Positions 1-64,000 of a DNA stretch of 64,000 nucleotides are shown here, one piece after another. Origin of the DNA: Escherichia phage muut; sequence record NC_052657.1; one strand, given 5' to 3'. Under the pieces are notes generated by a model. That model did not search any database. It saw nothing but the letters and a program-made list of their open reading frames with translations, and was not told where the DNA came from. A program made the position numbers and the translations under genes. The number at the start of each line of letters is the position of its first letter. Positions within the stretch are counted from its first letter, which is position 1.

Positions 1-2
1 GC

Positions 3-884
3 TTCCTGTCTTCTATTGTAGCTGGTCGTGTTACACCAGAAGAATATGAAGATGTTGCATATTATACCGTTCTAACTATTGATAATGTTATTGAAACAAT
101 GCAGTATCCGTTTAAACATAACGAAATCACTGCTAAAGCACGTAGGTCTATCGGTGTAGGTATTACAAACCTGGCACATTATCTGGCAAGTAATTTTGTT
201 ACTTATTCAGATCCTTACGGCAAAAAACTAATTCACGAATTAGCAGAAAGACATTATTACTGGTTAGCAAGAGCTTCTCTTCGTTTGGCAAAAGAGAAAG
301 GTAATGCAGAATGGATGCATAAAACCAAATGGCCTGAAGGATGGTTGCCTATTGATACCTACGCTAAAGCTGTAGACGATATTGGCAATTTTAAACTTAA
401 AATGGATTGGGAAGGTTTACGACAAGATATCATTGCACAAGGTGGTATCCGAAATAGCGTATTAGCAGCTATTGCTCCAAATGAGTCCAGTAGTCTTGTA
501 AGTAATACGACTAACTCTGTGTATCCTGTACGTGATACTATAGTTTATAAACAAAGCCAAAAGGGTAATGTTCTGTTTATTGTGCCAGACTACGATAAAC
601 TAAAAGATATTTACCAATCGGCTTGGGATACACCAGATAAAGATATGGCTGAAGCATATGGACTGTTGACTAAATTCTTAGATCAAGGTGCATCATGTGA
701 TAAGTGGATTGACTATTCTAAGATGGAAGGTGGTCGTTTATCCATTAAATCAGAAATGCAATATATTCTTCAGTTTGCAAAACTTGGTGGTAAATCTTTG
801 TACTATCTAAATAGCAGAACAAAATCGGCAACCTCACTCGCTCAAGAGGATGAAGAATCCGGTTGTGAGGCTTGTAAGATGTAA
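3..884 (+). CDS. nrdA: Ribonucleotide reductase class Ia large subunit, C-terminal part (5' end outside window)
   Basis: Frame open from window start; C-terminal CxxC tail (ESGCEACKM) typical of NrdA; followed by nrdB. Confidence 0.8.
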   Translation, partial: FLSSIVAGRVTPEEYEDVAYYTVLTIDNVIETMQYPFKHNEITAKARRSIGVGITNLAHYLASNFVTYSDPYGKKLIHELAERHYYWLARASLRLAKEKGNAEWMHKTKWPEGWLPIDTYAKAVDDIGNFKLKMDWEGLRQDIIAQGGIRNSVLAAIAPNESSSLVSNTTNSVYPVRDTIVYKQSQKGNVLFIVPDYDKLKDIYQSAWDTPDKDMAEAYGLLTKFLDQGASCDKWIDYSKMEGGRLSIKSEMQYILQFAKLGGKSLYYLNSRTKSATSLAQEDEESGCEACKM

Positions 885-924
885 TGAAACTAGGGGGCTT
901 TGTCCCCCTTTCTTAAGGAGGAAT

Positions 925-1260
925 ATGCCTACATTAGTTGTATTACCTGGGGCAACACCACAAAGACGCTGGGGAAATTATACACTGGTAGATAGTAAAG
1001 ATTTTACATTCGATTGGTGTTGTCATTATATTGCAGGTTTTCAATTTTCCAGTGTTGAAATATGGGCTTCCAATGATCCCATAGCTACCTGGTATGCTTT
1101 AACCAGAGCAAGGTATGAGGGAGAGGTTACTATACTACTCACAAAGAGTGTATGGGACGCATTAGAGAAGGCTTACCTAGAGGATGGTATGGAGAGAGAA
1201 CACATTGATACAATAAAAGCAATGTGTGATATTGTGGAGGATTTAAATGGCAGCAATTAA
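925..1260 (+). CDS. hypothetical protein (111 aa)
   Basis: ATG at 925 preceded by AAGGAGG; ORF-track start 850 lies inside nrdA. Confidence 0.5.
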   Translation: MPTLVVLPGATPQRRWGNYTLVDSKDFTFDWCCHYIAGFQFSSVEIWASNDPIATWYALTRARYEGEVTILLTKSVWDALEKAYLEDGMEREHIDTIKAMCDIVEDLNGSN

Positions 1261-2332
1261 CTTATACAACGACACTTACAAAGAAGGTTTCTACCCTGTA
1301 TTTTTGGGAGAACAGTTAGGTATTTTTGATTCTATTAATGTAACATACCCAGAAATGCATCGTCTGTACAAACTACAAAAACAGCAAGATTGGGATGAAA
1401 ACGAAGTAAACTTAGATCAGACACGAAAAGATTTCGTAGCTTGTTCTAAAAGCAACTATGATGTTATGATCAAAAACCTATCCTTCCAATGGGAAAATGA
1501 TTCACTTGCTAAATCAATCATCACTTTGTTTGCACCATTTTTAAGCAACAACGAAGCATGTGCAATGATGATGAAGCAATCAGAAATGGAAGTTTTACAC
1601 GCTTTGACATATTCTGAAATTATTCGTCAGTGTATCCCTAATCCAAATGAAGTTATCGATCAGATTATGGAGAATGAAAGAATCTTCCAGAGGATGGGTA
1701 TAGTTGAAGAGATAATGAGTGATCTGGCAGAGGCAGGACATAAATATGCTCTAGGTCTGATTGAGAAGGATGATAACCTTCGTCTACTGATTCTGAAAGG
1801 AATGATTGCACTTATCGGTCTGGAAGGCATTCAATTCATATCATCTTTTGCTGCAACATTTGCCTTAGCAGAGCAGCAACTGTTTGTAGGTGCAGCTAAA
1901 CTCATTCAAAAAATTATGTTGGATGAACTATTGCACGTTAAAATGGATTATGCTATTATTGATGCACTGCTGAAAGATCCTGTCTGGAGAAAAGTATACG
2001 AAGATAATATCGACGTTCTGACAGAAATTCTTGACACAGTAGTTGGACAAGAGGAAGATTGGTGTGACTATCTGTTTAGTGAAGGAAGGATTATCGTTGG
2101 TGGTAACGCAGAGTTGTTCAAACTTTGGGTTTACTTCAATGCTGCGCCTATCTATCGCAGACTGAAAATGAAACACAAATTCCGTGCACCGAAGAAAAGT
2201 CCACTACCTTGGATGGATGTTTGGTTAAATCCAGATCAAATTCAAGCAGCAGCACAGGAGATCCAAATTACAGCTTACAAACTGAATTCAGCAAATAAAG
2301 ACGTAAGTGATGACGAGGAGTTAGACTTTTAA
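1247..2332 (+). CDS. nrdB: Ribonucleotide reductase class Ia small subunit
   Basis: 361 aa; di-iron/tyrosyl-radical region (EGIQFISSFA), position after nrdA. Confidence 0.9.
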   Translation: MAAINLYNDTYKEGFYPVFLGEQLGIFDSINVTYPEMHRLYKLQKQQDWDENEVNLDQTRKDFVACSKSNYDVMIKNLSFQWENDSLAKSIITLFAPFLSNNEACAMMMKQSEMEVLHALTYSEIIRQCIPNPNEVIDQIMENERIFQRMGIVEEIMSDLAEAGHKYALGLIEKDDNLRLLILKGMIALIGLEGIQFISSFAATFALAEQQLFVGAAKLIQKIMLDELLHVKMDYAIIDALLKDPVWRKVYEDNIDVLTEILDTVVGQEEDWCDYLFSEGRIIVGGNAELFKLWVYFNAAPIYRRLKMKHKFRAPKKSPLPWMDVWLNPDQIQAAAQEIQITAYKLNSANKDVSDDEELDF

Positions 2333-2550
2333 TGAAACTACTTTGTGTTGGATTAATTTCTGACTTCAAAGACGTTTTCGAAAAGGGAGCCTCTTATGAG
2401 GCTTCCGAATTACAGAATGGTTTCTGTGATGTTTACGGTAAACGTTTAAAAAAGAATGGTGATCATTGGCTAGGAGTTATGTCTTGCGGTCACATTATAG
2501 TTAATGGTGTAGCCAAGTTTGAAATTATCAAAGGAGAAAAAGATGATTGA
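2332..2550 (+). CDS. hypothetical protein (72 aa)
   Basis: ORF start overlaps nrdB stop; no motif recognised. Confidence 0.4.
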   Translation: MKLLCVGLISDFKDVFEKGASYEASELQNGFCDVYGKRLKKNGDHWLGVMSCGHIIVNGVAKFEIIKGEKDD

Positions 2551-2725
2551 TTTTGTTGATGTAGATATTAATTCTGACTTAACAGAAGATGAAGGTGGCG
2601 CTTTTGTGTGTTCAGATGGGGAAAAATGTTTTACTCTGATGGTAGAAACTTATGATGGTATCACAGAAATTCTGTTAACAGAGAATGAGTTAAAACAGAT
2701 GTTAGAAAAGATTGAGGAGCTTTAA
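2543..2725 (+). CDS. hypothetical acidic protein (60 aa)
   Basis: ATG with AAAGGAG RBS 24 nt inside ORF-track ORF 2519..2725. Confidence 0.45.
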   Translation: MIDFVDVDINSDLTEDEGGAFVCSDGEKCFTLMVETYDGITEILLTENELKQMLEKIEEL

Positions 2726-2727
2726 TA

Positions 2728-2874
2728 ATGGATGATGTAAGTATTTGTCCTATCTGCGGCGGCACTGGGAATTTTATTGTTAGTATGGAACAATTTATTC
2801 CTTGTTGGAATTGTAACGGCTTAGGTTTCGTTCATACAGAAGAAAAAGAAGAAGAGGAAGATAGTGGGAGTTGA
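2728..2874 (+). CDS. small zinc-ribbon protein (48 aa)
   Basis: CPICGG...CWNCNG two CxxC pairs; below the ORF-track size cut-off. Confidence 0.4.
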   Translation: MDDVSICPICGGTGNFIVSMEQFIPCWNCNGLGFVHTEEKEEEEDSGS

Positions 2875-3190
2875 TATTGCATGGCGTATGTTACAGGGTG
2901 CACCTTTTAATAAATGGGAAGAGGCTGTAGGAGAAGATCCTAGAATTGAAGAAGAATTTGATGGAGATTTTAATTGGTTCTTACAAGAAGGTCTTGATTT
3001 AAGCCGTATCTCACCTTTCTATGACGCTGATGCATCTTATTGCATATATGGGATTTATTTAGAAGGTGGCGAAGGAAGTATAGCTGTAGATCTTGAGCAA
3101 CTAAATAAGAATGCAAAAGAAGCCTACGCACAACTTCTTGAAAAATATAACATTGAAACGGAAACTATTATTTCTCAACACGTTTGGTAA
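2864..3190 (+). CDS. hypothetical protein (108 aa)
   Basis: GTG start with GAGGAA RBS; alternative ATG at 2888. Confidence 0.4.
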   Translation: MGVDIAWRMLQGAPFNKWEEAVGEDPRIEEEFDGDFNWFLQEGLDLSRISPFYDADASYCIYGIYLEGGEGSIAVDLEQLNKNAKEAYAQLLEKYNIETETIISQHVW

Positions 3191-3203
3191 GGAGGATAGT
3201 AGA

Positions 3204-3401
3204 ATGATGCTAGATCAACTGATCAATGCTCCTCGCGTAACAGTAAGTCCAAAAACATTTGCATCACTTTTAGAAGATGCTAGAGAGGTTTATAACTTTA
3301 CTGAAGAAGAGCTTCCTGTTCCTGTTAAAAAAGGTTCCAGATGGTTGTTTTATGAAGGTATTATTTTTACTGAAGGGAATAATTGGAAGGAGACTAAATG
3401 A
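3204..3401 (+). CDS. hypothetical protein (65 aa)
   Basis: ATG preceded by AAGGAGG; ORF-track 3111 start overlaps previous gene. Confidence 0.5.
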   Translation: MMLDQLINAPRVTVSPKTFASLLEDAREVYNFTEEELPVPVKKGSRWLFYEGIIFTEGNNWKETK

Positions 3402-4387
3402 AATACTTAGTAACAGGTGGTTTAGGCTTTATTGGAAGTGCGGTAGTTCGTTTCCTGGCTAAAAACACTAAGAATGATATTTACGTTATAGATAAATGGG
3501 GTTACGCTTCAGACCCTAGAAATTTATCAGAAACACCTAATGTAAAGTTTTGTCGTGTTGACTTGACAAATGCTCAGTTAACTGCTAAGATTGTGGCAGA
3601 TGTTAATCCAGATTATATAATGCATCTTGCAGCAGAAAGTCACGTAGATAATTCAATAGCATCACCGAGTGTTTTTATAAATTCAAATATTGTTGGAACA
3701 TTTAATCTTCTAGAAGCTGTTCGTTTAATGGGAGATAAATCAAATCTTAAAATGTTTCATCATATTTCAACAGATGAAGTGTATGGTGATCTGGAAGAAG
3801 GGGATTATCCGTTTACAGAACAGAATCCTTATAAGCCAAGTAGTCCATATGCTGCATCTAAGGCAGCAAGCGATCATTTGGTAAGAGCGTGGCATCGTAC
3901 TTATGGTATTCCGACAGTTATAACAAATTGTTCAAATAATTTTGGAGCGTATCATCATCCAGAAAAACTAATACCTAAAACGATAACAAATATTTTGATG
4001 CATAAACCAATCCCTGTTTATGGCAATGGTCTTCAAGTAAGAGATTGGTTATACGTTGACGATCACGCAGAAGCATTACACCTAGTAGTAACTAAAGGCA
4101 AATCTGGAGAAACATATAATATTGGGAGCAGAAACCCTAGAACTAATATTGATGTAATCTATATGATTTGTGATTATATGGATGCGGTGTATCCATCTGA
4201 AACAGATGCTTGTAGCCTCATTGAGATGGTTACAGATAGGCCTGGGCATGATTTAAGATATGAAGTGAATCCTTATAAGATTGAAAAGGAATTAGGGTGG
4301 AAAGCTAAAGGCACATTTGAAGAAAAACTTTATTCAACCATTGATTGGTATGTAGATAACAAAGAGTGGTGGGAAAATAAAGTTTAA
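3398..4387 (+). CDS. rmlB: dTDP-glucose 4,6-dehydratase
   Basis: 329 aa; N-terminal GGLGFIGS Rossmann motif, YAASK catalytic YxxxK. Confidence 0.9.
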
Positions 4388-4395
4388 GGAGGAGT

Positions 4396-5265
4396 ATGAA
4401 AGGTATTATCTTAGCAGGTGGTAGTGGAACAAGACTTTACCCAGTTACTAAAGGGGTTAGTAAACAACTATTACCAATTTACGATAAACCTATGATTTAT
4501 TATCCACTCTCTGTCCTAATGCTTTCTGGAATTAGGGAAATACTAATAATTACGACACCAGAAGATCAAATTAATTTTGTAAATCTTCTAGGTGATGGTT
4601 CTTCTTTTGGTATTTCCCTACAGTATGCAATACAGGACAACCCAAAAGGTTTAGCAGAAGCGTTTATTATTGGTGAGAGCTTTATTGGTGAAGATTCTGT
4701 AGCACTTGTTCTAGGTGATAATTTGTTCTTTGGTCAGAGTTTTGGTAGCATTTTAGATTCTGCTAAAGAACATATTGAAAAGAATGGTGGAGCTAATATT
4801 TTTGGGTATCACGTAAATGATCCTGAAAGATTTGGTGTTGTTGAGTTTGATTCTGAAGGTACAGTGGTAAGTATTGAAGAAAAACCAAAAGCACCAAAAA
4901 GCAATTATGCAATTACAGGCTTGTACTTTTACGATAATTCTGTTATACAGAAAGCTAAAAGCGTTAAACCTTCTGCTAGAGGGGAATTAGAGATCACAGA
5001 TATAAATGAGATGTACTGGAAAGAAAAGACTTTACGTGTCTGTAAACTAGGAAGAGGTTTCACTTGGCTGGATACAGGAACACATGAAAGTCTTATGGAA
5101 GCATCTCAATTTGTTCATGCAATAGAAAAGCAACAAGGTATGAAGGTTGCATGCCTGGAAGAGATTGCTTTTAAAAATGAATGGATTACTTTAGACTCTG
5201 TAAAAAGTTCTGGAGAGGTTTTAAGTAAAACAGACTACGGTAAGTATTTACTTAAATTAAAATAA
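4396..5265 (+). CDS. rmlA: glucose-1-phosphate thymidylyltransferase
   Basis: 289 aa; N-terminal [14 protein letters not shown] nucleotidyltransferase signature. Confidence 0.9.
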
Positions 5266-5277
5266 AGGGGGAATTAA

Positions 5278-5832
5278 ATGATTCAAGCAACAAAAATCGA
5301 AGATTTGTTGATCATTCAACCTGACGTTTACGGAGATGAACGTGGTTTTTTCTTAGAAAGTTTTAATCAGGCTTTATATGATCAATACATAGGTAAACAA
5401 AACTTTGTCCAAGATAACCATTCACGTTCTATTCGAGGAGTTCTACGTGGGCTTCATTTTCAAAAGAAAAACCCACAAGGGAAGTTAGTACGTTGTGTTC
5501 GTGGTGAAGTTTATGATGTTGCTGTAGATATTAGGGTTGATAGTCCAACATTTGGAGAATGGGTAGGTGTTCTCTTATCTGAAAAGAATAAAACACAATT
5601 TTGGATTCCTCCTGGTTTCGCTCATGGCTTTGTTGTGATTAGTGACATTGCTGATTTTGAATATAAATGTACAGAATATTACGATCCGACTTCAGAGTGT
5701 AGTCTTGCGTGGAATGATCCAGATATCAATATTGATTGGGGTTTTGATTTAATCTTTAATGATATTAATTTTAAACCTATCTTGTCACAAAAAGATCAGG
5801 AAGCCAAAACACTAAAGGAGATCATATTTTGA
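5278..5832 (+). CDS. rmlC: dTDP-4-dehydrorhamnose 3,5-epimerase
   Basis: 184 aa cupin-type; RGLHFQ and DERGFFLE segments typical of RmlC. Confidence 0.85.
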   Translation: MIQATKIEDLLIIQPDVYGDERGFFLESFNQALYDQYIGKQNFVQDNHSRSIRGVLRGLHFQKKNPQGKLVRCVRGEVYDVAVDIRVDSPTFGEWVGVLLSEKNKTQFWIPPGFAHGFVVISDIADFEYKCTEYYDPTSECSLAWNDPDINIDWGFDLIFNDINFKPILSQKDQEAKTLKEIIF

Positions 5833-6659
5833 CAAAATTTTTAATCTTTGGTTCAAAAGGTCAATTAGGACAATCTTTGGCAAAAGTTGCACCAGAAGAT
5901 GTTATTTTGATTGAAGCAAGTGATATAGACATTACCAACTTTAAAGATGTTATGAATAGTCTTGTACAGCACGTGCCTGATGTTGTTGTGAATTGTGCGG
6001 CTTACACGGCAGTAGATAAAGCTGAAGAAGATGTTAACACCTGTATAAATGTTAATGCATACGGTGCAACAAACATTGCCAAAGCATGTAATGATTTACT
6101 GATACAGTTTGTACATATTTCAACAGACTATGTTTTTGATGGGCATGTTGCTGGCACAGAAGATAGTAAAACAAACCCCTTGAACACCTACGGTTACAGT
6201 AAACAATTAGGTGAAACTTTAGTACAAACAGTTTGTCCTACAGCACTTATTATCAGAACAGCTTCTGTTTATAGTGAATTTGGACATAACTTTTTGAAAA
6301 CTATGTTGGAACGCTACAACGGTGGTCAAAAAGAATTTAATGTAGTATGTGATCATTTATCATGTCCTACTTATGCACCTGATCTTGCAGAAACAATTTT
6401 TAAACTTGTAAAAGATGGTGTAAATAGTAAAATTGTACACTATGCAGGTGCAGATTATATTTCTTGGTATGATTTTGCACGAAAGATATTTCTTGTTATA
6501 GATTTATCTGTTACAGTTAATCCTGTATCTGCTTCAACCTATAATTCCAAAGCAGTCAGACCAGCAACATCTTATTTAAAAACAGATCCTACTTTAAATC
6601 CGCGAAGTGTTGATAGCGGTATTGTAAGAACTTTAACTATACTTTTAAACAAGGAGTGA
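5829..6659 (+). CDS. rmlD: dTDP-4-dehydrorhamnose reductase
   Basis: 276 aa; N-terminal FGSKGQLGQ Rossmann motif; last gene of rml operon order. Confidence 0.8.
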   Translation: MTKFLIFGSKGQLGQSLAKVAPEDVILIEASDIDITNFKDVMNSLVQHVPDVVVNCAAYTAVDKAEEDVNTCINVNAYGATNIAKACNDLLIQFVHISTDYVFDGHVAGTEDSKTNPLNTYGYSKQLGETLVQTVCPTALIIRTASVYSEFGHNFLKTMLERYNGGQKEFNVVCDHLSCPTYAPDLAETIFKLVKDGVNSKIVHYAGADYISWYDFARKIFLVIDLSVTVNPVSASTYNSKAVRPATSYLKTDPTLNPRSVDSGIVRTLTILLNKE

Positions 6660-6922
6660 AAATGAATTTTATTATCTACGGTAAACCAAATTGTCCTTTC
6701 TGCACTAACGCTAAGATTCTACTAGAACAGCGTGAACAGGATTTTAAATACCTTACCTTAGATGAAGACTATTCTTTAGATCAGATTCAGACTCTGGTCT
6801 TAGAGAAAACAGGTGTTCTACCACGTACATTTCCTCAGATTTTTGTGGAAGATGGTGAACAGCTAACCCACGTAGGAGGTTTTTCTGAACTACGTGAATT
6901 CATGGCTCAGATTGCGGAGTAA
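6656..6922 (+). CDS. nrdC: glutaredoxin/thioredoxin-like redoxin (RNR hydrogen donor)
   Basis: 88 aa; CPFC active site; GGF near C-terminus. Confidence 0.8.
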   Translation: MKMNFIIYGKPNCPFCTNAKILLEQREQDFKYLTLDEDYSLDQIQTLVLEKTGVLPRTFPQIFVEDGEQLTHVGGFSELREFMAQIAE

Positions 6923-6926
6923 CAAT

Positions 6927-7070
6927 ATGAAAGGTAAACAGAAACGTAAGATCTTTTCTCGTGCTTTGGCAACAGAGCTTAAGTCCCAAACTAAAAAGAC
7001 GAAGCCTAAACGTGAAATGTCTCCTGAACACCTACTGTTTCAAGAGCTAGATCATGGGGAGGGCGACTAA
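6927..7070 (+). CDS. small basic protein (47 aa)
   Basis: ATG 4 nt after nrdC stop; lysine/arginine rich; below ORF-track cut-off. Confidence 0.3.
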   Translation: MKGKQKRKIFSRALATELKSQTKKTKPKREMSPEHLLFQELDHGEGD

Positions 7071-7082
7071 TATAAGGAAAAC

Positions 7083-7583
7083 ATGGCTAAAGTAGTTGAT
7101 GTGTTTGATATGTTACGTTTTGATGAAGGACTAAAGCTAACTGTATATCCTGATACCGAAGGGTATTGGACAGTTGGTATTGGACACCTTCTGACAAAAC
7201 TCAAAGATAAAGCAGAAGCTATACGTATTCTTGATAACTTAGTAGGTAGAAAAACCAATGGGGTTATTACTGAAGCGGAAGCTAGAAGAATCTTTGAGAG
7301 TGACGTAAAGAAAGCGATACAACAAATCCATTCAAGTGCCATATTATCTCCTATTTACGATAAAGTAAGTCCTAATCGTAAAATGGCTATTATTAATATG
7401 GTATTTCAAATGGGATTGAAAGGTGCAGAATCTTTCAAAAATAGCTTGACTTTAGTGAGTAATTCATATTATACTCAAGCCTCTATAAATTTACGTAAAA
7501 GTAAATGGTATCGCCAAACGCCTAATCGCGCAGAGCGTGTAATTCAGGTACTTAAAACTGGAACATTAGACGCTTATAACTAA
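7083..7583 (+). CDS. e: T4-type lysozyme (endolysin)
   Basis: 166 aa; FDMLRFDEGLKL...DTEGYWTVGIGHLLTK matches T4 gpe N-terminus with catalytic Glu/Asp/Thr. Confidence 0.9.
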   Translation: MAKVVDVFDMLRFDEGLKLTVYPDTEGYWTVGIGHLLTKLKDKAEAIRILDNLVGRKTNGVITEAEARRIFESDVKKAIQQIHSSAILSPIYDKVSPNRKMAIINMVFQMGLKGAESFKNSLTLVSNSYYTQASINLRKSKWYRQTPNRAERVIQVLKTGTLDAYN

Positions 7584-7585
7584 AC

Positions 7586-7607
7586 AAAGGGGCGAAAGCC
7601 CCTTTTA
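7586..7607 (+). terminator. rho-independent terminator
   Basis: GGGGC-GAAA-GCCCC hairpin followed by TTTT. Confidence 0.6.
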
Positions 7608-7621
7608 TAAGGAGTGCAAAC

Positions 7622-8374
7622 ATGGGAAATAAAACCGCAAAGGCTCGTCGTCAATCAGCAGCCAATGATGACAAACGTGCCAGTCGTTATGCGGCTAAAG
7701 CAGTAGGAAATGATGATTACCGTCTTGATGAATTTACCCCTGTTGGGAATCAAGAAGCTATTGTAAGAAGCATGGTTTGGAATGATTTAACCATTGTTAA
7801 TGCCCCAGCAGGAACAGGAAAAACGACAACAGCACTATGGAAAGCATTGCAAATGCTTAAAGCTGGTGATTTCAGAAAGTTGATTTTCCTTAAAAACCCG
7901 ACAGAAGTAGGTGATGATCAAATTGGTTTCTTATCTGGAGATAAGACTGATAAACTAGCAGCACATTACGAATCAACTAAAAGAATTTTCCAACAGTTTA
8001 TGACTGCAAATAAATTGGAAAACGATATTGCAAGTGGCAAAATTGAACTTAATATTCCAAACTATGCACTAGGTGCTACGTGGGATAACAGCATTATTCT
8101 TATTGATGAAGTTCAACTTATGTCACCAAATACAGTAAAACTTCTCCTTGAGCGAGCAGGTCTTAATACACGTATTGTCATTATGGGTGATGTTAATCAA
8201 ACATATGCAATTAAACGAAGAGCTAATGGGTTAGGTGATTTGTTAGATCGTGTTGTTCCTATTAACGAAGAAGGAGAAAGGGAAGCTATTGTAGATTTTA
8301 TTGGTTATGTTGAAATGACAACTGCTGATAACCAACGTTCCCGTTTGTCTCAGTTCATCACGGAAGTATATTAA
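7622..8374 (+). CDS. phoH: PhoH-like ATPase
   Basis: 250 aa; Walker A GTGKTTTA; size and context as in T4-like phages. Confidence 0.85.
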   Translation: MGNKTAKARRQSAANDDKRASRYAAKAVGNDDYRLDEFTPVGNQEAIVRSMVWNDLTIVNAPAGTGKTTTALWKALQMLKAGDFRKLIFLKNPTEVGDDQIGFLSGDKTDKLAAHYESTKRIFQQFMTANKLENDIASGKIELNIPNYALGATWDNSIILIDEVQLMSPNTVKLLLERAGLNTRIVIMGDVNQTYAIKRRANGLGDLLDRVVPINEEGEREAIVDFIGYVEMTTADNQRSRLSQFITEVY

Positions 8375-8410
8375 TAATTACAAGGCAAGGATGCCTGTTA
8401 TGGAGGTTAA

Positions 8411-8902
8411 ATGACGCTAATTGAGATTGATCGCAATGGTATTGATGAATGCTATCAAGCTGGCTTAGTTAAGCCGAATGAGTTTAGACAGATTTATATT
8501 GACAAGATTGAAAAAGAAATATCTCTTCGTTTAGAGAACATGGCAACTTTGCAAAAAGTTCAGATGTTTTTTAGTTGGTTGAAAGGAGAGGATTGGCTAA
8601 CTAAATATTACCAGGAATTATCTGATAGTCAAGAAGGCTTGTTTGAGTGTATAATAAATGTAGCTGGGTCTAATTCAGAGTTACTCCTGATTGATGAAGA
8701 AGATTCTAAACTTCTTTTTCTTAGCAGTATTTTTCACAAGAAATCTATGTTAGTAAGAAATTGCAGTGATTTACTAAATCATCCACTAACAAGAACTAAT
8801 AAAATTCTTGTGGATAAAGAAACACTAAGAGCTATTGATTACCTCCGTAAATATGTAAGCGGTGGTAAAGCAGTCCTTAAAACACTACAGGAGGAAGTAT
8901 AA
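8411..8902 (+). CDS. hypothetical protein (163 aa)
   Basis: GGAGG RBS; no motif recognised. Confidence 0.5.
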   Translation: MTLIEIDRNGIDECYQAGLVKPNEFRQIYIDKIEKEISLRLENMATLQKVQMFFSWLKGEDWLTKYYQELSDSQEGLFECIINVAGSNSELLLIDEEDSKLLFLSSIFHKKSMLVRNCSDLLNHPLTRTNKILVDKETLRAIDYLRKYVSGGKAVLKTLQEEV

Positions 8903-9555
8903 TGACAACAATTATTGCAACACGTAACAAAATTTTGTCTGACGGTAAGGTAACAGTAGGTAGTCGTGTAGACACTTTAAACTTCAAGAAAGTGCGTAAA
9001 ATTGGGGACTACCTTGTTGGTGGTGCAGGACGTCTGTCTTCTATCCTGACTTTCTTTTCTTGGTTTGAACAAAACTTACAATGCCAGGCAGCACAAGAGA
9101 CAATCCCAGGTTTGGTGATCCAGTCAGATCCCGATAAAGAAGATGAAGAGTTTGTGGCATTGGTTGTTCATCCAGACGGTAAAATTTATATGCACGAGGG
9201 TAATAATCCAACGCGAGCATATCCTTTAACTGAAGATTATTATGCTGTTGGTAGTGGGGCAGATTTTGCTTTAGCAGCTTTAGATGCAGGGGCAACTCCA
9301 GAAGAAGCGATGGAAGTTGCAAAACTGCGAGATGCTTTTTCCGGCGGTGAAACTTTTATCGAAGAGATCGAAGAACAACTGGAGTTAACAGCGGAAGATA
9401 TTCTGAACTTCAGCAAGGAGCAACTAATTAGTATGCTGTTGACTGGTGATCCTGATAGCGATGAAGCTGAAAGTATTTTAGCAGAAATGAAAGAATCACA
9501 AGAAAAAGTATTGACAGTCTCTGAAAAACTTGATAAAGTGTCCTCTGATAATTAA
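8902..9555 (+). CDS. HslV/proteasome-beta-like peptidase
   Basis: N-terminal MTTII (Thr nucleophile after Met), GG.G and AVGSGADFALAAL segments. Confidence 0.5.
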   Translation: MTTIIATRNKILSDGKVTVGSRVDTLNFKKVRKIGDYLVGGAGRLSSILTFFSWFEQNLQCQAAQETIPGLVIQSDPDKEDEEFVALVVHPDGKIYMHEGNNPTRAYPLTEDYYAVGSGADFALAALDAGATPEEAMEVAKLRDAFSGGETFIEEIEEQLELTAEDILNFSKEQLISMLLTGDPDSDEAESILAEMKESQEKVLTVSEKLDKVSSDN

Positions 9556-9565
9556 TCTAGTATAA

Positions 9566-9585
9566 ACCCCCTCAAGGGGGTTATT
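9566..9585 (+). terminator. terminator-like hairpin
   Basis: CCCCCT-CAA-GGGGG hairpin then TTATT; directly before next RBS. Confidence 0.35.
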
Positions 9586-9595
9586 AGGAGGAGAT

Positions 9596-10024
9596 ATGTT
9601 ACCAGTACCTGTAACCTTTGTAGAAAAAGCCTACTACTCTTTAGAACAAAACTGTAAAAGAGCTAAAAATTTTATTGAAAGTTTAGCAGAACAGCGTTAC
9701 ACTGTATCTAAAAAGGGATGGTTCAGAACTTCACAATATTCAGTCAACCCTTTCGGAGAAGTTCGTGTGTTGTACGGCAACACAGAAAATATCTTAGAAA
9801 GAATGTTAGAACTAGATAGGATCTCCTCCTGTGATTATCAACTGTTGAAATTTTACGATGTGTCAGAAAACATTAAAAACTTTCTTGACGATTTATGTAA
9901 ACGAAAAACAGAAGAAGATACAATACCAGTATCTATGGAAGAATTAACGTTCTTAAGAGATATTATGGTTTTTGAAGAAAACCCTGAAATCACAAAAGAG
10001 GAGATTTTAAGTAGTGGCAAATAA
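9596..10024 (+). CDS. hypothetical protein (142 aa)
   Basis: GGAGG RBS; no motif recognised. Confidence 0.5.
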   Translation: MLPVPVTFVEKAYYSLEQNCKRAKNFIESLAEQRYTVSKKGWFRTSQYSVNPFGEVRVLYGNTENILERMLELDRISSCDYQLLKFYDVSENIKNFLDDLCKRKTEEDTIPVSMEELTFLRDIMVFEENPEITKEEILSSGK

Positions 10025-10523
10025 GTATGATCGTCCACCAACTGATTACTATCCTACTCCACAAAAATGTATAAATGCATTATTTAGTGTAATAGATTTT
10101 AATAACCTTAAAGAAGAAGGTTTTATTTTTGCAGAACCGTGTAAAGGCGCTGCTGCTGCAATTTATCAACATTTTCCAGAAGGATCAGAATATTGTGAGT
10201 TAGAAGAAGGGAAGGATTATTTTAACCACGAATGGCATACTAAGCCGGATATTATAATCACAAATCCACCATTCAGACTTGCACTTGAGTTCTTGCAAAA
10301 GAGCTTAAAAGAAGCAGACGTTTGCATATACTTGTTGCGTCTTGGGTTCCTAGAGTCTATTAAACGAAGGGAATTCCATAAACAGAACCCACCAACAAAT
10401 TTGATTGTTCTTTCTGAACGACCATCTTTTGTTGCAGGTGGTACTGATAAGACAGCATATGCTTGGTACGTCTACGACCCAAAAAACAGGCTGGGTTTAA
10501 CTCAACCTTTCTATTTTGTTTAA
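10014..10523 (+). CDS. dam: DNA N6-adenine methyltransferase (small phage Dam type)
   Basis: 169 aa; IITNPPF motif IV; YYPTP N-terminal segment. Confidence 0.6.
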   Translation: MANKYDRPPTDYYPTPQKCINALFSVIDFNNLKEEGFIFAEPCKGAAAAIYQHFPEGSEYCELEEGKDYFNHEWHTKPDIIITNPPFRLALEFLQKSLKEADVCIYLLRLGFLESIKRREFHKQNPPTNLIVLSERPSFVAGGTDKTAYAWYVYDPKNRLGLTQPFYFV

Positions 10524-10536
10524 GAGGAGCATTTTT

Positions 10537-10767
10537 ATGACCGAGAAATTTATTGTTACTATGGAACTCACCTTTGATGAAGAAGATTTTGATCTTCACG
10601 TATCAACTAAAGCAGATAACATTCACACGACACAGAGTGTTGCAATCGCTATGTTCTTTAAGCAAGCAATTGCAAAACAAGCTGAAGTGTGTGCTGGTTT
10701 AGCTGTAGAGTACGCAGAAGTTGTCAAGGTTCTTGAAAGTGCTCGCAACAACGATTGGGATGAATAA
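10537..10767 (+). CDS. hypothetical protein (76 aa)
   Basis: ATG with AAGAGGAG RBS 21 nt inside ORF-track ORF. Confidence 0.45.
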   Translation: MTEKFIVTMELTFDEEDFDLHVSTKADNIHTTQSVAIAMFFKQAIAKQAEVCAGLAVEYAEVVKVLESARNNDWDE

Positions 10768-10970
10768 TGGCATACAATTACTATCTGGTATATTTTAACG
10801 AAACTAAGAAAAAAGACACAGGAACTAATGTTTATGCGGAATCGGAAGAACACGCAAAAGCTATTGGTTCAGTGCTTCTTTCTAGAATAGCAGGTGAAGA
10901 AATTCCTGTAGAGGCTATCTTTGCAGAAGTTGACCCTGGTATTCAAGAAGATGATATTACCACTACTTAA
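10767..10970 (+). CDS. hypothetical protein (67 aa)
   Basis: ATGA overlap with previous gene. Confidence 0.45.
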   Translation: MAYNYYLVYFNETKKKDTGTNVYAESEEHAKAIGSVLLSRIAGEEIPVEAIFAEVDPGIQEDDITTT

Positions 10971-10973
10971 CTG

Positions 10974-11020
10974 TTGACTTTAACATTGAGGTAGTGCATA
11001 CTTCCTGTAACAGAACAGGA
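10974..11020 (+). promoter_or_regulatory. sigma70-like promoter plus 5' stem-loop
   Basis: TTGACT-17-CATACT, then TCCTGT-AACAGAA-ACAGGA hairpin, then GGAGGG RBS. Confidence 0.45.
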
Positions 11021-11027
11021 GGGTATT

Positions 11028-11690
11028 ATGAAGTTTGTACTGTATCATCGACTTTCTAAGAAGAAACAACAAGGCAACCAGTATGGTATAGAATCACAGG
11101 AAGCAGATATCCAACGCTTCCTGGATTCACAAGAAAATTATACTATTGTAGGTAGCTTTGCAGAGTTTTATTCTGGTAAAGGCGATTGGAAGCAACGTAG
11201 AGAGCTTGTAAAAGCTGTTAATCTTTGCAAAGAAACAGGTGCTACACTTGTTGTTGCTAAGGTTGACCGTCTTGGACGTAACACAGCTTCTGTTGCAACC
11301 TTGTTAGAGATGATTAATGTACGGATAGCCACTATGCCCTCCGCTGAAAATATGATAATAAATATTTTAGCAGTTCTGGCAGAAGAAGAGGCTCGTGCAA
11401 TATCTGATCGTGTTAAGAAGAGCCTTAAGGTAGCAAAAGCGAAGGGAACGCTTCTTGGTGCAGCAAACCCTAAATACAAAAGAACAGATTATACGAAAAC
11501 GGAAGAAGCAAAACGCTCAAAAGAGTTTGCACTTTCTTTAAAAGATTCTTTAGTTGCATACAGAGCTTGTAAAACGCCATATATGACGATTGCAAAGCAT
11601 CTGAATGAATCAGGAAAGAGAACTATTCGTGGGAGTTTGTTCGATGCCAAAGCGGTACAACGTCTTTGTGCAAAATTGAATATTAAATAA
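11028..11690 (+). CDS. serine recombinase (resolvase/invertase family)
   Basis: 220 aa; YHRLSKKKQ (catalytic Ser), SGKG...R, VVAKVDRLGRN motifs. Confidence 0.7.
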   Translation: MKFVLYHRLSKKKQQGNQYGIESQEADIQRFLDSQENYTIVGSFAEFYSGKGDWKQRRELVKAVNLCKETGATLVVAKVDRLGRNTASVATLLEMINVRIATMPSAENMIINILAVLAEEEARAISDRVKKSLKVAKAKGTLLGAANPKYKRTDYTKTEEAKRSKEFALSLKDSLVAYRACKTPYMTIAKHLNESGKRTIRGSLFDAKAVQRLCAKLNIK

Positions 11691-11699
11691 GGAGGAAAC

Positions 11700-11903
11700 A
11701 TGGCAGTTCAATCTTTTGAGGAGACTGTTAAAAAACAATTCCTATCGAAGCGAGCGATGGTTGAATTTTTGCATTTTCTCGAAGTAGATAGGGTACTTAT
11801 TGAGACTACACCAGATGGTAACTGGCAAGTCTCGTATATTGCCACCAGGCATATCGTAGACAGTACGAAAGAAGAAAATTCGGAAGTTACGGTTGCTAGT
11901 TAA
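11700..11903 (+). CDS. hypothetical protein (67 aa)
   Basis: GGAGG RBS. Confidence 0.45.
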   Translation: MAVQSFEETVKKQFLSKRAMVEFLHFLEVDRVLIETTPDGNWQVSYIATRHIVDSTKEENSEVTVAS

Positions 11904-11914
11904 AGGAGTTAAAT

Positions 11915-12487
11915 ATGCGTTTAGCTTTTAACGGGAAGATAAGCACAGCAAACATATTGTCAGCAGTAGGATTATTAGGTAAAAAATTCACACCTTTCAG
12001 TTTACCAGTTTGTGTAGATTTTGATCATGTGTTTGATATTAATAATCCTTCACGTTGTATCGCCAGAAGTAATATTGATAACCCAAGTGAAAATCTGTTT
12101 TATATTACTAAACCATCCCAAGCAATTTTGAATCAATGGGAAGCAGGTCTGATTAAACCAGGTAAATATTTTGCATTACTACCTTGTAAATCATTGGCTA
12201 TAGAGGACAGTCTAAACTATGCAAACAATCTTGTTGTTACAGCATTCATTGTCTCAGAAAAAGAAGAAACTGCGGCACTTGCAAATACTGTTAAATCTTT
12301 GTATGATGCTTTGGGTGTTACTTACACTACCTTCGTTTGTGAAGATATTCCACATTGCGTTGAATTTGTGGTGAATGGTGTAACTGTATGTCGTGTAGAA
12401 ACAACTCAAGACGAAGACGTTTTTATTACTGTAGCCGATGTAATATCTGAACCTGTGTTTAGCTACGCAGTTTCATTAACACATTAA
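11915..12487 (+). CDS. hypothetical protein (190 aa)
   Basis: AAGGAG RBS. Confidence 0.5.
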   Translation: MRLAFNGKISTANILSAVGLLGKKFTPFSLPVCVDFDHVFDINNPSRCIARSNIDNPSENLFYITKPSQAILNQWEAGLIKPGKYFALLPCKSLAIEDSLNYANNLVVTAFIVSEKEETAALANTVKSLYDALGVTYTTFVCEDIPHCVEFVVNGVTVCRVETTQDEDVFITVADVISEPVFSYAVSLTH

Positions 12488-12497
12488 GGAGAAGGGG

Positions 12498-12824
12498 ATG
12501 AAAATAACGACAGAACAGGCTTTAATAGACAAAGGAAGGGAAATCTTAGAAAGTCATTTGGAGGATATTCAAAGGACTCCAGGGTATCTCGGCTGGCGTA
12601 TACAAGAAGCCGTCGATTTTCTACCCCGTAAAAATAAAGAGATTGAAGTAAGATCTCTATTCCTCCTTGTTAAAGTAGATGGTGACGCTATATACAAAGA
12701 TGTAGCGTCTCACATTGAACAAATAGAAGAAAAAGCCTACAAAGAATTTGCAGATCTTGTTGTAGAACATAATATAGAAGGTAAAGTTAATATCTTTATA
12801 CTTATGGATTTTGAGGAGAGTTGA
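12498..12824 (+). CDS. hypothetical protein (108 aa)
   Basis: AAGGAG RBS. Confidence 0.5.
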   Translation: MKITTEQALIDKGREILESHLEDIQRTPGYLGWRIQEAVDFLPRKNKEIEVRSLFLLVKVDGDAIYKDVASHIEQIEEKAYKEFADLVVEHNIEGKVNIFILMDFEES

Positions 12825-13567
12825 TGCTAGTATATCAAGAAATTAGTGTAAAAGATGATCAAGACCTGTTTATTATTGGTGATTTACATGGTTGCTTTGA
12901 TTTGTACCAGAAAGGTGTTAATACTTTAGGTATCCGAGATCAAGATGTTGTTGTATCTTTAGGAGATCTTACAGATCGCGGCAAGCAGAATTTTCGTTGT
13001 GTTGTTGAATTCACCAGAAAGCTAAATCGTTATGGTATTCGTGGAAACCATGAAGATATGATGATTAAAGGGTTGCTAGAAGGTGATAGACGATATTACG
13101 AATGTTGGTTTCAGAACGGAGGCCATACAGTTCTAGACGAGTGTGGAGAAGAGGGTGCAACTGCTCTTGCTTTGATGCTAGAAGATTTACCTGTTGTACT
13201 TGTTGTCAATTATCGTAATATGAAACTAGGCTTTATTCACGGTGGTTATCCTTCAGTTTTGGAACATTTACCAGTGACAGAAGTTTTGCCATTTTGTTTG
13301 AATATGAATAAAGAGCAAGTTTCTCGATTCACAGAATCTTTAATGTGGGATCGTGATATGATAGATTGCGCCCTTGAAGGGATTCTTCTTCCTAGAGTTT
13401 CAGGAGTAGATTATGTATTTCACGGGCATTCTTATGTTCCTAAACCTGTAATTAGCAGTAATAGGGTATATATGGATACAGGATCTTGCTTCAATGGTAA
13501 TTTAACCTTTGCATATTTTGATGATACAAATACGTTACAATTTTATTCTACTTTAGAGGAGGACTAA
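12821..13567 (+). CDS. Ser/Thr protein phosphatase (PPP-family metallophosphatase)
   Basis: GDLHGCFD, GDLTDRG, GNHE signature motifs. Confidence 0.8.
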   Translation: MMLVYQEISVKDDQDLFIIGDLHGCFDLYQKGVNTLGIRDQDVVVSLGDLTDRGKQNFRCVVEFTRKLNRYGIRGNHEDMMIKGLLEGDRRYYECWFQNGGHTVLDECGEEGATALALMLEDLPVVLVVNYRNMKLGFIHGGYPSVLEHLPVTEVLPFCLNMNKEQVSRFTESLMWDRDMIDCALEGILLPRVSGVDYVFHGHSYVPKPVISSNRVYMDTGSCFNGNLTFAYFDDTNTLQFYSTLEED

Positions 13568-13887
13568 TGTATAAAGTCACAATTAAAGAGACGGTAGGGA
13601 ATATTACGAAAGAAACTACTATTGAAACGGAAGACGTTGAGTTAGTCAAAGAGCTTTTATTTCCAAAATCAGAAATAAAAGATAATGACGAACAGTTGGA
13701 TGAAGATAACGATACAGCAAGGGATAAATGGAAGAAACAACTAGCGGAGATTTGGAAAAAGCCTCAAGTAACGCCTCCATTTGATCCTCGTACACCTTAT
13801 AGTCCTTGGGAAATTGGAAGCCCTTGGTTTACGTACCCTATTACTCCAATTGTTACTCCCAGTATTATTCCCAATATTACTTGTTAA
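13567..13887 (+). CDS. hypothetical protein (106 aa)
   Basis: ATGA overlap with phosphatase gene. Confidence 0.45.
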   Translation: MYKVTIKETVGNITKETTIETEDVELVKELLFPKSEIKDNDEQLDEDNDTARDKWKKQLAEIWKKPQVTPPFDPRTPYSPWEIGSPWFTYPITPIVTPSIIPNITC

Positions 13888-13897
13888 GGAGAAAACC

Positions 13898-14476
13898 ATG
13901 AGCGATTTATTCTACACAGGTGTTGGTAGTAGAGATATTACAGACGAAGAATGGGACACTATGGTAGCTGTTGCAAAATGGTTATCTACATGGTTCATTT
14001 TGCGATCTGGTAAAGCAGAAGGTGCAGATTCCGCATTTGAATGCGGGGTATATGATAGTGGAAACAATACAAAGAAAGAAATATACATTCCTTGGCCTTC
14101 GTTTAAAGGTAATGAGATAGATGGAGAGGTTATTGTTCTTGACAGACCAGATAGTGTAAACTATGCTCTAACCTTGCAATATGCAAAAGAATTGCATCCA
14201 GCTTGGGACAGATTATCTCAAGGTGCTAAAAAATTACATCAAAGAAATATCCACCAAGTTCTTGGAAGAGATCTTGAGAATCCAAAACCATCTTGTTTTC
14301 TTTTAGCTTGTGCAAATACAGATAAAAATGGAGATCCTTTAGGTGGTACAAGAACAGCTTGGATGTTGGCTAAAAAGTTTAATGTTCCTTGTTTTAATAT
14401 TCGAGGTAAAAGTAAAAAACAAATTTTCGAATTTATTAAGCCTATTTTAGAGGAGAATGGTCTTGTCCAGAAATAA
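13898..14476 (+). CDS. DprA/Smf-like (SLOG-fold) protein
   Basis: ATG with AAGGAGA RBS at 13898; GVGSRD...SGKAEGADSAFE and RNIHQVLG segments resemble DprA Rossmann domain. Confidence 0.45.
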   Translation: MSDLFYTGVGSRDITDEEWDTMVAVAKWLSTWFILRSGKAEGADSAFECGVYDSGNNTKKEIYIPWPSFKGNEIDGEVIVLDRPDSVNYALTLQYAKELHPAWDRLSQGAKKLHQRNIHQVLGRDLENPKPSCFLLACANTDKNGDPLGGTRTAWMLAKKFNVPCFNIRGKSKKQIFEFIKPILEENGLVQK

Positions 14477-14981
14477 TATAAGCATCATTAAAGATAGCTT
14501 TATTGATGTAACAAACGATATTGTACCTACAATACAATATATAGTTGAGGCACAAGGTTTAAACTTTATACGTGATAAAGTTAAGATTGTTTTTCATAAC
14601 ACTCCAGGTTTTGTAACAGTAGGTTCAACAAAAACGCCGTGCTCTACAGATCTGATTACTTTAGACAAAAACTTAACACAAGAAGAAGTAGAAATTCTTA
14701 ACCTCTATTGGCTAGGTTTTAAAAGATATGAGGATACAGCTTTATCCCGAATGTCAACTATTTTAGCTAACATTCTAGTTCGGAAAATTTCTAAACTATG
14801 GGATGAAGAAAACCCAGATGAAATAGTTTTACACTTTGCTAAACCGGAAGACGGGGCATATGATATAGACACATCTGAAATGGCTTATGGGTTTATTATT
14901 TCTGGTAATGTATTACAGATGGAATCTTTATTGTATGTTGAGACAGTAAAACACAATAACAACTACGAGGAGGTTGTATGA
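14457..14981 (+). CDS. hypothetical protein (174 aa)
   Basis: ORF overlapping previous stop. Confidence 0.5.
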   Translation: MVLSRNNISIIKDSFIDVTNDIVPTIQYIVEAQGLNFIRDKVKIVFHNTPGFVTVGSTKTPCSTDLITLDKNLTQEEVEILNLYWLGFKRYEDTALSRMSTILANILVRKISKLWDEENPDEIVLHFAKPEDGAYDIDTSEMAYGFIISGNVLQMESLLYVETVKHNNNYEEVV

Positions 14982-15235
14982 AAGGTTTAGAGTTTAACTT
15001 TGTAGATGCGTGGGAAGGATGGGATGAACTAGGAGTAGGGGATTTATGTTTTTATGATGTTACCTTGAAGGAAGAATACAAACATCTAGCCCCTAGTGAA
15101 GATTGCGATGTGATTCTATCTATTCTATTAAGTCAGTCTATAGTGCAATTTGATTTTCTAAAAGGTAGTGAGTGTATTGAAAGTAAAGCATTCCGTTTAG
15201 AAGTTTCTCTTGGTGAAGAAGTTCCTGTAGAATAA
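14978..15235 (+). CDS. hypothetical protein (85 aa)
   Basis: ATGA overlap. Confidence 0.5.
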   Translation: MKGLEFNFVDAWEGWDELGVGDLCFYDVTLKEEYKHLAPSEDCDVILSILLSQSIVQFDFLKGSECIESKAFRLEVSLGEEVPVE

Positions 15236-15238
15236 TAT

Positions 15239-15261
15239 AAACCCGCTTCAGCGGGTTTTTT
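15239..15261 (+). terminator. rho-independent terminator
   Basis: AAACCCGC-TTCA-GCGGGTTT followed by TTTT. Confidence 0.65.
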
Positions 15262-15262
15262 G

Positions 15263-15291
15263 TTGACAACACCAGTTTTTTCGAATAAACT
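15263..15291 (+). promoter_or_regulatory. sigma70-like promoter
   Basis: TTGACA-17-TAAACT immediately after terminator. Confidence 0.45.
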
Positions 15292-15320
15292 ACAGAAAAA
15301 CAGAAGAGGAGAAGATTAGC

Positions 15321-15731
15321 ATGTACTATAGTGACTATTTTGTAAACCCAACAAAAGAACAACTTCAATCAGCAGCGGATAAGATGCAGATTGTAGTTAA
15401 AGAATGTGAGAAAATAAGAAAACAACTACAAGAAGAGATTGTTGTTGTTAATAAATGGTTTGGTCTTAAGAAGAAAATTGTTAGTAAACACAATATCATC
15501 CTTGAAAAAGCAAAAACGACAGGAACTAGTTACGCCTTACAAGCCTTGTTACTAAATTACATTGATATAGAACAACATTCTCTTCTGCACTGTTGGCTTA
15601 ACAGCCCTAGTATTGAGAATCTCTTGTTCTGGTTATCGTGTGAATCTGTACTTTTAAATGAGAATGAGGCTTACCGTTTAAACTTCTGCCTCAAGGCAGA
15701 ATTACCAGCTAGTGTTAAGGAGAAGAAGTAA
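15321..15731 (+). CDS. hypothetical protein (136 aa)
   Basis: GAGGAG RBS. Confidence 0.5.
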   Translation: MYYSDYFVNPTKEQLQSAADKMQIVVKECEKIRKQLQEEIVVVNKWFGLKKKIVSKHNIILEKAKTTGTSYALQALLLNYIDIEQHSLLHCWLNSPSIENLLFWLSCESVLLNENEAYRLNFCLKAELPASVKEKK

Positions 15732-15733
15732 TA

Positions 15734-16723
15734 ATGAAAGTTTTAAGTCTTTTTGATGGTATGTCAGGAGGAATGCTTGCGCTAAAAAGTGCAGGTATTG
15801 AAGTAGATACATATTACGCTTCAGAATTAGACAAATTTGCCGTAGCTGAAAGCCAAGCAAATTTTCCAGATATTATTCAGTTAGGTGATGTTACAAAATG
15901 GAGAGAATGGGATATCCCGTGGGGAGAAATTGATCTTTTGTTAGGTGGTAGTCCGTGTCAAGGCTTCTCTTCTTCTGGTAAGGGTTTGAACTTTCAAGAT
16001 CCGCGATCTAAGTTATTCTTCGAATATGTTGAAATTCTTGAACATATTAAAAAGTTTAATCCTAATGTTAAGTTCATGCTTGAAAACGTTAAGATGAAAG
16101 TGGAGTGGGAAAACGTGATCACAAGTTACTTAGGTGTTGATCCCGTATTCATTAACTCCGCAGATTTCACGGCACAGAATAGACAACGTTTATACTGGTG
16201 CAACTGGGAAATAAAACCCTGGGAGATTACCAATGAAGTGTTGCAAGATATCATTGAAGATGATAGTATTGTAGACAGAGATAAGGCTTATTGCATAGAT
16301 GCAAATTATGCCAAAGGTGGTAATATAGAACAGTATTTTGAAAAGAGTCGCAGACAACTGGTTTTTTATCCGGCAGCAATATATGGGCGTAGAATTAATG
16401 AAAATGGCAAACGTAGTACATCTAAAACTGATCGTTTGGTACATTGTTTGGAAGTTCAGGACAGTGAAAAAACTCGTTGCCTCACGACTGTGCCTAAAGA
16501 CGTACTATTAGCCTACATTCCACCTGGAAGATATCTAGATGCTTTTGAAAAATTGAGTGAAGGCGTACATTATAGAAAGTTAACGGTTAAAGAGTGTTGC
16601 CGCTTGCAAGGTGTGCCAGATGATTACTTTAAAGTGAGTAGTAACACACAAGCATATAAGATGTTAGGTAACGGTTGGACTATACCTGTCATTGCACATA
16701 TTCTTAAATGTATGGAGGAATAG
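15734..16723 (+). CDS. dcm: DNA cytosine-5 methyltransferase
   Basis: LFDGMSGG (motif I), GSPCQGFS (motif IV PCQ), ENV (motif VI), GNGWTIPV (motif X). Confidence 0.85.
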   Translation: MKVLSLFDGMSGGMLALKSAGIEVDTYYASELDKFAVAESQANFPDIIQLGDVTKWREWDIPWGEIDLLLGGSPCQGFSSSGKGLNFQDPRSKLFFEYVEILEHIKKFNPNVKFMLENVKMKVEWENVITSYLGVDPVFINSADFTAQNRQRLYWCNWEIKPWEITNEVLQDIIEDDSIVDRDKAYCIDANYAKGGNIEQYFEKSRRQLVFYPAAIYGRRINENGKRSTSKTDRLVHCLEVQDSEKTRCLTTVPKDVLLAYIPPGRYLDAFEKLSEGVHYRKLTVKECCRLQGVPDDYFKVSSNTQAYKMLGNGWTIPVIAHILKCMEE

Positions 16724-16845
16724 TGGAAACATTGTGGAAAGGCTGGAAGACTGCTCTGATAGCCTTTATAATTCCATTAACTTTTCTTGGTTGGTGTTTT
16801 TGGGAATTTATCTTTTGGTTAATTTCCCATATACATTGGGGGTAA
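16723..16845 (+). CDS. small hydrophobic peptide (40 aa)
   Basis: GTG overlapping dcm stop with GGAGG RBS; single TM-like segment. Confidence 0.3.
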   Translation: METLWKGWKTALIAFIIPLTFLGWCFWEFIFWLISHIHWG

Positions 16846-16846
16846 T

Positions 16847-17458
16847 ATGACTCAAAAAGTTGCATATCAAGTAGATCGTGAAGACGGTGAAGGTAGTGTT
16901 GTAGTTTTTGATACACATGGTCTTGCAGCAAGACGCAAAGGTGCTTGTCTACTGGACATTGGTGGTGAAGATGAATACTGCACTGTACGTAGAGTAAAAG
17001 AATTTGATCAATATGCTGAAAAAGGTTTTGTACCTGCAAAAGCACTATTAGAAGCTGGATGGTGGATACCTAGTGCACATGATTATGATATTTTGGAATC
17101 AGATACAGACGATTTTAACAGTGAAGATTTTGTTTTTTCTCTGGATGAAAAATGCGTTTGGAAAGATTGGGATGAAATGGAACGCCATGCTTATTTTATA
17201 AACGAAGCATTAGATCGTAAAACTTGGTTTGAGAATACAGTTAAAGCAGCGTATCCTCAATTTACTTTTACAGAATTTTGGGGTGGCCCACACCATATTA
17301 CTCATGTGGCATACTTCGAGTTCCCAGGCTCACGCTATAAAGGTACTGTCTATTGGGATTGGGACGAGGACAAAGAACCTTCTGCTCAAGACTTCCGTTG
17401 CTATGTTTGTCAAGGTGATCAAGAAGCCCTTGACAAGTACCTTAAAAGTCTGGTATAA
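16847..17458 (+). CDS. hypothetical protein (203 aa)
   Basis: ORF only. Confidence 0.5.
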   Translation: MTQKVAYQVDREDGEGSVVVFDTHGLAARRKGACLLDIGGEDEYCTVRRVKEFDQYAEKGFVPAKALLEAGWWIPSAHDYDILESDTDDFNSEDFVFSLDEKCVWKDWDEMERHAYFINEALDRKTWFENTVKAAYPQFTFTEFWGGPHHITHVAYFEFPGSRYKGTVYWDWDEDKEPSAQDFRCYVCQGDQEALDKYLKSLV

Positions 17459-17475
17459 TCCGTAAAACTTAACCA

Positions 17476-17499
17476 AAGCCCCAAGCAGGGGCTTTATTT
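17476..17499 (+). terminator. rho-independent terminator
   Basis: AAGCCCC-AAGCA-GGGGCTT then TATTTG. Confidence 0.6.
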
Positions 17500-17512
17500 G
17501 TCTGGAGGATAT

Positions 17513-18046
17513 ATGGGTTTTGATGACATGTTATTATATGAGGAGGCTTGTGTGAAAGAAGCTATGGCTTTACCAGTTTTATCTATTGATATTACAACAG
17601 TAGACACTTTTTCAGATTGTGAAACGTGTGGATCGTATTCGTCTATTGTACATGAAGTTAGTGGGGATTTAGGCACTTACGAAGATGGAGATTATGCAAG
17701 TTGTTTAGGTGATAATCGAGATGGTGAAGTGGCGAATGTTGCAAACTGGATTGCTTCTAAGTTAAAAGAAAGAAATCGTCCGTTCCCTAATCTTCTTACA
17801 CCAGAAGCTATGCTTAAAGCTGAACAAGAGATGTATGATTATGGTTATAAAGTAGATTATGACTATAATGATCCTAAATATAAAAAATTGAGTGACAAGT
17901 ATTGGGAACTAGCTAATGCTTATGATAAATACTACTCTACAGAAAACATTGTTAAATTGTTTTTAGATTTTGGAGTAGAAATTAATTGGGATTTCGAAGA
18001 GGAAGAGCGTTACGACGCATCTTCTTGGGAGGACGAGGGTGAATGA
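17513..18046 (+). CDS. hypothetical acidic protein (177 aa)
   Basis: ATG with GGAGGA RBS 15 nt inside ORF-track ORF. Confidence 0.5.
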   Translation: MGFDDMLLYEEACVKEAMALPVLSIDITTVDTFSDCETCGSYSSIVHEVSGDLGTYEDGDYASCLGDNRDGEVANVANWIASKLKERNRPFPNLLTPEAMLKAEQEMYDYGYKVDYDYNDPKYKKLSDKYWELANAYDKYYSTENIVKLFLDFGVEINWDFEEEERYDASSWEDEGE

Positions 18047-18783
18047 TAGAACGAAAACCCTTACCAGATAGAGATTACTTGTTATCAAGGTTTAGTGTGG
18101 AGAATGGTCGTCTTGTTTGGAAACCTAAACCTTCTACAACAAAAGAGAACAAAAGGTGGAATAGCAGATACGCAGGGAAGATTGCAGGGACTATTGATAA
18201 AGCTGGTTACTCTCATGTCAAAATAGATGGTATTGTATACTTGGAGCACAGAGTTTGTTTTAAAATGTATCATAATTACTGTCCAGATGTTATAGACCAT
18301 GATGACGGCAATAAACTTAATAATGCGGAAAGTAATTTATTGGATAGTAACTATTTATTAAATAATAACAATAGACACGTGGATGGGTTAGAAGGTATTT
18401 ATGAAAAGGATGGTGTTTTTCTTTGGGTTATAAACTACAACCAAGAAACTTTCTCTGTTTCAGGTTTCAAAACTAAAGAGGAAGCTATTGTAGCTAGAGC
18501 TTTAGCAAAACAAGAAATTTTGAAAGGATCTTATATCAAAAAAGAAAAGAAGCGTATAGATAACACTTCAGGATTAAGCTGTGTGTTTGTGGCAACAAGA
18601 GAGAGAACATTCTTTTTCAAGTTTGTGTTTGACAAGATCACGTATTGCAAATATGGTTTCAACGATCCAGAGAGATGTGCTATAGCTCTGGAGAAACTAA
18701 GATTGAAGGTGATGAAAGAAAAATATAAACCTGCAAATAAAAGCATTTGCGAAAAATATAAGGAGGAGATTTATGCCGCGTAG
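18043..18783 (+). CDS. HNH homing endonuclease with AP2-type DNA-binding domains
   Basis: GY..V.IDG..YLEHRV...IDHDDGNKLNN HNH_3 pattern; two AP2-like repeats. Confidence 0.55.
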   Translation: MIERKPLPDRDYLLSRFSVENGRLVWKPKPSTTKENKRWNSRYAGKIAGTIDKAGYSHVKIDGIVYLEHRVCFKMYHNYCPDVIDHDDGNKLNNAESNLLDSNYLLNNNNRHVDGLEGIYEKDGVFLWVINYNQETFSVSGFKTKEEAIVARALAKQEILKGSYIKKEKKRIDNTSGLSCVFVATRERTFFFKFVFDKITYCKYGFNDPERCAIALEKLRLKVMKEKYKPANKSICEKYKEEIYAA

Positions 18784-19588
18784 AGTCATATTCATAACTG
18801 GTGCAGGACTATCTGTGGATAGCGGTATCCCAGCTTTTAGAACAGATACTTCTTCAGGGAAGGCGTTATGGTCTTCTTATGATCTTTTTGAGGTCTGTGA
18901 CATTTTCAACTTCCGTGACGGTTATCAGCAAGAACAAGGTGTTCTTGATGCTATGGGTGGTTTAGATGCAGAAGGATATAACCTCTACCGTAAAACTCAC
19001 GACTTTTACAATAAACGTCGCGTGGAATTAGAGAAAGTTGACCCGAATCCAGCACATCTTCAGATTGGAGAATGGTTCAAAAAATATGGCCCAGAACGAA
19101 TTATTAACATTACTACTAACGTGGATGACCTCCTTGAACGAGCAGGAGTAGATAGGGAAGAAGTGCTACATGTGCACGGTTTTCTTCCTGAAATTACTTT
19201 TCAAAGAAAAGCTGGACAACCTACAATTGTAAAAGATGTTGGTTATCAAGCCATAGATGTAGATGACTACCATTATGTAAAACCTAATGTAATTTTCTTT
19301 GGGGAAGCTGCTCCACTTTACACGGATATGTATCATATTTTTGATACTTTGACCATGCAAGATTTGGTTGTTGTAGTAGGATGTTCAAACCAAGTTATCA
19401 ATTTTAATTGGGAATTATTCCCTGCACTTAATATGGGTACAAAAATGATCGTTGTTAACCCAGGAATTAATTACGAAGAAACTCTTCTTTACGAAGACAG
19501 AGGAGTTTTTGTTTATCGAGAAAAGGCCGCAGATGCTTTTAGCAATCCTGCTTTCATAAAAATGATAGAAGATCATTTGACTAAGTAA
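18773..19588 (+). CDS. Sir2-family NAD-dependent deacylase/ADP-ribosyltransferase-like protein
   Basis: ITGAGLSVDSGIPAFR, ITTNVDDLLERAG, VVVGCS motifs. Confidence 0.75.
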   Translation: MPRRVIFITGAGLSVDSGIPAFRTDTSSGKALWSSYDLFEVCDIFNFRDGYQQEQGVLDAMGGLDAEGYNLYRKTHDFYNKRRVELEKVDPNPAHLQIGEWFKKYGPERIINITTNVDDLLERAGVDREEVLHVHGFLPEITFQRKAGQPTIVKDVGYQAIDVDDYHYVKPNVIFFGEAAPLYTDMYHIFDTLTMQDLVVVVGCSNQVINFNWELFPALNMGTKMIVVNPGINYEETLLYEDRGVFVYREKAADAFSNPAFIKMIEDHLTK

Positions 19589-19595
19589 CTTGACC

Positions 19596-19616
19596 AAGGG
19601 GCGAAAGCCCCTTTTC
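19596..19616 (+). terminator. rho-independent terminator
   Basis: GGGGC-GAAA-GCCCC then TTTT (same hairpin as after lysozyme). Confidence 0.6.
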
Positions 19617-19631
19617 TTATAGGAGAATATT

Positions 19632-19889
19632 ATGACCACAGAACAAATCGTTAAAGACCATTTTATGATGCACTACGTTTATTACTTCAATAATAATCAA
19701 CAGAAAGGTGAGGGATTTTGTTATCTATCCGCACAACAAGGTTTTGGTATCCGTCAAGCAGATATTAACGGAGCAGTGGCTGGAATTACAAAAGGCTTGG
19801 TTGCAAACCTTAAAGATAATGTTGTTGTTGTCCCAACGTGCATCTCTTATCTCTCAACCTGCCCTGAAGAAGATTTTATGCATTCCTAA
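19632..19889 (+). CDS. hypothetical protein (85 aa)
   Basis: GGAG RBS. Confidence 0.5.
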   Translation: MTTEQIVKDHFMMHYVYYFNNNQQKGEGFCYLSAQQGFGIRQADINGAVAGITKGLVANLKDNVVVVPTCISYLSTCPEEDFMHS

Positions 19890-19956
19890 AACCTCCTGTA
19901 ACGCATTCTAACGCACTTTTTATTTTAGTAATACGTTTCCCTATCTAATGCAAACA

Positions 19957-19991
19957 AAAGCCCCTAGAATCACTTCTAGGGGTTTTATTTT
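19957..19991. terminator. bidirectional terminator at convergence of rightward and leftward blocks
   Basis: CCCCTAGAA-TCAC-TTCTAGGGG hairpin flanked by A-run and T-run. Confidence 0.45.
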
Positions 19992-20064
19992 AGTCTTCTG
20001 TAAAATATCCTATGACAACAATGATAAAGATGATTAACACTACGATACTCTCTAGTAAAGTCAT

Positions 20065-20286
20065 CTATAGATCTCGTTCATATAATTCAATTATCAATTC
20101 ATCCTCTGCTGTTATCGTACCAATTTGCCAAGTATGAAGATAAACCTCTGTATAAGAGTGTATCTTACTATCTAACAAGCACAACCACGTATTGTTGCTT
20201 ACCTTTTCTTGAATATGAACCTTAACCACGAAAGGGTGAGGGTTATCTACTAAGAAACCAATACTACCTTCTACAACTACAGACAT
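20065..20286 (-). CDS. hypothetical protein (73 aa)
   Basis: AGGAGG RBS. Confidence 0.5.
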   Translation of the reverse strand: MSVVVEGSIGFLVDNPHPFVVKVHIQEKVSNNTWLCLLDSKIHSYTEVYLHTWQIGTITAEDELIIELYERDL

Positions 20287-20332
20287 AATACCTCCTATTG
20301 TTTATGCTAAGACAAATAAAAACACACATACA

Positions 20333-20358
20333 AGAAAACCCGCCGAAGCGGGTTTATG
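20333..20358 (-). terminator. rho-independent terminator
   Basis: AAACCCGC-TTCG-GCGGGTTT then TTCTTG on minus strand. Confidence 0.5.
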
Positions 20359-20360
20359 TG

Positions 20361-20684
20361 TTATACAATGTGTTTTGTTTTAACGTGCGAAGATTTAAAA
20401 ATCTTATTATGTAATGAAATACAACTATCACGGAACACATAGTAGTTAACAACATCTGGTTTATCAACACAGAGTGTAGCCACAACTTTCATAGGTATAG
20501 ATACATTCTCACGAAGAGTAACACTACCTTTCAAACGTTCAGATGAAATGTGAATCAAACCTTCTTTTTCATCAATGATAACTTCTTTAACATTTTTGAA
20601 ATTATAACAAGAGTTGTCAACATAAGATACCCTTGCTTTTGTTTGCTTCTGTTTAGGACGAGAACCAGTGTTTATTTTTTGCAT
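20361..20684 (-). CDS. hypothetical protein (107 aa)
   Basis: AAGGA RBS. Confidence 0.5.
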   Translation of the reverse strand: MQKINTGSRPKQKQTKARVSYVDNSCYNFKNVKEVIIDEKEGLIHISSERLKGSVTLRENVSIPMKVVATLCVDKPDVVNYYVFRDSCISLHNKIFKSSHVKTKHIV

Positions 20685-20692
20685 AGTTTTCC

Positions 20693-20980
20693 TTATTTGC
20701 TTTCACGAGCAAAATAATAATTTTCATATTCATTACGTGTAACGATTTCTGGATGATCAGGTTCACCGTAACTAAGTTTAATTTCAGGATACACTTTGGT
20801 GTTGAATAGACACGTAACACCTCTCATATAATATCCTGTAGGACTTAAAACAACATCATCTTCACTTACACTTGAGAATTTTATTTCACCATTAGTATCT
20901 TTGACGACAATAAGAGCATGTTCAGGCCAATCAAGATTCTCTTCTTTCAGTTTTTCATAAACTTCTTGCACTAGTTCCAT
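20693..20980 (-). CDS. hypothetical protein (95 aa)
   Basis: GAGGAGG RBS. Confidence 0.55.
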   Translation of the reverse strand: MELVQEVYEKLKEENLDWPEHALIVVKDTNGEIKFSSVSEDDVVLSPTGYYMRGVTCLFNTKVYPEIKLSYGEPDHPEIVTRNEYENYYFARESK

Positions 20981-20989
20981 ATTGCCTCC

Positions 20990-21163
20990 TCAGATTACAA
21001 ATTTTTCTTCTTCTGGTTTCTCGTAGTTGGGAGAATAAACGTGGGATGGATTAAAACCTTTAAAGCTACCTCGCCCTTTTCGTGGACAATTGAATGTTTT
21101 AGCTTTGTGATCACCAAAAGATTTACCACAATGTACACATTTATAATTGGTATCTTTGAACAT
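20990..21163 (-). CDS. small zinc-finger protein (57 aa)
   Basis: GGAG RBS; CVHCGK...CPRKG; replaces ORF-track 20995..21192 in another frame. Confidence 0.45.
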   Translation of the reverse strand: MFKDTNYKCVHCGKSFGDHKAKTFNCPRKGRGSFKGFNPSHVYSPNYEKPEEEKFVI

Positions 21164-21214
21164 TTTACTCTCCTTTGAAAGATAGGCTGCACAGCAGTAC
21201 AGCCTTTTAAAAAA

Positions 21215-21319
21215 TTAGTGTTTAAATTTTTCGATTACTTCGTCAACTTTAGCGATGATAACATCTTGGTACTTGTGACCAAAATAACCAACAACAACAC
21301 CAACAATAAACGTCATCAT
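21215..21319 (-). CDS. small hydrophobic peptide (34 aa)
   Basis: ATG directly after upstream stop, AAGGAGAAG RBS. Confidence 0.3.
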   Translation of the reverse strand: MMTFIVGVVVGYFGHKYQDVIIAKVDEVIEKFKH

Positions 21320-21919
21320 TTACTTCTCCTTTTTAACTATAATGGCTTCTTCATTCAGAGTAAACAGCAAGGAAGATGTATCACCAACACACCTTGCACC
21401 TGGAATGAGTTCTAAAATTTTAGAGGATATAGCAATAGTATCTTCATCCAGTACATATTCTCCAGGTAACAATCTTAATGTTATTGGAAAATCTACGGAT
21501 GCCAAACCAGAGAACATCCCATCATTAAGAAGAACAACTTCTAAACCGTTACCTTCTTGTTGAGCATTATGCACTTTTTCCGGTAAGAAGTCAATACATT
21601 GATTTAAAATTTCCACATTTAATTCTACACCAGTACGAGCTTTATAAACTCTAGCCAAATCTATGATCCGAGGATCAATACTGGCGTAAGGGGATTCTAG
21701 GTGTTTTGGATCAATAGGAGCAACGCGCAATTTACCATCGAGAGATATCCACGTTACAATCCACATTTCACCAATCCCAGGTTGATCTCGCGCAGTAAGG
21801 AATTCTACTAATGCTCCAGGATTAGGCATTATGTAATCTTGTGTGATCAACATGTTCTTTACTCGCAAAAGCATTCCTGGCTTTAGTAAGCCCTTCTCAC
21901 CACTCCAATATTCTTTCAT
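21320..21919 (-). CDS. hypothetical protein (199 aa)
   Basis: ATG with GCAGGAG RBS 45 nt inside ORF-track ORF. Confidence 0.5.
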   Translation of the reverse strand: MKEYWSGEKGLLKPGMLLRVKNMLITQDYIMPNPGALVEFLTARDQPGIGEMWIVTWISLDGKLRVAPIDPKHLESPYASIDPRIIDLARVYKARTGVELNVEILNQCIDFLPEKVHNAQQEGNGLEVVLLNDGMFSGLASVDFPITLRLLPGEYVLDEDTIAISSKILELIPGARCVGDTSSLLFTLNEEAIIVKKEK

Positions 21920-21932
21920 TTTTACTCCTGCT

Positions 21933-22205
21933 TTAATGTCGTAGTTCACTAAACTTACAAACAAAGTGAACGTTAAGAAAAGTTAGTTTTCGATCTGGTG
22001 TAAACTCTGTTACTGTTTTATACACCTGTGCAATACCGAACCTGTTGACAGCAGGTACTGACAATTGGCTTATACATTTCATAGCTGACAGTTTTGCCTC
22101 TTCTTCAGATGCAAAATAAGTAAACATACCTTCTTCGTCAACTATAATTTCTTGTGTAACACAATCTACAAAACAAAAGAAAACATTAGGTAATTTTTCC
22201 GACAT
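21933..22205 (-). CDS. hypothetical protein (90 aa)
   Basis: ORF, weak RBS. Confidence 0.45.
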   Translation of the reverse strand: MSEKLPNVFFCFVDCVTQEIIVDEEGMFTYFASEEEAKLSAMKCISQLSVPAVNRFGIAQVYKTVTEFTPDRKLTFLNVHFVCKFSELRH

Positions 22206-22206
22206 A

Positions 22207-22419
22207 TTAGTTGTTCCTGTACTTAGAGAACAAAGTATTGACTAACCAGTCAGCAAACAGTAATCCGAGTGTACCAATACCGTAACCGATAAGCATAATG
22301 TAAGGCACTGCCTTATTTTCATTACCTGTCATTACTTCAGGAAAAATCAAAAACACAATACCGTTACCAACGATAATCCAGAACATAAGAAACACAAACA
22401 TACGAAGCAACATTGTCAT
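22207..22419 (-). CDS. small membrane protein (70 aa)
   Basis: AAGGAGG RBS; two hydrophobic segments. Confidence 0.5.
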   Translation of the reverse strand: MTMLLRMFVFLMFWIIVGNGIVFLIFPEVMTGNENKAVPYIMLIGYGIGTLGLLFADWLVNTLFSKYRNN

Positions 22420-22420
22420 A

Positions 22421-22603
22421 TTATTCTTCCTCCTTCACTTCTTCAACTTTACGAAGCATACGTTTATCAAATGTAGCTTTCTGTAGTTGTTCATTAACAT
22501 CAAACCACACCACTTCGCAAGTATCGTAGGTAGATACCATTACAGTCATTAACATTTCTTCACTAGCAAGACGTACAATATCACCTGTTTTAATATTTAC
22601 CAT
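22421..22603 (-). CDS. hypothetical protein (60 aa)
   Basis: GGAGGAG RBS. Confidence 0.45.
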   Translation of the reverse strand: MVNIKTGDIVRLASEEMLMTVMVSTYDTCEVVWFDVNEQLQKATFDKRMLRKVEEVKEEE

Positions 22604-23007
22604 AACTCCTCCAGAAGTTTACCAAGTTTAGTTTTAAATTCATTATCCCACGCTATACGAACTATGTCAAGATCACCTTGTGCATTACGTTTTGTATCTA
22701 AGTAGTAACCACCATGCTCATAGCGGTGTTTTATATGCTCGATCAGACGTTCTTTACCACTCTTGGATAAATAGTCATCAAATTCCCCATTGAAAAGGTC
22801 TAAGATTGTTTGTCTATTATCTCCTAATTGAGTGATTCTAAAACTAATCAAAGATCCCTGTAAACCTATATCTGTTTGTTTAAGAGAAAACCCATGACCA
22901 AAGCCGCCTGTAACTATAACAAGCGGTTTTCCTGTGATAGAGCTTTTAATAACATCTTGCTTAGGTTCTGCCAAAGATGTTAGAAACTCTTTTAACCATT
23001 TGAACAT
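22597..23007 (-). CDS. hypothetical protein (136 aa)
   Basis: GGAGAG RBS. Confidence 0.5.
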   Translation of the reverse strand: MFKWLKEFLTSLAEPKQDVIKSSITGKPLVIVTGGFGHGFSLKQTDIGLQGSLISFRITQLGDNRQTILDLFNGEFDDYLSKSGKERLIEHIKHRYEHGGYYLDTKRNAQGDLDIVRIAWDNEFKTKLGKLLEELW

Positions 23008-23112
23008 AAACTCTCCTGTGTGGCGTGGCTTTGCCTAAGCGCCGAAGGCGCGGATCAAATATAAGCTGAATTTATTACGCCCAGGTAGCCAGGGCGCATA
23101 AATATCAGAAAT

Positions 23113-23361
23113 TTACCATCGAATAACTATTCGAGTAAAGTTTTCATCGTAATGAGATGTTTCTGTATCAATAAAAGTTGAAAAACCTTCAGCATCCAAG
23201 CTAACTTTTACGAAAGTTGGATAGAGCGTGTATATAGCAGCTTCTCTGTCTCCATCTTTAGCTGCTCTTTCAATATACGCGTAGACGTTTTGTAAACTCT
23301 CTTTTGCTTTGTTAAGTTCTGCGTTTTCTGCCAGTTCTCTCATTTTATCTGCTACAGTCAT
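23113..23361 (-). CDS. hypothetical protein (82 aa)
   Basis: ATGA overlap with upstream gene. Confidence 0.5.
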   Translation of the reverse strand: MTVADKMRELAENAELNKAKESLQNVYAYIERAAKDGDREAAIYTLYPTFVKVSLDAEGFSTFIDTETSHYDENFTRIVIRW

Positions 23362-23621
23362 TTGTCAGTATCCTTTTCAATAAATCCTGTGGTTTTACAA
23401 GGCACACATTCATACATTTGTCCAACATCTGCAACTACCCAACCCATTCCACTGCAATAAGGGCAGATTGTTTTGTTCTCTTTAGCATACACAGCCAGAA
23501 GTCTTTCTTCTAGCTTATTGTAATCAGCAAGAAGAACATAATCCCCTTCTGGATCTGGTACAATATCACATTGACCAGCAGCACCTTGGCTGTACACCTC
23601 TAAGTCATATCGTGTAACCAT
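23358..23621 (-). CDS. hypothetical protein with CxxC pairs (87 aa)
   Basis: ATG overlapping upstream stop (TAATG), GGAG RBS; paralog of 28765..28989. Confidence 0.45.
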   Translation of the reverse strand: MVTRYDLEVYSQGAAGQCDIVPDPEGDYVLLADYNKLEERLLAVYAKENKTICPYCSGMGWVVADVGQMYECVPCKTTGFIEKDTDK

Positions 23622-23839
23622 TATTCCCACTCCGCAATCAGTTTTGGATTTTCTGCACGAGAATAGAATGTTGTAATGTCACCGTAAGTGTACTCTTGTT
23701 CCGACAGTTTTACAAGAGAGATCATTTCACGATCTGGAGTACCGGAGATCCAATCGAACACAGCAACACCCCGAGGTGTTACATAGAAACCAGATGTATT
23801 ACCCGTAAACTTATCTTTTGCTTTATATAATTTGTACAC
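23621..23839 (-). CDS. hypothetical protein (72 aa)
   Basis: GTG start with GAGGAG RBS. Confidence 0.45.
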   Translation of the reverse strand: MYKLYKAKDKFTGNTSGFYVTPRGVAVFDWISGTPDREMISLVKLSEQEYTYGDITTFYSRAENPKLIAEWE

Positions 23840-23884
23840 TTTCTACTCCTCATAGATAAAATCTATTAAAAACCTGCTATCAAT

Positions 23885-23945
23885 CGGTACAAACAGTTTT
23901 ACTTTTCGTAAAAAACATGCTACCCTAATCTTATATACCGAGCGA
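23885..23945 (+). promoter_or_regulatory. conserved element copy A (18-mer AAAAACATGCTACCCTAA plus GAGCGAnAGCGAG)
   Basis: Near-identical to element at 52327-52433; plus orientation inside a minus-strand gene block. Confidence 0.3.
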
Positions 23946-24046
23946 TAGCGAGGTAGAGAATATTCCATGTTATACATGGAAAGAGTATATGTAATGTTAC
24001 TAACTCTATAACTAACTATATACTCTTTATACCTTACTTACTACTC

Positions 24047-24289
24047 TTATTGAAGTTCAAAGATATCCCCATCTCCATCATATCCATACTCTAACTCTCC
24101 TGTATCATATAATACAATAAAGTCTGTATCATCTTCAATAAAAGATTTAGCATAATCTACTAACTCTTCATTATCTTCATACCCTTCCAGGTACTCAATA
24201 CGACCATTGATACATTTAGCTGCAACAACTCCTGGGCCATTGCTTGGAGTCCACTCACTGTATACTCGCATACCTAATTCTTTAATCAT
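24047..24289 (-). CDS. hypothetical acidic protein (80 aa)
   Basis: ATG with GAGGAG RBS 21 nt inside ORF-track ORF. Confidence 0.45.
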   Translation of the reverse strand: MIKELGMRVYSEWTPSNGPGVVAAKCINGRIEYLEGYEDNEELVDYAKSFIEDDTDFIVLYDTGELEYGYDGDGDIFELQ

Positions 24290-24506
24290 TGTTTGTCTCC
24301 TCATAATCAATGTAGTTGTAACACTTATTCTTTAAGAAATCTTCTGCTTGTTTCTTGTGTTTTAGAATGATGCACTTCTCTTTATTCTGTTCTACATCAT
24401 TATGTAGATTGTATAAGTTAGATGCACCATACAGAATACCAATTAACAAAAGCAAAAAGATTGCTGTTGATAACAAAAATTGTTGCAACTTGTTTACAGA
24501 CTTCAT
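24282..24506 (-). CDS. small membrane-anchored protein (74 aa)
   Basis: AGGAGGG RBS; N-terminal TM; paralog of 29294..29503. Confidence 0.5.
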   Translation of the reverse strand: MKSVNKLQQFLLSTAIFLLLLIGILYGASNLYNLHNDVEQNKEKCIILKHKKQAEDFLKNKCYNYIDYEETNND

Positions 24507-24559
24507 AAACCCTCCTTATCGTTAGTACACATTGATACTAACAAGAAGTTAAGATCGTG

Positions 24560-24733
24560 TCAACATCTTTGTGTTAATTTTATCCACTGTTCACATTCTT
24601 CTTTTGTGTCGTACTCTACAGGCTTCCCTGTATCATTTCCACAACCATCTCCGAACGTAGCCCACCAGGAGAATAGAAAACAAGTTTCTCTTACTCTCCA
24701 CTTATTGGCATAGGGTACAACATAATAACTCAT
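24560..24733 (-). CDS. small protein (57 aa)
   Basis: ATGA overlap with upstream stop; below ORF-track cut-off. Confidence 0.35.
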   Translation of the reverse strand: MSYYVVPYANKWRVRETCFLFSWWATFGDGCGNDTGKPVEYDTKEECEQWIKLTQRC

Positions 24734-24981
24734 AAGATTGTGATCCTTAGCTCATTTTCTAAGGTATGTCTCACACACTCTTTGAAATTGTTATCAATAT
24801 ACACCACACGTACTCCATGAGGTGTGTCTTTACATTCAAACACATTATATACAGTATCAGATAAGACATGTTGTACGTTTACTTGTCCAATGCCATTTTT
24901 AACCACAACCATTACTTTCAGTAAACTTGTATGGTTTTTAACTTCATCTTCTACATATGCTACAACATCTTTGATATTCAT
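24730..24981 (-). CDS. hypothetical protein (83 aa)
   Basis: GGAG RBS. Confidence 0.5.
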   Translation of the reverse strand: MNIKDVVAYVEDEVKNHTSLLKVMVVVKNGIGQVNVQHVLSDTVYNVFECKDTPHGVRVVYIDNNFKECVRHTLENELRITIL

Positions 24982-25277
24982 GGTTTCTCCTGTTTAAGTA
25001 CGATATAAGATTGACGAGATTTCCATCGCCCTATCTTAACAAGGCAAATAATGCCTCTCTTTAACAGATATTTCATATCTTCGTCATAAGCTGTTTGCAA
25101 TTGCCACTTACTGTTAACAGGAAGAGAACCATGTACCCTTAAATGAGCTAACAGATACTTTCTTCGCTCCTTCCCATAAGGCAGATATTGCCATTCTTTC
25201 TTTGATACAGGTTCATGTACTTTACGATGCCAGTAAGTAAGGTGTCTTCTTTTATGTAAACCCCTATTCCTTACCAT
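24978..25277 (-). CDS. hypothetical basic protein (99 aa)
   Basis: GGAGG RBS. Confidence 0.5.
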   Translation of the reverse strand: MVRNRGLHKRRHLTYWHRKVHEPVSKKEWQYLPYGKERRKYLLAHLRVHGSLPVNSKWQLQTAYDEDMKYLLKRGIICLVKIGRWKSRQSYIVLKQEKP

Positions 25278-25516
25278 TATACCTCTACCTCCGTTACCCC
25301 AGGATCTCTAGTCCAGGTATAGTAGAGCATACCATCTTCTTTCAGTGCAATGCGATCACTTTCGTCTCGAAGATATAGGTCACATACTACGCGCAGTTGC
25401 GGATCTGATCCGAGTAGTTCTGAAACAATAAGGTCATCACCGCTCATACGAGCAACAATCACTGCATATTGACCAGTATCTGCATCAAAAATTGGTTGTC
25501 CGATGTTTAATTGCAT
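25277..25516 (-). CDS. hypothetical protein (79 aa)
   Basis: AAGGAG RBS. Confidence 0.5.
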   Translation of the reverse strand: MQLNIGQPIFDADTGQYAVIVARMSGDDLIVSELLGSDPQLRVVCDLYLRDESDRIALKEDGMLYYTWTRDPGVTEVEV

Positions 25517-25701
25517 TGTGTTGTCTCCTTATTCAGTACGTTGTTTTGTGCTGCGCACCAGCACTCATAAAAACCTTGGGTTAATGGCATAGTGTAGTTT
25601 CCAGAAGGATCTCTTTCGAGATCCCCATCTGCATAACAACCACTACCTAAGAACCATTTTTCAAAATCGGATAAATCATCCCAATCTACACTATTTTTCA
25701 T
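25507..25701 (-). CDS. hypothetical protein (64 aa)
   Basis: ATG 1 nt after upstream stop; the 5' part of the ORF-track ORF overlaps the upstream gene. Confidence 0.4.
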   Translation of the reverse strand: MKNSVDWDDLSDFEKWFLGSGCYADGDLERDPSGNYTMPLTQGFYECWCAAQNNVLNKETTQCN

Positions 25702-25702
25702 A

Positions 25703-26161
25703 TTATACTGTCTTATACCCGACAATAGCAACCTGATTCGTAGGCTTCCAACGACCAATAATCTCACCAGAAATCTCTGTGCTACCATTTATGTATTGGT
25801 AATGGGTATCATCATGATTAACCCACGCCATAACGTCAAGAGTAGGGGTTTTGACGTGTACCAGTAGTGTAGCCCATTCTGGGGCTTCTTTAATATCCAC
25901 AGAATCTTGCCAATCTTCTTCGATGTGCCAAGTAGGTTCACCATCAACATCTGTAACGAAGAAACGAGCTTTCATACGTTTAAAGAACATTGGTGTATAC
26001 CCATGATCGCACTCTGGGATAAAATCATCCATCGTCTCGTCATAGGTGAAATATTGTCCATCTTTGTAATGAAAAGATGCACAAAATAGTTCATTACGAG
26101 CAGGAACATGCCATACAGCTACAAAACTACGACCATGTGGATAATGTTTAACCTCTTTCAT
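25703..26161 (-). CDS. hypothetical protein (152 aa)
   Basis: ORF. Confidence 0.5.
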   Translation of the reverse strand: MKEVKHYPHGRSFVAVWHVPARNELFCASFHYKDGQYFTYDETMDDFIPECDHGYTPMFFKRMKARFFVTDVDGEPTWHIEEDWQDSVDIKEAPEWATLLVHVKTPTLDVMAWVNHDDTHYQYINGSTEISGEIIGRWKPTNQVAIVGYKTV

Positions 26162-26176
26162 AGTTTTCTCCTTATT

Positions 26177-26521
26177 TTATTCAAAAGAATCAATTCGATT
26201 TTGTTCTATGTCAATTGCAGCATCTAAGATAAGTTTTAATGCTTCGAATTGCAAGTCTTCCTCTAAAGAGAAGACATATAAAACAACAGATTCCAAGTAA
26301 GACAGCACCCCAAGACTAAGAGTTGCAATTTCTACTCCTGCATCGGAGAAGCCTGTTTGCAAAATTTCTTTGAAGAAACGTTGTTTATCAACAATAGCAG
26401 ATAAAATAAGCGTTTTACGCTCGTCTGCTGATCGTACTGTGCAGTATATGTTGCTAAAAGAATCTAACCACATTTTGATCATACCTTGTCGGTACATAAG
26501 GATTTCAATATCAGCCAACAT
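26177..26521 (-). CDS. hypothetical protein (114 aa)
   Basis: ATG with GGAGAA RBS 1 nt after upstream stop. Confidence 0.45.
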   Translation of the reverse strand: MLADIEILMYRQGMIKMWLDSFSNIYCTVRSADERKTLILSAIVDKQRFFKEILQTGFSDAGVEIATLSLGVLSYLESVVLYVFSLEEDLQFEALKLILDAAIDIEQNRIDSFE

Positions 26522-26522
26522 A

Positions 26523-26690
26523 TTATTTCTCCTCTGGAGAAAGGTTTGCATTAACTTGATAGTAAAAATCAAAATCCTTGTGTTGATCGCACCATTCTTG
26601 AGCTTCTTTAAATGACGCAAATTGCATAGTGAATGTTGCCATCCACGTGTTCATACTTTTATTGAACTTGTCGATAAAAAATGTTTGCAT
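26523..26690 (-). CDS. hypothetical protein (55 aa)
   Basis: ATG with GGGAGGA RBS overlapping upstream stop. Confidence 0.45.
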   Translation of the reverse strand: MQTFFIDKFNKSMNTWMATFTMQFASFKEAQEWCDQHKDFDFYYQVNANLSPEEK

Positions 26691-26908
26691 TATTCCTCCC
26701 ATTTTATCCAAAGGCAGTATTCTGGAACATAAACCTCCTTCCCTTTGTTATTTACAAAGGTGTACTCCACAAATTCTGCTTTATATGTTTTGTTATATTC
26801 CTGTGCTGCTGGCACAGGACATTTTGTAATGCGCGTTTCAGTCCAACGGCGGTGTATAACCGCCTTGTTCTTTGGATCAAACGGATGTATAAAGTGTGTT
26901 TTACTCAT
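26690..26908 (-). CDS. hypothetical protein (72 aa)
   Basis: ATG overlapping end of upstream gene. Confidence 0.4.
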   Translation of the reverse strand: MSKTHFIHPFDPKNKAVIHRRWTETRITKCPVPAAQEYNKTYKAEFVEYTFVNNKGKEVYVPEYCLWIKWEE

Positions 26909-27305
26909 GCGCCATTTCCACAAGATTTTTAATCATAGTTTCTCGACAGAGATTCCACATATCTGAAGCAACCATAGAAGCATATTCATCGGGGTTGGAT
27001 TCTGGTAAAACCTCTTTAACTGCTTCTGGCGTTGGGCTGCACATAGCAGGTAGTGCTTTAAGTGCATCTTCAATAGAGAGCTTCTTACCTTCACTGTAAA
27101 TAACTTCGTAAGCATAGTCATTTACATCTTCTGGAATATCTTGATCCAGGTAACGCACAGTCGAGTTATGCATTTTGTTCATAGCTTCACTAACACCAGC
27201 GCCACAAAGCTGTGCAACTTCTTTAGAGATACAGTCACAAATAACAACTTCGTAAGGCTTTCCACCATAATACTGCGCATTATATTTGATTTTAACAGAC
27301 CACAT
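26901..27305 (-). CDS. hypothetical protein (134 aa)
   Basis: AAGGAGAG RBS. Confidence 0.5.
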   Translation of the reverse strand: MWSVKIKYNAQYYGGKPYEVVICDCISKEVAQLCGAGVSEAMNKMHNSTVRYLDQDIPEDVNDYAYEVIYSEGKKLSIEDALKALPAMCSPTPEAVKEVLPESNPDEYASMVASDMWNLCRETMIKNLVEMAHE

Positions 27306-27315
27306 ATTACTCTCC

Positions 27316-28002
27316 TTATTTAACGTGTTTTAGCAATTCAATGTTAGCAGAATAATTTTCACCACAATTGGTAACGCTCAACAGTGACCATTTACAAGAG
27401 AATACACCTTTTAGATGATCTGGAACACACATTAGCGGAACATAAACTGTTTCTGAATCTTGTGTTTGCTCTGTTTTGTTAACATTGCAACAAAATGGCA
27501 ATACATCATCATGAATCATTTTACATTCACTCAAATTATCTAACATATGTGAAACTTGTTCTGAAGTTTCAAACATTTGTGCTTCACAAGCCAGCGCACC
27601 AACCACTTGATAAGCCTCTCCACACAAATCTTCTAGCTCTAAGATACGTTCAGACATAGCTTCAATGATGGCTGATCGTGCTTTCACCTTAGTTTCTGCT
27701 TCTTTAATTTTCTTCTCAAGTTCTGCAATGTACTTCAGTAGTGCACTAACAACATCTGGAGTATTTTCTTGATCATCTTGGGAAATTTTTACCAAAGAAG
27801 AAGCTGCTTTGCAGCGCACTTTAGGCTCTACGTAGCCAAAAGTCATATTTTCCGAAGAAGATTGTTGTGAAAACCAGTGTTTGTTCGAAGAAAACACAGG
27901 TTCATCTTCAAACCAGAACACATCTCCAGTGATATCACGAGCCATGAAATTTGCATTGTCTGGAACTTCGTAACGATGCCCTTCAAACATAATCTCTTTC
28001 AT
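27316..28002 (-). CDS. hypothetical protein (228 aa)
   Basis: GGAGGA RBS. Confidence 0.5.
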   Translation of the reverse strand: MKEIMFEGHRYEVPDNANFMARDITGDVFWFEDEPVFSSNKHWFSQQSSSENMTFGYVEPKVRCKAASSLVKISQDDQENTPDVVSALLKYIAELEKKIKEAETKVKARSAIIEAMSERILELEDLCGEAYQVVGALACEAQMFETSEQVSHMLDNLSECKMIHDDVLPFCCNVNKTEQTQDSETVYVPLMCVPDHLKGVFSCKWSLLSVTNCGENYSANIELLKHVK

Positions 28003-28586
28003 TACACATCCTCCATTTGGAACATCTCTTTGTGGTTAGAATAGATCTGTTTGAAAATCTTGTCAAGGCGTTCATATGATTCTTTATGCTCTTGTTTCCA
28101 TCCGTGATTTCGGATTTTATCTGCCAGATCATAAACCTCGCATAAAACTTTGGCAAAGTTGGTATTACCTATAGCACAAGCCTCAAAACCTTGAACTAAA
28201 CCCTCTACATCATACCACGTATAGTCAGAGTCACTAGGAGGATTCCCTGCATCGGCTAAACGTTGCCTCACCCATTCGATACGTTTTTCATTTAAATGGC
28301 ACTTACCTTCTCTACACTCTTGTTCTAATTCTTCTTTAGATTCGTTGAATGGGTGAAGGACAGGAAGTTCTGCTTTTTGCAATTGCTCCAGGTATTCACC
28401 TACAATGCGCATAGCTTCACTGTGTGTACACTTTCTGCCTGTGTGCCAATAACGGAAGATACTTTCTGTTAAACAGATGTTTTTACTAAACATCGCATTG
28501 TCTTTAACATTCGATCTATTAACCCAGTCTAAGTAATATACATAAAACTGCAATAATTCATAACTGCTTGGTATAATTTTACTCAT
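28002..28586 (-). CDS. hypothetical protein, paralog family A (194 aa)
   Basis: AAGGAGAGG RBS; shares LLQFY..W, LHPFN, ERV.WV.DRI with 29496..29864 and 31647..32021. Confidence 0.5.
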   Translation of the reverse strand: MSKIIPSSYELLQFYVYYLDWVNRSNVKDNAMFSKNICLTESIFRYWHTGRKCTHSEAMRIVGEYLEQLQKAELPVLHPFNESKEELEQECREGKCHLNEKRIEWVRQRLADAGNPPSDSDYTWYDVEGLVQGFEACAIGNTNFAKVLCEVYDLADKIRNHGWKQEHKESYERLDKIFKQIYSNHKEMFQMEDV

Positions 28587-28595
28587 AACCTCTCC

Positions 28596-28763
28596 TTAAT
28601 TGTGAAAAATGTTATCAATCAATATGACTAATAATACAAGGATAGAAGGGAGTAGGAACAGAAATCTTAACATTATGTGATGCGTGTGAGAAGCGGCTTT
28701 AGCGCCAGCCGCCAATAAGCCTACTAATCCTACAATAAAGAGCAGTTGTTCAGGGACACCCAT
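28596..28763 (-). CDS. small membrane protein (55 aa)
   Basis: ATG 1 nt after upstream stop; two hydrophobic stretches. Confidence 0.35.
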   Translation of the reverse strand: MGVPEQLLFIVGLVGLLAAGAKAASHTHHIMLRFLFLLPSILVLLVILIDNIFHN

Positions 28764-28764
28764 A

Positions 28765-28989
28765 TTATGGAACACTTGGATACTCCGTAAGTTCGGCTAA
28801 TAGTTGGATATGTGGACACGTGAATTGTTGTCCTGGATAGCGTGAGCTAATATCATCCAGTAAAGCAATCACAGCATTGTGCAATGCTTCGTAATCCTCA
28901 TAATACACCATCTCTCCATTAGGATCTTCAACAATATCACAGTGACAAGCGTGAGCAGTACACGCATCCCATTCCAGACGTTTTACCAT
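28765..28989 (-). CDS. hypothetical protein with CxxC pairs (74 aa)
   Basis: AGGAGGG RBS; paralog of 23358..23621. Confidence 0.5.
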   Translation of the reverse strand: MVKRLEWDACTAHACHCDIVEDPNGEMVYYEDYEALHNAVIALLDDISSRYPGQQFTCPHIQLLAELTEYPSVP

Positions 28990-29035
28990 AAACCCTCCTA
29001 TTTATATATCAAGAAACACAAAAGAATAACATCTA

Positions 29036-29284
29036 TCACCAAACCGTTACTACTCCGGTACGTAGCGTCTCTTCATGTCCCCAAATATCCGCTTCAATTG
29101 TAATTACAACCCACTCCGTGTTCCACTGAATACCAGTGATCTCTGTGAGATGTGCAGCTTCACGTTGTAGTGAGGCTGTGTCTGTAAGAGACGCACGTAA
29201 AGCATCCAATTCTTGTTCAATTTTGGTACGTTCTTCTTCGGTAATCGGTGTACCAACACGATCAAAGGTAAAAATATCTAACAT
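29036..29284 (-). CDS. hypothetical protein (82 aa)
   Basis: AGGAGGG RBS. Confidence 0.5.
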   Translation of the reverse strand: MLDIFTFDRVGTPITEEERTKIEQELDALRASLTDTASLQREAAHLTEITGIQWNTEWVVITIEADIWGHEETLRTGVVTVW

Positions 29285-29293
29285 ACTTCCCTC

Positions 29294-29503
29294 CTAATTA
29301 TAATTCACATAGCGCCCACAATCCTGTTCAAGAAATTTTTCAGCATCCCTTTGGTGCTTTAACACGATGCACTGTTCTTTTTTAGCTTCACTTTCACGAG
29401 CTTCTCTTGCCATATACTCACCTAAACGAATGATACTAGAGAATAACACGTATGCAAGAATAAGACAAACAGTGATTGCACAGAAAGTTTTAAACTTAAC
29501 CAT
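29294..29503 (-). CDS. small membrane-anchored protein (69 aa)
   Basis: ATG with GGAGGA RBS; paralog of 24282..24506. Confidence 0.45.
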   Translation of the reverse strand: MVKFKTFCAITVCLILAYVLFSSIIRLGEYMAREARESEAKKEQCIVLKHQRDAEKFLEQDCGRYVNYN

Positions 29504-29864
29504 TGTATTCCTCCATATCACGAATACGATCAATCACCCATTGTACACGTTCTTTATTAAGGTGTGCAATGCCTAGTTCTGTTTCCGTAAAGTAGTGCGA
29601 GAAATCCGTATTAAACGGATGTAAATGGTTCAAACCCGCTTTCTTAAATTGTTCCTTCATTTCCTCTCGTACAGAGGATTGGAGCTTTGATACATTCTCA
29701 ACATCTTTTATCCAAGCAATATTGTACAAGAAGTCTACAAGACACGTGCAAAGACCATAATGCTTTTTGCTAAAGTTTGTATCTTCTTGTTCTAACCACC
29801 ACTCATAAAATTGTAGCAAATAGGGGCTGCTTTTCATGCTACACACTTTACTATTCTCTTGCAT
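29496..29864 (-). CDS. hypothetical protein, paralog family A (122 aa)
   Basis: AAGGAGAAG RBS. Confidence 0.5.
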   Translation of the reverse strand: MQENSKVCSMKSSPYLLQFYEWWLEQEDTNFSKKHYGLCTCLVDFLYNIAWIKDVENVSKLQSSVREEMKEQFKKAGLNHLHPFNTDFSHYFTETELGIAHLNKERVQWVIDRIRDMEEYNG

Positions 29865-29873
29865 GACTTCTCC

Positions 29874-30173
29874 TTAATACCAGTCTACGATCACTGAATC
29901 TACAAAGCCCTCTTTGGTGTTTAAAGCATACACCTTACTAAGCCCATGCTCTCGTAGTGCTTCCATAGCAAGATCAATCAAATCAACTTGTCGTTTCTTT
30001 GCTTGTTCATTTTTTGGATAGTCATCCAAACCGAAAACAGATGGTTTAAATGCTTTGGAGTATTTGCCAGTCTTAGCCTGATCATAACAGTCCTGAATAA
30101 TTTCCTCAATAGGAAACCATAAACCTTCTCCACTTTGCTTTGCAATACAGCGCAGTTTTTCTGTAATAGTCAT
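29874..30173 (-). CDS. hypothetical protein (99 aa)
   Basis: AAAGGAGAGG RBS. Confidence 0.5.
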   Translation of the reverse strand: MTITEKLRCIAKQSGEGLWFPIEEIIQDCYDQAKTGKYSKAFKPSVFGLDDYPKNEQAKKRQVDLIDLAMEALREHGLSKVYALNTKEGFVDSVIVDWY

Positions 30174-30382
30174 TCTTCCTCTCCTTTCAATTTACACTCA
30201 AAGATACCATTCTTAATGTTATCTGTCAAATAAAGGCTATCTTCTATCTCTTCTTTTGTATACACATAAGCCTCCTTTTCCACGTCTGTCAGACCTTGCA
30301 TCGGAGCTAGTAGCCACCAACCCCGCCAGTCAAACATAGGAGACTTATCAGATACACGAAGAATGTATCTGTCATTACACAT
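30170..30382 (-). CDS. hypothetical protein (70 aa)
   Basis: ORF, weak RBS. Confidence 0.4.
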   Translation of the reverse strand: MCNDRYILRVSDKSPMFDWRGWWLLAPMQGLTDVEKEAYVYTKEEIEDSLYLTDNIKNGIFECKLKGEEE

Positions 30383-30385
30383 ATA

Positions 30386-30838
30386 TTATACGATGTTCAC
30401 ACTAATATCTGCAACACCAACAAGAGAATAGACTTCAACTACACTCTGTGTACGATCCAGCTTGTAACGTTTCGCCTCTTTTTCAACTTCCTCACGGGAG
30501 ATGGTTTCCATGATCGGAACTCCATCAACTACAAGCAGGTATTTTTCTTCGTGTTTACTTTTTGGTGCTTCCTCTAAGACTTCTACAAAATACTCAAACT
30601 CACTTTTTACGAGCAACGTGTAACACTGAAGAAAGTCTCCTTCATTTTGAGCGATAATTTCTTGTTCTCCTGCTAAGGATTGCAAAGCAGTGACACCATA
30701 CCAATCATCCACATCTAATACACGAAAATAGGAATCACCTAAAAAAGAAGCAATCCTGCTATTGCACTCAGACATATTAGCAAACTTACGGATATAAGAT
30801 GGGTTTTTAAAACGATACACTTTACCAATTTCAAACAT
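30386..30838 (-). CDS. hypothetical protein (150 aa)
   Basis: AAGGAG RBS. Confidence 0.5.
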   Translation of the reverse strand: MFEIGKVYRFKNPSYIRKFANMSECNSRIASFLGDSYFRVLDVDDWYGVTALQSLAGEQEIIAQNEGDFLQCYTLLVKSEFEYFVEVLEEAPKSKHEEKYLLVVDGVPIMETISREEVEKEAKRYKLDRTQSVVEVYSLVGVADISVNIV

Positions 30839-31041
30839 TACACAACTCCTTATTGTTCAAGAGTAAAAGGAATGATTTCACCATAGCTGTATTGCATGGC
30901 ATTCACTTCTGCTTCTGCACGTTGTGCTAGTTCTAATGTTGCACAGATTTTATAAGGTACAGTGCTGCATTGGCTCCAGCCTGGGGGTATTCTTTGTTAC
31001 TAAGTACACAGTAGTTTGTTTATCCATCTTCTTTTCCTCTT

Positions 31042-31257
31042 TTAAACAGTATATTCGTGTGGAAGGAAAACATAGTCTTCTCCTTCAACAACATCAACTA
31101 CTTCCCACTTCCAGCCAGGTACTTGGCTCATTGTCTTGAATGACACATAAGCAACTCCGCTGTAAGCGATATCGGCATCTAACATAAGAGGGAAAGCAAC
31201 GTGTGTCAACCCCAGATAACCACAATTATTTTCAATACACACCTGAATGCTTTTCAT
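31042..31257 (-). CDS. hypothetical protein (71 aa)
   Basis: ATG with GGAG RBS 1 nt after upstream stop. Confidence 0.45.
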   Translation of the reverse strand: MKSIQVCIENNCGYLGLTHVAFPLMLDADIAYSGVAYVSFKTMSQVPGWKWEVVDVVEGEDYVFLPHEYTV

Positions 31258-31258
31258 G

Positions 31259-31576
31259 TTATGCTCCATTAAAGACGGGGCGCGTAGCGTTACGTTCATC
31301 ATCAACTGTAATAAGGTTTTTCATAACCATAACACCCTGAATATAGCCTAGCCAACGATGGCGTTTGGTTTCAGACATACCATTACACCCATCCTGAATT
31401 TCATTCAACATCCACAGTAAGTGGGAAACACCTGTTTCACTAGTATCTGGATCTTCTACAGAACTAAGCATAGTTTCATAGCGTTCACAAATTTCTGGGT
31501 AGAATTCATAGTCCTGTTGTACATCTCGCATTTCTCGAATGGAGTGAGGATCAATATACAAAGCTAAGGTTCTCAT
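31259..31576 (-). CDS. hypothetical protein (105 aa)
   Basis: GAGAGG RBS. Confidence 0.5.
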   Translation of the reverse strand: MRTLALYIDPHSIREMRDVQQDYEFYPEICERYETMLSSVEDPDTSETGVSHLLWMLNEIQDGCNGMSETKRHRWLGYIQGVMVMKNLITVDDERNATRPVFNGA

Positions 31577-31646
31577 TTACACCTCTCATTAGTAGTTTGT
31601 TATGCGCGATATTGCATATCTTATGGAACACAGTGTACAGACATTT

Positions 31647-32021
31647 CTATTCAATGCAAGCATTATTTGCATCTTCGATTCTGTCTTTCACCCATTGAAG
31701 ACGTAACGTGTTGGTATGACACGCCAAGTCTATACACTCTGAAAGGTAATCCATGCAATCTACATTGAACGGAAGATTGTAGTCCAGTCCTGCACATGTA
31801 AATTGTTTCCTCATTTCGTATTTCAAACTATCCAACAAACGATCACGCCATCTTTTATCTTCTTCTCTAGTTGTCTCACCAACAAAATCATCTACATAAT
31901 CTACCAGACAACCACATAAGCCACTCGTTGTGCGATTCATTGCAGGATAGTTGGCAATCCATGCTTTATAGAAGCGAAGCAATGTTGCACTACTCAACGG
32001 AACATTTTTACTCTCTTGCAT
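31647..32021 (-). CDS. hypothetical protein, paralog family A (124 aa)
   Basis: GAGAGGAG RBS. Confidence 0.5.
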   Translation of the reverse strand: MQESKNVPLSSATLLRFYKAWIANYPAMNRTTSGLCGCLVDYVDDFVGETTREEDKRWRDRLLDSLKYEMRKQFTCAGLDYNLPFNVDCMDYLSECIDLACHTNTLRLQWVKDRIEDANNACIE

Positions 32022-32369
32022 GATAATCTCCTCTCATCGTTAGTCATCTTTCATGGCAATCATCAATCACCAACATCATACGATCAATCTTAGGGAATTA
32101 CAATCGAATTATCATAGGGGATTCCTATCAATTATTCTATATATACCTATTATTTTTAACACACCCCTTTGTACATAATATAGACAAATAAATATCTATG
32201 CCACAAAAATTTTCTGGTATACCCGATTTATTTCGACACACCCCCTTTTCATAAGCGTAAAGTCAATAATATCAATAACTTGCCGCAAAATACTGCTCGC
32301 TTGCGAGAGGTGCTTAACGCGATTTTCAGCGCCCCGCGATTTTTCCCGACCGTCCCCCTCAAATATCAA

Positions 32370-32400
32370 TGAGAATAATTATCATTTGCATTATCATTCA
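32370..32400. repeat. Fur-box-like palindrome
   Basis: GAGAATAATTATCATTTGC, 14/19 to GATAATGATAATCATTATC. Confidence 0.35.
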
Positions 32401-32554
32401 ATGACTTATAAGACTTTTGATTATTTTCTGAGCAAGAAAGGTACTACTCACAACAAAACAGATAAATTCTAAGTAAATCAATGGCTTGGCAAGTCTAAAC
32501 ATCTATATACACCTTGCCAAATGAAATGATCTGGCGTGAAATAGTGCTACCCGT

Positions 32555-32580
32555 GGAAGATAGCTGATAATGATTATCAT
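32555..32580. repeat. Fur-box-like palindrome
   Basis: GATAATGATTATCATTTGC, 16/19 to Fur consensus. Confidence 0.45.
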
Positions 32581-33107
32581 TTGCATATTTTCTATACTAT
32601 AAAACGCACTAAAAATCAAGATAATTCTGATTTATTGCGCTTTTAAGAAAGTAGGCTCAACAAATAGGCTATAACTATGCTCAACAAATAACAATAATAG
32701 TATGAAAAATCATTTATTCAGATATAAATAATTTTGCGCAATAGTAGTAATATTTTTCTTGACAAGAAAGATTTCTTTGTGTTCACATAGCGCCCCCTGG
32801 AAGGTGGCGCATTATGATCATCAATGTCATTATTCACCATGTTTATTATTGCATAGCTTATTATTTAGCTTATATTATAGCCAATGTTCTAAACACTAGC
32901 TAATAATAACGCACCGCAACAATGTAAGGGATACAATATACCATGTATATTGTTGCGCTTGCAATTGTTGCAAGCTACATAAGCACAAATAATAACTATC
33001 GGTGATGGTTATTATGTGGGGTGTGTAGTTGCGTTATTATTAGCCGCCTATGTGTCCGGCATAGGCTGCTAATGATACGCTTGCGAATTATATTTCTTGT
33101 TATAGTT

Positions 33108-33175
33108 ATTGTATGAAATGATTACCACATGAAATGGTTACTGTATGCAATGATTACTGTATGAAATGATTAGTT
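33108..33175. repeat. four tandem ~16-bp direct repeats (iteron-like)
   Basis: GTATGAAATGATTAC / CATGAAATGGTTAC / GTATGCAATGATTAC / GTATGAAATGATTAG. Confidence 0.55.
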
Positions 33176-33189
33176 AGGTAATAAATAGG

Positions 33190-33470
33190 AAGGTAAAGGT
33201 TAGATCATAAATAGATAGGATATGAATTATTTAGTAATGTTACTAACGATTTAATAGTTACTTTGTGCAATAATTCGATAGATTATAGTTATAGTTTTAA
33301 AGGTTAGATAGATTATATTTAGCTTAGTAATGATTTATATTAGTTATTGTTGTTTAATATAAGGTTATCAATGAGATAGTAACAGTAAGTTATAAATAAA
33401 GGTTAGATAATTAGTTTTAATTTAGTTAGATAACTTATTATTTTATAGGTTAGATGGTCATAAGTTAAGA
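33190..33470. repeat. dispersed AAAGGTTAGAT repeats (4-5 copies)
   Basis: Copies near 33196, 33297, 33408, 33434, 33446 in AT-rich context. Confidence 0.45.
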
Positions 33471-33545
33471 ATGATTATCATTATTGCATTATGCAGCTTA
33501 TTGCATAAATAATCAGCTATAAATAAGAATGATTATCATTTAAGA
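33465..33545. repeat. two Fur-box-like palindromes
   Basis: AGAATGATTATCATTATTG and AAATAAGAATGATTATCAT; second is near-identical to 43383-43405. Confidence 0.45.
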
Positions 33546-33733
33546 GGAAAGACAAGAAAAAGGCTGTTTTTGCCAGATAGTTGCATGAAGAAATTAAAAA
33601 TAAGCGGTCTAAAACACGTTGTAAGCGCCTTATGATCTTCATGGTATGGTTGTTCATCTGCTCCTTGATTAGCTCGATACCGCGATCTATTCACTTTTTT
33701 CGGTGAACGTTTTTGATAGGTAAAAGCTATCAT
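33536..33733 (-). CDS. hypothetical basic protein (65 aa), doubtful
   Basis: ORF at edge of non-coding region, poor RBS. Confidence 0.25.
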   Translation of the reverse strand: MIAFTYQKRSPKKVNRSRYRANQGADEQPYHEDHKALTTCFRPLIFNFFMQLSGKNSLFLVFPLK

Positions 33734-33744
33734 CTTTATTTAGG

Positions 33745-33771
33745 TAAAAAGAAAGGGCGCAATAAGCGCCC
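33745..33771 (-). terminator. rho-independent terminator
   Basis: GGGCGC-TTATT-GCGCCC then TTTCTTTTT on minus strand. Confidence 0.55.
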
Positions 33772-33787
33772 TTGTTTGAAATGTTAT

Positions 33788-34171
33788 TTACTGATAAGCA
33801 GGATCGTTTGTTATATCAATCCAATGAGCTAAATTAATTTTATTTTTTGCTTTCATTTTCTCGATCAAACGTTCGGCTAATGTCTCGGAACGAATATAAA
33901 CATAATCGCTAAAATCTTGCCCCGTTTCTTCGTCGATCATTTCCCTATATTCAACCTTGCCGATAAACGCATGATTCAGCGCATAAGTTTTACCCGTGTA
34001 CCAGTTGTGTAAATGAATCTCGCATTTATAATCGTCGCTATAACCTTCGGTTGTTCTAACTTCAACCAAGTCACCTTTAAACACTGATAAGCACCACATA
34101 GGATCATGATCTACAGCGCCGTTAAAATCTTTACCGTTTACAGTCGCTGCCAGGTTGATGATATTGCTCAT
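33788..34171 (-). CDS. hypothetical protein (127 aa)
   Basis: AGGAatcacc RBS. Confidence 0.5.
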   Translation of the reverse strand: MSNIINLAATVNGKDFNGAVDHDPMWCLSVFKGDLVEVRTTEGYSDDYKCEIHLHNWYTGKTYALNHAFIGKVEYREMIDEETGQDFSDYVYIRSETLAERLIEKMKAKNKINLAHWIDITNDPAYQ

Positions 34172-34246
34172 GGTGATTCCTCGTTTACCGTTTAAAATTG
34201 TTTGCCCTACACGATAACTATAAATTAACAGAGGCTATAAAGCAAG

Positions 34247-34477
34247 TTATTTTTCATAGAATTTTTCTACTGTGATATTCTTCCCAGTGGGATTAGCTAC
34301 TTTCAAAATTTTATCATGTACTGGACGCCCAAAAGAATAAGATCCGTATACAGTAAACCAATAATCGCCGTCAGGCTGTACTATTACCGCCGCATATGGT
34401 ACGCCTTTTTCGTTATTGCTGACAGAATAGATCACATTGCCGTTCAGAGCCACAGCGCGTTTAATTTGTTCGATCAT
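34247..34477 (-). CDS. hypothetical protein (76 aa)
   Basis: ATG with AGGA RBS downstream of hairpin; ORF-track N-terminus translates the hairpin (GGKWFPA). Confidence 0.5.
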   Translation of the reverse strand: MIEQIKRAVALNGNVIYSVSNNEKGVPYAAVIVQPDGDYWFTVYGSYSFGRPVHDKILKVANPTGKNITVEKFYEK

Positions 34478-34496
34478 GATATGATTCCTATATTGA

Positions 34497-34555
34497 GCGG
34501 GAAACCACTTCCCGCCTACGTGATACATCTTAGTATAAGGGCGATCCGGTGTCAA
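34497..34555 (-). promoter_or_regulatory. promoter plus stem-loop cassette
   Basis: TTGACA-17-TAAGAT then GCGGGAAACCACTTCCCGC hairpin. Confidence 0.55.
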
Positions 34556-34904
34556 TAGGTGAGATTGTAAAGATTTGATAGTTTATTTCTTTAATGTTTT
34601 GTTGTTTGATAGGTGGAAGCTATCAATATATAATAAGATCGTCCGGTGATTATCTTCCCCTGCTCCCAGGTGCCGCCCGTTCCATAATAATAATCAAAAG
34701 CAGGATAAAAGGCAAGATAAAAAGCAAATTATTTCCTATGTGCTTTAAACGCTCTAAATAGTTTTATAACAGCTTTTTCATCCTGGCAAGGTGATTAGTC
34801 ATTGTTACCTTGTTTAAGCGGTTATAATCGGTTTTAGGCTGTTTTACGCCACCTTTTACGTTTATTCTTTACGTGTTACTTCCATCGTGAAAAAAGAATA
34901 CAAA

Positions 34905-34934
34905 AAAGGGCGCTTAGTGCGCCCCTTTCTTTTA
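34905..34934. terminator. rho-independent terminator (bidirectional)
   Basis: GGGCGC-TTAGT-GCGCCC flanked by A-run and T-run. Confidence 0.5.
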
Positions 34935-34941
34935 CCGTGTA

Positions 34942-35331
34942 TTAATATTCGTTATAATACATTGCTAACTTTTCATCAAAAGCCGATTGACGATCTGCAT
35001 ACTCCCAAAACATTTCCTGATCCTGTTGTTCGTCATCGTCCATCATATTAAATTGCGCAACCTCCTGGTAAGTGATCGCCATATTATAACGATAGGTGAT
35101 CTCTTCTGCGATGTTTTCCGGTAAAGATGATTCTACACTGTCTAACAGCATATTTAACATCATTTCAGCCGCTTTTTCATCATTATCAAAGCAGTAAGCA
35201 GACCATGCCGCATGATGTTTATTTTTCATCTTTGCAATCAAGCCGTTGACTAAAAAAGGCGCTACGTTGTTAACGATACCCTGTAAAGATTGAAATTTTT
35301 CAACGTTAGAAACAGAAACCAGGTTGCGCAT
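34942..35331 (-). CDS. hypothetical acidic protein (129 aa)
   Basis: ATG downstream of hairpin; ORF-track start lies in hairpin loop. Confidence 0.5.
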   Translation of the reverse strand: MRNLVSVSNVEKFQSLQGIVNNVAPFLVNGLIAKMKNKHHAAWSAYCFDNDEKAAEMMLNMLLDSVESSLPENIAEEITYRYNMAITYQEVAQFNMMDDDEQQDQEMFWEYADRQSAFDEKLAMYYNEY

Positions 35332-35354
35332 AGTATTTACCTTTTTGATTACCT

Positions 35355-35413
35355 GGCGGGAAACCATTTCCCGCCTACGTGGTAAATAGTACCATATTGG
35401 GGATCGGTGTCAA
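35355..35413 (-). promoter_or_regulatory. promoter plus stem-loop cassette
   Basis: TTGACA-16-TACTAT then GGCGGGAAATGGTTTCCCGCC. Confidence 0.55.
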
Positions 35414-35419
35414 TACTTT

Positions 35420-35806
35420 TTATTCAATATAAATCAAATTATCTTCACCAATGTAAGCATGCACCGATGGCATTAATTTAGCTGCATTTGTTAGGCGGTT
35501 GGCGGTGTTAGTAGTGTATATTTCAGGGCGATCCCAAAAGCCTACGCCGTGACCGTTACGGGTGAAATGTAAGTCATTCCCGATCTGGTTTGCTGTTGCG
35601 CCGTCGCTCATTGCCTCAGAGATAGCAGCATCATTGGCATCACAATAAGCCGCTACGTCATGAATGATCCGCTGATGGGCTTGATCTGAAAAATCATAAT
35701 CGTCTAAGTTATCAATAAAATTACCTTCATGATCCCTAGCTGATTCAGCAAAAATAAAGGCTTCTTTATAACCGTTGATGATTTCAATAATGATTTCTGT
35801 TTTCAT
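35420..35806 (-). CDS. hypothetical protein (128 aa)
   Basis: ATGA overlap with upstream gene. Confidence 0.5.
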   Translation of the reverse strand: MKTEIIIEIINGYKEAFIFAESARDHEGNFIDNLDDYDFSDQAHQRIIHDVAAYCDANDAAISEAMSDGATANQIGNDLHFTRNGHGVGFWDRPEIYTTNTANRLTNAAKLMPSVHAYIGEDNLIYIE

Positions 35807-36018
35807 GCTGTACGCTCGACAATAATAATGGTTTGCGGTATCTCGTTTTCTACTACTAACAAGGCTTTTTTCTGTGTGATAGATATTTTAACACGTTGTA
35901 AAGTAGCGGTAAAATCTTTCATTTCATTATGCGCGGATTTAGTGCAATGCCAGATCTCAGGCTTACCTATTTGCAAGCCGCGTAAAAATTCTGTTTTACC
36001 TGTCTTATTCGTGATCAT
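35803..36018 (-). CDS. hypothetical protein (71 aa)
   Basis: ATG with AAGGTG RBS. Confidence 0.45.
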   Translation of the reverse strand: MITNKTGKTEFLRGLQIGKPEIWHCTKSAHNEMKDFTATLQRVKISITQKKALLVVENEIPQTIIIVERTA

Positions 36019-36028
36019 TTGATTCACC

Positions 36029-36133
36029 TTATCCAATACCGTGGGAAGATAGGATCATGTTAGCCATAGTTGCAACCAATCCAACCGACAACGCCAGGCC
36101 AACTATTACAACCGTGAAAATTTTCTCTAACAT
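36029..36133 (-). CDS. small hydrophobic peptide (34 aa)
   Basis: GAGGG RBS; own promoter/hairpin upstream; single TM-like segment. Confidence 0.4.
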   Translation of the reverse strand: MLEKIFTVVIVGLALSVGLVATMANMILSSHGIG

Positions 36134-36151
36134 GATTCTACCCTCATTAAT

Positions 36152-36213
36152 GGGCGTTGCCTTATTGCCCCGCCCTATGTCGTACACTTTACCAGATAAC
36201 CGCGTATTGTCAA
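36152..36213 (-). promoter_or_regulatory. promoter plus stem-loop cassette
   Basis: TTGACA-16-TAAAGT then GGGCG...CGCCC hairpin. Confidence 0.5.
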
Positions 36214-36214
36214 A

Positions 36215-36409
36215 CTATTTTTTATAAGGGATCAGTAAACTTCTTGCTACCGCTTCACGTAAACCTTCCCTTTTTATCAGGTCTATTGTTGCAGGGTGGC
36301 AAGTAAAAGCCTTTGACCATTTTTGATCACCTGGTTTACGGGCGAAAATGTAAACTTCTCCGTCGATTTCATCCCAACGAGTATTGCTTGTTAGTTTTTT
36401 AAGCGCCAT
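36215..36409 (-). CDS. hypothetical protein (64 aa)
   Basis: ATG downstream of hairpin. Confidence 0.5.
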   Translation of the reverse strand: MALKKLTSNTRWDEIDGEVYIFARKPGDQKWSKAFTCHPATIDLIKREGLREAVARSLLIPYKK

Positions 36410-36432
36410 GCTGATTTCTCTTTTAGTTGTGA

Positions 36433-36488
36433 GCGGCACTATTGCCGCCCTACGAAATACATTCTACCCGATTTATAATTGTTGTCAA
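36433..36488 (-). promoter_or_regulatory. promoter plus stem-loop cassette
   Basis: TTGACA-16-TAGAAT then GCGGCA-ATAG-TGCCGC hairpin. Confidence 0.55.
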
Positions 36489-36489
36489 A

Positions 36490-36759
36490 CTATTTTTTCA
36501 AGCTCGACCAGTCAAAACACGGGGCGATCTCGTTAAAACTTGTACCCTGTAAAGCACATAATTTTTTAGCAATAGCCGCCGTAACCTGGCGTTGTACGCG
36601 CGGATCTGCTACTGATTGGAGAAAATAGGCGGTTTTATATGTGATCATGCTTTCGCCTGTTTCCTTGTTAACGTGGTGCACGGTTTTAGCCTTATCATCT
36701 TTTACCAGGGTGTAACCGGATTCGATGGCCTTGATTGCAACGTCCAAAGATATTTTCAT
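36490..36759 (-). CDS. hypothetical protein (89 aa)
   Basis: AAGAGG RBS. Confidence 0.5.
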   Translation of the reverse strand: MKISLDVAIKAIESGYTLVKDDKAKTVHHVNKETGESMITYKTAYFLQSVADPRVQRQVTAAIAKKLCALQGTSFNEIAPCFDWSSLKK

Positions 36760-36778
36760 GATTTACCTCTTTATTGAC

Positions 36779-36799
36779 GGCGGGGAATACTCCCCCGCC
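36779..36799 (-). promoter_or_regulatory. intercistronic stem-loop (no promoter)
   Basis: GGCGGGGGAGTATTCCCCGCC between upstream stop and RBS. Confidence 0.45.
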
Positions 36800-36806
36800 T
36801 TATTAA

Positions 36807-36977
36807 TTACTCTTCATCGTCGCCGTTATAGTATTCAATGCCGTTTTCATCGGTTACGGTGATGTTAACGCCACCAATAGCAACACGATCACGGGCAAAC
36901 GTCATGGCTTCATTTAAATCTTCAGACCAAAAAATATTGTGACCTTTGCGCGATACATAAAACATAGTTGGGATCAT
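36807..36977 (-). CDS. hypothetical protein (56 aa)
   Basis: ATG downstream of hairpin. Confidence 0.45.
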   Translation of the reverse strand: MIPTMFYVSRKGHNIFWSEDLNEAMTFARDRVAIGGVNITVTDENGIEYYNGDDEE

Positions 36978-37000
36978 GATTTGTTTCTCTTCTGTTATGA

Positions 37001-37057
37001 GCGGCACTATTGCCGCCCTATGTGATAAACTTTACTACGTTGTTTGCCTAGTGTCAA
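37001..37057 (-). promoter_or_regulatory. promoter plus stem-loop cassette
   Basis: TTGACA-17-TAAAGT then GCGGCA-ATAG-TGCCGC. Confidence 0.55.
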
Positions 37058-37058
37058 A

Positions 37059-37343
37059 TTATTTTTTAATGTTTTGCCCTACAAAATTAATCACTTCCTT
37101 AAGCTGTTTCTCAGTCATGATCGTGCCTGGCAATTCTTCTTTGATTTCTTCCGGTAGATAGATATTACCGCGCCAGGTTAATAAACAACCGTTTTGATCT
37201 TCGCAGATAGAATAAGAGAAGATCCACTCATTATCATTCTCAAGCTCCCAAAAGCACAAAAAATCTTCTTTCCCCAGGTTTTCAACGGTTAAACATAAGC
37301 CGCGACGTGCTGCATAGTTGGAAAGTGCTTTTGTGATCTTCAT
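37059..37343 (-). CDS. hypothetical protein (94 aa)
   Basis: AAGAGA RBS. Confidence 0.5.
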   Translation of the reverse strand: MKITKALSNYAARRGLCLTVENLGKEDFLCFWELENDNEWIFSYSICEDQNGCLLTWRGNIYLPEEIKEELPGTIMTEKQLKEVINFVGQNIKK

Positions 37344-37363
37344 AGCTTATCTCTTCTTTTAAG

Positions 37364-37425
37364 GCGGGGAAACCATTTCCCCGCTCTATGAGATACAATA
37401 TACTACCCGTTCGGTGTGCTGTCAA
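37364..37425 (-). promoter_or_regulatory. promoter plus stem-loop cassette
   Basis: TTGACA-17-TATATT then GCGGGGAAATGGTTTCCCCGC. Confidence 0.55.
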
Positions 37426-37749
37426 TCAATAATCTTCAATATTTTCTACATTGACAAAAGCATGTTTATTTTCTAAGTTTTCGCCGTACCATTGCCCCAT
37501 GTTGATTTCTGCGGTGCGCAACCAGGACATGCCGCGCTCTATCTTTTTACTTGCAATCTCGATCCGGCTTTTGCATAGTGCTTTCGCTTGCAATGTAAAA
37601 ACACTATTGCCCTGTAATGCTTCCAGGTCATCATGTGCAAGGCGATACTCTTTAAAGCCTGATTCTATCATTTCAATCGCATCAAGGAAACGAGCGCGAT
37701 GATAGAAAAAATCAGAGTTATCCAAATAAACACCGATCACAGATTTCAT
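37426..37749 (-). CDS. hypothetical protein (107 aa)
   Basis: ATG with AAGGG RBS 60 nt inside ORF-track ORF. Confidence 0.5.
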   Translation of the reverse strand: MKSVIGVYLDNSDFFYHRARFLDAIEMIESGFKEYRLAHDDLEALQGNSVFTLQAKALCKSRIEIASKKIERGMSWLRTAEINMGQWYGENLENKHAFVNVENIEDY

Positions 37750-37759
37750 AATTTTACCC

Positions 37760-37820
37760 TTTTGTTTGCGGCCTTTGCCGTTTTCAAGATATAGTTTAAA
37801 GCATAACAAAAAATTGTCAA
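37760..37820 (-). promoter_or_regulatory. promoter with short stem-loop
   Basis: TTGACA-16-TAAACT; CGGC-AAAG-GCCG hairpin. Confidence 0.4.
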
Positions 37821-37849
37821 GCCTTTAAAGCGTACAACTATAAAACCTA

Positions 37850-37969
37850 TTAAAACACAATGCATAACAACATGGCTATAGTAGCAATACAACATAAAGC
37901 CATGCTTGTTTTCCTTCCTTCCTCGTATGCTGGATTTATTACGCTATATTGTACGGGAATAATTTTCAT
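37850..37969 (-). CDS. small hydrophobic peptide (39 aa)
   Basis: AAGGA RBS; Cys-rich hydrophobic C-terminus. Confidence 0.3.
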   Translation of the reverse strand: MKIIPVQYSVINPAYEEGRKTSMALCCIATIAMLLCIVF

Positions 37970-38078
37970 GCTGTTTCCTTAATGTCTTAAAACGTGGTTT
38001 ACAATAGAAACAAGTATACAGAAGAAAAAAGATCCTGACAATAAGATCCCGAAAAATAAATGTAAATAGGGCATGGTT

Positions 38079-38381
38079 TTACTCCTTAAAAAAATCATTG
38101 ACAATTAAACTGATAACGCCCAGCACCAGATCACCAGGTAGCGCCGCGCTTTCGTTGTTGCTTGTTTGCACTTCCTCACTAGTACCAGCATGATAGATTG
38201 CATGGTAAGCAATAGTACAATAACCTTTCGTTATTTCTTTAAGATTAATGATTAGCACGTTATTTGTTTCATCTTGAAACAATTTAGCGGTGATAGTATT
38301 GTTTTCTTTTACACTATCGACTTTTATTGATGGATCATTTACACCAGAAAAAAGAAAAAACGTTTTAGCTATGCCGTTCAT
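38079..38381 (-). CDS. hypothetical protein (100 aa)
   Basis: GGAG RBS. Confidence 0.5.
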   Translation of the reverse strand: MNGIAKTFFLFSGVNDPSIKVDSVKENNTITAKLFQDETNNVLIINLKEITKGYCTIAYHAIYHAGTSEEVQTSNNESAALPGDLVLGVISLIVNDFFKE

Positions 38382-38428
38382 GTAGTTCTCCTTTGTTGTG
38401 TGTATCTTATAACGTGCTTTCTATGTTG

Positions 38429-38830
38429 TCAATCTTTTATCTCGGTGCATTTTGCTAGGGTATACGTTGCAAGTGCTGACACTAGTTTTTCATTGCTACG
38501 ATCTGCGGCTGTACTGTGTACTTTTTGAATACTTTTTAACCACGGCGTAAAATTTTGAGTAGTCAGCACACTGGTAATAATTTCACATGGCACATCTTCA
38601 TTTAAGCCGTTAACAATAGACTTATCTATTTTTGCCGTTAGTTGTGTAACAGCACCATAAGCGATCATGTGTGAATCCTCCATGATTTCATCGGGGATCG
38701 CATTATTAATAAGCATGACGTTTTCCATTGCATCAACGGCGCTTAATTCTGCTACTGTGGAGGATATCGCCGCGCTAGATGTTCCAACCATGCCAAAATA
38801 GATTAAACCAGCGATCAATAAGTTTTTCAT
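38429..38830 (-). CDS. secreted/periplasmic protein with signal peptide (133 aa)
   Basis: ATG with GAGG RBS; N-terminal MKNLLIAGLIYFGMVGTSSA signal-like segment. Confidence 0.5.
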   Translation of the reverse strand: MKNLLIAGLIYFGMVGTSSAAISSTVAELSAVDAMENVMLINNAIPDEIMEDSHMIAYGAVTQLTAKIDKSIVNGLNEDVPCEIITSVLTTQNFTPWLKSIQKVHSTAADRSNEKLVSALATYTLAKCTEIKD

Positions 38831-38838
38831 TTCTTGCC

Positions 38839-39021
38839 TCATATATGTTTTATTGAGATTATATTGTCACTATATACAACGTTTTTCAACGTGTCAATAA
38901 AAATCTTATTGCCTTCAATCCCCAGGATCACGCCGCTAGTTATGAAGCCATATTGATCACGATATCGGGCGCATAACCTTTGCCCCTGGGCTAGTGCCTT
39001 GCTTATTTCGTCTAATTTCAT
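38839..39021 (-). CDS. hypothetical protein (60 aa)
   Basis: GGAG RBS. Confidence 0.45.
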   Translation of the reverse strand: MKLDEISKALAQGQRLCARYRDQYGFITSGVILGIEGNKIFIDTLKNVVYSDNIISIKHI

Positions 39022-39115
39022 TTTTAAAGCTCCTGTAAAGCTGTCTAACGTGGTTTATAGGCTTATCCTGGCGTTACCATTGCCTATGGGTAACAAGCCT
39101 CTATATAAGCTAAAA

Positions 39116-39139
39116 GGGCGCTTATTGCGCCCTTTTTTG
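39116..39139. terminator. rho-independent terminator (bidirectional)
   Basis: GGGCG-CTTATTG-CGCCC with T-run. Confidence 0.5.
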
Positions 39140-39277
39140 TTATTCGTTCCAGTATCTTTTTGTGCTGCGATCTCTTTTTGTTTTGTTCCGCTTATCGCCT
39201 TTTTTGGTGATCTCTTCGTTCCAATTTTTACGCGCCTTGCTGCGGTTGAATTTTTCGATCTGCTGTGATGCGTTCAT
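39140..39277 (-). CDS. small basic protein (45 aa)
   Basis: AAGGA RBS; Lys/Arg rich; plus-strand ORFs here look spurious. Confidence 0.4.
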   Translation of the reverse strand: MNASQQIEKFNRSKARKNWNEEITKKGDKRNKTKRDRSTKRYWNE

Positions 39278-39292
39278 GTTTTTTCCTTTTAA

Positions 39293-39652
39293 TCACGCCA
39301 CGTTATGCTGTTTTGCCAGGGTTACGATCATGCTTGCAATATATAACCAATAATTTTCCCGCTCACGGGTAACGGTTGTTTCTCTGCTTGTTTCTTTTAT
39401 GTACTTCCATTCAATTAACAAGTGATCGATCTCGTTATAATCAAAAGCAATATTGATTTCTGACGGTAAACCTTGTAACCAGGAGGCTATCGCCTTGATC
39501 ATGTTATGATTGTAACGTTTTTGATTATCGGGATACCAGTATTCAGAATTAAAACGGCGCATCAGTTCGGTGATTTTTTCTTTTTCGGTTGTAGTACCAT
39601 CAAAAGAAATAGCCGACAAAATGTAAGTTTTAATTGCTTTTGCTGATTTCAT
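39293..39652 (-). CDS. hypothetical protein (119 aa)
   Basis: AAAGAG RBS after hairpin. Confidence 0.5.
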   Translation of the reverse strand: MKSAKAIKTYILSAISFDGTTTEKEKITELMRRFNSEYWYPDNQKRYNHNMIKAIASWLQGLPSEINIAFDYNEIDHLLIEWKYIKETSRETTVTRERENYWLYIASMIVTLAKQHNVA

Positions 39653-39673
39653 AATCTTATCTCTTTATTGATG

Positions 39674-39732
39674 GCGGGAAACCATTTCCCGCCGTTGTTG
39701 TTACTTTACTTATAAATGATGCTACTGTCAAG
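39674..39732 (-). promoter_or_regulatory. promoter plus stem-loop cassette
   Basis: TTGACA-18-TAAAGT then GGCGGGAAATGGTTTCCCGCC. Confidence 0.55.
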
Positions 39733-39738
39733 CGAATA

Positions 39739-39909
39739 TTATTTATTTTTTAACGTTAATGTTCCCAGCTTATCAGCGTGACGCAGACCAGGAAAGATCC
39801 ATTTTCCTGATTCATCTTTCACCGGGGCTTTAAGCGTAGCGCCCAGGTTGGCGGCGTTAACTTTACGTGCAACGTTGCGAGCGGCTTCACGGGTGGCGAA
39901 AGTGATCAT
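39739..39909 (-). CDS. small protein (56 aa)
   Basis: GAGGA RBS after hairpin; below ORF-track cut-off. Confidence 0.45.
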   Translation of the reverse strand: MITFATREAARNVARKVNAANLGATLKAPVKDESGKWIFPGLRHADKLGTLTLKNK

Positions 39910-39932
39910 GATGTTTCCTCTTCTCTTTGTTA

Positions 39933-39993
39933 GGCGGTGGGCTATTCCACCGCCTTAATGAATATAGTTTACTGATTTTAGTTATCTTGTCAA
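39933..39993 (-). promoter_or_regulatory. promoter plus stem-loop cassette
   Basis: TTGACA-16-TAAACT then GGCGGTGG-AATAGC-CCACCGCC. Confidence 0.55.
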
Positions 39994-40001
39994 GATTATT
40001 T

Positions 40002-40229
40002 TTAGTTTAATCCATCCAGGCACAACAAGCGATCAACGTTTAGATCGGTTAGGCTAATCGTTGGCACCTGGTAGGATTCGATGTACTCAACGCTCGACCA
40101 TTGCCCAAAGTTAGCGACCGCCCAGCTATTCAAGGAGGAGTGAAGATCATCCCCTTTCTTCTCTGTGATAACTGCTACTACCTGAGAGATTCCAACCGTA
40201 CCGGATACGCGAACAATAACGATAGCCAT
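40002..40229 (-). CDS. hypothetical protein (75 aa)
   Basis: AAAGG RBS after hairpin. Confidence 0.5.
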   Translation of the reverse strand: MAIVIVRVSGTVGISQVVAVITEKKGDDLHSSLNSWAVANFGQWSSVEYIESYQVPTISLTDLNVDRLLCLDGLN

Positions 40230-40251
40230 AATGATAACCTTTCTTTGATTT

Positions 40252-40312
40252 GGCGGGAAACCATTTCCCCGCCTTATGTGATAAACTATACCAGATTAAA
40301 AAACGTTGTCAA
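40252..40312 (-). promoter_or_regulatory. promoter plus stem-loop cassette
   Basis: TTGACA-16-TATAGT then GGCGGGGAAATGGTTTCCCGCC. Confidence 0.55.
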
Positions 40313-40321
40313 CTGCTTTTA

Positions 40322-40561
40322 TTACATTCCTACCATAGCGGCGCGGATACTGGTTTTACTGAATTTATAGCCATCTGGCGTAGTATTTTCGCCCATTTCG
40401 TTAAGTAGTGACATCATTTCACGCGCGGCGTTATCTTTATTGTTGTTCACGGCTATAAATTCTTTTGCCATATTATAAAAACCTGGATCGTTATTAATCC
40501 AAAGGCTTACATTCCAATGAGTTTTATTTTTGTGACCGTTGTACATTTTAGATTTAGCCAT
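40322..40561 (-). CDS. hypothetical protein (79 aa)
   Basis: AAGAG RBS after hairpin. Confidence 0.5.
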   Translation of the reverse strand: MAKSKMYNGHKNKTHWNVSLWINNDPGFYNMAKEFIAVNNNKDNAAREMMSLLNEMGENTTPDGYKFSKTSIRAAMVGM

Positions 40562-40585
40562 GATGTTAATCTCTTTTTCAGTGAG

Positions 40586-40644
40586 GCGGGAACTATTCCC
40601 GCTCTCGATGTAAACTATTATACAGTACTAAGATACTTTGTCAA
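40586..40644 (-). promoter_or_regulatory. promoter plus stem-loop cassette
   Basis: TTGACA-16-TATAAT then GCGGGAATAGTTCCCGC. Confidence 0.6.
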
Positions 40645-40647
40645 TAC

Positions 40648-40923
40648 TTAAGTATTGTAAATGTCGTGAATAGTGATAAAGTTTTTACGACCGTAAACAT
40701 GTAAATCAGTATCAATGTAGTGCTTATCAAGTACATCCTCGACGCTTAACGCGGTGTCGTGAATATCTTCGTAGAATTGAGGATCTACAATCTTACTTAA
40801 ATCATCCGGCGTTAACTTATCATTAAGCCATTGAACCGCCTGGATATCTGCTTCACGTTTCCAGTCTTCCAGGTTAGTAGTCAGTACTTGTTCGATTTCG
40901 TTAGCTGTCAGTAGAATCCGCAT
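40648..40923 (-). CDS. hypothetical protein (91 aa)
   Basis: GGAA RBS. Confidence 0.5.
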   Translation of the reverse strand: MRILLTANEIEQVLTTNLEDWKREADIQAVQWLNDKLTPDDLSKIVDPQFYEDIHDTALSVEDVLDKHYIDTDLHVYGRKNFITIHDIYNT

Positions 40924-40956
40924 TTTAATGTTTCCTTATCAGTGGTTGATGTAAGT

Positions 40957-40984
40957 ATTATACTCGTTTACTTTCTATTGTCAA
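40957..40984 (-). promoter_or_regulatory. sigma70-like promoter
   Basis: TTGACA-16-TATAAT. Confidence 0.55.
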
Positions 40985-40994
40985 ACTATTTTAT

Positions 40995-41100
40995 CAGGGG
41001 GAGTTTTTCGTGTGCCTTACTCCTGGGCTACTTAACGGGGTGTTACTTCGTTCCCCCGTCCTGATATGAAACATTTTACGCTTTTTATTCGTGCTGTCAA
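40995..41100 (-). promoter_or_regulatory. second promoter followed by double stem-loop
   Basis: TTGACA-16-TAAAAT, then ACGGGG...CCCCGT and GGAGT...ACTCC hairpins. Confidence 0.45.
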
Positions 41101-41106
41101 TGCTTT

Positions 41107-41472
41107 TTATAAATCTTTTTTACGTTTAACATCGCTTGCATGGCTGTATACAGCGATCCCATTGTCACGGCAAAAACGGGAAAGATACGCGCCGCGTGAA
41201 AACTCTTTACCTTCCAGGTTGATAACCTTGCTAAACTCTTCTAGGGCAACGGTATCAAAATGATCCCCGTATCCATATTGGAACGGCACGTTTACCACTT
41301 CGATCAGTTTACCGCCGATCTCAACGTCAACCATCAAAGAGAAATAAGTATTACCATAAGACTTTTGAAACCAGCGACGGGCGCTAATATGCACCGCTTC
41401 AATGCTGGATAGTTCAATTTTAGCCGTGTTAGCCAGGGTAGCATAAGCGGAAACATTAATATTTTTAGCCAT
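41107..41472 (-). CDS. hypothetical protein (121 aa)
   Basis: AGGA RBS. Confidence 0.5.
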   Translation of the reverse strand: MAKNINVSAYATLANTAKIELSSIEAVHISARRWFQKSYGNTYFSLMVDVEIGGKLIEVVNVPFQYGYGDHFDTVALEEFSKVINLEGKEFSRGAYLSRFCRDNGIAVYSHASDVKRKKDL

Positions 41473-41509
41473 GATTTTATTCCTTAGTAACGCTTCAATT
41501 TATATAAGC

Positions 41510-41537
41510 ATTATAGCTTACTGATTTCAGTTGTCAA
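41510..41537 (-). promoter_or_regulatory. sigma70-like promoter
   Basis: TTGACA-16-TATAAT. Confidence 0.55.
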
Positions 41538-41558
41538 GTGATTTTTTATTTCACCTTT

Positions 41559-41615
41559 GAGGGGGTTGCCCCGCTCTATGTGGTACATATTACGGGGCTT
41601 GTTTGCATATGTCAA
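41559..41615 (-). promoter_or_regulatory. promoter plus stem-loop cassette (tandem with 41510-41537)
   Basis: TTGACA-17-TAATAT then GAGCGGGGCAACCCCCTC. Confidence 0.45.
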
Positions 41616-41618
41616 GCC

Positions 41619-42173
41619 TTACACAATGCAATTTTCATAATTTTTTAAGGCTTGTATTTTTTCCTCTTCTGTCGGCCTATATGGCTGGATCTCTTCCTCT
41701 TCCAGGGTGGGCATGATTTCTTCCTCTTCCTCCTGGTCGTCCTGGTCTTCCTCTTGCGCTATGGTAACAAGTTTATTGATCTTCTCCTGGGCTTTAATCA
41801 ATTTTGCATCTAGCACCATTTTAGCGGTGTTGTATACAGTCCATGCCATGCGCTTTTCTTCGTATGCCTTATCTAGTGCGGCTAATTTAGCGGGATACTC
41901 TTCTAACACCTTAAAAGCCGGATCAATGCTATATAAGGGATTATTTTTAGCATCATCGCTTGGATCTGCGGCGCTTGCAATGTCAGCGTTACCATTTGCC
42001 AGCCAACCAGGGCGAACGGATCGCGCCTTTGTGTTGCCGTTGCTCTTTGCCGCTCGATTTCCTATCTGCTCCCCGCTATACCCTACCATGTGATCGATCA
42101 TTTCATCTGGTATTATGCGCGGATCATTAGCGTCATGCTTTACCCATGACTGGATCACATATTCACGCCCCAT
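41619..42173 (-). CDS. hypothetical protein with acidic C-terminus (184 aa)
   Basis: ORF overlapping upstream gene end. Confidence 0.5.
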   Translation of the reverse strand: MGREYVIQSWVKHDANDPRIIPDEMIDHMVGYSGEQIGNRAAKSNGNTKARSVRPGWLANGNADIASAADPSDDAKNNPLYSIDPAFKVLEEYPAKLAALDKAYEEKRMAWTVYNTAKMVLDAKLIKAQEKINKLVTIAQEEDQDDQEEEEEIMPTLEEEEIQPYRPTEEEKIQALKNYENCIV

Positions 42174-42435
42174 GTTCGTTCGCCTCTTCTGTTAGTAGTT
42201 TACATACCTTAAACATGCTTGCCGCATCTTTTGACGGTAGCCAGCCTATCCGATACACTCCAGGATCTGGATTAGTTATATCAGTTAGTTGCGCGTTGCG
42301 ATGATTAAAAATAGTGTAACCGCCGCCAGCACGGGGATAAACATTATCTTTAAACCTGATAGCGTATCTCGCCAGGTCGAACGTTGTAGCATGTTCAAAA
42401 GCGATCACATTATCAAAAACTTTTAGAAAAAACAA
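42163..42435 (-). CDS. hypothetical protein (90 aa)
   Basis: TTG start with GGGGAGG RBS. Confidence 0.45.
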   Translation of the reverse strand: MFFLKVFDNVIAFEHATTFDLARYAIRFKDNVYPRAGGGYTIFNHRNAQLTDITNPDPGVYRIGWLPSKDAASMFKVCKLLTEEANEHGA

Positions 42436-42437
42436 GA

Positions 42438-42584
42438 TTATCCTCCCCAGCGTTTAAAGCCCGTTGCACGGTTGTTTTTTAGCTCTCGTTTTAGTCTCTT
42501 GCAACGGTTTACAAGTGCAAACCGTGCCGGAGTCGTAACAGTAGCGCCGTTTTTGGTGTGAATACTCATTACATATTGTTTCAT
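42438..42584 (-). CDS. small basic protein (48 aa)
   Basis: ATG after hairpin; stop overlaps RBS of next gene. Confidence 0.4.
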   Translation of the reverse strand: MKQYVMSIHTKNGATVTTPARFALVNRCKRLKRELKNNRATGFKRWGG

Positions 42585-42604
42585 AAAGTTTTATCCTATG
42601 TAAG

Positions 42605-42656
42605 CGGGAACTATTCCCGCTTTAAGATAGCTTATCAGGTTTTAGTGCAACGTCAA
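42605..42656 (-). promoter_or_regulatory. promoter plus stem-loop cassette
   Basis: TTGACG-16-TAAGCT then GCGGGAATAGTTCCCGC. Confidence 0.5.
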
Positions 42657-42690
42657 CCGTTTTTTTAATCTTTTTTCATTTCTTTTTTGC

Positions 42691-42744
42691 TTGCTATCTA
42701 TAAAGGAAACGGCTATTATCTTTCTACCGCGCCAACCAGGGCGC
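42691..42744 (+). promoter_or_regulatory. divergent promoter plus stem-loop (plus strand)
   Basis: TTGCTA-17-TATTAT then GCGCC-AACCAG-GGCGC hairpin. Confidence 0.45.
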
Positions 42745-42766
42745 ACATCAAAGAAAGGGCGATACC

Positions 42767-43033
42767 ATGACAAATACCCCTTTACATCTCATGCACTCAT
42801 TGGGCTGGCAAGGCGGCACGGTGCACCAGGTAGCAAGCGCAACGGGCTTAAAGGTTGAAACCGTTCTCAACCTGGGCGATCATAAGGTGGAAGAAATAGA
42901 TCATTTTGATACGTTCGCAAATGGTTATCTATGGGCTTGCAGTGGCGGCGGGGAAAGCAAGATCCCGCCAGGGGCGCGGGGCGACATGTATTTTTGGTTA
43001 GGTGTCCTATCCTGGCAAGAAAACAAAAAATAA
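42767..43033 (+). CDS. hypothetical protein (88 aa)
   Basis: AAGGG RBS; lone plus-strand gene between minus blocks. Confidence 0.5.
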   Translation: MTNTPLHLMHSLGWQGGTVHQVASATGLKVETVLNLGDHKVEEIDHFDTFANGYLWACSGGGESKIPPGARGDMYFWLGVLSWQENKK

Positions 43034-43035
43034 TC

Positions 43036-43064
43036 TTGACAAGCCCAGGGATCGGGCTTATACT
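43036..43064 (+). promoter_or_regulatory. sigma70-like promoter
   Basis: TTGACA-17-TATACT. Confidence 0.5.
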
Positions 43065-43070
43065 GTTTTA

Positions 43071-43170
43071 CATACAGAAGAGGAAGCGCCACCCCCACGG
43101 CGTAAAGGCGGGGCTAACATACCAGGGCACTACTGGTTGGAAGGTTGATCGCCGGTAGCTCGTCTAAAAT
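43071..43170 (+). ncRNA. candidate small structured RNA
   Basis: GC-rich hairpin-rich ~100 nt after the promoter, with no ORF and no RBS. Confidence 0.25.
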
Positions 43171-43314
43171 AAATTTGTAAAGAAATGTAAAGATAAAAAT
43201 AATCGCTTGCTTTTGTTGTTGGTTATGCTATTCTTATTGTATGGCGAGGGGATACGGGAGCGCGAGACAAACACCACCCCTGCGCGTTATTCTCTAAATG
43301 AGAAAATTCTTATT

Positions 43315-43405
43315 TGGTAATGATTCTCATTCTCTTACTGAGAATGATTATCACTTACATAATTAAATGATAATGATTCTCATTTACAAATGAGAATGAT
43401 TATCA
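43315..43405. repeat. cluster of four Fur-box-like palindromes
   Basis: TAATGATTCTCATT, GAGAATGATTATCAC, GATAATGATTCTCAT, GAGAATGATTATCAT. Confidence 0.45.
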
Positions 43406-43430
43406 TCCGCACACCCATAAAAACACGAAA

Positions 43431-43631
43431 TTGAACTTTTCATTTTTGATTTTTCTACGGAAAAAGGCAAAAAAACTTTAAATAAACTGGGGAATTTTTA
43501 AAAAATTGAAGTTTTCATTTTCAAAATCTGGACAGAAATACATACAAAAACTTTAAATAATTTTGACCAAACTTGAACTTTTCATTTTCAAAATTTGTAG
43601 CCAAAAATCTGTAAAAACTTTAAATAATTTT
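43431..43631. repeat. three tandem ~62-67 bp direct repeats
   Basis: Each unit: TTGAA(C/G)TTTTCATTTT(C/T)(A/G)A(A/T)(A/T)T ... AAAAACTTTAAATAA. Confidence 0.55.
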
Positions 43632-43845
43632 ATCCTTTTTATAAAAATGATTTTACTGTTCTGTTATAAATAGTAGTTAAGAGATAATGTGTCTTTTAAA
43701 AGCCAGATAGCATAGTCCAACAAACAAATTAAATAATTTATTAACAGAGTACAGAATAATATTTACTCTGGATATATTATTCAGAGGGTGGATTTCCGTA
43801 CATGAAACCCACACCCCTTTTATAAAAATAAAAATTTTCAAAATA

Positions 43846-44397
43846 TCAGGAAATATCAGATTGTGTTTTTAGATAAACAGCAAGGTCTGTATGCCATTTT
43901 CCTAAAAGATTTTGTCCTTTCCAACAATCCTTGTTTTCAACATTACGATCCCACATCCCCATTTTGATACCATAAATAGAATCATAAGGGCTTGCCTCTA
44001 CGAACTCCTTATCTGCGTAAGCAATAAGTTTATTTTTGAGATCTTCATTTTGTGTGTATTTAAGATACAAACCACGTTCGACAATCTTCTCCCGTAAAGA
44101 AGTCCAGGTATCTTCATCATAATCCTTAACTAATCTACCTAGTCGCTTATAATATGCTTGTTCTTTTTCTCCTGTATATCTTAGATCTCCGGTTAAAATA
44201 GAAGATGCAATATTGTAATCATAAAACAAACATGCTTTTCTCCACATCATATATTGTTCCACACAAGTAAATTCAACATAACTTGTAATAGAATTATTAT
44301 ACTTGGGAGCTAAAGGTTCAATAAAAGATGATAGATACCAGTTGCTAAATTCATCTTTTGCCGAAAAGAAGAACACATACTTATCAGTAATCCGCAT
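43846..44397 (-). CDS. NADAR (YbiA-like) domain protein
   Basis: FSNW, EQYMMWRKACLF, KYTQNEDLKNKL...EASPYDSIYGIKMG, GQNLLGK segments align with the YbiA/NADAR fold. Confidence 0.7.
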   Translation of the reverse strand: MRITDKYVFFFSAKDEFSNWYLSSFIEPLAPKYNNSITSYVEFTCVEQYMMWRKACLFYDYNIASSILTGDLRYTGEKEQAYYKRLGRLVKDYDEDTWTSLREKIVERGLYLKYTQNEDLKNKLIAYADKEFVEASPYDSIYGIKMGMWDRNVENKDCWKGQNLLGKWHTDLAVYLKTQSDIS

Positions 44398-45588
44398 TTA
44401 CACCTCCTTACTGTATACTAATTTGCCACCATATTGTGTAATAATTTTTTGAAGATTTTCCAAATCAGAAACACTTACTGTTTCTGTATAACCATCTTTC
44501 AACTCTCTTTTCGTTAAAATACCAGTTTTTAATTTTTTCTTTATAGCTCTTTCAGCAGCCTTACATTGTTTCACTGTGCTAAAATCATATAAACAAATAC
44601 GCTCCATAAAAAACAGATTACGGCTATTTTGAATGTTTAATCGCCTATCACTATCTTTAGCTATACCAAACTTAAGAGCAACTATAATATTATCATCCTT
44701 AACAATATTAATATATAACTGCTGCTGACTATGACCAGCACACATAGGACAACCTCGACAGCGGCTTAATAAATTATGAGCACTCCCTATCTGCTCACCA
44801 TGCACAAGACAAAGATATTTAAACTTACCTATAGAAGAGGGTTTGGTAATCCAATCTACCCAGACATACCCTTTCCCTTCTACTTCCTTTTTTACCCTAT
44901 AGGTGATCTGGTCTTCTGTATACTGATAGTTCCCACAACGACACGGAATGTACCCTCGTTTAAGGTTATTTCCTTCAGAGTAAAATTTACCATCACAAAC
45001 ACCTGCTTGAACATATTCATCATGAGAGCAAACAGGACATTCAACCATCCAGATACTATGCCTGCGTCCTTTACTCCGTGTTCCTGTGTTAGTGAAGATA
45101 GTGCCTTCCTTAAATTTCCCTGTAGAAAAGAAATCTGCAATATGTTGATCGTCGGGCATTGTTAGTGCCTTCCTTGTATTCTCCCCCCTACATTGTGGAC
45201 AACCTCGACCGCCTTTAAATTGATGAATTGCTGTACTTTGCCATCTATTCCCACAATGGCACAACAAATCAAGTTTTGTTTTATTCCCTTTCCATTCTCC
45301 AACGTACCCTAACACCTGATACCCCTTCTTCTGTGCTATCTCTTCCAAGATCGGCAATTCTGTTTCCCATGTTAACGGCTTCTTACCAGAACAGATAGGA
45401 CAACTGTTGCCGCGCTTGAAATTACTAATACTACAAGTCTTCCATTCATGTTCCTGCCTACAGCGTAGAATCATTTTCGTATCACAACCTATAAACGGTT
45501 CAACATATCCTAGGATCTCAATCCCTTTATTATTCGCAATAGGTTGACACTCTTCTTTATATTGTTCCCATGATTTTGGTGCTGCCAT
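44398..45588 (-). CDS. zinc-ribbon repeat protein with C-terminal T5orf172/GIY-YIG-like domain
   Basis: Repeated C..C...CP.C modules; C-terminal KFGIAKDSDRR...DGYTE segment similar to 49258..50256. Confidence 0.4.
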   Translation of the reverse strand: MAAPKSWEQYKEECQPIANNKGIEILGYVEPFIGCDTKMILRCRQEHEWKTCSISNFKRGNSCPICSGKKPLTWETELPILEEIAQKKGYQVLGYVGEWKGNKTKLDLLCHCGNRWQSTAIHQFKGGRGCPQCRGENTRKALTMPDDQHIADFFSTGKFKEGTIFTNTGTRSKGRRHSIWMVECPVCSHDEYVQAGVCDGKFYSEGNNLKRGYIPCRCGNYQYTEDQITYRVKKEVEGKGYVWVDWITKPSSIGKFKYLCLVHGEQIGSAHNLLSRCRGCPMCAGHSQQQLYINIVKDDNIIVALKFGIAKDSDRRLNIQNSRNLFFMERICLYDFSTVKQCKAAERAIKKKLKTGILTKRELKDGYTETVSVSDLENLQKIITQYGGKLVYSKEV

Positions 45589-45626
45589 CTACTACTCCTC
45601 TTATTAAATCTGGCATTAATGCAAGA

Positions 45627-45652
45627 AAACCCGCCGAAGCGGGTTTTTATTT
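45627..45652. terminator. rho-independent terminator (bidirectional)
   Basis: AAACCCGC-CGAA-GCGGGTTT flanked by T-runs. Confidence 0.55.
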
Positions 45653-45662
45653 GCTGGCTTAC

Positions 45663-46790
45663 TTAAAACACACTTGCCAAAGTTGCACCATTGGTGATAG
45701 TTGGTTCCAGAACAATACGGAAAGAATCTTCTGGATCATCACTAAACACAACGATTTTACCGCCTGTAATAAGATCTGCTTTCATTTTTGTCGCATTCAA
45801 TGGAATTCGAGCATCGCCTTCATCATCAAAAACCACGTAAGAGCTATTAGCAAGGGCTTCTTTAGAATCTGCATCACTTGGAGATGACAAGTACACGTCC
45901 AGTGTGCACGAACCACCTAAAAAGATTGCAGGTGTGAAGTTATGCCAACTAGATACCCAGCTAACTTTCTGAAGTTTCCCATTAATAACAACACTGCTGA
46001 TATCCCATTTATTACCACCACCTAAAGAAACACCCATCATAGAGATGCATTCTTTAAAGGATAAATCAGGGTAGAAATTAAGTTCTTCTACTATACCTTG
46101 GATCACATCAAAGGACAACTCTAAACTTACATCCCAAAGTCTTTGGAAATTATCAAAGTGTGCTTTGTTATCCAGGTTTTTATCTAAATAGTCCATCATA
46201 GTTTCTAGTGAGATTTTATCATAATTAAAATTATAAAACACACGACTAGGACGATTTAAAAAGAATTCAGAGATAAAGCCACTGTTTTTAGTCAGAATAA
46301 ACAGTTTATTACCACTGCCAGTACCATCTAACAAAGTGAGAAGTGCTTCTTGATCTTGTTTCTTCTCATATACTTTATCAAATTCATCAAAAATAATCAC
46401 TGCTTTGTCTGTGATCTTGCTAATAAGTTCAATGAAATTAGCATCACTGTAGGCTTGAGTAACCATAATAGTTGGAATACCTTCTTCTACAAGGTCACGA
46501 CTAATGAGTTTGGCTAACATAGTTTTACCACTGCCCTTAGTGCCTGTCAGGAGCAAACCTGTATTTTTACCTTGTGCACTCCGGCGATGGAATGTACGAA
46601 TAACGTGATTTGCTCGTTTTTCTGTTTCACCATACAGAACATCCGGTACACCTGTTAGATTACCACGGCTTAAAAAGTAATTGCCAAGGGGATCACGACT
46701 AACAGTATAGAATCCAGGTGGAAGATAGTTAGATTCCACGCCCATATCTTTATTTACACTTACAATATCACCATAAATCGTGTATTTCAT
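45663..46790 (-). CDS. P-loop ATPase, paralog 1
   Basis: Walker A GTKGSGKT, Walker B IIFDEFDK; ~50% identical to 62498..63658. Confidence 0.6.
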   Translation of the reverse strand: MKYTIYGDIVSVNKDMGVESNYLPPGFYTVSRDPLGNYFLSRGNLTGVPDVLYGETEKRANHVIRTFHRRSAQGKNTGLLLTGTKGSGKTMLAKLISRDLVEEGIPTIMVTQAYSDANFIELISKITDKAVIIFDEFDKVYEKKQDQEALLTLLDGTGSGNKLFILTKNSGFISEFFLNRPSRVFYNFNYDKISLETMMDYLDKNLDNKAHFDNFQRLWDVSLELSFDVIQGIVEELNFYPDLSFKECISMMGVSLGGGNKWDISSVVINGKLQKVSWVSSWHNFTPAIFLGGSCTLDVYLSSPSDADSKEALANSSYVVFDDEGDARIPLNATKMKADLITGGKIVVFSDDPEDSFRIVLEPTITNGATLASVF

Positions 46791-46801
46791 TTTAACCCCT
46801 T

Positions 46802-47239
46802 TTATTTTTGTTGAGATGAACGAATTAAATCAGCAGCAAATTCAATCAGATACACTTTTGGTGCAATAATGATTTTTAGCCAATCAAAATTCGAAAAGAA
46901 AATAACAAATCCTAAAAAGAAAAAGAAAGCACAGACAACAAGACCAACAATAGGTAAAGCAGATACTTCACCATAGCGATCTCGTGACCACAGGCATTCT
47001 TTATCTTTAATTGCTTTTACGAGGTTCCGTACAGCAATAAAAGTAATAAACATAAAGCAAATACTAAAAAGTTGCCATAAACCTGCGGATACTGCTTTCC
47101 ACACTAATAATTGATGAATTACTTCTGGAATTTGTTGTTTTCCAAACTCTACAACATCACTCATTGTTTGAATAGTGACGTTAACCATGTTCAGAAGTAC
47201 ATCAGTTGCTTTATCTGCGATTGCGTTTGTTTTACTCAT
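46802..47239 (-). CDS. membrane protein (145 aa)
   Basis: GAGGA RBS; several hydrophobic segments. Confidence 0.5.
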   Translation of the reverse strand: MSKTNAIADKATDVLLNMVNVTIQTMSDVVEFGKQQIPEVIHQLLVWKAVSAGLWQLFSICFMFITFIAVRNLVKAIKDKECLWSRDRYGEVSALPIVGLVVCAFFFFLGFVIFFSNFDWLKIIIAPKVYLIEFAADLIRSSQQK

Positions 47240-47253
47240 TCTTTATTCCTCAC

Positions 47254-47427
47254 TTACCTTTTAAGGAAACCAATCATAATGAAGAACCACATCCAGGCAG
47301 GAGAGATAATAAAGCCAAAGAAACCGCAAATAACCGCTTTCTTAATCTCTTCCAGACAACCCACCAGGAAAAGAACGAGTGAGACTACAATCCAGATAGC
47401 CATAAATACTGTAACAAAGAAACTCAT
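47254..47427 (-). CDS. small membrane protein (57 aa)
   Basis: GGAGAAAGG RBS; two hydrophobic segments; plus-strand ORF here looks spurious. Confidence 0.45.
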   Translation of the reverse strand: MSFFVTVFMAIWIVVSLVLFLVGCLEEIKKAVICGFFGFIISPAWMWFFIMIGFLKR

Positions 47428-47447
47428 ACCTTTCTCCCATCTGTATT

Positions 47448-47699
47448 TTAAAATTCAACCACTACTTTATCGAGATGCTCTGCTTCAACTTGATCTAAGG
47501 TTAACACCTCAACTAAACCTTTGTCAATACCTAATTTAATAACATCAACATATTGTCCAAACAGATCCTGAATAGATATCTTGTGTTCGACAACAACCAC
47601 CACTTCATTTCCTTTTGTGAATTCTCTCCATACACGTCCACATTTGAAAATAAAGTCTGCTTCGTCTTCTGTTATCATTTTAGGTTTGATACTTAACAT
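47448..47699 (-). CDS. hypothetical protein (83 aa)
   Basis: ORF. Confidence 0.45.
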   Translation of the reverse strand: MLSIKPKMITEDEADFIFKCGRVWREFTKGNEVVVVVEHKISIQDLFGQYVDVIKLGIDKGLVEVLTLDQVEAEHLDKVVVEF

Positions 47700-48250
47700 T
47701 ATAAAACTCCGTACTCCGGCTCAAAATCATATTTTTCACAAATCATATCCCAGCGTTCGTTGCCGAAGCTGCGACCACAAATTGCATCGTAAGCGTAATG
47801 CTCTGCTAACCATTTTACAACAGTGTCTACATCGTTATCAAGTGGTAATCTGAATTCTTTGCCATATCGCATACGAAGAACAAATTCATCCCCTTCTTCA
47901 AACAAGTGCATATGGCTTTTTGCATAAGAAGCCAGGTTGAAAAAAGATACCTCTTCCCAGCATTCTTTTTCCACTGCAATCCCGTGATCAACAACTAAAG
48001 CACCGATAACGCGATACATAATAGGGCTAAACAGTGCGCTTGGGCTAGGCTGCTCTTCAACTATAGACCAACCTGTTCCCTGCCAAATTTCATTTTTGAA
48101 CCATTGTTGCATGTCATTCCCTTTTTCATCTACAATGGATCGGTTACGCATTTCAAACCATTCTCCTTCGCAAAAGTATTTATGTTTAACGCGCTTGCCT
48201 TTTAACATTGCTTCTTTGGCTTCTATCCAAGTCAGATCGGTGTTTTGCAT
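47699..48250 (-). CDS. hypothetical protein (183 aa)
   Basis: ATG with GAGAGGAG RBS 60 nt inside ORF-track ORF. Confidence 0.5.
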   Translation of the reverse strand: MQNTDLTWIEAKEAMLKGKRVKHKYFCEGEWFEMRNRSIVDEKGNDMQQWFKNEIWQGTGWSIVEEQPSPSALFSPIMYRVIGALVVDHGIAVEKECWEEVSFFNLASYAKSHMHLFEEGDEFVLRMRYGKEFRLPLDNDVDTVVKWLAEHYAYDAICGRSFGNERWDMICEKYDFEPEYGVL

Positions 48251-48369
48251 TCGTTTATCTCCTCTCATTTGTGTATGCATTAAGATTAGCACAATAAAAC
48301 AGTATGTCAATACTTGATCTGAAATTAATTTCTGGTACTCTGTGTGTATCGTAACAAAAGAGGTTAGAT

Positions 48370-48660
48370 ATGAACATCACACTAGCAACTAAGAATATTA
48401 CAGAAACTTTTGATGGTTTTGGCATTATTATTGCTGTTCATGGGCATAACGAAAAATGGTTAGCCTCTTTTGAAGAGGACAAAGAACGCAATGTACGTTT
48501 GAATGCACCAATCAAAGTTTTACACCAGGTAGGTGAGAATAAGAAACAATGGAGATCATACAAAGAGTGGAACATTACGAACGAGTTAATACACAAACTT
48601 GACAAAGTGATAAACATGTTCGACAATGCACCAAGCAGTGCAAAACGTGTTTTACTATAA
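48370..48660 (+). CDS. hypothetical protein (96 aa)
   Basis: AAGAGG RBS. Confidence 0.5.
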   Translation: MNITLATKNITETFDGFGIIIAVHGHNEKWLASFEEDKERNVRLNAPIKVLHQVGENKKQWRSYKEWNITNELIHKLDKVINMFDNAPSSAKRVLL

Positions 48661-48671
48661 AGGAGAGTGAT

Positions 48672-49025
48672 ATGAAAATTGTACACGATGAAATTCAATT
48701 TGAAGAGAGTGATCTTCTTGATCTAGATGTGACACTAAGTAAACTGATCTACAATGCACTTTCTGCATATCGTGCAAAAGTGATAGCCACAAACAATGTT
48801 AAAATTCCTAGTGGGTTACTTCGTCGGATGTACCCACACACTAAAGGTGACTATCTACCTTATATGGAAGAACGAGCAGCAGAACACTGGTTAGAAATTC
48901 TTGAAAAAATGGAGTCTTCTTTTAAGGACTCAACTCCACCAGAAGAAGTTAATGAAAAACAGCGGCAAGATCGTTTAGAAGGTCGTATTTTGTTTGCTAA
49001 GTATTTCCATAATCTGTGGATGTAA
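48672..49025 (+). CDS. hypothetical protein (117 aa)
   Basis: AAGGAGAG RBS. Confidence 0.5.
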   Translation: MKIVHDEIQFEESDLLDLDVTLSKLIYNALSAYRAKVIATNNVKIPSGLLRRMYPHTKGDYLPYMEERAAEHWLEILEKMESSFKDSTPPEEVNEKQRQDRLEGRILFAKYFHNLWM

Positions 49026-49038
49026 TAAGGAGAAAACT

Positions 49039-49206
49039 ATGAGCGAAACCAAGAAACCAATTCCGCGCACTTACCTACACGTTGACCCTGAAATCTTCAA
49101 GGTTTTATTTGCTGAAGCCAAGAAAAGGCAAATTATGGTCAGTGATTTGATGTTAGAAATCATTACTGAAGCAGCAGAGAACATCAAACAAAAAAAGGGT
49201 AAGTGA
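49039..49206 (+). CDS. ribbon-helix-helix-like small DNA-binding protein (55 aa)
   Basis: ATG with AAGGAG RBS; beta-strand then two helices pattern (TYLHVDPEIFKVLFAEAKKRQIMVSDLMLEIITEA). Confidence 0.4.
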   Translation: MSETKKPIPRTYLHVDPEIFKVLFAEAKKRQIMVSDLMLEIITEAAENIKQKKGK

Positions 49207-49257
49207 TCCTCATTCACTTTAGTAGCGCATTAAGCGTGATTTATAAGGAGATTTTTA

Positions 49258-50256
49258 ATGATTAAACATACAAAACCTTTTTTAGGAATAGATTATGACT
49301 TACTAGCAATCACTTCCCTGGTGATTAACGGCAAAACAAAAGAAGTAAAACTACACCATAAGATCATTTATTCTTATTTGTTAAGTTTATCTGGCACATA
49401 CCAAAAGGTAACACCATCTTTGAAAGGTATTGGTGAGCGGTTAGGAGTAGGTACAGATCAGACGGTACGCCGTCATATCAAAGATCTTGTTTCTTTTGGA
49501 TGGTTGAAGATTGAGGAAAGGGCAGGTAGCACAAATGCTTATATTGTCCTTCCTTATGAACAAGAAGCCCAGACACAACAAGAAGCTACTGTTAAAGCTG
49601 TTCCTGATCAGCTTCCCCCTACAGAATGGAAAATGTTTAAAAAATGGTATTCACCATCTGGTAATGAATACACCGCTACACTGCCAGCCGTTGAAATCTA
49701 TAGCTATATAGCTGGATTCAATGAACAAGGGCAAGAATGTTACGCTACTCAAAAAACATTAGCTAATATTGGAATGGTTAGTGATCGTCAGGTACGCAAT
49801 ATTATAAATATGTTTGTTGATATGGGAGTTCTTTCTGTAGAGACACGCCACGGTCAAACATCACTCTATAAAGCATTACCCTTTACAGAGATGAATGTTA
49901 AAAAGCAAAAAAGAGTAAAAGAAATTCCGTACACCGAAAACCAACAATCAAATTGGTGTTTTTATATACAAAAATTGGTTTCTCCGTTTTATACCTGCTT
50001 GAAAGCAGGGATTACGGTAGATATTGATCGTAGAATCAAAGAGCAAAGTAAAAACAGCATGTTTAAGCATTATCTACTTGACAGTTTCAGTGGAGATTAT
50101 GCTACTATTTTCGCTTTGGAGAAAGAAGTTAAAAAATGTTTTAACCGCTCTTTATGCTTAAAAGAGTGGCTACCGGATGGATATACAGAAACATATAATC
50201 TAGAAGATTATGAAAATATAAAAAATTTTGTTAGTGAAAAATTGATTAAGGAGTAA
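49258..50256 (+). CDS. winged-HTH protein with C-terminal T5orf172/GIY-YIG-like domain
   Basis: Two wHTH-like segments; C-terminal LKAGITVDIDRR...DGYTE. Confidence 0.4.
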   Translation: MIKHTKPFLGIDYDLLAITSLVINGKTKEVKLHHKIIYSYLLSLSGTYQKVTPSLKGIGERLGVGTDQTVRRHIKDLVSFGWLKIEERAGSTNAYIVLPYEQEAQTQQEATVKAVPDQLPPTEWKMFKKWYSPSGNEYTATLPAVEIYSYIAGFNEQGQECYATQKTLANIGMVSDRQVRNIINMFVDMGVLSVETRHGQTSLYKALPFTEMNVKKQKRVKEIPYTENQQSNWCFYIQKLVSPFYTCLKAGITVDIDRRIKEQSKNSMFKHYLLDSFSGDYATIFALEKEVKKCFNRSLCLKEWLPDGYTETYNLEDYENIKNFVSEKLIKE

Positions 50257-50258
50257 AC

Positions 50259-50408
50259 ATGGTTATCTACAAAAATAAGTTCACTGGCTGTCTGCGTAAA
50301 TTTATTGACAAAAAAGGGTATGTTTCTGTTGACAATGGTGTTACGTGGGTACAAAATGGCACTTCAGAACAACTGATCAAGGCTTTACCTTACTATGAGG
50401 AGGTTTAA
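50259..50408 (+). CDS. small protein (49 aa)
   Basis: ATG 2 nt after upstream stop; fills gap to next gene exactly. Confidence 0.4.
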   Translation: MVIYKNKFTGCLRKFIDKKGYVSVDNGVTWVQNGTSEQLIKALPYYEEV

Positions 50409-50732
50409 ATGTCCAACAATCTGTTTAGCGTGTCAATTGCACCGCGTGTTAATATTCGCTGTCAGTTTGTTAACTTACCAGGTGTGACACATATCACTTT
50501 AGAGTATGATCCTCGTTCACAAGAGAACCCAATTACAGGCAAGATTGATTCAGCCTACGGCGACTTTCTGATGGATCACCAAGCAATCTTATGTTGTGTG
50601 CAACGCTTACAAGCAGGGTCTTTATACATCTTCAAGAAATCTGTGTTCCAGGAGATTGCTCAAGCGGTTGAGAGTGGTATGGAAACACTTAACAACATGA
50701 TCGAAGCCGCTAACAAAAAGGAGGTTTTATGA
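50409..50732 (+). CDS. hypothetical protein (107 aa)
   Basis: GAGGAGG RBS. Confidence 0.5.
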   Translation: MSNNLFSVSIAPRVNIRCQFVNLPGVTHITLEYDPRSQENPITGKIDSAYGDFLMDHQAILCCVQRLQAGSLYIFKKSVFQEIAQAVESGMETLNNMIEAANKKEVL

Positions 50733-50986
50733 CACTTTATCATGTAACTACCGAAGGTGATTGCGAAGGTCGTACCACAAAAGATTTAGGGTATGTCGAA
50801 GCAGATTCGCCTGAACATGCAATTAAGTATCTGCACTCTATTGGTAAGTATGCTTATTATGAATATTATATCCATGAAATTGAGGAAAATCCTATACAAG
50901 TAGCAACACCTATGGTAGAGTTGGAACATCTTAAAGCAAAAGTTAAAACTGGCAGCACATCTGGATTTAAGGGGGTAGTACAATGA
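50729..50986 (+). CDS. hypothetical protein (85 aa)
   Basis: AAGGAGG RBS. Confidence 0.5.
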   Translation: MTLYHVTTEGDCEGRTTKDLGYVEADSPEHAIKYLHSIGKYAYYEYYIHEIEENPIQVATPMVELEHLKAKVKTGSTSGFKGVVQ

Positions 50987-51252
50987 AAATTCGTGATAAT
51001 ATTGCAGACTACATTGTAACTTGTGAAGATGGTACAGACGTTTTGCTTCCGCAACCAATTGTTTGGGAGGATGGTGAAATGTACCGTATAGCTACGGAAC
51101 ATTATAAAGGTATTGACATTAAAGCTCTTTGTGCTATGCTTGTCGAAGATCAAGAATCTGATCTCTCAGTTGTAACATATCAAGATGTGTATGAAATCTG
51201 TGAAACTTTACTACAAATGCATGAAGATGGACAAGAGGTGTTTCCAAAATGA
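50983..51252 (+). CDS. hypothetical protein (89 aa)
   Basis: ATGA overlap. Confidence 0.5.
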   Translation: MKIRDNIADYIVTCEDGTDVLLPQPIVWEDGEMYRIATEHYKGIDIKALCAMLVEDQESDLSVVTYQDVYEICETLLQMHEDGQEVFPK

Positions 51253-51449
51253 CAGAATGGGTAAAAGTAGAAGACCCATACGATATCCCACTAGGTGAGT
51301 ATGTGGTGGTAATGGAAGATGGTGGAAAAGGGTATTGTGAAGTGCATAAAAGTATGTCTGGTAAGATTATTGTGGTGAACCATCATTTTCACTTTGATTA
51401 CCCTCCTATTGTGGCATATATGCCTTTACCTAAATATGAAGGGGATTAA
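51249..51449 (+). CDS. hypothetical protein (66 aa)
   Basis: ATGA overlap. Confidence 0.5.
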   Translation: MTEWVKVEDPYDIPLGEYVVVMEDGGKGYCEVHKSMSGKIIVVNHHFHFDYPPIVAYMPLPKYEGD

Positions 51450-51596
51450 ATGTTATTCTTTAGACTTAATATTGCTTTTTGTTTGTTTGCAAACATTGCA
51501 TTCTGGGTATTGGGTAGTGTAAAATTAGGCTACTTCTTTATTGTACTACAAGCTATTTGTTTAGCTGGTCAAATAATCACTAAGGGGCGAGTATGA
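51450..51596 (+). CDS. small membrane protein (48 aa)
   Basis: ATG directly after upstream stop; hydrophobic; stop overlaps next ATG. Confidence 0.4.
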   Translation: MLFFRLNIAFCLFANIAFWVLGSVKLGYFFIVLQAICLAGQIITKGRV

Positions 51597-52021
51597 CACA
51601 ACAAATCCAAGATAAATTTAATGAACTCTATCCAGCAAGCGAAAGCGGCACTCATAACGTGCGTAAATCGCTCTATAACGTCTTTAAAGCAGGATGGGAG
51701 GCTTGCCTTCAGGCTCAAGAAAAACCAGTGTCAGGGACGCGTAACGGCTTTTATATCCCGATTGTTGAAAGTGAGGAAGGATGGGGTAGCAAACATGATG
51801 GTTATATGGTAGGATTCACCATAGAAGATCTTGAAGAACGCCGTAAAGTCTTTGAGGCAGCTAATACAGAAAAGTATGGCTACTATTATGAACGACCTGT
51901 TCGTTACATTCCTGTTGTGCTTAGTCCTAAAGCTGTTGAAACAATGTCTGCAACAGAAAAAGAAAGGACTCGCCATTGTGTATGGTTTGATGATATTGAC
52001 GATTTTCGATTTGGAGAATAA
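51593..52021 (+). CDS. hypothetical protein (142 aa)
   Basis: AAGGGG RBS. Confidence 0.5.
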   Translation: MTQQIQDKFNELYPASESGTHNVRKSLYNVFKAGWEACLQAQEKPVSGTRNGFYIPIVESEEGWGSKHDGYMVGFTIEDLEERRKVFEAANTEKYGYYYERPVRYIPVVLSPKAVETMSATEKERTRHCVWFDDIDDFRFGE

Positions 52022-52024
52022 TTT

Positions 52025-52297
52025 ATGAAAAATAAACACCCTTACTATCAACTATTGCATGTACTGCGCCGATTGCGCAATAAGCAGATTGAAGATTTCC
52101 GTCACTTCAAGCGTGATCGTGTGAATCGTCAATGGATGGATCATCGTTTCTTCTCTTTAACTGTACGTAAGTTCCGTGAAGAGATTAAGAAGACAGACCA
52201 GGTAATTGCAGGTGCTAAACGTGCAATCTCTATGTCAAAAATCACAGGTGTAAATCATATGTACGACTTCAAAACAGATTCTGTTGTACCTATGTAA
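52025..52297 (+). CDS. hypothetical basic protein (90 aa)
   Basis: GGAG RBS. Confidence 0.5.
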   Translation: MKNKHPYYQLLHVLRRLRNKQIEDFRHFKRDRVNRQWMDHRFFSLTVRKFREEIKKTDQVIAGAKRAISMSKITGVNHMYDFKTDSVVPM

Positions 52298-52326
52298 AAG
52301 TATTTTGTAAAGTTTTGTGGAGAGTA

Positions 52327-52433
52327 TTGACTTTTTCAGAAAAACATGCTACCCTAAACCTGAAAGGTGACGAGCGAAGCGAGTTAGTATTCTCTATAGA
52401 TATTGTTCCTGTCACTCATGGAGGGGCAGGAAC
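52327..52433 (+). promoter_or_regulatory. conserved element copy B: promoter-like box plus stem-loop
   Basis: TTGACT-17-TACCCT inside the shared 18-mer AAAAACATGCTACCCTAA, GAGCGAAGCGAG box, GTTCCTG...CAGGAAC hairpin. Confidence 0.4.
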
Positions 52434-52461
52434 AGAGTATATTACTGTATAGGAGAATACT

Positions 52462-52728
52462 ATGGATGTTACTACACTAAGGTTTATACTTCTCTTCTTA
52501 CTTATAGTTATAGGTTTAATTGTTATACCATATCTATATGTCTACATGTTATCTCGTAAGTATGGTTATGATCGTATACCATTTTACTATTTAATACCTG
52601 TCTTAGTTATCTATCTATTTCTCTTTTGTAGATATTGTCCTGAACTAGTTCCTGAACACTGGAAGTTAGAACCTGTTGAAGTTTACCATTGTGAATGGAA
52701 GACAGAATACAGATCTAACAGTAATTAG
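52462..52728 (+). CDS. membrane protein (88 aa)
   Basis: GGAG RBS; two TM-like segments. Confidence 0.5.
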   Translation: MDVTTLRFILLFLLIVIGLIVIPYLYVYMLSRKYGYDRIPFYYLIPVLVIYLFLFCRYCPELVPEHWKLEPVEVYHCEWKTEYRSNSN

Positions 52729-52731
52729 TTA

Positions 52732-52760
52732 TTGACTCTATCTACTAAATAATCTAGACT
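52732..52760 (+). promoter_or_regulatory. sigma70-like promoter
   Basis: TTGACT-17-TAGACT. Confidence 0.45.
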
Positions 52761-52788
52761 CTATGTAAAATTTACTAAGGAGACTACT

Positions 52789-52953
52789 ATGCAAAACATT
52801 TCTATCACTAAAACAAAAAGATCTGTACCTAAACTTACTCACTCTACATATCCTGTTATCATCCGTAAAGGAAAAGAATGGATTAAAGATGATCATGGTG
52901 GTTATGTAGAAGTGTCAAAGCTGAAAGAAGCAGAAGTTAACTTTGTACGCTAA
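52789..52953 (+). CDS. small protein (54 aa)
   Basis: AAGGAG RBS; below ORF-track cut-off. Confidence 0.45.
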   Translation: MQNISITKTKRSVPKLTHSTYPVIIRKGKEWIKDDHGGYVEVSKLKEAEVNFVR

Positions 52954-52963
52954 GGAGTAGATT

Positions 52964-53245
52964 ATGACCGAAGAATTTAAGCAATGGTTTGATAAAACCT
53001 TCCCACCACATATGTGGCCTAACGAAGAAGAACGTCAAGAAGTGATGATCTACACTTGGCTTGCTTGGCGGGATGGTATCCGTAGCAAAGAAGCCCAGGA
53101 AGAGGAACCTATTGCTTACATCTTTAAACATCCAGCAGGTAAGTTGTTTTGGGCTTTAACAGATGAAAGTAATAAAGATCACAATGATGTTATTCCTGTG
53201 TATGCCAAGAACAATGTAAAGGATCAATCAGATGATAATGTATAG
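52964..53245 (+). CDS. hypothetical protein (93 aa)
   Basis: AAGGAG RBS. Confidence 0.5.
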   Translation: MTEEFKQWFDKTFPPHMWPNEEERQEVMIYTWLAWRDGIRSKEAQEEEPIAYIFKHPAGKLFWALTDESNKDHNDVIPVYAKNNVKDQSDDNV

Positions 53246-53564
53246 CATATGGGGTAGAATGGGCGAAGACCATGATTACTATTGTTTGAAAAGTAATGTT
53301 GAACAGACAGATGTTGATAAAATCATAAAGCACTACCTGAAAACATGGCGTGAAGTGGAGTTTAGAGAGTTTGCTATCCTCCATAGTCAAGAAGGAGAAA
53401 AGGAGATAGACATGAGTACACTAACTAAAGCAGTACAAACGCATAAAGAATATGAGGAAGCAGTTAAAGATGAAGTAAACCACGAGGATCAACTATACAA
53501 AGATATAAAGAGTGGTTGTGGGAACAAATTCGTTGTGGTAAAATCACTCTTGAGGGTTTGTTAG
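53232..53564 (+). CDS. hypothetical protein (110 aa)
   Basis: AAGGA RBS. Confidence 0.5.
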   Translation: MIMYSIWGRMGEDHDYYCLKSNVEQTDVDKIIKHYLKTWREVEFREFAILHSQEGEKEIDMSTLTKAVQTHKEYEEAVKDEVNHEDQLYKDIKSGCGNKFVVVKSLLRVC

Positions 53565-53734
53565 AATTAGAAGGGAAAGACTTAGTTTGCTTCTGCGCAC
53601 CTCAACCTTGTCATGGTGATGTGTTGGTAGCAGCGGTTGCTTGGGCTAGAACAGAGTGGGATAAAAGGCATCCTACTTACACAGATGATTATTGGATTTG
53701 GGAGGATATTTATGAAGACTACACAAGAAATTAA
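53516..53734 (+). CDS. hypothetical protein (72 aa), doubtful
   Basis: Overlaps both neighbours; non-ATG start. Confidence 0.3.
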   Translation: MWEQIRCGKITLEGLLELEGKDLVCFCAPQPCHGDVLVAAVAWARTEWDKRHPTYTDDYWIWEDIYEDYTRN

Positions 53735-54077
53735 CGTATTTGATCTGTCAGGTTTAGATATGGAAAAAGCAACCCTGTATCATCACGATAAAGATAACAT
53801 TACGTACATCTACATCGGAGCAGATAAATATAACATTCCTGAAAACTCCTTGGCAGTAGCGAAGAAAGGGAATATGCCTTTGCAAGAGAAGATGATTGGT
53901 TTTTCCTTTCGTCAAGATGTTAAGCTGGATGGCGTTATTGCTATCTTCCAGGTGGACGAGTTTTATATGGTTACTTTTGTCACACCAAATTTCACCAATA
54001 TCAATGGGGAAGAGGCAGCAAACGATGTTATTGTTCTAAATTTGGGTAATGCCTTAAAAGATTTAGAAAACGTTTAA
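53712..54077 (+). CDS. hypothetical protein (121 aa)
   Basis: ATG with GGGAGGA RBS 75 nt inside ORF-track ORF. Confidence 0.5.
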   Translation: MKTTQEINVFDLSGLDMEKATLYHHDKDNITYIYIGADKYNIPENSLAVAKKGNMPLQEKMIGFSFRQDVKLDGVIAIFQVDEFYMVTFVTPNFTNINGEEAANDVIVLNLGNALKDLENV

Positions 54078-54098
54078 TAAACCAATAAGGAAAATATA

Positions 54099-54614
54099 AT
54101 GTTTTTTGATGCTCAATCTCCACTTGTTGACTCTGTAAGCAGAGCGGTAATATACCCAGACTTTGATGAAAGAGAAATATGGCTTAAGGAACACCACTAT
54201 GATCCAGAAAATGTCAACTGGTGTAATCTGGATGTTGGTAAGTATCCGCGAGATAAGGGCATCTTGAAATATTATGCTTGCTACACGGTGGATAACATCT
54301 ATGAATACTACGTGTTTCGTAGTTTGATTATCCATCTAAATAAATTGGGTGCTCTAACAGGGGATTCTCAATTCACTCTAGGCCACTATAAACCATTTAA
54401 AAAAGGTGGAGAGCACTTTCCAAGCAATTGGATTATACAAACATTAAAAGATAATTCTCGTGCTAGTGATGTTATACCGGACAAAAAAGAAAAGTGGACA
54501 TGGCATGAGCAAATGGAGTATATTATACAACATATGCCACAACGTGTATTGTACGAGGAAAAGTTGGTCAACCGTTGTGCCGAGTTAATACAAATTGTTA
54601 AGGGGTTTTACTAG
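54099..54614 (+). CDS. hypothetical protein (171 aa)
   Basis: AAGGAA RBS. Confidence 0.5.
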   Translation: MFFDAQSPLVDSVSRAVIYPDFDEREIWLKEHHYDPENVNWCNLDVGKYPRDKGILKYYACYTVDNIYEYYVFRSLIIHLNKLGALTGDSQFTLGHYKPFKKGGEHFPSNWIIQTLKDNSRASDVIPDKKEKWTWHEQMEYIIQHMPQRVLYEEKLVNRCAELIQIVKGFY

Positions 54615-54622
54615 GGGGAAAT

Positions 54623-55099
54623 ATGTCTAAACGTTTTGGTCGTAATCAAAAAAGAAAGTTAAGTGCTCAACTAGCAGCTTTGCAAAAAGAGGTTAACACT
54701 TTACAAAAAAGTGTTTGTGAACTTAAGGAACAAAACCAACTTGAAAAAGAGTGTATCCAGCTTACACAGGAAGTTATTGGTGAGTATTTTCCTTCACTAG
54801 TTCCTAAGAAGGTGGCTCTTAGGGAAAATCTACCTTTTACCTTGTCCTTGATGCAAGCAAATAATAGATTCCAAACTGAAACTGATGATTTGATGTTTGC
54901 AATGCATCAATTACATGGTTTAGAATATACAGCACAAGTGGATAAACTTCGTAACATGTTATATGTGCGGGTAGAAACACCTAAAGGTGAGACAGTAGCT
55001 TTTAATTATAATTTCCAACAGCTACCTGATCATATTATTGAACAAATTTTAAAACGAGATTTTGTTCCTATGCTTGTTAAACAAATTAAGAGAGGTTGA
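54623..55099 (+). CDS. hypothetical protein with coiled-coil N-terminus (158 aa)
   Basis: GGGGGA RBS. Confidence 0.5.
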   Translation: MSKRFGRNQKRKLSAQLAALQKEVNTLQKSVCELKEQNQLEKECIQLTQEVIGEYFPSLVPKKVALRENLPFTLSLMQANNRFQTETDDLMFAMHQLHGLEYTAQVDKLRNMLYVRVETPKGETVAFNYNFQQLPDHIIEQILKRDFVPMLVKQIKRG

Positions 55100-55100
55100 A

Positions 55101-57875
55101 ATGGCTAAGAAAGAGTTGAGCTTCACTCCAACAGAAGAGCAAACAGCTATTAAGGAGGCTTTTCCAGACCATCGCTTTTTAACTATCCAAGCTAAATCTG
55201 GATCAGGCAAAACGTCAACACTTTATTTGCTGGCTAACAGTACAGAAGATCGCATTCTTTACTTAGCTTTCAATAAAAGCATGGCAGAAGAAGCACGACG
55301 TAAGATGCCACCAAATGTAGAATGCCGTACATTGCATTCTATTTGCTATCAATTCCTGGATCATCGTTTACGTGCAAAACTGTCACGACCAGAAGGACAG
55401 TATGTTAACGTTGCAGGTACAGGTAGTGAGATAGCAAAGAAATTTAAGATTAATAATCTTATTGATAAACGAGGGAAAACACTTTTAACTCGTGCCATGA
55501 TTGGTTTAATGATCAAGCAAACAGTAGGTAAGTTTGAATTTTCGGATGATCCTTTTATCAGCCGTAAACATTTTCCTAGTGTACATCTTGCAGATATTAA
55601 AAGAAAAGGTATTAACGAACACAAACTAATTACAGAAGTAGTTAAGTATGCAAAACAATTGTGGCGAGAGCGCATTGATCCTAATACAGATACTTTGATG
55701 ACGCATGACACCTATGTAAAATTGTTTGAATTGTCTGGTGCTGATCTTGGTTATGATATTATTTTTGGTGATGAATTCCAGGATGTTAACCCTGCATTCT
55801 TGTCTATTTTGCGAAATGCTAAATCTGCAAAACAAATTGTGGTAGTTGGCGATGAATTCCAATGTGTGTCAGAAAACACGGTACTTAATACCGAGAATGG
55901 TCAGGTTACAATGAAAGACCTGCAAATCGGTGATAAGGTAGAGTCTTATTCTAATGGTAAAGTTACATTTAGAAAAGTAACAAATAAAACTTTATCTACA
56001 CGTACAAAAGGTAGGAATATTATTACTACTAAAGGTAAAACTTTAGATATGACACATAATCATCGTATTTGGGCTTCACCTTATGTTCTGAAAGATGATC
56101 AAATGGTGGTATATCTAATGTGGAGGAAAGATTTAGGTTTCCGAGTAGGAATTACTAACAAATTCGATGATAAAGAAGGTTTTTCTAAACTGGGGCAACG
56201 TACACGTTCTGAAAAAGCACAGAAATTATGGGTGTTGGATATTGTTGAAAATCGCGAAGCTGCTATGGAAAAAGAAATGGCATACAGTTTACAATATGGC
56301 ATTCCTACTTGTGTATTTGAAGCAAGTTCACGCGGCATTAATCAAGAAAGGATCAATAACATCTTTGAACAATTCGGACAAAATGGTTTTAAACTTTTAG
56401 AGGATAAAGATTATCATTTTGCTTATCCACACTGGCACAGCATCAATTGTGCAGTAGATGAAAGAAAAATGCTAACAGTGACTTTGCGAGCACAAGGTTG
56501 TAAAGGAACACAAGTTAGTTTTGAGTGGACAGAAAGTGAAATGCCGATCTATTCTTCACTGATTAAAGCAGGTGTAAGCGTAAGTGCTGCTAAATTGGAA
56601 GGTCGTTACCGTGTACGTAAATATTTCAATTCTTATCGTGAAGCATTGAGTTTTGCACAAAAGATCCTTGAAATAGTTCCGTTTGCATCTTTAAAAGAAT
56701 GCATGTCCTCTGTGAACAGTGCCAAATATAACTTAATTCCGGCAGCGGGTTTGTTTAAAGGCATGTCTGTGTTGGTAAAAGATGGTGATACTGTAACGGC
56801 AGAAGAGATTGTGGACATTGTAGATAGTGAGGGTATCTATTATGATATTGAAGTAGAGGATACTGCTAACTTCTTTGGCAATGAAATTCTTAGCCACAAC
56901 TGCATTTATCAATTTAGAGGTAGCTCTAATATGATGATTGAAACAGCTAAGTATGGGGCAGAACTTCCATTAACTGCTTGCTTCCGTTTTGGCCCCAAAG
57001 TGGCAAACATTGCCAATATGATTTTAAGCGATAAAGAACCTTTGCGTCATCCTTTGGTTGGTAAAGGCTTTGATACTGTAGTAGGTAGCTACAAATCAGA
57101 TGTTGTAGACTATACAAAACCTTACACTATCATCTTTCGCAAGAATTTAACCTTGCTTATGGAGGCAATGGATCGTATTGCAGATGGGGAAGAAATTATT
57201 ATTAACGTAGATACCAGGGATTTTATCTCTATGGTAGATAGTGTTAATGCTCTTCGGAGAGGAGATATTGAGAAAGTAAAACATGAAACTGTATTACCTT
57301 ACGCAGACTGGGATGAATTTGTTGAGTGTGCAGAGGCTGATCCAGATGCTAAACGCTTGTTAAACATCGTAGTTTCTGGTAAGGCGAACACTATAGCACA
57401 TACACTTAGAACGCATAGAAATTCTCCTACAGCAAAAGTCACACTTACTACAGCACACAAGTCTAAAGGTTTGGAGTGGGATCAGGTTATTGTTGCTAAT
57501 GATTTTCCTTCCAACTATGATAAAAAGACTGGTGAATGGGTAGGACTGGAAGAGGCAGAGCGAAACCTACTGTATGTAGCGCATACCCGTTGTGTTAAAT
57601 GCTTACAATGGAACACAACCGTACAGGAGATTATAGATATCAATCGTGTTGCAACAGAGAAAGTACCAACAAGCACCACTTTACCGATCAATGGTATTAA
57701 ACTTGGTGTATTTGGCGCTGGCACATCTCGAAAAACTGTAGAAAAATTTGTTGCAGATTCTTTTGATGGTAACTATAATCATGCACAAGCATATGAGAGT
57801 TGGCTAGAGGAAGGTGAAGGTGATTTCTTAGGTGAAATAAATCTTTTACCAGACATAAATAAACTGGTAAACTAA
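55101..57875 (+). CDS. UvrD/Rep-like SF1 DNA helicase interrupted by an intein (precursor 924 aa)
   Basis: Walker A SGSGKT; motif II FGDEFQD; motif III VVVGDEFQ / CIYQFRG split by the intein; motif V/VI TTAHKSKGLEWD, YVAHTRC. Confidence 0.75.
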   Translation: MAKKELSFTPTEEQTAIKEAFPDHRFLTIQAKSGSGKTSTLYLLANSTEDRILYLAFNKSMAEEARRKMPPNVECRTLHSICYQFLDHRLRAKLSRPEGQYVNVAGTGSEIAKKFKINNLIDKRGKTLLTRAMIGLMIKQTVGKFEFSDDPFISRKHFPSVHLADIKRKGINEHKLITEVVKYAKQLWRERIDPNTDTLMTHDTYVKLFELSGADLGYDIIFGDEFQDVNPAFLSILRNAKSAKQIVVVGDEFQCVSENTVLNTENGQVTMKDLQIGDKVESYSNGKVTFRKVTNKTLSTRTKGRNIITTKGKTLDMTHNHRIWASPYVLKDDQMVVYLMWRKDLGFRVGITNKFDDKEGFSKLGQRTRSEKAQKLWVLDIVENREAAMEKEMAYSLQYGIPTCVFEASSRGINQERINNIFEQFGQNGFKLLEDKDYHFAYPHWHSINCAVDERKMLTVTLRAQGCKGTQVSFEWTESEMPIYSSLIKAGVSVSAAKLEGRYRVRKYFNSYREALSFAQKILEIVPFASLKECMSSVNSAKYNLIPAAGLFKGMSVLVKDGDTVTAEEIVDIVDSEGIYYDIEVEDTANFFGNEILSHNCIYQFRGSSNMMIETAKYGAELPLTACFRFGPKVANIANMILSDKEPLRHPLVGKGFDTVVGSYKSDVVDYTKPYTIIFRKNLTLLMEAMDRIADGEEIIINVDTRDFISMVDSVNALRRGDIEKVKHETVLPYADWDEFVECAEADPDAKRLLNIVVSGKANTIAHTLRTHRNSPTAKVTLTTAHKSKGLEWDQVIVANDFPSNYDKKTGEWVGLEEAERNLLYVAHTRCVKCLQWNTTVQEIIDINRVATEKVPTSTTLPINGIKLGVFGAGTSRKTVEKFVADSFDGNYNHAQAYESWLEEGEGDFLGEINLLPDINKLVN
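55863..56900 (+). mobile_element. intein (346 aa) with central endonuclease-size insert
   Basis: Begins Cys (CVSENTVL), block B TLDMTHNH, ends ...FFGNEILSHN followed by Cys+1; in frame. Confidence 0.7.
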
Positions 57876-57885
57876 GGGGGTTAAA

Positions 57886-58137
57886 GTGGCAGGGTATCAT
57901 CTGAAGGAGATTAGCAAAGAGGAATATGGTTCTGTTGCTAAGATTCAAGAAGAGCTTTATGAACTTCAGGATGCTATTGATCAAGATTGCAAGCTGATGC
58001 AACTTATTGAGTTATCAGATATTGTAGGCGCTGTTGAAGGTGTTCTTGAACAGCATTTTCCTGATATGACGCTTCAAGATTTGATCACTATGTCGAACAT
58101 TACTAAACGTGCATTCCGCAATGGAGGTCGCTCATGA
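57886..58137 (+). CDS. MazG-like all-alpha NTP pyrophosphohydrolase (83 aa)
   Basis: GTG start with AAGGGGG RBS; EE..S...IQEELYELQDAI...LSDIVGAVEGVLEQ pattern. Confidence 0.4.
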   Translation: MAGYHLKEISKEEYGSVAKIQEELYELQDAIDQDCKLMQLIELSDIVGAVEGVLEQHFPDMTLQDLITMSNITKRAFRNGGRS

Positions 58138-58706
58138 ATGTTGAAGTAATAGCTCAAGCTATTGATTACTATGGTCGGTTTGCACAAATGTTGGAAGTTC
58201 CATATCTCGTGGATGCTGATATACTGGCGTACACACTACCAGAAAATAAAGAGGATCGCCCATTAGGGCATCCTAACGGTAAATATTATGTAGCCAGTGC
58301 AGAACAATCTTTCCTGCAAATGGAGAAGGATGGTTTTGAATTTGCAGCAGGTAATCCTTATATGGCACTAACACCATGTTACCGTACAGAAGAAAATTTA
58401 GATGATACTCATTTTAATATTTTCTTGAAATTGGAGTTGATTGAGTTCTATCCTGATGCTACAATTGAAGAGTATGCTAACTCTATGCGCTGTTTCTTCT
58501 CTACTTACTATGGAGTTAAAACATATTTAGTACCCACTAATATTGGGGTTGACGTAGAAGATGAATATGGTTTAGAATTAGGTTCATTCGGTATAAGGGA
58601 GTCTCCAAAAGGTCATCCTTATATCTATGCAACAGGTATTGCGGAGCCTAGGGCTTCACTGGCAATAAACCGTGTTGTAAATAAGATTCAAAGCATTAGC
58701 AAATAA
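58134..58706 (+). CDS. hypothetical protein with weak class II ligase-like motifs (190 aa)
   Basis: GGAGG RBS; CYRTEE and GIAEPR segments only. Confidence 0.4.
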   Translation: MNVEVIAQAIDYYGRFAQMLEVPYLVDADILAYTLPENKEDRPLGHPNGKYYVASAEQSFLQMEKDGFEFAAGNPYMALTPCYRTEENLDDTHFNIFLKLELIEFYPDATIEEYANSMRCFFSTYYGVKTYLVPTNIGVDVEDEYGLELGSFGIRESPKGHPYIYATGIAEPRASLAINRVVNKIQSISK

Positions 58707-58718
58707 GAGGAGAATAGA

Positions 58719-59153
58719 ATGTCTATTGTGACACAAATGAAAGCAGATCGTATCTTAGCACGTACAACCGATAAGGGTGCTTTTGCTTTGTTAACTAATA
58801 TTATTGGTGAGTTTGACCTTGCTCGTACTCAAAAGGCAAATCTAAATAAATCAGAAGATGATATTATGATTAACATTGTTAAGATTGGTATTGCACACGC
58901 TAAAGAGGAACTAGACTCGCTTAAGAAAGTTAATGCCTCCATTAGCAAATGTGAGCGAGCTATGCGTGATATCACCATTCTGGAAAAATATTTGCCAGAA
59001 ATGCTATCTGAAGATGATCTTCGAGCTATTGCTGAAGAATTTGCCTTGACAGGCAAGAAAATGCCAGATATGATGAAACACCTTAAAGCAGAGTATCCGA
59101 ATCAATATGATGGAAAACTTGCTTCTACCATTGCAAAAGAAATTTTAAACTAA
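58719..59153 (+). CDS. GatB/YqeY-domain protein
   Basis: LEKYLPEMLSEDDLRAIAEE and DGKLASTIAKEIL match the YqeY family pattern. Confidence 0.65.
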   Translation: MSIVTQMKADRILARTTDKGAFALLTNIIGEFDLARTQKANLNKSEDDIMINIVKIGIAHAKEELDSLKKVNASISKCERAMRDITILEKYLPEMLSEDDLRAIAEEFALTGKKMPDMMKHLKAEYPNQYDGKLASTIAKEILN

Positions 59154-59170
59154 TTTAGAAGGAGAACATA

Positions 59171-60121
59171 ATGATTGCATTTTACGCTAATAAACTGGAA
59201 GTTAAAAAAGCAGCAGAAGAGATGGGTATCCTGCATATTCTTAACGAAGCAATTCACAAGAGTTTTGGTTACACAACTGAAGCAGAAATCAATGATCTGA
59301 TTCACAGTGTTAATGATTTGTTCTTCTACCCTAACTTTCTACAGCAGTTAGATGGTTGTGGATTTGAATATATGGAGCTTCATCCTGAATATACATTTAT
59401 GGAAGTAACACCTGAAGGTTTTCTGGAGATTATTCGTACTGAATATCTTGCTAAAGAGGATAAAGAAAAAGATATGGCTGAAAAAGTACAACTGACTGTG
59501 CATAATACGTGTTTCCTGGATACTGAGGCCACGGAAGAAAATATTAATTATCTGCTTTCCGTTTGTAATCCTCGTTGTCCACAACCACATTGGAAAAATG
59601 CAGATCATTATCTAATGTATTCAACTGAAGAAAACATTACTTTCTTCGATGAAAACAGTGGTATTAATGGTGCACATAAGAATTCTCCATATAGGAAAGA
59701 TCGGTTTGTAGTTGATGTAAAAACATTTACTAAACTGTTTGAGGAGTATTATTCAAAAAATGAAAGTAAGACTGAATCTTCACCAAAACCACGTTTTCGC
59801 CGACCGCGTAAACCTGTGCCTACTCGTTCTGTAAGTTATGTTCGTATCATTTACACTACGCAGCAGGTATATACTCTTAAGAACGTAAGCACTCTTACTG
59901 TACAAGAAGATGTAATTAATATTGTGCGTAATAATGTTATTACAGAGGGTATTGAGGAAAAGATTATGTCTGTTATCGATCCTAAACTTGTTATGGCAAT
60001 CATTATTAATGAACCAAAAGGTGTAACAACATTGTTCCGAAATATTCATGGTACTTGGGAAACTCAAGTTGACGGTTTGACTTCTGACGGTTGTACACGT
60101 ATTACCAAAAACCTTGACTAA
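59171..60121 (+). CDS. hypothetical protein (316 aa)
   Basis: AAGGAG RBS. Confidence 0.5.
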   Translation: MIAFYANKLEVKKAAEEMGILHILNEAIHKSFGYTTEAEINDLIHSVNDLFFYPNFLQQLDGCGFEYMELHPEYTFMEVTPEGFLEIIRTEYLAKEDKEKDMAEKVQLTVHNTCFLDTEATEENINYLLSVCNPRCPQPHWKNADHYLMYSTEENITFFDENSGINGAHKNSPYRKDRFVVDVKTFTKLFEEYYSKNESKTESSPKPRFRRPRKPVPTRSVSYVRIIYTTQQVYTLKNVSTLTVQEDVINIVRNNVITEGIEEKIMSVIDPKLVMAIIINEPKGVTTLFRNIHGTWETQVDGLTSDGCTRITKNLD

Positions 60122-60169
60122 GATCAAGGACAATCTTACGAAAAAGATTTAAAATAAAGATCCACCCTA

Positions 60170-60198
60170 AAGCCAGCTTAATGCTGGCTTTTATTTTC
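60170..60198 (+). terminator. rho-independent terminator
   Basis: AAGCCAGC-TTAAT-GCTGGCTT then TTATTTTC. Confidence 0.55.
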
Positions 60199-60210
60199 CA
60201 CGGAGGATTA

Positions 60211-62010
60211 ATGACCCAAAAACTATATGAGGATGTAATCGGATTCCTCGAACAAACATCCGAAGAATTTACTCGTGAAAATGCAAACAAACCTGCAATG
60301 ATTGTTAATACTCACCGAGACTTACTAGCAGGTATCCTAAGCAAGCACATGGCAATGACCCATATTTTACCGGAAGATCTAGCAGAATGGCATAAAAGTG
60401 GGTATGGTCACATTCACGATTTAGATTATTTACTCTCACCTCTAACTAATTGTTGCCTGGTAAATTACCAAGATATGCTTGAGAACGGTTTCCGTATTGG
60501 TAATGCACATATTGAAAAACCAAAATCTATTGGCGTAGCAACTACTGTCCTAACTCAAATTATTCAAGCAGTAGCTTCTAGCCAATATGGTGGACAAACT
60601 TGTGCACATATTGATACTGGGCTTAGTCAATACGTTAAAGCAAGTTTTAACAAAATATATGCCGATGTTGGCGATTATGATATTGCTATGCGTATGGTAG
60701 ATAAACAGGTTTACGATGCAATGCAAACTTTAATCTACCAGGTGAACACCCTAATGAGTGTAAATGGTCAGTCACCTTTTATAACAATTAGTTTAGGTTT
60801 GGATACCTCTGCTTTTGGTAGAATGATCACTAAAAACTACCTAATGGTGCACAAACAAGGATTAGGAAAAGATAGGGTAACTCCTGTGTTTCCTAAAGTT
60901 ATCTTCTTCTTGGAAGATGGTGTTAACATGAAAGCTGGCGATCCAAACTATGATTTGAAGCAACTGGCAATGGAGTGTTGTGCTGAACGCATTTATCCTG
61001 ATTTTATCTCTGTACCTTTAAACAAAGAAGTTACAGGATCTTCAGATGGTCGCGTCACAAGCATGGGTTGCCGTAGTTTCTTGTCATACTATGCAACAGA
61101 GCAAGGTGAAAAATATGATGGTCGTTTCAATTTAGGCGTAGTTTCTTTAAACTTACCTATCATTGCAGCAGAGTCCCGTGAAAAGGGCATCTTATTTACT
61201 GAACTGTTGGAACAACATATGGAGATGGCGTATAAGGCACATATGCTACGTGTTAACCGTATTAGACATACCAAAGCATCTCAAAACCCTACATTGTTTA
61301 TGGAAGGGGCTTTAGCTCGACTAGAAGCTAATGAAGAGATTGGTAAACTATTCGAAGGTGGTTATGCCTCTATTAGTATCGGTTATGTAGGTTTAGCAGA
61401 AGCTATGGAGATTTTATACCCAGGTAACACCAATCCAAAAGCAATGGGTAAAAACATCCTTCAATATATGAAGGATATCTGTGGCACATTTAAAGAACGT
61501 TCTGGTTTAGCTTTTAGTTTGTATGGAACACCAGCAGAATCCTTGTGCTATAAATTTGCCAAAGCATTAAATGATCGCTATCCTGGTTCTATTGATCGTG
61601 ACTACTTGACAAACTCTTTCCATCAACCTGTGTGGATGCACACTACCCCGTTCCAAAAGTGGGATTATGAGGAAGGTTTTGCACAAATCAGTAATGGTGG
61701 GAACATAGGTTATGTAGAAACACCAAACCTTAAAAATAACTTGCAAGCACTGGAAACTCTTGTAGATTATGCCTACAACAAAATTCCTTATTTTGGCGTG
61801 AACCAACCTGTAGATCAGTGTTTCAAATGTGGTTTTCATGGTGAATTTAAGGCAACAGCTAAAGGCTTCGAGTGTCCAAGTTGTGGCAATCATGAGGAAG
61901 AATCTATATCTGTAATCAGAAGAGTGTCAGGATATCTTTCTGCCCCTAACTCTCGCCCTTATAATAAAGGTAAAATGCAAGAGGTATTAGAAAGGGAGAA
62001 ACATTTTTGA
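60211..62010 (+). CDS. nrdD: anaerobic ribonucleoside-triphosphate reductase (class III)
   Basis: ATG with GGAGG RBS; C-terminal glycyl-radical motif RVSGYL and CxxC...CxxC zinc site. Confidence 0.9.
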   Translation: MTQKLYEDVIGFLEQTSEEFTRENANKPAMIVNTHRDLLAGILSKHMAMTHILPEDLAEWHKSGYGHIHDLDYLLSPLTNCCLVNYQDMLENGFRIGNAHIEKPKSIGVATTVLTQIIQAVASSQYGGQTCAHIDTGLSQYVKASFNKIYADVGDYDIAMRMVDKQVYDAMQTLIYQVNTLMSVNGQSPFITISLGLDTSAFGRMITKNYLMVHKQGLGKDRVTPVFPKVIFFLEDGVNMKAGDPNYDLKQLAMECCAERIYPDFISVPLNKEVTGSSDGRVTSMGCRSFLSYYATEQGEKYDGRFNLGVVSLNLPIIAAESREKGILFTELLEQHMEMAYKAHMLRVNRIRHTKASQNPTLFMEGALARLEANEEIGKLFEGGYASISIGYVGLAEAMEILYPGNTNPKAMGKNILQYMKDICGTFKERSGLAFSLYGTPAESLCYKFAKALNDRYPGSIDRDYLTNSFHQPVWMHTTPFQKWDYEEGFAQISNGGNIGYVETPNLKNNLQALETLVDYAYNKIPYFGVNQPVDQCFKCGFHGEFKATAKGFECPSCGNHEEESISVIRRVSGYLSAPNSRPYNKGKMQEVLEREKHF

Positions 62011-62477
62011 ATTACGCCGGATATGAACCTGTTGACATGCTCAACGGTGACGGTGTAAGATGCTCTTTGTGGGTGAGCGGTTGTAGCCACGGTTGCCGTG
62101 GCTGCTTTAACCAGAAAGCCTGGTCGTATAACTACGGACAAGAGTTCACTACTGAAACATTAGATCTTATCTTGAAAGATTTATCTCGACCTTTCATTAA
62201 AGGATTAACAGTTTTAGGTGGTGAACCTCTTGACAAAGAGAACATTGACACTGTAGCGTATGTTCTTGAGAAGGTAAGAGATTGTTTTGGAAACAAAAAA
62301 GATATTGTCTTATACACAGGATATCTTTTTGAAGAAATTCCAGAGAAAATTAAAAAACTGGTTGACATAGTGATAGATGGTAAGTATGATATGAATCAAC
62401 CAACAACGAAACGTTATAGAGGCTCAGATAATCAACGAATGTGGGTTAAGAAAGACAACATTTGGGAATCTGACTAA
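62007..62477 (+). CDS. nrdG: anaerobic RNR activating enzyme (radical SAM)
   Basis: TTG start overlapping nrdD stop; MNYAGYEPVD N-terminus; cysteine cluster CSHGCRGC. Confidence 0.85.
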   Translation: MNYAGYEPVDMLNGDGVRCSLWVSGCSHGCRGCFNQKAWSYNYGQEFTTETLDLILKDLSRPFIKGLTVLGGEPLDKENIDTVAYVLEKVRDCFGNKKDIVLYTGYLFEEIPEKIKKLVDIVIDGKYDMNQPTTKRYRGSDNQRMWVKKDNIWESD

Positions 62478-62497
62478 ATTAAATAGAGGAGAAAACT

Positions 62498-63658
62498 ATG
62501 TTTACAGTATTCGGCAATCAAATCTTCCTGCGTCAGAAATCTGGTACAGATATTGAAGAAATTCCAGCAGGAACTTTTGGTGTAGGTGTTACTCAAAGTG
62601 GTGAGTTCTTCCTGTATCCTAAAAACGATATGGAAGTGCCTTCAGTAACATACGGTGATACTGATGATAAATCAGAACGTATTATCAAAACGTTCCTTAG
62701 CCGCAAAGGTAAAAACACAGGTGTTCTCCTTGAGGGTACGAAAGGTAGCGGTAAAACTTTGCAAGCTAAAATGCTGTCTTCTGCTCTTCGTGAAATGGGT
62801 ATTCCTACTATTTCTATCGGCAGTGCTTTTAATGGCGAAGGTTTTATCAATTTTATGTCTAAAATCACACAACCTGTGATGATTATGATCGATGAATTTG
62901 ATAAACTGTATGCTGAAAAAGATGCACAAGATGGTTTGCTTACCCTGTTGGATGGTGTTGGTGGCTACGACAAACTGTTTGTATTGACTAAAAATGATGG
63001 TTATGTATCAGAATTTTTGCGTAATCGTCCTAGCCGTATTTTCTACAGTTTTAGCTATAAGAAACTACCTAAAGCTACTATGGATGATTATCTGGCTAAA
63101 AATCTGGAGAACAAAGCCTTCTTACCAGATTTTGAAACGCTTTATAATCTCTCCGTGGATTTGAACTTTGATATTGTTCAGTCATTAGTAGAAGAACTTA
63201 ACCGTTACCCTAATGACAAATTCTCTGATGCACTTGCATTGATGGGTATCAGTATTACTGAACACCGCTATGCTGCAAAAGAGGTTAAACTTCTGAAAGT
63301 TAACGGTGTAGATCGTACAGGAGATGTTTCGTCAGATACCGATATTGACGGTATGACAGCACAAGGTTTGTTTAGCGGTAATCGTTATGTTGTAGCTGTA
63401 GACCATAAACTAGGTGAAGAGCATCTTCCTGAAATGGAAGGGATTGTTACCGTAGAAGATAAAGATGAAGAAGGTGACTACTACTGGGGTGTAGACCGTA
63501 TCTTGCTAACGTATGATGAAAAACACATTCGTACAATGGGTGGTGACGGTTATCACTTTATGTTCACCGATGATAAAGGTAACAACATTGAAGTTGTTAT
63601 TAAAAACAAAGAACGTAAAAACTACACAGAGTATGTGTTTGGTGGTCGTTCTTACTAA
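62498..63658 (+). CDS. P-loop ATPase, paralog 2
   Basis: Walker A GTKGSGKT, Walker B IMIDEFDK; paralog of 45663..46790. Confidence 0.6.
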   Translation: MFTVFGNQIFLRQKSGTDIEEIPAGTFGVGVTQSGEFFLYPKNDMEVPSVTYGDTDDKSERIIKTFLSRKGKNTGVLLEGTKGSGKTLQAKMLSSALREMGIPTISIGSAFNGEGFINFMSKITQPVMIMIDEFDKLYAEKDAQDGLLTLLDGVGGYDKLFVLTKNDGYVSEFLRNRPSRIFYSFSYKKLPKATMDDYLAKNLENKAFLPDFETLYNLSVDLNFDIVQSLVEELNRYPNDKFSDALALMGISITEHRYAAKEVKLLKVNGVDRTGDVSSDTDIDGMTAQGLFSGNRYVVAVDHKLGEEHLPEMEGIVTVEDKDEEGDYYWGVDRILLTYDEKHIRTMGGDGYHFMFTDDKGNNIEVVIKNKERKNYTEYVFGGRSY

Positions 63659-63663
63659 GTGAT

Positions 63664-63692
63664 AAAAGGAGGCGAAAGCCTCCTTTATTTAT
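63664..63692 (+). terminator. rho-independent terminator
   Basis: AGGAGGC-GAAA-GCCTCCT then TTATTTAT. Confidence 0.55.
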
Positions 63693-63704
63693 ATGGAGGG
63701 TATT

Positions 63705-63896
63705 ATGGATCATTATTTTGTTTTTAAAGATAAAGTTGATACCGCAGGTGGTCACGTTGCTAAAAATGATCGTGACATTAAAGAAGTATTAGGAGATCTG
63801 ATTAACATTTTAGAACAAAAAGAGTTGCTTTTAGATAAGGATATTGCTAGACTTCTGGGTGTGGGGATAAGTGACATACAAAGATTACCATTCTAA
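63705..63896 (+). CDS. hypothetical protein (63 aa)
   Basis: ATG with GGAGGG RBS. Confidence 0.45.
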   Translation: MDHYFVFKDKVDTAGGHVAKNDRDIKEVLGDLINILEQKELLLDKDIARLLGVGISDIQRLPF

Positions 63897-63907
63897 AGGG
63901 GAAGAAA

Positions 63908-64000
63908 ATGCTTACAGATGATGAATATAAAGCTATCCAGGAAAAACTAACGGAGCTTGAAATTCTTGCTGTCAATATTAAAGATCAATCACATGCTGGA
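63908..64000 (+). CDS. hypothetical protein, 5' part (3' end outside window)
   Basis: ATG with AAGGGGAAG RBS; open to window end. Confidence 0.4.
   Translation, partial: MLTDDEYKAIQEKLTELEILAVNIKDQSHAG

Follow-up and report, generated by a model that had tools for sequence, protein, structure and literature searches.

An orphan NADAR gene of Escherichia phage muut as a probable Bas60-type anti-DarT1 factor

A 183-aa protein encoded by Escherichia phage muut is very probably a Bas60-type AdfN, meaning an antitoxin-like NADAR ADP-ribosylglycohydrolase that stands as an orphan and would disarm DarTG1. Its gene lies in a 64,000-nucleotide stretch of sequence record NC_052657.1 (the window), for which the original prediction had proposed a NADAR-domain protein with a counter-defense role against DNA ADP-ribosylating toxins. 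In the proposed mechanism, the host toxin DarT1 puts ADP-ribose on the guanine N2 of phage DNA and so blocks replication. The phage enzyme is expected to bind the ADP-ribose through K54, R88, W98, and R102 and to cut the bond between ribose and guanine with E47 and E134, together with D139, which would restore the base and allow phage replication to proceed. The anti-DarT1 role of this ortholog group was already published in 2024-2025, and the present analysis is a confirmation and not a new lead.

Assignment of the window protein to the NADAR superfamily is unambiguous. The NADAR signature claimed in the original prediction was recovered far beyond chance by the Pfam NADAR profile PF08719 at 124.8 bits (E = 5.3e-36), the gathering cut-off being 35.1 bits, with residues 13-168 covering profile positions 9-154 of 163. 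The protein also matches PHROG 1017, a family labeled 'unknown function' (E = 1.6e-49). A single-sequence search of the PDB returned the 8BAU chain, annotated as 'NADAR domain-containing protein' and 27% identical to the window protein (E = 5e-12), and a marginal match to YbiA, 2B3W (E 0.06). When a profile built from 114 homologs was searched against the PDB, the E-values were 1.4e-37 for 8BAU and 2.5e-18 for YbiA, and the same profile matched no DarT1-associated (DarG1-type) NADAR chain at E<=0.01. An AlphaFold2 model computed on the 114-homolog alignment has a mean pLDDT of 96.6 and a pTM of 0.90. Comparison of the predicted structure with known NADAR structures, a check suggested at the outset, gave solely NADAR matches: a Foldseek search of the PDB with the model found 8BAU, the NADAR-ADP-ribose structure and the closest solved structure to the window protein (E 9.8e-10, TM 0.77), and YbiA 2B3W (E 2.2e-6, TM 0.70) as the only significant matches, all others having E>1. 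The NADAR anti-phage defense protein DS32_2 (NF053876) was considered and rejected, as the window protein scored 24.5 bits where the model requires 240.

The predicted active site is of the Glu type, with all catalytic residues in place. The structure 8BAU is that of a Phytophthora nicotianae NADAR crystallized with ADP-ribose, in which the ligand contacts are E43, K50, R79, W89, R93, E125, D130, and W133 (Schuller et al., Mol Cell 2023, PMC11543638). In a HMMER alignment, with the two-residue SEQRES offset of 8BAU taken into account, these contacts correspond to E47, K54, R88, W98, R102, E134, D139, and Y142 of the window protein. The equivalents of 8BAU residues E43, K50, and E125 are required for guanine de-ADP-ribosylation (PMC11543638). 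Five of the mapped residues, namely E47, K54, W98, E134, and D139, occur in 114 of the 114 homologs, and R88 is found in 109/114. Position 142, the equivalent of W133 in 8BAU, is a Trp in 91 and a Tyr in 23 of the 114 homologs; the window protein has the Tyr. The diagnostic catalytic position, occupied here by E134, is a Glu in stand-alone NADARs and YbiA, an Asp in DarT1-associated antitoxins, and a His in T4-type phage NADARs (PMC11543638).

The window protein has a near-identical counterpart in the BASEL phage collection. Over the flanking 4.4 kb, the window shares 95-97% identity with many Justusliebigvirus genomes (Stephanstirmvirinae), including those of arall, PD06, Eryne, Paula, and the BASEL phages PaulScherrer and JohannJBalmer, the last two corresponding to Bas60 and Bas62, respectively, because they carry bas60_ and bas62_ locus tags. 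Members of Justusliebigvirus are virulent E. coli myoviruses with genomes of about 145-150 kb (about 146 kb in the case of the window phage), and the lytic setting assumed in the original prediction holds on the basis of these flanking matches. The NADAR gene of Bas60, bas60_0111 (QXV83846.1), is annotated as 'putative YbiA-like N-glycosidase', encodes 183 aa, and is syntenic with the window gene. The two proteins are identical at 179 of 183 positions (98%), and identity to the Bas62 protein, whose gene has the same neighbors in the same order, is 97%. All four substitutions from the window protein to Bas60 (Y40S, N62S, E107K, and N152D) fall in columns that vary within the family, and none is in the active site.

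A distinct NADAR encoded by Bas60, Bas61, and Bas62 has been described and named AdfN^Bas60, for anti-DarT factor NADAR (Johannesman, Carlson & LeRoux, bioRxiv 2024, PMC11257639; Nat Commun 2025;16:1598, PMC11825919). We infer that the protein tested under this name is the product of bas60_0111, because this is the NADAR/YbiA-like gene found annotated in the Bas60 region examined and because NADAR homologs follow a pattern of one place per record in a tblastn search of phage records (716 places in 715 records at E<=1e-5). According to these reports, AdfN^Bas60 neutralizes DarT1 toxicity in phage-free E. coli (PMC11825919, PMC11257639), and its provision in trans returns RB69, T5, and Bas25 to full titer on DarTG1 cells (PMC11825919). 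It gave T5 no help against the thymine-specific DarTG2, and in the published phylogeny it groups with non-YbiA bacterial NADARs (PMC11825919). The assays of AdfN^Bas60 described in the main text are by ectopic expression only; the main text reports no knockout of the Bas60 NADAR gene, in vitro assay, or catalytic mutant for this protein, all three of which are described there for AdfN^T4 (PMC11825919).

With family and fold confirmed and the function demonstrated for a 98%-identical protein, presumed to be the product of bas60_0111, the predicted counter-defense role against DNA ADP-ribosylating, DarT-type toxins is supported. The data published for AdfN^Bas60 narrow the target, however, so that the prediction stands for DarT1, which modifies guanine, and not for the thymine-modifying DarT2 (main text of PMC11825919). 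The window allele is probably as active as AdfN^Bas60. Its chemistry is likely to be enzymatic de-ADP-ribosylation, as for AdfN^T4 and DarG1, since cleavage between ribose and guanine N2 is the chemistry of the family (PMC11125620, PMC11543638) and the active site is intact. In infections by the phage that carries it, the gene presumably serves as protection against DarT1 as well. Although guanine-linked ADP-ribose (G-ADPr) is removed in vitro by every NADAR subtype tested, neither YbiA nor T4 gp30.3 gives protection from DarT1 in cells (PMC11125620), and activity in cells should therefore not be assumed from the fold alone.

The reading frame itself is present exactly at the predicted position, 43846..44397, and lies on the minus strand, which had been left unstated; in the list of open reading frames its ATG is at 44397-44395 and its stop codon at 43846-43848. 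The GC content of the gene is 33.2% vs 37.1% for the window. Its ATG abuts the TAA stop codon of the upstream gene (44400-44398), and the 50 nt upstream end in ACAGTAAGGAGGTGTAA directly before the ATG. By direct reading of the sequence, a Shine-Dalgarno element, AAGGAGGTG, is located at 44401..44409 on the minus strand; it contains a strong AAGGAGG and sits within the final codons of the upstream gene. The NADAR gene is intact in six out of six orthologs compared, with dN/dS values of 0.04-0.16, and is under purifying selection across them.

The gene context is that of an orphan at the end of a minus-strand string of genes, which consists of a membrane protein (46802..47239), an AAA ATPase (45663..46790), a CapR/T5orf172 endonuclease-like gene (44398..45588), and the NADAR gene. 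The 396-aa endonuclease-like protein has three CapR-type zinc-ribbon repeats (Pfam CapR, 2.5e-36 in three stretches), a weak T5orf172 match (0.0031), and a match to PHROG 681, 'endonuclease' (2e-82). Among relatives this protein is 396, 467, or 390 aa long, with 467 aa in Bas60, and contains a divergent internal segment. The endonuclease-like and NADAR genes appear to be co-transcribed and are possibly translationally coupled. Between the ATPase gene and this pair lies a strong intrinsic terminator of textbook form on the minus strand (45623..45648; AAAAACCCGC-TTCG-GCGGGTTTTCTT; -17.8 kcal/mol, z=-5.05), and a terminator is annotated at the equivalent place in phage Paula. Because only ∼35 nt separate the terminator from the endonuclease ATG, the pair is probably expressed via read-through or from an unrecognized promoter. 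In a search for a promoter of the NADAR gene, sigma70-like matches occurred at chance level (17 found vs 17.0 expected, and 4 vs 4.3), so that none is assigned.

The flank downstream of the NADAR gene is noncoding. A hairpin located 28 nt past the stop codon (43786..43817, minus strand and hence in the NADAR sense) has a folding energy of -20.9 kcal/mol (z=-3.7), with 0 of 200 shuffles as stable; it is kept in Bas60, Bas62, and Eryne, has no classical U-tract, and is the probable 3' end of the transcript or a terminator. We also considered that this hairpin might terminate plus-strand transcription running toward the NADAR gene and rejected this assignment because the minus-strand fold is far more stable than that of the plus strand (just -10.7 kcal/mol, z=-1.1). 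A small RNA in the GC-rich segment at 43066-43300, downstream of a near-consensus sigma70 promoter, was likewise rejected: the fold is no better than that of shuffled sequences (z=+1.0), and the segment has no Rfam match and no tRNA. No DarT or ART family was found among the eight neighboring ORFs scanned with Pfam and PHROG, and the NADAR gene is without an adjacent DarT toxin gene. In the sister genus Phapecoctavirus, whose NADAR is 57% identical to the window protein, the order of ATPase, endonuclease, NADAR, and long noncoding gap is kept, with two extra small genes intervening.

Comparison with characterized anti-DarT1 proteins places the window protein with AdfN^Bas60. Both are proteins of 183 aa from the genus Justusliebigvirus, all mapped active-site residues are identical, and both genes are preceded by the ATPase and the endonuclease-like gene and followed by a noncoding region. 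They differ by the four substitutions and in the length of the protein encoded immediately upstream, which is 467 aa in Bas60 and 396 aa in the window. Like the window protein, AdfN^T4 (T4 gp30.3) is an orphan phage NADAR; it counters DarTG1 through removal of ADP-ribose from guanine, as the window protein is predicted to do, and both are minimal core NADAR domains without an N-terminal extension. However, AdfN^T4 belongs to a separate NADAR clade, and BLASTP and PSI-BLAST searches started from it miss the Bas60 protein (main text of PMC11825919). AdfN^T4 works solely in the Tevenvirinae context and fails against DarT1 in uninfected cells, whereas AdfN^Bas60 succeeds, as described in the same article (PMC11825919). 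T4-type proteins, moreover, carry a His where the window protein has E134. Membership of the T4 type was rejected on the grounds that 114 of 114 homologs have Glu and not His and that the clade, as published, is a different one (PMC11825919). The antitoxin DarG1, exemplified by the E. coli C7 and G. lovleyi proteins (Schuller et al., Mol Cell 2023), has the same fold, de-ADP-ribosylates guanine N2, and neutralizes DarT1 in cells, the last two being properties that the window protein would share. In contrast to the window gene, DarG1 adjoins DarT1, and the protein has an N-terminal extension, an Asp (D171) at the catalytic position, and a conserved K115 (PMC11543638). We rejected assignment to the DarG1-type antitoxins, as the window gene has no DarT neighbor among the ORFs scanned, its NADAR domain begins near residue 8-13 in a protein of 183, its catalytic residue is Glu and not Asp, and no DarG1-type chain is matched by the profile at E<=0.01.

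Stand-alone NADARs (P. nicotianae 8BAU, S. coelicolor SCO5665, and the E. coli sigma70-linked NADAR) share the Glu-type active site and the single-domain architecture with the window protein. They differ from the phage protein in being cellular proteins with other or unknown roles and in having, for the most part, a Trp at the position of Y142. This likeness raises a tentative reading, one that we consider possible but not the leading explanation, in which the protein would be a broad nucleic-acid de-ADP-ribosylase that acts on guanine and cytidine in both DNA and RNA. DarT1 would then be one target and perhaps not the main one, and the enzyme might also protect against other ADP-ribosylating toxins (pierisin/ScARP-like, YarT-like, or undiscovered defense ARTs). 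Such a function would add to the best explanation and is compatible with an anti-DarT1 role. It is suggested by the Glu at the catalytic position (E134), as Glu-type enzymes, from the NADAR as well as the YbiA family, acted on C-ADPr in addition to G-ADPr and cleared both from DNA and RNA (Toxins 2026, PMC12945103), whereas the Asp-type DarG1 and the His-type T4 NADAR removed G-ADPr only and the E167D substitution abolished the activity of SCO5665 (PMC12945103). The profile search is consistent with it as well, in that the window protein is nearer to the stand-alone NADAR than to YbiA and matches no DarG1-type chain at E<=0.01. According to the main text of PMC11825919, AdfN^Bas60 is active on E. 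coli DNA that is unmodified as well as on three unrelated phages, suggesting that it depends little on context, and its authors (Johannesman, Carlson & LeRoux) remark that such an enzyme works whichever toxin placed the mark. On the other hand, no cytidine-directed or RNA-directed ADP-ribosylating defense is known in E. coli hosts of the phage, and the change from Trp to Tyr at position 142, common to 23/114 homologs, may or may not matter for this breadth of substrate.

A housekeeping function like that of YbiA is far less probable. In this case the protein would be the product of an auxiliary metabolic gene that hydrolyzes intermediates of the riboflavin pathway (5-amino-6-ribosylamino-uracil derivatives) and would not act on DNA. 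E. coli YbiA (2B3W) belongs to the same superfamily and has the same catalytic Glu, and the window protein also passes the NCBIfam model TIGR02464 ('riboflavin biosynthesis intermediates N-glycosidase', equivalog_domain), scoring 109.9 bits with a cut-off of 73.7. This model, a domain-level equivalog, evidently also captures NADARs other than YbiA; a score above its cut-off means that sequence alone cannot separate YbiA-type from NADAR activities and that automatic pipelines would assign a YbiA-type name. Orthologs are indeed labeled 'putative YbiA-like N-glycosidase', and distant homologs 'GTP cyclohydrolase II'. YbiA was rejected as the closest relative, however, as it is more distant from the window protein than 8BAU in the profile search, and neither a riboflavin context nor a LexA-operon context is present: annotation of 45 kb surrounding the Eryne ortholog includes no riboflavin genes, and the LexA-controlled dinG-ybiB operon, of which E. 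coli ybiA is part (PMC11125620), is absent around the window gene. Also against a YbiA-like role, the near-identical AdfN^Bas60 neutralizes DarT1 in cells and groups with non-YbiA NADARs in the published tree (main text of PMC11825919), whereas E. coli YbiA gives no protection from DarT1 in vivo (PMC11125620).

It is equally improbable that the protein acts on free ADP-ribose or NAD-derived small molecules to counter NAD+-depleting or ADPr-signaling immunity, with no part in DNA repair: one ∼42%-identical homolog is encoded beside an NMNAT-like CTP_transf_like gene and near the Anti-Pycsar gene Apyc1, another is near NAMPT/NAPRTase and phosphoribosyltransferase genes, and the superfamily, as recounted in PMC11125620, takes its name from an association with NAD and ADP-ribose genes, but no NAD-metabolism family was found among the immediate neighbors scanned, the annotated 45 kb surrounding the Eryne ortholog likewise include none, and the experiments on the ortholog AdfN^Bas60 point to guanine-ADPr in DNA and to DarT1 (main text of PMC11825919). 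The ∼42%-identical homologs are on contigs of 354-455 kb that carry GIY-YIG homing endonucleases, Apyc1, and NAD-salvage genes. We rejected their use as bacterial homologs in a chromosomal context, as the contigs resemble jumbo phages and are uninformative on a bacterial origin.

Sorted by the first word of the organism name, the largest groups of phage homologs recovered by tblastn are Staphylococcus (233), Escherichia (115), Listeria (54), Enterococcus (47), Bacillus (44), and Klebsiella (36). They are variously labeled 'hypothetical protein', 'NADAR family protein', 'N-glycosidase YbiA-like', and 'GTP cyclohydrolase II', and the Eryne ortholog is labeled 'DNA methyltransferase'. The 'GTP cyclohydrolase' labels most likely stem from the occurrence of the domain in ribA/ribD fusions; JGI names several homologs 'ribA/ribD-fused uncharacterized protein'.

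Two other features of the DNA were noted: clusters of Fur-box-like operators and the lack, in the window genome, of ∼1.05 kb and ∼0.27 kb of small early genes that are present in Bas60. A literature search on Fur boxes in virulent phages found nothing relevant, its one match being sitABCD in temperate lambdoid phages. Both observations, the Fur-box-like clusters and the deletions seen against Bas60, have more novelty than the NADAR finding.

As a discovery, the assignment of the window gene to AdfN carries little weight, since the gene family, the mechanism, and the AdfN^Bas60 ortholog group are all published. Its practical value is in annotation, where orthologs and homologs could be renamed anti-DarT1 ADP-ribosylglycohydrolase (AdfN). 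If the enzyme were in addition a broad eraser of nucleic-acid ADP-ribosylation, its selective value in large myoviruses, with homologs in 715 phage records, would be protection against a wider, partly undiscovered range of ADP-ribosylating defenses, of which DarT1 would be the first known.

Directly upstream of the NADAR gene lies an endonuclease-like gene (44398-45588), the product of which carries three CapR-homology zinc-ribbon repeats, matches T5orf172 weakly and falls in a PHROG annotated as 'endonuclease'. The length of this gene differs between close relatives, with 396 aa in the window, 467 in Bas60 and 390 in Bas62. Inside the gene, the segment 45404-45501 could not be aligned to its counterpart in a compared locus from another genome (L001, 5478-5782). 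Because the gene occupies a conserved position in Phapecoctavirus, a sporadic homing-endonuclease insertion is ruled out. A further gene, at 45663-46790, is annotated as 'FtsH-like protease' or 'ATPase or Zn metalloprotease' in relatives. A Pfam analysis of its product returned only AAA/STAND-type P-loop families, confined to residues 56-170 of 375, and no peptidase family was matched; therefore, the protease label looks unsupported.

Downstream of the NADAR gene is a stretch of ∼700 bp without a convincing gene (43150-43845), which is 97% conserved among Justusliebigviruses. It includes three tandem units of 63-67 bp (TTGAACTTTTCATTTTCAAAAT...AAAAACTTTAAATAA, 43427-43631), which are annotated in phage inny as 'repeat_region' only. 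At 43036-43064 is a near-consensus sigma70 promoter, TTGACA-17-TATACT, which overlaps a hairpin. No stable RNA fold was found in the GC-rich part of the non-coding stretch (z=+1.0). The stretch may be an origin/iteron region or a promoter array.

A palindromic motif, TGAGAATGATTATCA, with close similarity to the Fur box of E. coli, occurs in clusters. A cluster of four such boxes (43315-43405) begins ∼440 bp past the stop codon of the NADAR gene and is kept in Bas60 and Bas62. Outside the window, the motif is present again in the equivalent non-coding gap of the Phapecoctavirus ECO340P1; a compared locus from another genome (L009) carries it at 4515-4587. Further sites in the window are at 32370, 32565, 33466, 33524, 37228, and 56403. 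Searching with the Fur consensus GATAATGATWATCATTATC and up to three mismatches gave 5 matches against 0.10 expected, and the phage variant of the motif with up to two mismatches gave 11 against 0.33 expected. The motif may serve as an operator, either for host Fur or for a phage repressor, or it may act as a Fur decoy; a search for literature on this phage motif found none. Several Fur-box-like motifs fall within a second long repeat-rich stretch (32370-33560), which has no ORF >65 aa and contains short tandem repeats, namely four copies of tgaaatgattac and aggttagat repeats.

As compared to Bas60, the genome of the window lacks 1053 bp holding bas60_0114 to 0116, all three of them small early genes, at a junction with a 16-bp overlap (42649-42664), and also lacks ∼270 bp including bas60_0120 (site ∼41466-41472). 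Small genes are annotated at the same position as bas60_0114 to 0116 in Bas62, Eryne, Paula, and inny, and each of the fully covering top nucleotide matches is ∼0.8-1.05 kb longer than the window over the region.

Public annotation of the NADAR family, surveyed in records of Staphylococcus, Erwinia, and Pectobacterium phages that carry homologues, is inconsistent and partly wrong. The orthologue in Eryne (PQ529420; L006, 22368-22919) is labelled 'DNA methyltransferase', and homologues in several Staphylococcus and jumbo phages are called 'GTP cyclohydrolase (II)'.

More distant NADAR homologues (∼42% identity) were found on metagenomic contigs of 354-455 kb, which look like jumbo phages (locus L003, 5026-6477, and the 354-kb contig carrying homologue P0053). 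One homologue sits directly 3' of an NMNAT-like CTP_transf_like gene, with Anti-Pycsar Apyc1 and GIY-YIG endonucleases nearby; close to the other are NAMPT/NAPRTase, a phosphoribosyltransferase, and Thg1. These neighbours suggest that the distant homologues reside in anti-defence or NAD-metabolism islands.

Follow-up and report, generated by a model that had tools for sequence, protein, structure and literature searches.

Escherichia phage muut encodes two proteins that join a C-terminal domain of T5orf172 type, a predicted nuclease, to different DNA-binding N-termini, and with a probability of roughly 70% we read the first as a protein of T5orf172 homing-type architecture and the second as an Odn-like chimera with a re-targetable head, directed against the origin of a satellite. 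The model for the latter is Odn (Gp88) of Vibrio phage ICP1, a chimera of the DNA-binding domain of RepA from the satellite PLE and a T5orf172 nuclease (Barth et al. 2021, eLife, PMC8263062). The sequence analyzed here, referred to as the window, comprises 64 kb of the ~146 kb muut genome; both open reading frames reported in the first-pass annotation are present as given and match QHR65942.1 (muut_145, here protein 1) and QHR65951.1 (muut_154, here protein 2) exactly. Protein 2 is best read by analogy as an Odn-like, origin-directed anti-satellite nuclease rather than as a generic regulator or a homing enzyme, because its first winged helix is a near-perfect copy of the satellite initiator’s origin-binding domain.

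That the two proteins share a domain is real, but largely known already: protein 2 is the Muut member of the Inny/Muut/Mt1B1_P17 odn homologs (Barth, Dunham & Seed 2023, NAR Genom Bioinform, PMC10448857, Fig. 8), where it was published as the Muut ‘odn homolog’ and proposed to be an anti-satellite origin-directed nuclease, and we found no follow-up paper in the literature on these coliphage homologs. What the present analysis adds is an origin-like module of iterons and AT-rich DNA in the satellites, the co-variation of iteron type with the type of Rep/Odn DNA-binding domain, an apparent satellite descent of the small upstream ORF as well, the exact boundaries of the putative exchange with conserved spacer and linker arms beside the swappable domain, the junction anatomy of the cassette, and a comparison of the nuclease domain at the level of its fold. 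In window coordinates, the features are:

44398..45588, minus strand: protein 1 (muut_145), 396 aa; four CapR-type zinc-finger repeats, then a T5orf172/GIY-YIG-like nuclease domain (aa ~290-396)
44401..44736, minus strand: nuclease domain of protein 1, aa 285-396 (alignments A1 and A4)
44742..45188, minus strand: central zinc-finger repeats of protein 1, aa ~134-282; mosaic segment
49033..50247, plus strand: cassette of about 1.2 kb with the small ORF and protein 2; missing from most relatives
49039..49206, plus strand: small ORF, 55 aa; ATG at 49039, ribosome-binding site (RBS) AAGGAG at 49028-49033
49207..49257, plus strand: spacer that separates the small ORF from protein 2; proposed as the left recombination arm in exchanges of the DNA-binding domain
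49258..50256, plus strand: protein 2 (muut_154), 332 aa; wHTH1, linker, wHTH2, T5orf172/GIY-YIG nuclease
49258..49560, plus strand: wHTH1, the specificity module; 100% nucleotide-identical to the 5' part of satellite rep
49561..49626, plus strand: linker QEATVKAVPDQLPPTE; proposed right recombination arm, satellite homology stopping at 49626
49627..49920, plus strand: wHTH2, aa ~124-221; phage-specific, constant among three phage alleles
49921..50253, plus strand: nuclease domain of protein 2, aa 222-332
Empty site, arall-type: TAACAAGGAGTGAACATG

A shared C-terminal domain of predicted GIY-YIG type

The C-termini of the two proteins align directly (33% identity over 83 aa, E 3e-9, in a pairwise BLASTP comparison), share the motifs ...LKxGIxxDxDRR... 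and ...DGYTET..., and are the only two copies of the domain in the 64 kb window. A profile built from both retrieves 745 cluster representatives at E<=1e-3, with the domain C-terminal in nearly all among the 150 matches listed, and the protein 1 ORF reaches 160 bits (E 6e-49) against the A4 profile. PHROG 681, labeled ‘endonuclease’, covers the C-terminus of protein 2 and matches protein 1 at 2e-82. Per-sequence Pfam scores for the domain are marginal and the signal is consistent across the domain family: MUG113 reaches 22.5 bits on the whole of protein 2 and 25.0 bits on its isolated domain (cut-off 22.3), T5orf172 reaches 18.4 bits on protein 1, under the cut-off of 20, and of 32 family members 26 touch T5orf172 and 25 MUG113, with no other family recurring. 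The domain is built as a three-stranded sheet with flanking helices (a β-β-α-β-α-α core), like solved GIY-YIG domains, at Foldseek E-values that are not significant, and its profile detects no sequence similarity to solved GIY-YIG nucleases in the PDB. Together, these comparisons support placing the C-terminal domain of both proteins, as a predicted nuclease with a GIY-YIG-type fold, in the T5orf172/MUG113 branch of the superfamily, where the first-pass annotation had put it.

The family-invariant residues are Y236, K249, G251, R259, E288, G308, E311 and T312 (protein 2 numbering), among which Y236, R259, E288 and E311 do not vary in 32 divergent sequences and recur in protein 1. The catalytic classes of GIY-YIG enzymes are present, namely the first-motif Tyr, the helix 1 Arg and a metal-binding Glu, for which E288 and E311 are the candidates; I-TevI and ICP1 Odn likewise require residues of these classes, and the E180A variant of ICP1 Odn is inactive (PMC8263062). 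Unlike the solved GIY-YIG nucleases (Slx1, At-HIGLE, the I-TevI catalytic domain and UPF0213), where the second motif reads Y-I-G, the family has (L/I)-K-x-G at this place, and the canonical second Tyr is not conserved. This replacement would suit a protein 2 that does not cleave, with an inert nuclease domain on a dominant-negative competitor of Rep at the iterons or on a transcriptional regulator, and there is a precedent in PLE CapR, which descends from such endonucleases but is domesticated and does not cleave, and which shows that DNA-binding modules derived from homing endonuclease genes are able to act as repressors (PMC8263062, PMC8096241). We nonetheless consider a non-cleaving protein 2 very unlikely: the Tyr, Arg and Glu of the GIY-YIG core are retained throughout the 32 divergent members, protein 2 included, the nuclease domain is 95-100% conserved in the three phage alleles (segment identity table), which argues for selection on the nuclease, and ICP1 Odn, of the same architecture, does cleave.

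Protein 1 is a resident gene with mosaic zinc-finger repeats

The N-terminal repeats of protein 1, first described as zinc ribbons, turn out to be four CapR-homology zinc-finger repeats (Pfam PF21817, E 2.5e-36, 124.1 bits in four stretches); the source annotation likewise reads ‘CapR homology domain-containing protein’, and the DUF4379 treble-clef model scores 23.2 bits, under its cut-off of 24.5. In its domain order protein 1 resembles the T5orf172 homing endonucleases with CapR-type zinc fingers (PF21817 + PF10544), represented in ICP1 by Gp53, Gp121, Gp130, Gp165 and Gp174 (PMC8096241, PMC10448857), and it is 31% identical (E 1e-26) to ICP1 putative homing endonucleases. Its repeats are also shuffled and vary in number, as has been described for that family: the segment 44742..45188 is unalignable as DNA with phi92 gp222 between flanks that are 96-97% identical (blastn, window against L003), and variants with other repeat numbers measure 246 aa (P0131) and 330 aa (P0132).

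Protein 1, however, is without the presence/absence polymorphism that is the usual mark of active homing, none being seen in the relatives examined from two genera. The locus, between NADAR and ATPase genes, is the same in inny, arall and phi92, and protein 1 is at least 80% covered in 173 phage records (tblastn), including Phapecoctavirus at 47-57% identity. Protein 1 has homing-endonuclease architecture, and active homing is not indicated, because the locus is fixed, the window holds a single copy and only the internal repeats are mosaic; it is a resident gene in its phage subfamily, with shuffling confined to the central zinc-finger repeats. Of the mobile module suggested at first, protein 1 is thus no part, as it keeps the same locus in all relatives examined, whereas the suggestion stands for protein 2 with its variably present cassette of ~1.2 kb.

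The head of protein 2 matches a satellite initiator

The two winged-helix segments noted in protein 2 correspond to two HTH_36 stretches (Pfam, E 3.6e-15), of which the second shares 31% identity with the first and also occurs in a nuclease-free protein (P0074). Of the first 123 residues of protein 2, 122 agree with the Rep protein encoded by a satellite integrated in E. coli, with 303 nt 100% identical. Among 5426 complete E. coli genomes, 64 carry this muut-type head, always at >=95% identity and always on the chromosome. The best explanation, judging from this identity, is that wHTH1 represents a recent copy of the satellite Rep origin-binding domain.

Identity alone is no proof of the direction of transfer, and the N-terminus of protein 2 matches the PHROG replication-initiator, O-like and DnaD-like families of phages, as satellite Rep does at E ~1e-10; both points would also fit a protein 2 that serves the phage’s own replication or another phage function, from which the satellites borrowed an initiator domain. 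We find this hardly credible. The gene is missing from about 95% of close relatives and is therefore not essential for replication, and the phage alleles are without the Rep C-terminal domain (protein alignment). Rep heads of the three types described below are common in bacteria (64, 76 and 169 genomes) and rare in phages, and the 64 kb window is devoid of satellite iterons: iteron A does not occur in it, and iteron B gives two 2-mismatch matches only, at chance level.

Iteron type follows head type in the satellites

The integrated elements carry integrases, a major capsid protein, a tape measure protein (PHROG E 7e-55) and a baseplate protein, a full virion gene set not being present in the satellite; that they are satellites of muut’s phage group is a bioinformatic prediction. 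An origin-like module lies 1.6-1.9 kb upstream of satellite rep, where palindromic iterons, being TGATACCCCTATCA repeats in muut-type satellites such as that of E. coli RM9131, abut a 60-mer of 93% A+T. Among the satellites compared, the iteron cluster is the only replaced block within non-coding DNA that is otherwise 87-98% identical, and across 17 satellites its type goes with that of the Rep head: iteron B in 6/7 muut-type, D in 5/5 inny-type and C in 4/5 Mt1B1-type elements, with almost no cross-occurrence, a correlation among related and phylogenetically non-independent elements. The counts at the level of genomes are in agreement, 63 having the muut-type head and 61 the B-iteron block at >=80% coverage. 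Two satellites, L013 and L021, have no simple fit to the pairing of iterons and heads.

Three heads on one body

The three phage alleles, those of muut, inny and Mt1B1_P17, each have a head of their own, and the body behind it is 95-100% identical among them. The wHTH1 of muut is unrelated to the matching part of the other two alleles, each head is 90-100% DNA-identical to a different resident satellite rep gene, and the three phage alleles pair one-to-one with three satellite Rep types; the nuclease domain, in turn, is lacking in the satellite Rep homologs (protein alignment). On either side of the head lies DNA common to phages and satellites. The spacer is 89-100% kept in all satellites and in inny, with Mt1B1_P17 at 92% over 73% of the segment, and the linker is kept at 84-92% in the phage alleles and at 90-100% in most satellite Rep types, L008 aligning over 27%; in blastn, the identity with inny reaches 49266 and that with L004 begins at 49201. 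The specificity module thus sits between conserved arms, the left one formed by the small ORF and spacer and the right one by the QEATVKAVPxQLPPTE linker. Through these arms, homologous recombination between the phage and a resident satellite could re-target the nuclease of protein 2, and such arm-mediated exchange would explain how three heads come to sit on a near-identical body in muut, inny and Mt1B1_P17.

The small gene reported ahead of protein 2 is present, with its start likely at ATG 49039 rather than at TTG 48994. Its DNA and its protein are 100% identical to those of the small ORF of L009, the protein is 96% identical to inny_185 and 44-46% identical to the small ORFs of L005 and L006, and the satellite counterparts sit directly upstream of rep; from these matches, the small ORF appears to be satellite-derived as well. 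In the CopG-repB replicon control module of pMV158, a small ribbon-helix-helix repressor gene lies directly upstream of rep, and similarly the ORF of ~55 aa adjoins rep on its 5' side in the satellites and protein 2 in the phage. Its strand-helix-turn-helix is in register with CopG and Arc, a resemblance rather than membership, at hhalign probabilities of 1.7% and 3.5%, respectively. Pfam gives no match at E<=10, a PDB profile search yields nothing significant, with an antitoxin at E 0.44, and none of 18 homologs bears an annotation; the small ORF may be a CopG-like (RHH) regulator.

Insertion and distribution of the cassette

Comparison with arall, phi92 and inny sets the breakpoints of the cassette, whose insertion point, between two conserved genes, coincides exactly with the RBS and which has TAAGGAG at both ends (junction alignment). 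Among 78 matching phage records, sequence beyond the flanks is confined to inny, Mt1B1_P17 (two accessions of one phage) and BI-EHEC. Such variable presence and seamless insertion would also be in keeping with a free-standing homing endonuclease that owes its satellite-like head to promiscuous domain shuffling and has no anti-satellite role. Moreover, the nuclease part and the downstream gene are ~94% identical between two genera in which the protein 1 orthologs are only ~55% identical, which suggests their horizontal transfer, and Barth et al. state that homing is not judgeable from sequence alone (PMC10448857). The muut and inny cassettes, however, occupy the identical insertion site despite wholly different heads, which means that the insertion site in the phage is not set by the head; nor does random shuffling predict three heads that each match a different resident satellite rep at the DNA level. 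Homing as the whole account of protein 2 is unlikely in our estimation, and it is also important to note that the homing and anti-satellite readings are compatible, as the constant wHTH2 and nuclease could still home.

Proposed action at the satellite origin and comparison with Odn

Returning to the Odn-like reading of protein 2, by analogy with ICP1 the phage would infect a satellite-bearing cell and protein 2 would take the place of Rep on the palindromic TGATACCCCTATCA iterons, the nuclease joined to the iteron-bound protein would then cleave the satellite origin, and satellite replication would stop, leaving the phage free of parasitism. Protein 2 probably cuts the origin of the very satellite whose Rep head it copies.

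The coliphage odn homologs share one architecture, two RepA_N/HTH_36-type domains followed by T5orf172, in which, as published, only the first domain matches satellite Rep and each allele matches a different satellite type (PMC10448857); the main text of that study leaves iterons unmentioned. Like ICP1 Odn, protein 2 combines a satellite-initiator head with a T5orf172 nuclease in which the catalytic Arg and Glu are conserved, and its predicted targets are palindromic iterons at a satellite origin. For ICP1 Odn, cleavage is proven in vitro and the iterons are needed (PMC8263062), whereas for protein 2 cleavage is expected from this analogy, and the two differ in having independent origins and in phage family, host and satellite family. 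Protein 2 further carries a second, constant winged helix, and its head is HTH_36 in Pfam, with no RepA_N match at E<=1. Finally, whereas the head of ICP1 Odn is merely similar to that of its satellite, the head of protein 2 is near-identical to its counterpart, at 122/123 aa.

A nuclease-type C-terminal domain shared by two phage genes

Both open reading frames (ORFs) for which the first-pass annotation had claimed related C-termini are present as it described them, and their products are exact matches to deposited proteins. They lie in a region to which phi92-like Escherichia myophages (Justusliebigvirus, Stephanstirmvirinae) are 96-98% identical.

Genes referred to in the text
43846..44397, minus strand: NADAR (YbiA-like N-glycosidase) gene (Pfam E 5e-36), beginning directly past the stop codon of protein 1
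44398..45588, minus strand: protein 1 (muut_145, QHR65942.1), 396 aa
45663..46790: AAA ATPase gene, upstream of protein 1
49039..49206: small ORF, 55 aa
49258..50256, plus strand: protein 2 (muut_154, QHR65951.1), 332 aa, with its first winged helix (wHTH1, the head) at 49258..49560

Alignment of the two C-termini bears out their proposed similarity (33% identity over 83 aa, E 3e-9). A word-indexed homology search with the isolated domain gave no matches, and the family was instead collected by exhaustive profile search, where a profile built from both C-termini drew 745 cluster representatives at E<=1e-3. Among the matches listed, the shared domain is C-terminal in nearly all of 150 members and is usually preceded by CapR, DUF723 or DUF4379 zinc fingers. 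Individually, protein 1 scores 18.4 bits against T5orf172, under the Pfam cut-off of 20, and protein 2 is marginal against MUG113 (22.5 bits for the whole protein and 25.0 for the isolated domain, with a cut-off of 22.3); across the family, T5orf172 is touched by 26 of 32 members and MUG113 by 25 of 32, and no other Pfam family recurs. Eight columns are invariant in 32 divergent members (Y236, K249, G251, R259, E288, G308, E311 and T312, in the numbering of protein 2), and an AlphaFold2 model of the domain computed with the 32-member alignment reaches a pLDDT of 91.4 with a beta-beta-alpha-beta-alpha-alpha topology, while neither Foldseek nor a sequence profile returned anything significant for it in the PDB. 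The family-wide Pfam matches and the model lend moderate fold-level support to the T5orf172/GIY-YIG assignment made in the first-pass annotation, which was right, and the shared domain is accordingly described here as a predicted nuclease.

Protein 1 is a fixed member of a catalogued family

In protein 1 the nuclease domain comes after four zinc-finger repeats of the CapR-homology type (Pfam E 2.5e-36). The protein matches PHROG 681 'endonuclease' (2e-82), is 31% identical to putative homing endonucleases of Vibrio phage ICP1 and has orthologues in Phapecoctavirus (47-57% identity); it belongs, as a typical representative, to a catalogued family. CapR itself, the repressor from the ICP1 satellite PLE, is thought to derive from the ICP1-type homing endonuclease family (PMC8096241). 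In every relative inspected the gene occupies the same locus between the NADAR and AAA ATPase genes, which places it inside a tightly packed, conserved operon and not in an intergenic island, and this constancy sets it apart from a typical mobile homing endonuclease gene. Relative to phi92 only the central zinc-finger repeats are replaced (44742-45188), and variants with different repeat numbers exist, the same repeat shuffling as described for the CapR/T5orf172 family (PMC10448857). The observation that opened this analysis is confirmed, and its interpretation, in which both proteins were possible regulators or site-specific nucleases of a mobile module, was right in part only: the predicted nuclease stands for both, and variable presence applies to protein 2.

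Protein 2 belongs to a cassette inserted at a ribosome-binding site

Protein 2 has already been described for phage muut itself: Inny, Muut and Mt1B1_P17 were named as E. coli phages with 'odn homologs' composed of two RepA_N-type domains and T5orf172, with a first domain that in each case matches RepA from another putative E. coli satellite, and on the model of ICP1 Odn an anti-satellite role as origin-directed nucleases was proposed for them (Barth, Dunham and Seed 2023; PMC10448857). For ICP1 Odn the activity is experimentally proven, with cleavage of PLE origins, a requirement for the iterons and loss of activity in the E180A variant (PMC8263062). What we add to the publication is the predicted origin with its iterons, the co-variation of head and iterons, the satellite source of the small ORF, the recombination arms and the structural check of the nuclease domain.

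Compared with arall and phi92, the window contains an insertion of ~1.2 kb (49033-50247) that consists of the small ORF and protein 2 and is placed exactly at the ribosome-binding site between two conserved genes, with TAAGGAG at either end, so that the final codons of protein 2, AAG GAG, double as the ribosome-binding site of the next gene. Phage inny has the cassette with unrelated sequence in place of 49267-49564. The phage collection was searched without the muut record NC_052657, and because of that no collection record matches the cassette in full. A scan for sigma-70 promoters and terminators around the cassette gave sites no more numerous than in shuffled sequence.

A second small insertion, absent from inny and arall, lies just downstream (50407-50718) and includes an ORF of 107 aa (50409..50732; PHROG 3566, function unknown, E 5e-42). 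Mt1B1_P17 has a gene of the same size, gp055, after its odn homolog, and the gene may travel with the nuclease cassette.

The cassette is a mosaic of satellite and phage segments

The first 369 nt of the protein 2 gene are 98-100% identical to a chromosomal gene for a 'helix-turn-helix domain-containing protein', whose product agrees with residues 1-123 at 122 of 123 positions. This satellite protein (Rep, 222 aa) matches phage replication-initiator, O-like and DnaD-like families at E ~1e-10. Of 5426 complete E. coli genomes, 64 contain the head-specific 303 nt, always chromosomally and with at least 95% identity, and the heads of the inny (inny_184) and Mt1B1_P17 (gp053) proteins match other satellites at 90-99%. 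In a six-way alignment each phage head pairs one-to-one with a satellite Rep and is followed in phage proteins and Reps alike by the linker QEATVKAVPxQLPPTE, past which the phage proteins continue into a constant second winged helix (wHTH2) and the nuclease, and the Reps into a conserved acidic C-terminal domain. Single-sequence AlphaFold prediction of full-length protein 2 was unusable (pLDDT 36.5), and the helix-helix-helix-strand-strand order in both winged helices supports their assignment weakly.

Segment-wise best matches of the cassette (segment; best match; identity)
Small ORF and spacer (49207-49257); one satellite lineage (L009, L014); 99-100%
Head (wHTH1); another satellite lineage (L004, L005, L012); 100%
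Linker (49561-49626); phage alleles and most satellites (L008 aligns over only 27%); 84-100%
wHTH2 and nuclease; phage only (inny, Mt1B1_P17); 95-100%

This segment-wise mosaic makes the spacer and linker plausible homologous-recombination arms for head swapping. Metagenome and SRA assemblies supply further odn alleles, on contigs of up to 150 kb, in which an Mt1B1_P17-type head is joined to a muut-like body (P0012, 327 aa; P0013, 321 aa; 83% and 78% identical to protein 2 across 90% of its length); new pairings of head and body therefore exist in nature outside the three published phages. The wHTH2 module, constant among the alleles, may serve to place the nuclease or to contact conserved DNA at the flanks. 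It also occurs, as KMFKKW.SPSG.EYTATLPAVEIYSY...SLYKALPFT, in a protein without the nuclease domain (P0074, 312 aa, from an ENA metagenome contig), a hint as to where the phage-specific half of the chimera came from.

The small ORF, too, is satellite DNA: it is 100% identical in nucleotide and protein sequence to the L009 ORF that immediately precedes rep, and only 66% (nucleotide) and 44-46% (protein) identical to its counterpart in satellites with the muut-type head. Its pattern of strand (RTYLHV), helix, turn and helix is in register with CopG/Arc at hhalign probabilities of 1.7% and 3.5%, and the ribbon-helix-helix resemblance suggested in the first-pass annotation drew no support from Pfam, a PDB profile, hhalign or 18 unannotated homologues. 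CopG-repB control modules have a small ORF immediately upstream of rep, and the position of the present one recalls them, as a lead only.

Iteron type follows head type in the satellites

The elements that bear the head encode a serine recombinase, a tyrosine integrase, a major capsid protein, a tape measure protein (PHROG E 7e-55) and a baseplate protein and sit in a lysR-family gene or beside tRNA genes, in agreement with the published description of these putative satellites. Located 1.6-1.9 kb upstream of rep, a non-coding gap of 2.1 kb holds near-palindromic iteron clusters that directly abut a 60-mer of 93% A+T, and we regard iterons and 60-mer as the candidate satellite origin. An arrangement like that of lambda O was considered and rejected: the stretches within and downstream of rep contain no iterons, and the cluster is located upstream. 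DnaA boxes were looked for beside the iterons and none was found. The non-coding DNA of the gap is 87-98% identical among satellites, and the one block replaced is the iteron cluster.

Head-linked iterons (type; sequence; copies; occurrence)
B; TGATACCCCTATCA; 3-5; 6/7 satellites with the muut-type head, the exception having IS3 upstream
D; GTAACGATACGTTAC; 5-6; 5/5 inny-type satellites
C; ACAGAATTCTGT...CCCCC; 5-6; 4/5 Mt1B1-type satellites

Iteron type co-varies with head type in 17 satellites with almost no cross-occurrence, and genome-wide the B-iteron block is found in 61 genomes versus 63 for the head, at a coverage of at least 80%. Example clusters are those of E. coli RM9131 for type B (NZ_CP028429, around 3516777-3516982), strain 135 for type D and NGF1 for type C. 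The main text of the earlier publication makes no mention of iterons for these satellites (PMC10448857).

A second, more variable iteron layer lies upstream of the head-linked iterons (L005 7078-7193, compared with L004, L006 and L009). Iteron type A (GGGGTAGTTCACTATGAGCTA) is present five times, in L005 only, with no copy in the phage window, and L004, which has a muut-type head, also holds type C copies; mosaicism extends to the origin region, where a single satellite can have iterons of two types. An IS element (IS3 or IS66) lies within rep or a short way upstream of it in 3 of the 7 satellites sampled that have the muut-type head (L004 14001-15858; L010 3001-6053; L013 1436-2598), and L006 and L008 are truncated remnants beside thiM with a GmrSD restriction gene. 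Many satellite copies may be decaying, or rep inactivation may be selected.

A possible re-programmable anti-satellite nuclease

In the inferred mechanism the iterons would be bound by both Rep and Odn, and protein 2 would cleave at them and block satellite replication to the phage's benefit. Beyond this, the odn locus may be re-programmable, with a probability slightly short of one half (about 0.45). Its head is flanked by arms, the small ORF with the spacer on one side and the linker on the other, that the phage shares with the whole satellite family. On infecting a cell with a non-cognate satellite, a phage could then take over the Rep head of that satellite through homologous recombination and so gain resistance to it, and iterons B, C and D would be the specific sites of binding or cleavage. 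An additional action on the satellite rep promoter is conceivable for the small ORF transferred along with the head.

Plain homing would account for a cassette that is variably present and apparently transferred between genera, but the head changes while the insertion site stays constant. The invariance of the catalytic-type residues speaks against protein 2 as a non-cleaving competitor or repressor. A role as the phage's own replication initiator we reject, since most relatives lack the gene and the window lacks the iterons, type B giving two matches only, at chance level.

If the published hypothesis is right, this locus would be a second, independently evolved case after ICP1 Odn, in which a lytic phage turns the nuclease domain of a homing endonuclease on a parasitic satellite with an origin-binding domain copied from the satellite itself. 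Now that iteron types and exchange boundaries are defined, the hypothesis is open to direct test in E. coli: three phage alleles, with as many Rep types and iteron types, allow nine combinations for binding and cleavage, of which the three cognate pairs alone are expected to work, and the system could show how specificity is re-programmed by recombination in phage-satellite arms races. Both phage genes, now annotated as 'hypothetical protein' or 'endonuclease', could be given more precise names.

Other features of the phage region

Transcription diverges at ~48310-48370: protein 1 and the other genes on the left are encoded on the minus strand, protein 2 and the others on the right on the plus strand, and a change of GC-skew sign around 48 kb agrees with this point. 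The interval 42436-43845 is long, mostly non-coding, marked by a GC dip (0.33) and annotated in phage inny as repeat_region; it could serve the phage in regulation or as an origin.

Tandem repeats in this interval
43339-43400: 29 bp unit, 2.1 copies, containing the palindrome TGATAATGATTATCA
43502-43631: 67 bp unit, 1.9 copies

Four records of ~146 kb labelled 'Campylobacter phage' A150, C3, A145 and A110a (MG065639, MG065656, MG065645 and MG065689) are ~97% identical to this coliphage region, and probably either their host label is wrong or the sequences are contaminants.

Follow-up and report, generated by a model that had tools for sequence, protein, structure and literature searches.

Co-assembling AAA rings are well known from Pex1/Pex6, Rpt1-6 and Yta10/12, and the two phage genes that we analyse here are like Pex1/Pex6 and Yta10/Yta12 in that a duplicated classic AAA motor has been retained while its accessory domains have diverged. 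Unlike those pairs, they are not adjacent to one another, and related phages normally carry only a single copy. Both lie in Escherichia phage muut, a Justusliebigvirus (phi92-like), in a 64,000-nucleotide stretch of record NC_052657.1 that we refer to as the window. A first search for the nearest solved folds returned Bcs1, Trip13, NSF-D2, 55LCC, YjoB, FtsHi, Rix7 and NVL, and a Foldseek search of the PDB placed Bcs1, Rpt, YjoB, FtsH and NSF nearest, the best match of the second protein being Bcs1 (E 3e-8). The likeness to these classic-clade proteins (Bcs1, then bacterial Trip13, NSF-D2, YjoB, FtsH/FtsHi and the proteasomal Rpt subunits) amounts to only ~15-20% identity, and in the case of Bcs1 it is confined to the fold of the AAA module. 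The flanking domains are unlike those of the relatives, with no BCS1_N, M41 peptidase, double-psi barrel or OB ring, and a Pfam search for BCS1_N in the whole proteins and in the isolated N-terminal domains gave no match. In addition, pore-loop-1 is shorter than in the threading unfoldases.

The two open reading frames sit exactly where the first-pass annotation had put them, on the strands that it gave. ORF-A (45663..46790, minus strand) encodes 375 aa and has its orthologues in phi92 gp221 and Bas60_0109; those of ORF-B (62498..63658, plus strand), which encodes 386 aa, are phi92 gp190 and Bas60_0075. The two genes are separated by 15.7 kb and transcribed divergently. Both are AAA ATPases of the family PHROG 2376, of what we call the A type and the B type, and the profile of this family (363 positions) matches ORF-A over aa 1-367 (8.4e-108) and ORF-B over aa 1-376 (5.8e-104). 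Identity to the phi92 and PaulScherrer orthologues is 99.7% for ORF-A and 98.7-100% for ORF-B. An 'ATPase' annotation for both genes already exists in phi92 and its relatives. Our literature searches found no study of either gene, and the papers on rV5 and phi92 make no mention of them. The phi92 record has a 'hypothetical tRNA' annotated inside gp190; ARAGORN found no tRNA anywhere in the window.

Proteins of PHROG 2376 are built from three domains, with a classic-clade AAA module standing between a small beta domain at the N-terminus and a further beta domain at the C-terminus. In ORF-A the N-terminal domain (aa 1-55; 46626..46790, minus strand) is modelled by AF2 with five strands, from E3-6 to E38-43, at a pLDDT of 80-91, and its residues conserved across the family include G7, P24, G26, L40, P49, Y53 and G54; the equivalent domain of ORF-B (aa 1-55; 62498..62662, plus strand; pLDDT 84-96) aligns with it. 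The AAA+ module and its helical lid follow at aa 56-255 in ORF-A (46026..46625, minus strand) and at aa 56-253 in ORF-B (62663..63256, plus strand). The remainder of each protein is predicted to be a beta-rich domain, occupying aa 256-375 in ORF-A (45666..46025, minus strand; AF2 strands E261-364, pLDDT ~80-86) and aa 254-386 in the AF2 model of ORF-B (63257..63655, plus strand). Pfam searches with the isolated N- and C-terminal domains gave no match above noise, and a search of 1.84 billion representative proteins with the C-terminal domain of ORF-B on its own retrieved B-clade proteins only.

What had at first been called a P-loop ATPase can be sharpened to a classic-clade AAA protein, with PF00004 scoring 38.9 bits in ORF-A and 29.4 bits in ORF-B, above the gathering cut-off of 21.2. 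The motor motifs of ORF-A are Walker A at G83-T90, Walker B at D135/E136, sensor-1 at N169, arginine fingers at R180/R183, and a lid motif that reads F227-D228...E235-E236-N238; their counterparts in ORF-B are G80-T87, D132/E133, N166 and R177/R180. Walker A reads GTKGSGKT and Walker B (I/M)(F/I)DEFDK in the two proteins, in columns that are invariant in 65 family members, and altogether 25 columns are invariant in this set, including Walker A, DExxK, N169 and R180-P-x-R183. The second region of homology is also recognisable, since N169 and R180-P-S-R183 of ORF-A align with the N...LRPGR of p97 D2. Every catalytic residue is intact in both proteins. At the pore-loop-1 site (position 114 of ORF-A) an aromatic residue, Y or F, is found in 115 of 118 family members, in a short segment in which the aromatic is followed by S-D in ORF-A and by N-G in ORF-B. 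A threading mechanism is thus not assured, because the loop is short and in ORF-A departs from the canonical aromatic-hydrophobic-Gly pattern.

How similar, then, are the two proteins to one another? The initial estimate of about 50% identity over their length holds for the first two-thirds or so of each chain, where BLASTP aligns aa 3-256 of ORF-A with aa 2-253 of ORF-B at 119/254 identities (47%), 70% positives and an E value of 2e-81, but it fails for the C-terminal 119 aa of ORF-A and 133 aa of ORF-B, which BLASTP leaves unaligned and which bring the identity of the whole down to ~37%. Similarity is therefore far above chance and extends well past the Walker motifs, and all five of the shared segments that had been quoted (GTKGSGKT, DEFDK, LLTLLDG, NRPSR and VEELN) are present in both proteins. 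A forced global alignment of the C-terminal parts gives 22% identity, and hhalign relates the C-terminal domains of the A and B clades at E 3.5e-5 with 17% identity, a link that is strengthened via an intermediate clade of 368-aa proteins (E 6e-7 and 1e-8); the predicted secondary-structure elements of the two domains also come in the same order. ORF-A and ORF-B are consequently homologous along their entire length, with the C-terminal domains recognisably so by profile-profile comparison alone, and it is in these domains that their divergence is concentrated.

Selection has evidently held on to both copies. The dN/dS comparison of ORF-A with ORF-B that had been suggested is uninformative, their synonymous sites being saturated (pS 0.70), and we used orthologues instead: against those of phi92 and PaulScherrer, dN/dS is 0.01-0.04 for each gene, which is strong purifying selection. 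In the divergent Klebsiella phage FKP3, where the orthologues retain ~71-75% protein identity, the AAA parts are 82-87% identical to ours, compared with 79% for the neighbouring UvrD helicase, and the C-terminal domains 58% and 42%. The two genes have been retained together in relatives with orthologues diverged to 65-75% identity. Indeed, the early suggestion that these might be functionally specialised copies is supported by the kept catalytic residues, the low dN/dS, this joint retention and the difference between the C-terminal domains, and we regard the pair as ordinary specialised paralogues that share a motor and differ in the C-terminal domain.

The wider family spans many kinds of phage. 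Members of PHROG 2376 annotated as 'ATPase' include phi92 gp190 and gp221, the putative ATPase of phAPEC8, GAP32_367 and the ATPase of Salmonella phage 7-11, further members occur in Herelleviridae, Lactococcus phage 949, Staphylococcus phage 6ec and crAss-like phages, and in a structure search of BFVD the matches to phage proteins of this family run full length. Most phages that carry the gene have one copy, among them many unrelated groups such as jumbo phages, Herelleviridae and crAss-like phages, and two copies are found in Justusliebigvirus and its uncultivated relatives. With tblastn, two places are hit in every listed Justusliebigvirus record, against a single one in Phapecoctavirus, in Tr1 and in the listed phiWec179/phiWec181 records. 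Phapecoctavirus carries the A type alone, the B type being missing precisely after nrdG in an otherwise syntenic region. Since the A type is the sole type in Phapecoctavirus and related genera, it is the ancestral syntenic copy, and B is an extra copy placed after nrdD/nrdG.

That the two are anciently diverged paralogues is clear, and that the duplication took place within this phage lineage is moderately supported. The competing account of origin, which is compatible with functional specialisation, is that B came by horizontal transfer from another phage lineage bearing a gene of PHROG 2376 and entered the genome behind nrdG; we consider this possible, if on the doubtful side. It draws on the near trichotomy in mean identity over 253 conserved columns (A-B 46.5%, A-jumbo 46.8%, B-jumbo 45.8%), on the lack of B at the syntenic site of Phapecoctavirus, on FKP3, which has B in the same place though without nrdD/nrdG and so suggests a modular region, and on the related 368-aa 'B2' clade, which sits in another gene context. 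A neighbour-joining tree, however, makes the A and B clades each other's closest relatives, to the exclusion of the jumbo-phage clade (bootstrap 65%), and the C-terminal domains of A, B2 and B remain detectably homologous, whereas that of the jumbo clade matches A's over 62/119 columns (E 3.7e-6) and B's barely (E 0.0013). Nor did 50,697 phage records and 5.8 billion proteins yield any lineage that is nearer to B than A is and could have been the donor.

The opposite orientation of the genes, which had been taken as unusual for paralogues within one phage, was overstated as a peculiarity, because a divergent transcription switch, at ~48.3 kb, simply lies between the two genes. As judged from the strands of the open reading frames, this switch (48311..48369, with no strand of its own) parts a leftward block containing ORF-A from a rightward block containing ORF-B; the sign of the GC skew flips at ~48 kb, and an equivalent switch is found in phi92, PaulScherrer, FKP3 and nepoznato. 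A scan for promoters and terminators around the switch gave no enrichment over shuffles. The gene downstream of ORF-A is a mobile homing endonuclease, and the neighbourhood contains genes of nucleotide metabolism and replication, including those for the UvrD helicase and NrdD/G, with a primase and a polymerase downstream in FKP3.

Homology and opposite orientation are also the sole support for the idea, raised in the first-pass annotation, that the genes might serve as inverted-repeat substrates for inversion of the intervening 16 kb, which we now hold to be extremely improbable and have rejected. At the DNA level, their longest exact shared run is 16 nt and the best blastn segment reaches 69% over 241 nt, so that, with the synonymous saturation noted above, the similarity sufficient for recombination is absent; an inverted-repeat search found no long arm pair joining the two genes. 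In 48 sequenced relatives at least 80% of positions 44000-64000 of the window is covered by a single collinear place, all on one strand, and FKP3 keeps both copies divergent and ~16.8 kb apart despite its protein divergence. The pair is kept in this divergent arrangement throughout the Justusliebigvirus clade, and a flipped orientation of the interval is absent from all 48 of these collinear records and from FKP3.

What might the two proteins do? We think it probable, from the sequence features set out above, that these ancient full-length paralogues are two ring-forming, ATP-driven remodellers acting on different clients. Each protein would assemble into a ring, because arginine fingers work only in trans, at the interface between neighbouring subunits, and ATP hydrolysis would drive the remodelling, unfolding or disassembly of protein clients in early or middle infection. 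The conserved N-terminal domain and motor would provide a common mechanism, while the diverged, acidic C-terminal domains may steer A and B to different clients or partners in a form of subfunctionalisation. The idea of different clients comes only from the divergence of a C-terminal domain for which no relatives could be recognised beyond its own clade. A variant in which subunits of A and B are combined in a single hetero-oligomeric AAA ring, rather than forming two separate machines, would account for the much better conservation between them of the N-terminal domains and motor, which form the ring interfaces, than of the C-terminal domains, and for the co-occurrence of the copies in every clade member examined. 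Yet a single copy suffices in Phapecoctavirus and all other lineages, and the genes are non-adjacent, 16 kb apart and in separate divergent units, which makes a shared ring distinctly unlikely.

A role in DNA replication in place of protein remodelling, whether in loading a helicase, in a switch akin to a clamp loader or initiator, or in Hda-like regulation, is suggested by weak profile matches to the phage clamp loader phrog_168 (1e-8), DnaC-like loaders and Hda (TIGR03420, 3.9e-7), and by the position of the genes among those for nucleotide metabolism and replication. We consider such a role unlikely: an SRH with two arginines (RPxR) is typical of the classic clade, as are the top structural neighbours, and the net charge is negative in all three domains, which argues against DNA binding. 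No winged-helix or other DNA-binding domain was detected. Moreover, the gene occurs in distant phages without a conserved replication neighbour, GAP32, Aeromonas LAh_6, Bacillus Deep Blue and this phage having no conserved neighbour in common. Identity as a replication loader, clamp loader or Hda in particular we reject, on scores that fall far under the curated cut-offs (Hda 29.8 bits vs 194.8, IstB 19.9 vs 200, RuvB 19.8 vs 299). The public labels point elsewhere again, to a 'putative ATPase or Zn metalloprotease' in phi92 and an 'FtsH-like protease' in the BASEL phages, and yet there is no match to Peptidase_M41 (PF01434), the HExxH motif is found in 0 of 118 family members, and the models predict a C-terminal beta domain of ~120 aa instead of the helical M41 fold and a soluble, five-stranded N-terminus (pLDDT 80-96) instead of transmembrane helices. 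An FtsH-like Zn metalloprotease is accordingly an identity that we reject as having next to no chance of being correct. PADLOC gave only noise-level matches to defence-system ATPases (the best, to mad8, reached E 3.6e-4 with 18 bits and was limited to the P-loop region), and this candidate was also set aside.

The main outcomes for the family are mostly corrective: the public 'FtsH-like protease / Zn metalloprotease' label is unsupported, and the recombination idea can be dropped. At the same time PHROG 2376 gains a defined three-domain architecture, in which a highly conserved motor is combined with a diverging C-terminal domain. A more adventurous reading, which we offer tentatively and would rate as unlikely, is that PHROG 2376 represents a widespread, unrecognised group of phage-encoded classic AAA remodellers whose motor has a Bcs1-like fold, in which the fast-evolving C-terminal domain targets host-specific protein complexes and which the Justusliebigviruses would have duplicated for two targets or for a hetero-ring. 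If this were true, such targeting might serve host takeover or the dismantling of defence assemblies. For all these questions the presence of both genes in easily handled E. coli phages, such as phi92, BASEL Bas60 and their relatives, would make the pair a convenient system in which to address the function of the family.

The putative ATPase genes ORF-A (45663..46790, minus strand, 375 aa) and ORF-B (62498..63658, plus strand, 386 aa), as given by the ORF listing and translation, share a real similarity that reaches far past the Walker motifs, since BLASTP aligns A 3-256 with B 2-253 at 119/254 identities (47%; 70% positives, E 2e-81) and all five motifs quoted in the first-pass annotation (GTKGSGKT, DEFDK, LLTLLDG, NRPSR and VEELN) occur in both. 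Its figure of about 50% identity over the length holds for these 254 residues, but not for the last ~120-130, which BLASTP leaves unaligned and which are 22% identical when alignment is forced; identity across the whole length is ~37%. Divergence is concentrated in the C-terminal domain. A query with that of B against 1.84 billion representatives returned B-clade proteins only, and a Pfam search with the isolated N- and C-terminal domains gave no match. Profile-profile comparison, however, links the C-terminal domains of the A and B clades (E 3.5e-5, 100 columns, 17% identity), and each with an intermediate clade of 368-aa proteins (E 6e-7 for A, 1e-8 for B), and the predicted models show an identical order of secondary-structure elements. 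The paralogy of A and B therefore extends over their full length, with C-terminal domains diverged almost past recognition.

That these are P-loop ATPases, as proposed at first pass, is borne out by PF00004 (AAA), which scores above the Pfam gathering score in both, and the profile of PHROG 2376 ('ATPase') spans them end to end (E 8e-108 for A, 6e-104 for B). An alignment of 65 members of this phage family holds 25 invariant columns, including G83, G86, G88 and K89 of the P-loop, D135 and E136 of Walker B, N169, R180, P181 and R183, and F227, D228, E235, E236 and N238 of the lid motif. The best match among PDB sequences (phmmer) is p97/Cdc48 D2, and here 'TKN...NRPSR' of A pairs with 'ATN...LRPGR' of p97, positions known in AAA proteins as sensor-1 and the pair of arginine fingers belonging to the second region of homology. 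The ATPase sites of both proteins are intact, with trans-acting arginines. AlphaFold2 models (mean pLDDT 83 for A, 88 for B) each comprise an N-terminal beta domain of five strands (aa 1-45), an AAA alpha/beta core with helical lid (aa 56-255) and a C-terminal beta-rich domain (aa 260-370), all three with acidic net charge; the pore-loop-1 position, in a short and non-canonical loop, is aromatic in 115 of 118 members. A weak phmmer match of A aa 201-291 (about 45918..46190; lid and start of the C-terminal domain) to the influenza A NS1 effector domain (E 8e-4), which recurs over several PDB entries, is probably chance.

Neither protein is new to public annotation, as orthologues are already recorded as ATPases in relatives, including phi92 gp221 (A) and gp190 (B), which carry the same note; our literature search found no paper discussing either. 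In PaulScherrer (Bas60), the A orthologue Bas60_0109 is labelled 'FtsH-like protease' and the B orthologue Bas60_0075 'hypothetical protein'. The label 'Zn metalloprotease / FtsH-like protease' is unsupported, because HExxH occurs in 0 of 118 PHROG 2376 members and Pfam finds no M41 peptidase in A or B. The phi92 RefSeq record also places a 'hypothetical tRNA' inside gp190 on the opposite strand, which is probably spurious, since ARAGORN finds no tRNA across the 64-kb window.

Against the phi92 and PaulScherrer orthologues, A shows 18-23 synonymous changes and 1 non-synonymous, and B 7-30 and 0-5, with dN/dS of 0.01-0.04 for both. Compared with the more distant Klebsiella phage FKP3, identity in the N-terminal and AAA parts is 82% for A and 87% for B, higher than in the adjacent UvrD helicase (79%); it is 35% to 79% in other neighbouring proteins and 58% (A) and 42% (B) in the C-terminal domains. 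Both copies are therefore functional and under purifying selection, and the motor ranks among the best-conserved proteins of the region.

The idea that the copies are recombination substrates for inversion fares badly. In coding register their DNA shares no identical stretch longer than 16 bases, the top blastn segment spans 241 nt at 69%, third codon positions agree in 43% of cases and synonymous sites are saturated (pS 0.70), so that the suggested pairwise dN/dS is uninformative; an inverted-repeat search found no arm pair joining A and B. When 44000-64000 was compared by megablast with 50,697 phage records, 48 covered at least 80% of it in a single collinear place at 97-98% identity, among them Escherichia phage arall, Justusliebigvirus alia, PaulScherrer and phi92, and the FKP3 orthologues (71-75% identical) keep the same divergent orientation at ~16.8 kb spacing. 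We therefore reject inversion. A and B are opposed because they lie in a leftward and a rightward unit flanking a divergent switch at 48311-48369, where the sign of the GC skew flips.

By tblastn, every listed Justusliebigvirus record has two places, and A and B are retained together across this clade. A single A-type place (64-71% identity to A) is found in the listed Phapecoctavirus, Citrobacter phage Tr1 and phiWec179/phiWec181 records, and a single place in the listed GAP32-like jumbo phages, Aeromonas, Salmonella and Proteus phages of ~90-100 kb, Herelleviridae, Lactococcus phage 949, Staphylococcus phage 6ec and crAss-like phages. Phapecoctavirus nepoznato is syntenic here, keeping A and lacking B exactly after nrdG. 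B orthologues (55-75% identity) lie on ~150 kb metagenomic contigs, some of which, judging by lengths that coincide with those of contigs bearing A-type proteins, seem to hold both copies. We favour an old duplication, as in a neighbour-joining tree on the conserved 256 residues the A and B clades come out as sisters to the exclusion of the jumbo-phage clade; bootstrap values are 98% for the A clade, 100% for the B clade and 80% for B together with the 368-aa clade. Horizontal gain of B from another phage lineage runs against this topology and is less likely, though the most credible of the alternatives; in its favour, the sister bootstrap is only 65% and mean A-B, A-jumbo and B-jumbo identities are each 46-47%.

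A neighbours a NADAR-domain protein (43846..44397, minus; PF08719, E 5e-36; a YbiA-like N-glycosidase in the BASEL annotation), which ends the leftward block, and, directly downstream, a CapR, zinc-finger and T5orf172 homing endonuclease (44398..45588, minus; phrog_681), which shares just 65-78% identity with its counterparts in phi92 and PaulScherrer where flanking genes reach 97-100%, a pattern typical of a mobile homing-endonuclease allele. The 332-aa product of 49258..50256 (plus; HTH_36 and GIY-YIG-like MUG113/T5orf172) resembles a free-standing homing endonuclease. At that position it is missing from phi92, PaulScherrer, FKP3 and nepoznato, where its sole match, with the C-terminal portion of the other endonuclease, is weak. 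The 937-aa UvrD/Rep helicase (55062..57875, plus) contains an intein, which the PaulScherrer record annotates; the FKP3 and nepoznato proteins are without the insert and align only to aa 606-935, and its listed TTG start overlaps the previous ORF, the annotated start in relatives being slightly downstream. The 316-aa product of 59171..60121 (plus) goes under the name 'ribonucleotide reductase' in both PHROG 15930 and phi92, a label that looks unsupported; it has no Pfam match and is 35-45% identical to its FKP3 and nepoznato counterparts. B neighbours NrdD and NrdG. Here and in PaulScherrer nrdD (60181..62010, plus) is one uninterrupted 609-aa ORF, in phi92 and nepoznato it is split by an insert, and FKP3 has neither nrdD nor nrdG at this site.

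No neighbour conserved across distant phages offers a functional clue. Weak profile matches and genomic context speak for a replication-type AAA+ switch, which we nonetheless think improbable, and a single ring mixed from A and B is slightly more improbable. That the pair act as remodellers aimed at host targets, each with clients of its own, or as a hetero-ring, is unlikely, though somewhat less so than either. What stands from the first reading is that of functionally specialised copies, both catalytically intact, under purifying selection and co-retained, with divergence concentrated in the C-terminal domain. Each protein would assemble into its own ring and spend ATP hydrolysis on remodelling protein clients in early or middle infection, the C-terminal domain, and possibly the N-terminal one too, picking different clients or partners for A and B. 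The pair is genuine but ordinary: two paralogues, old and probably specialised, from an uncharacterised family of phage AAA ATPases.
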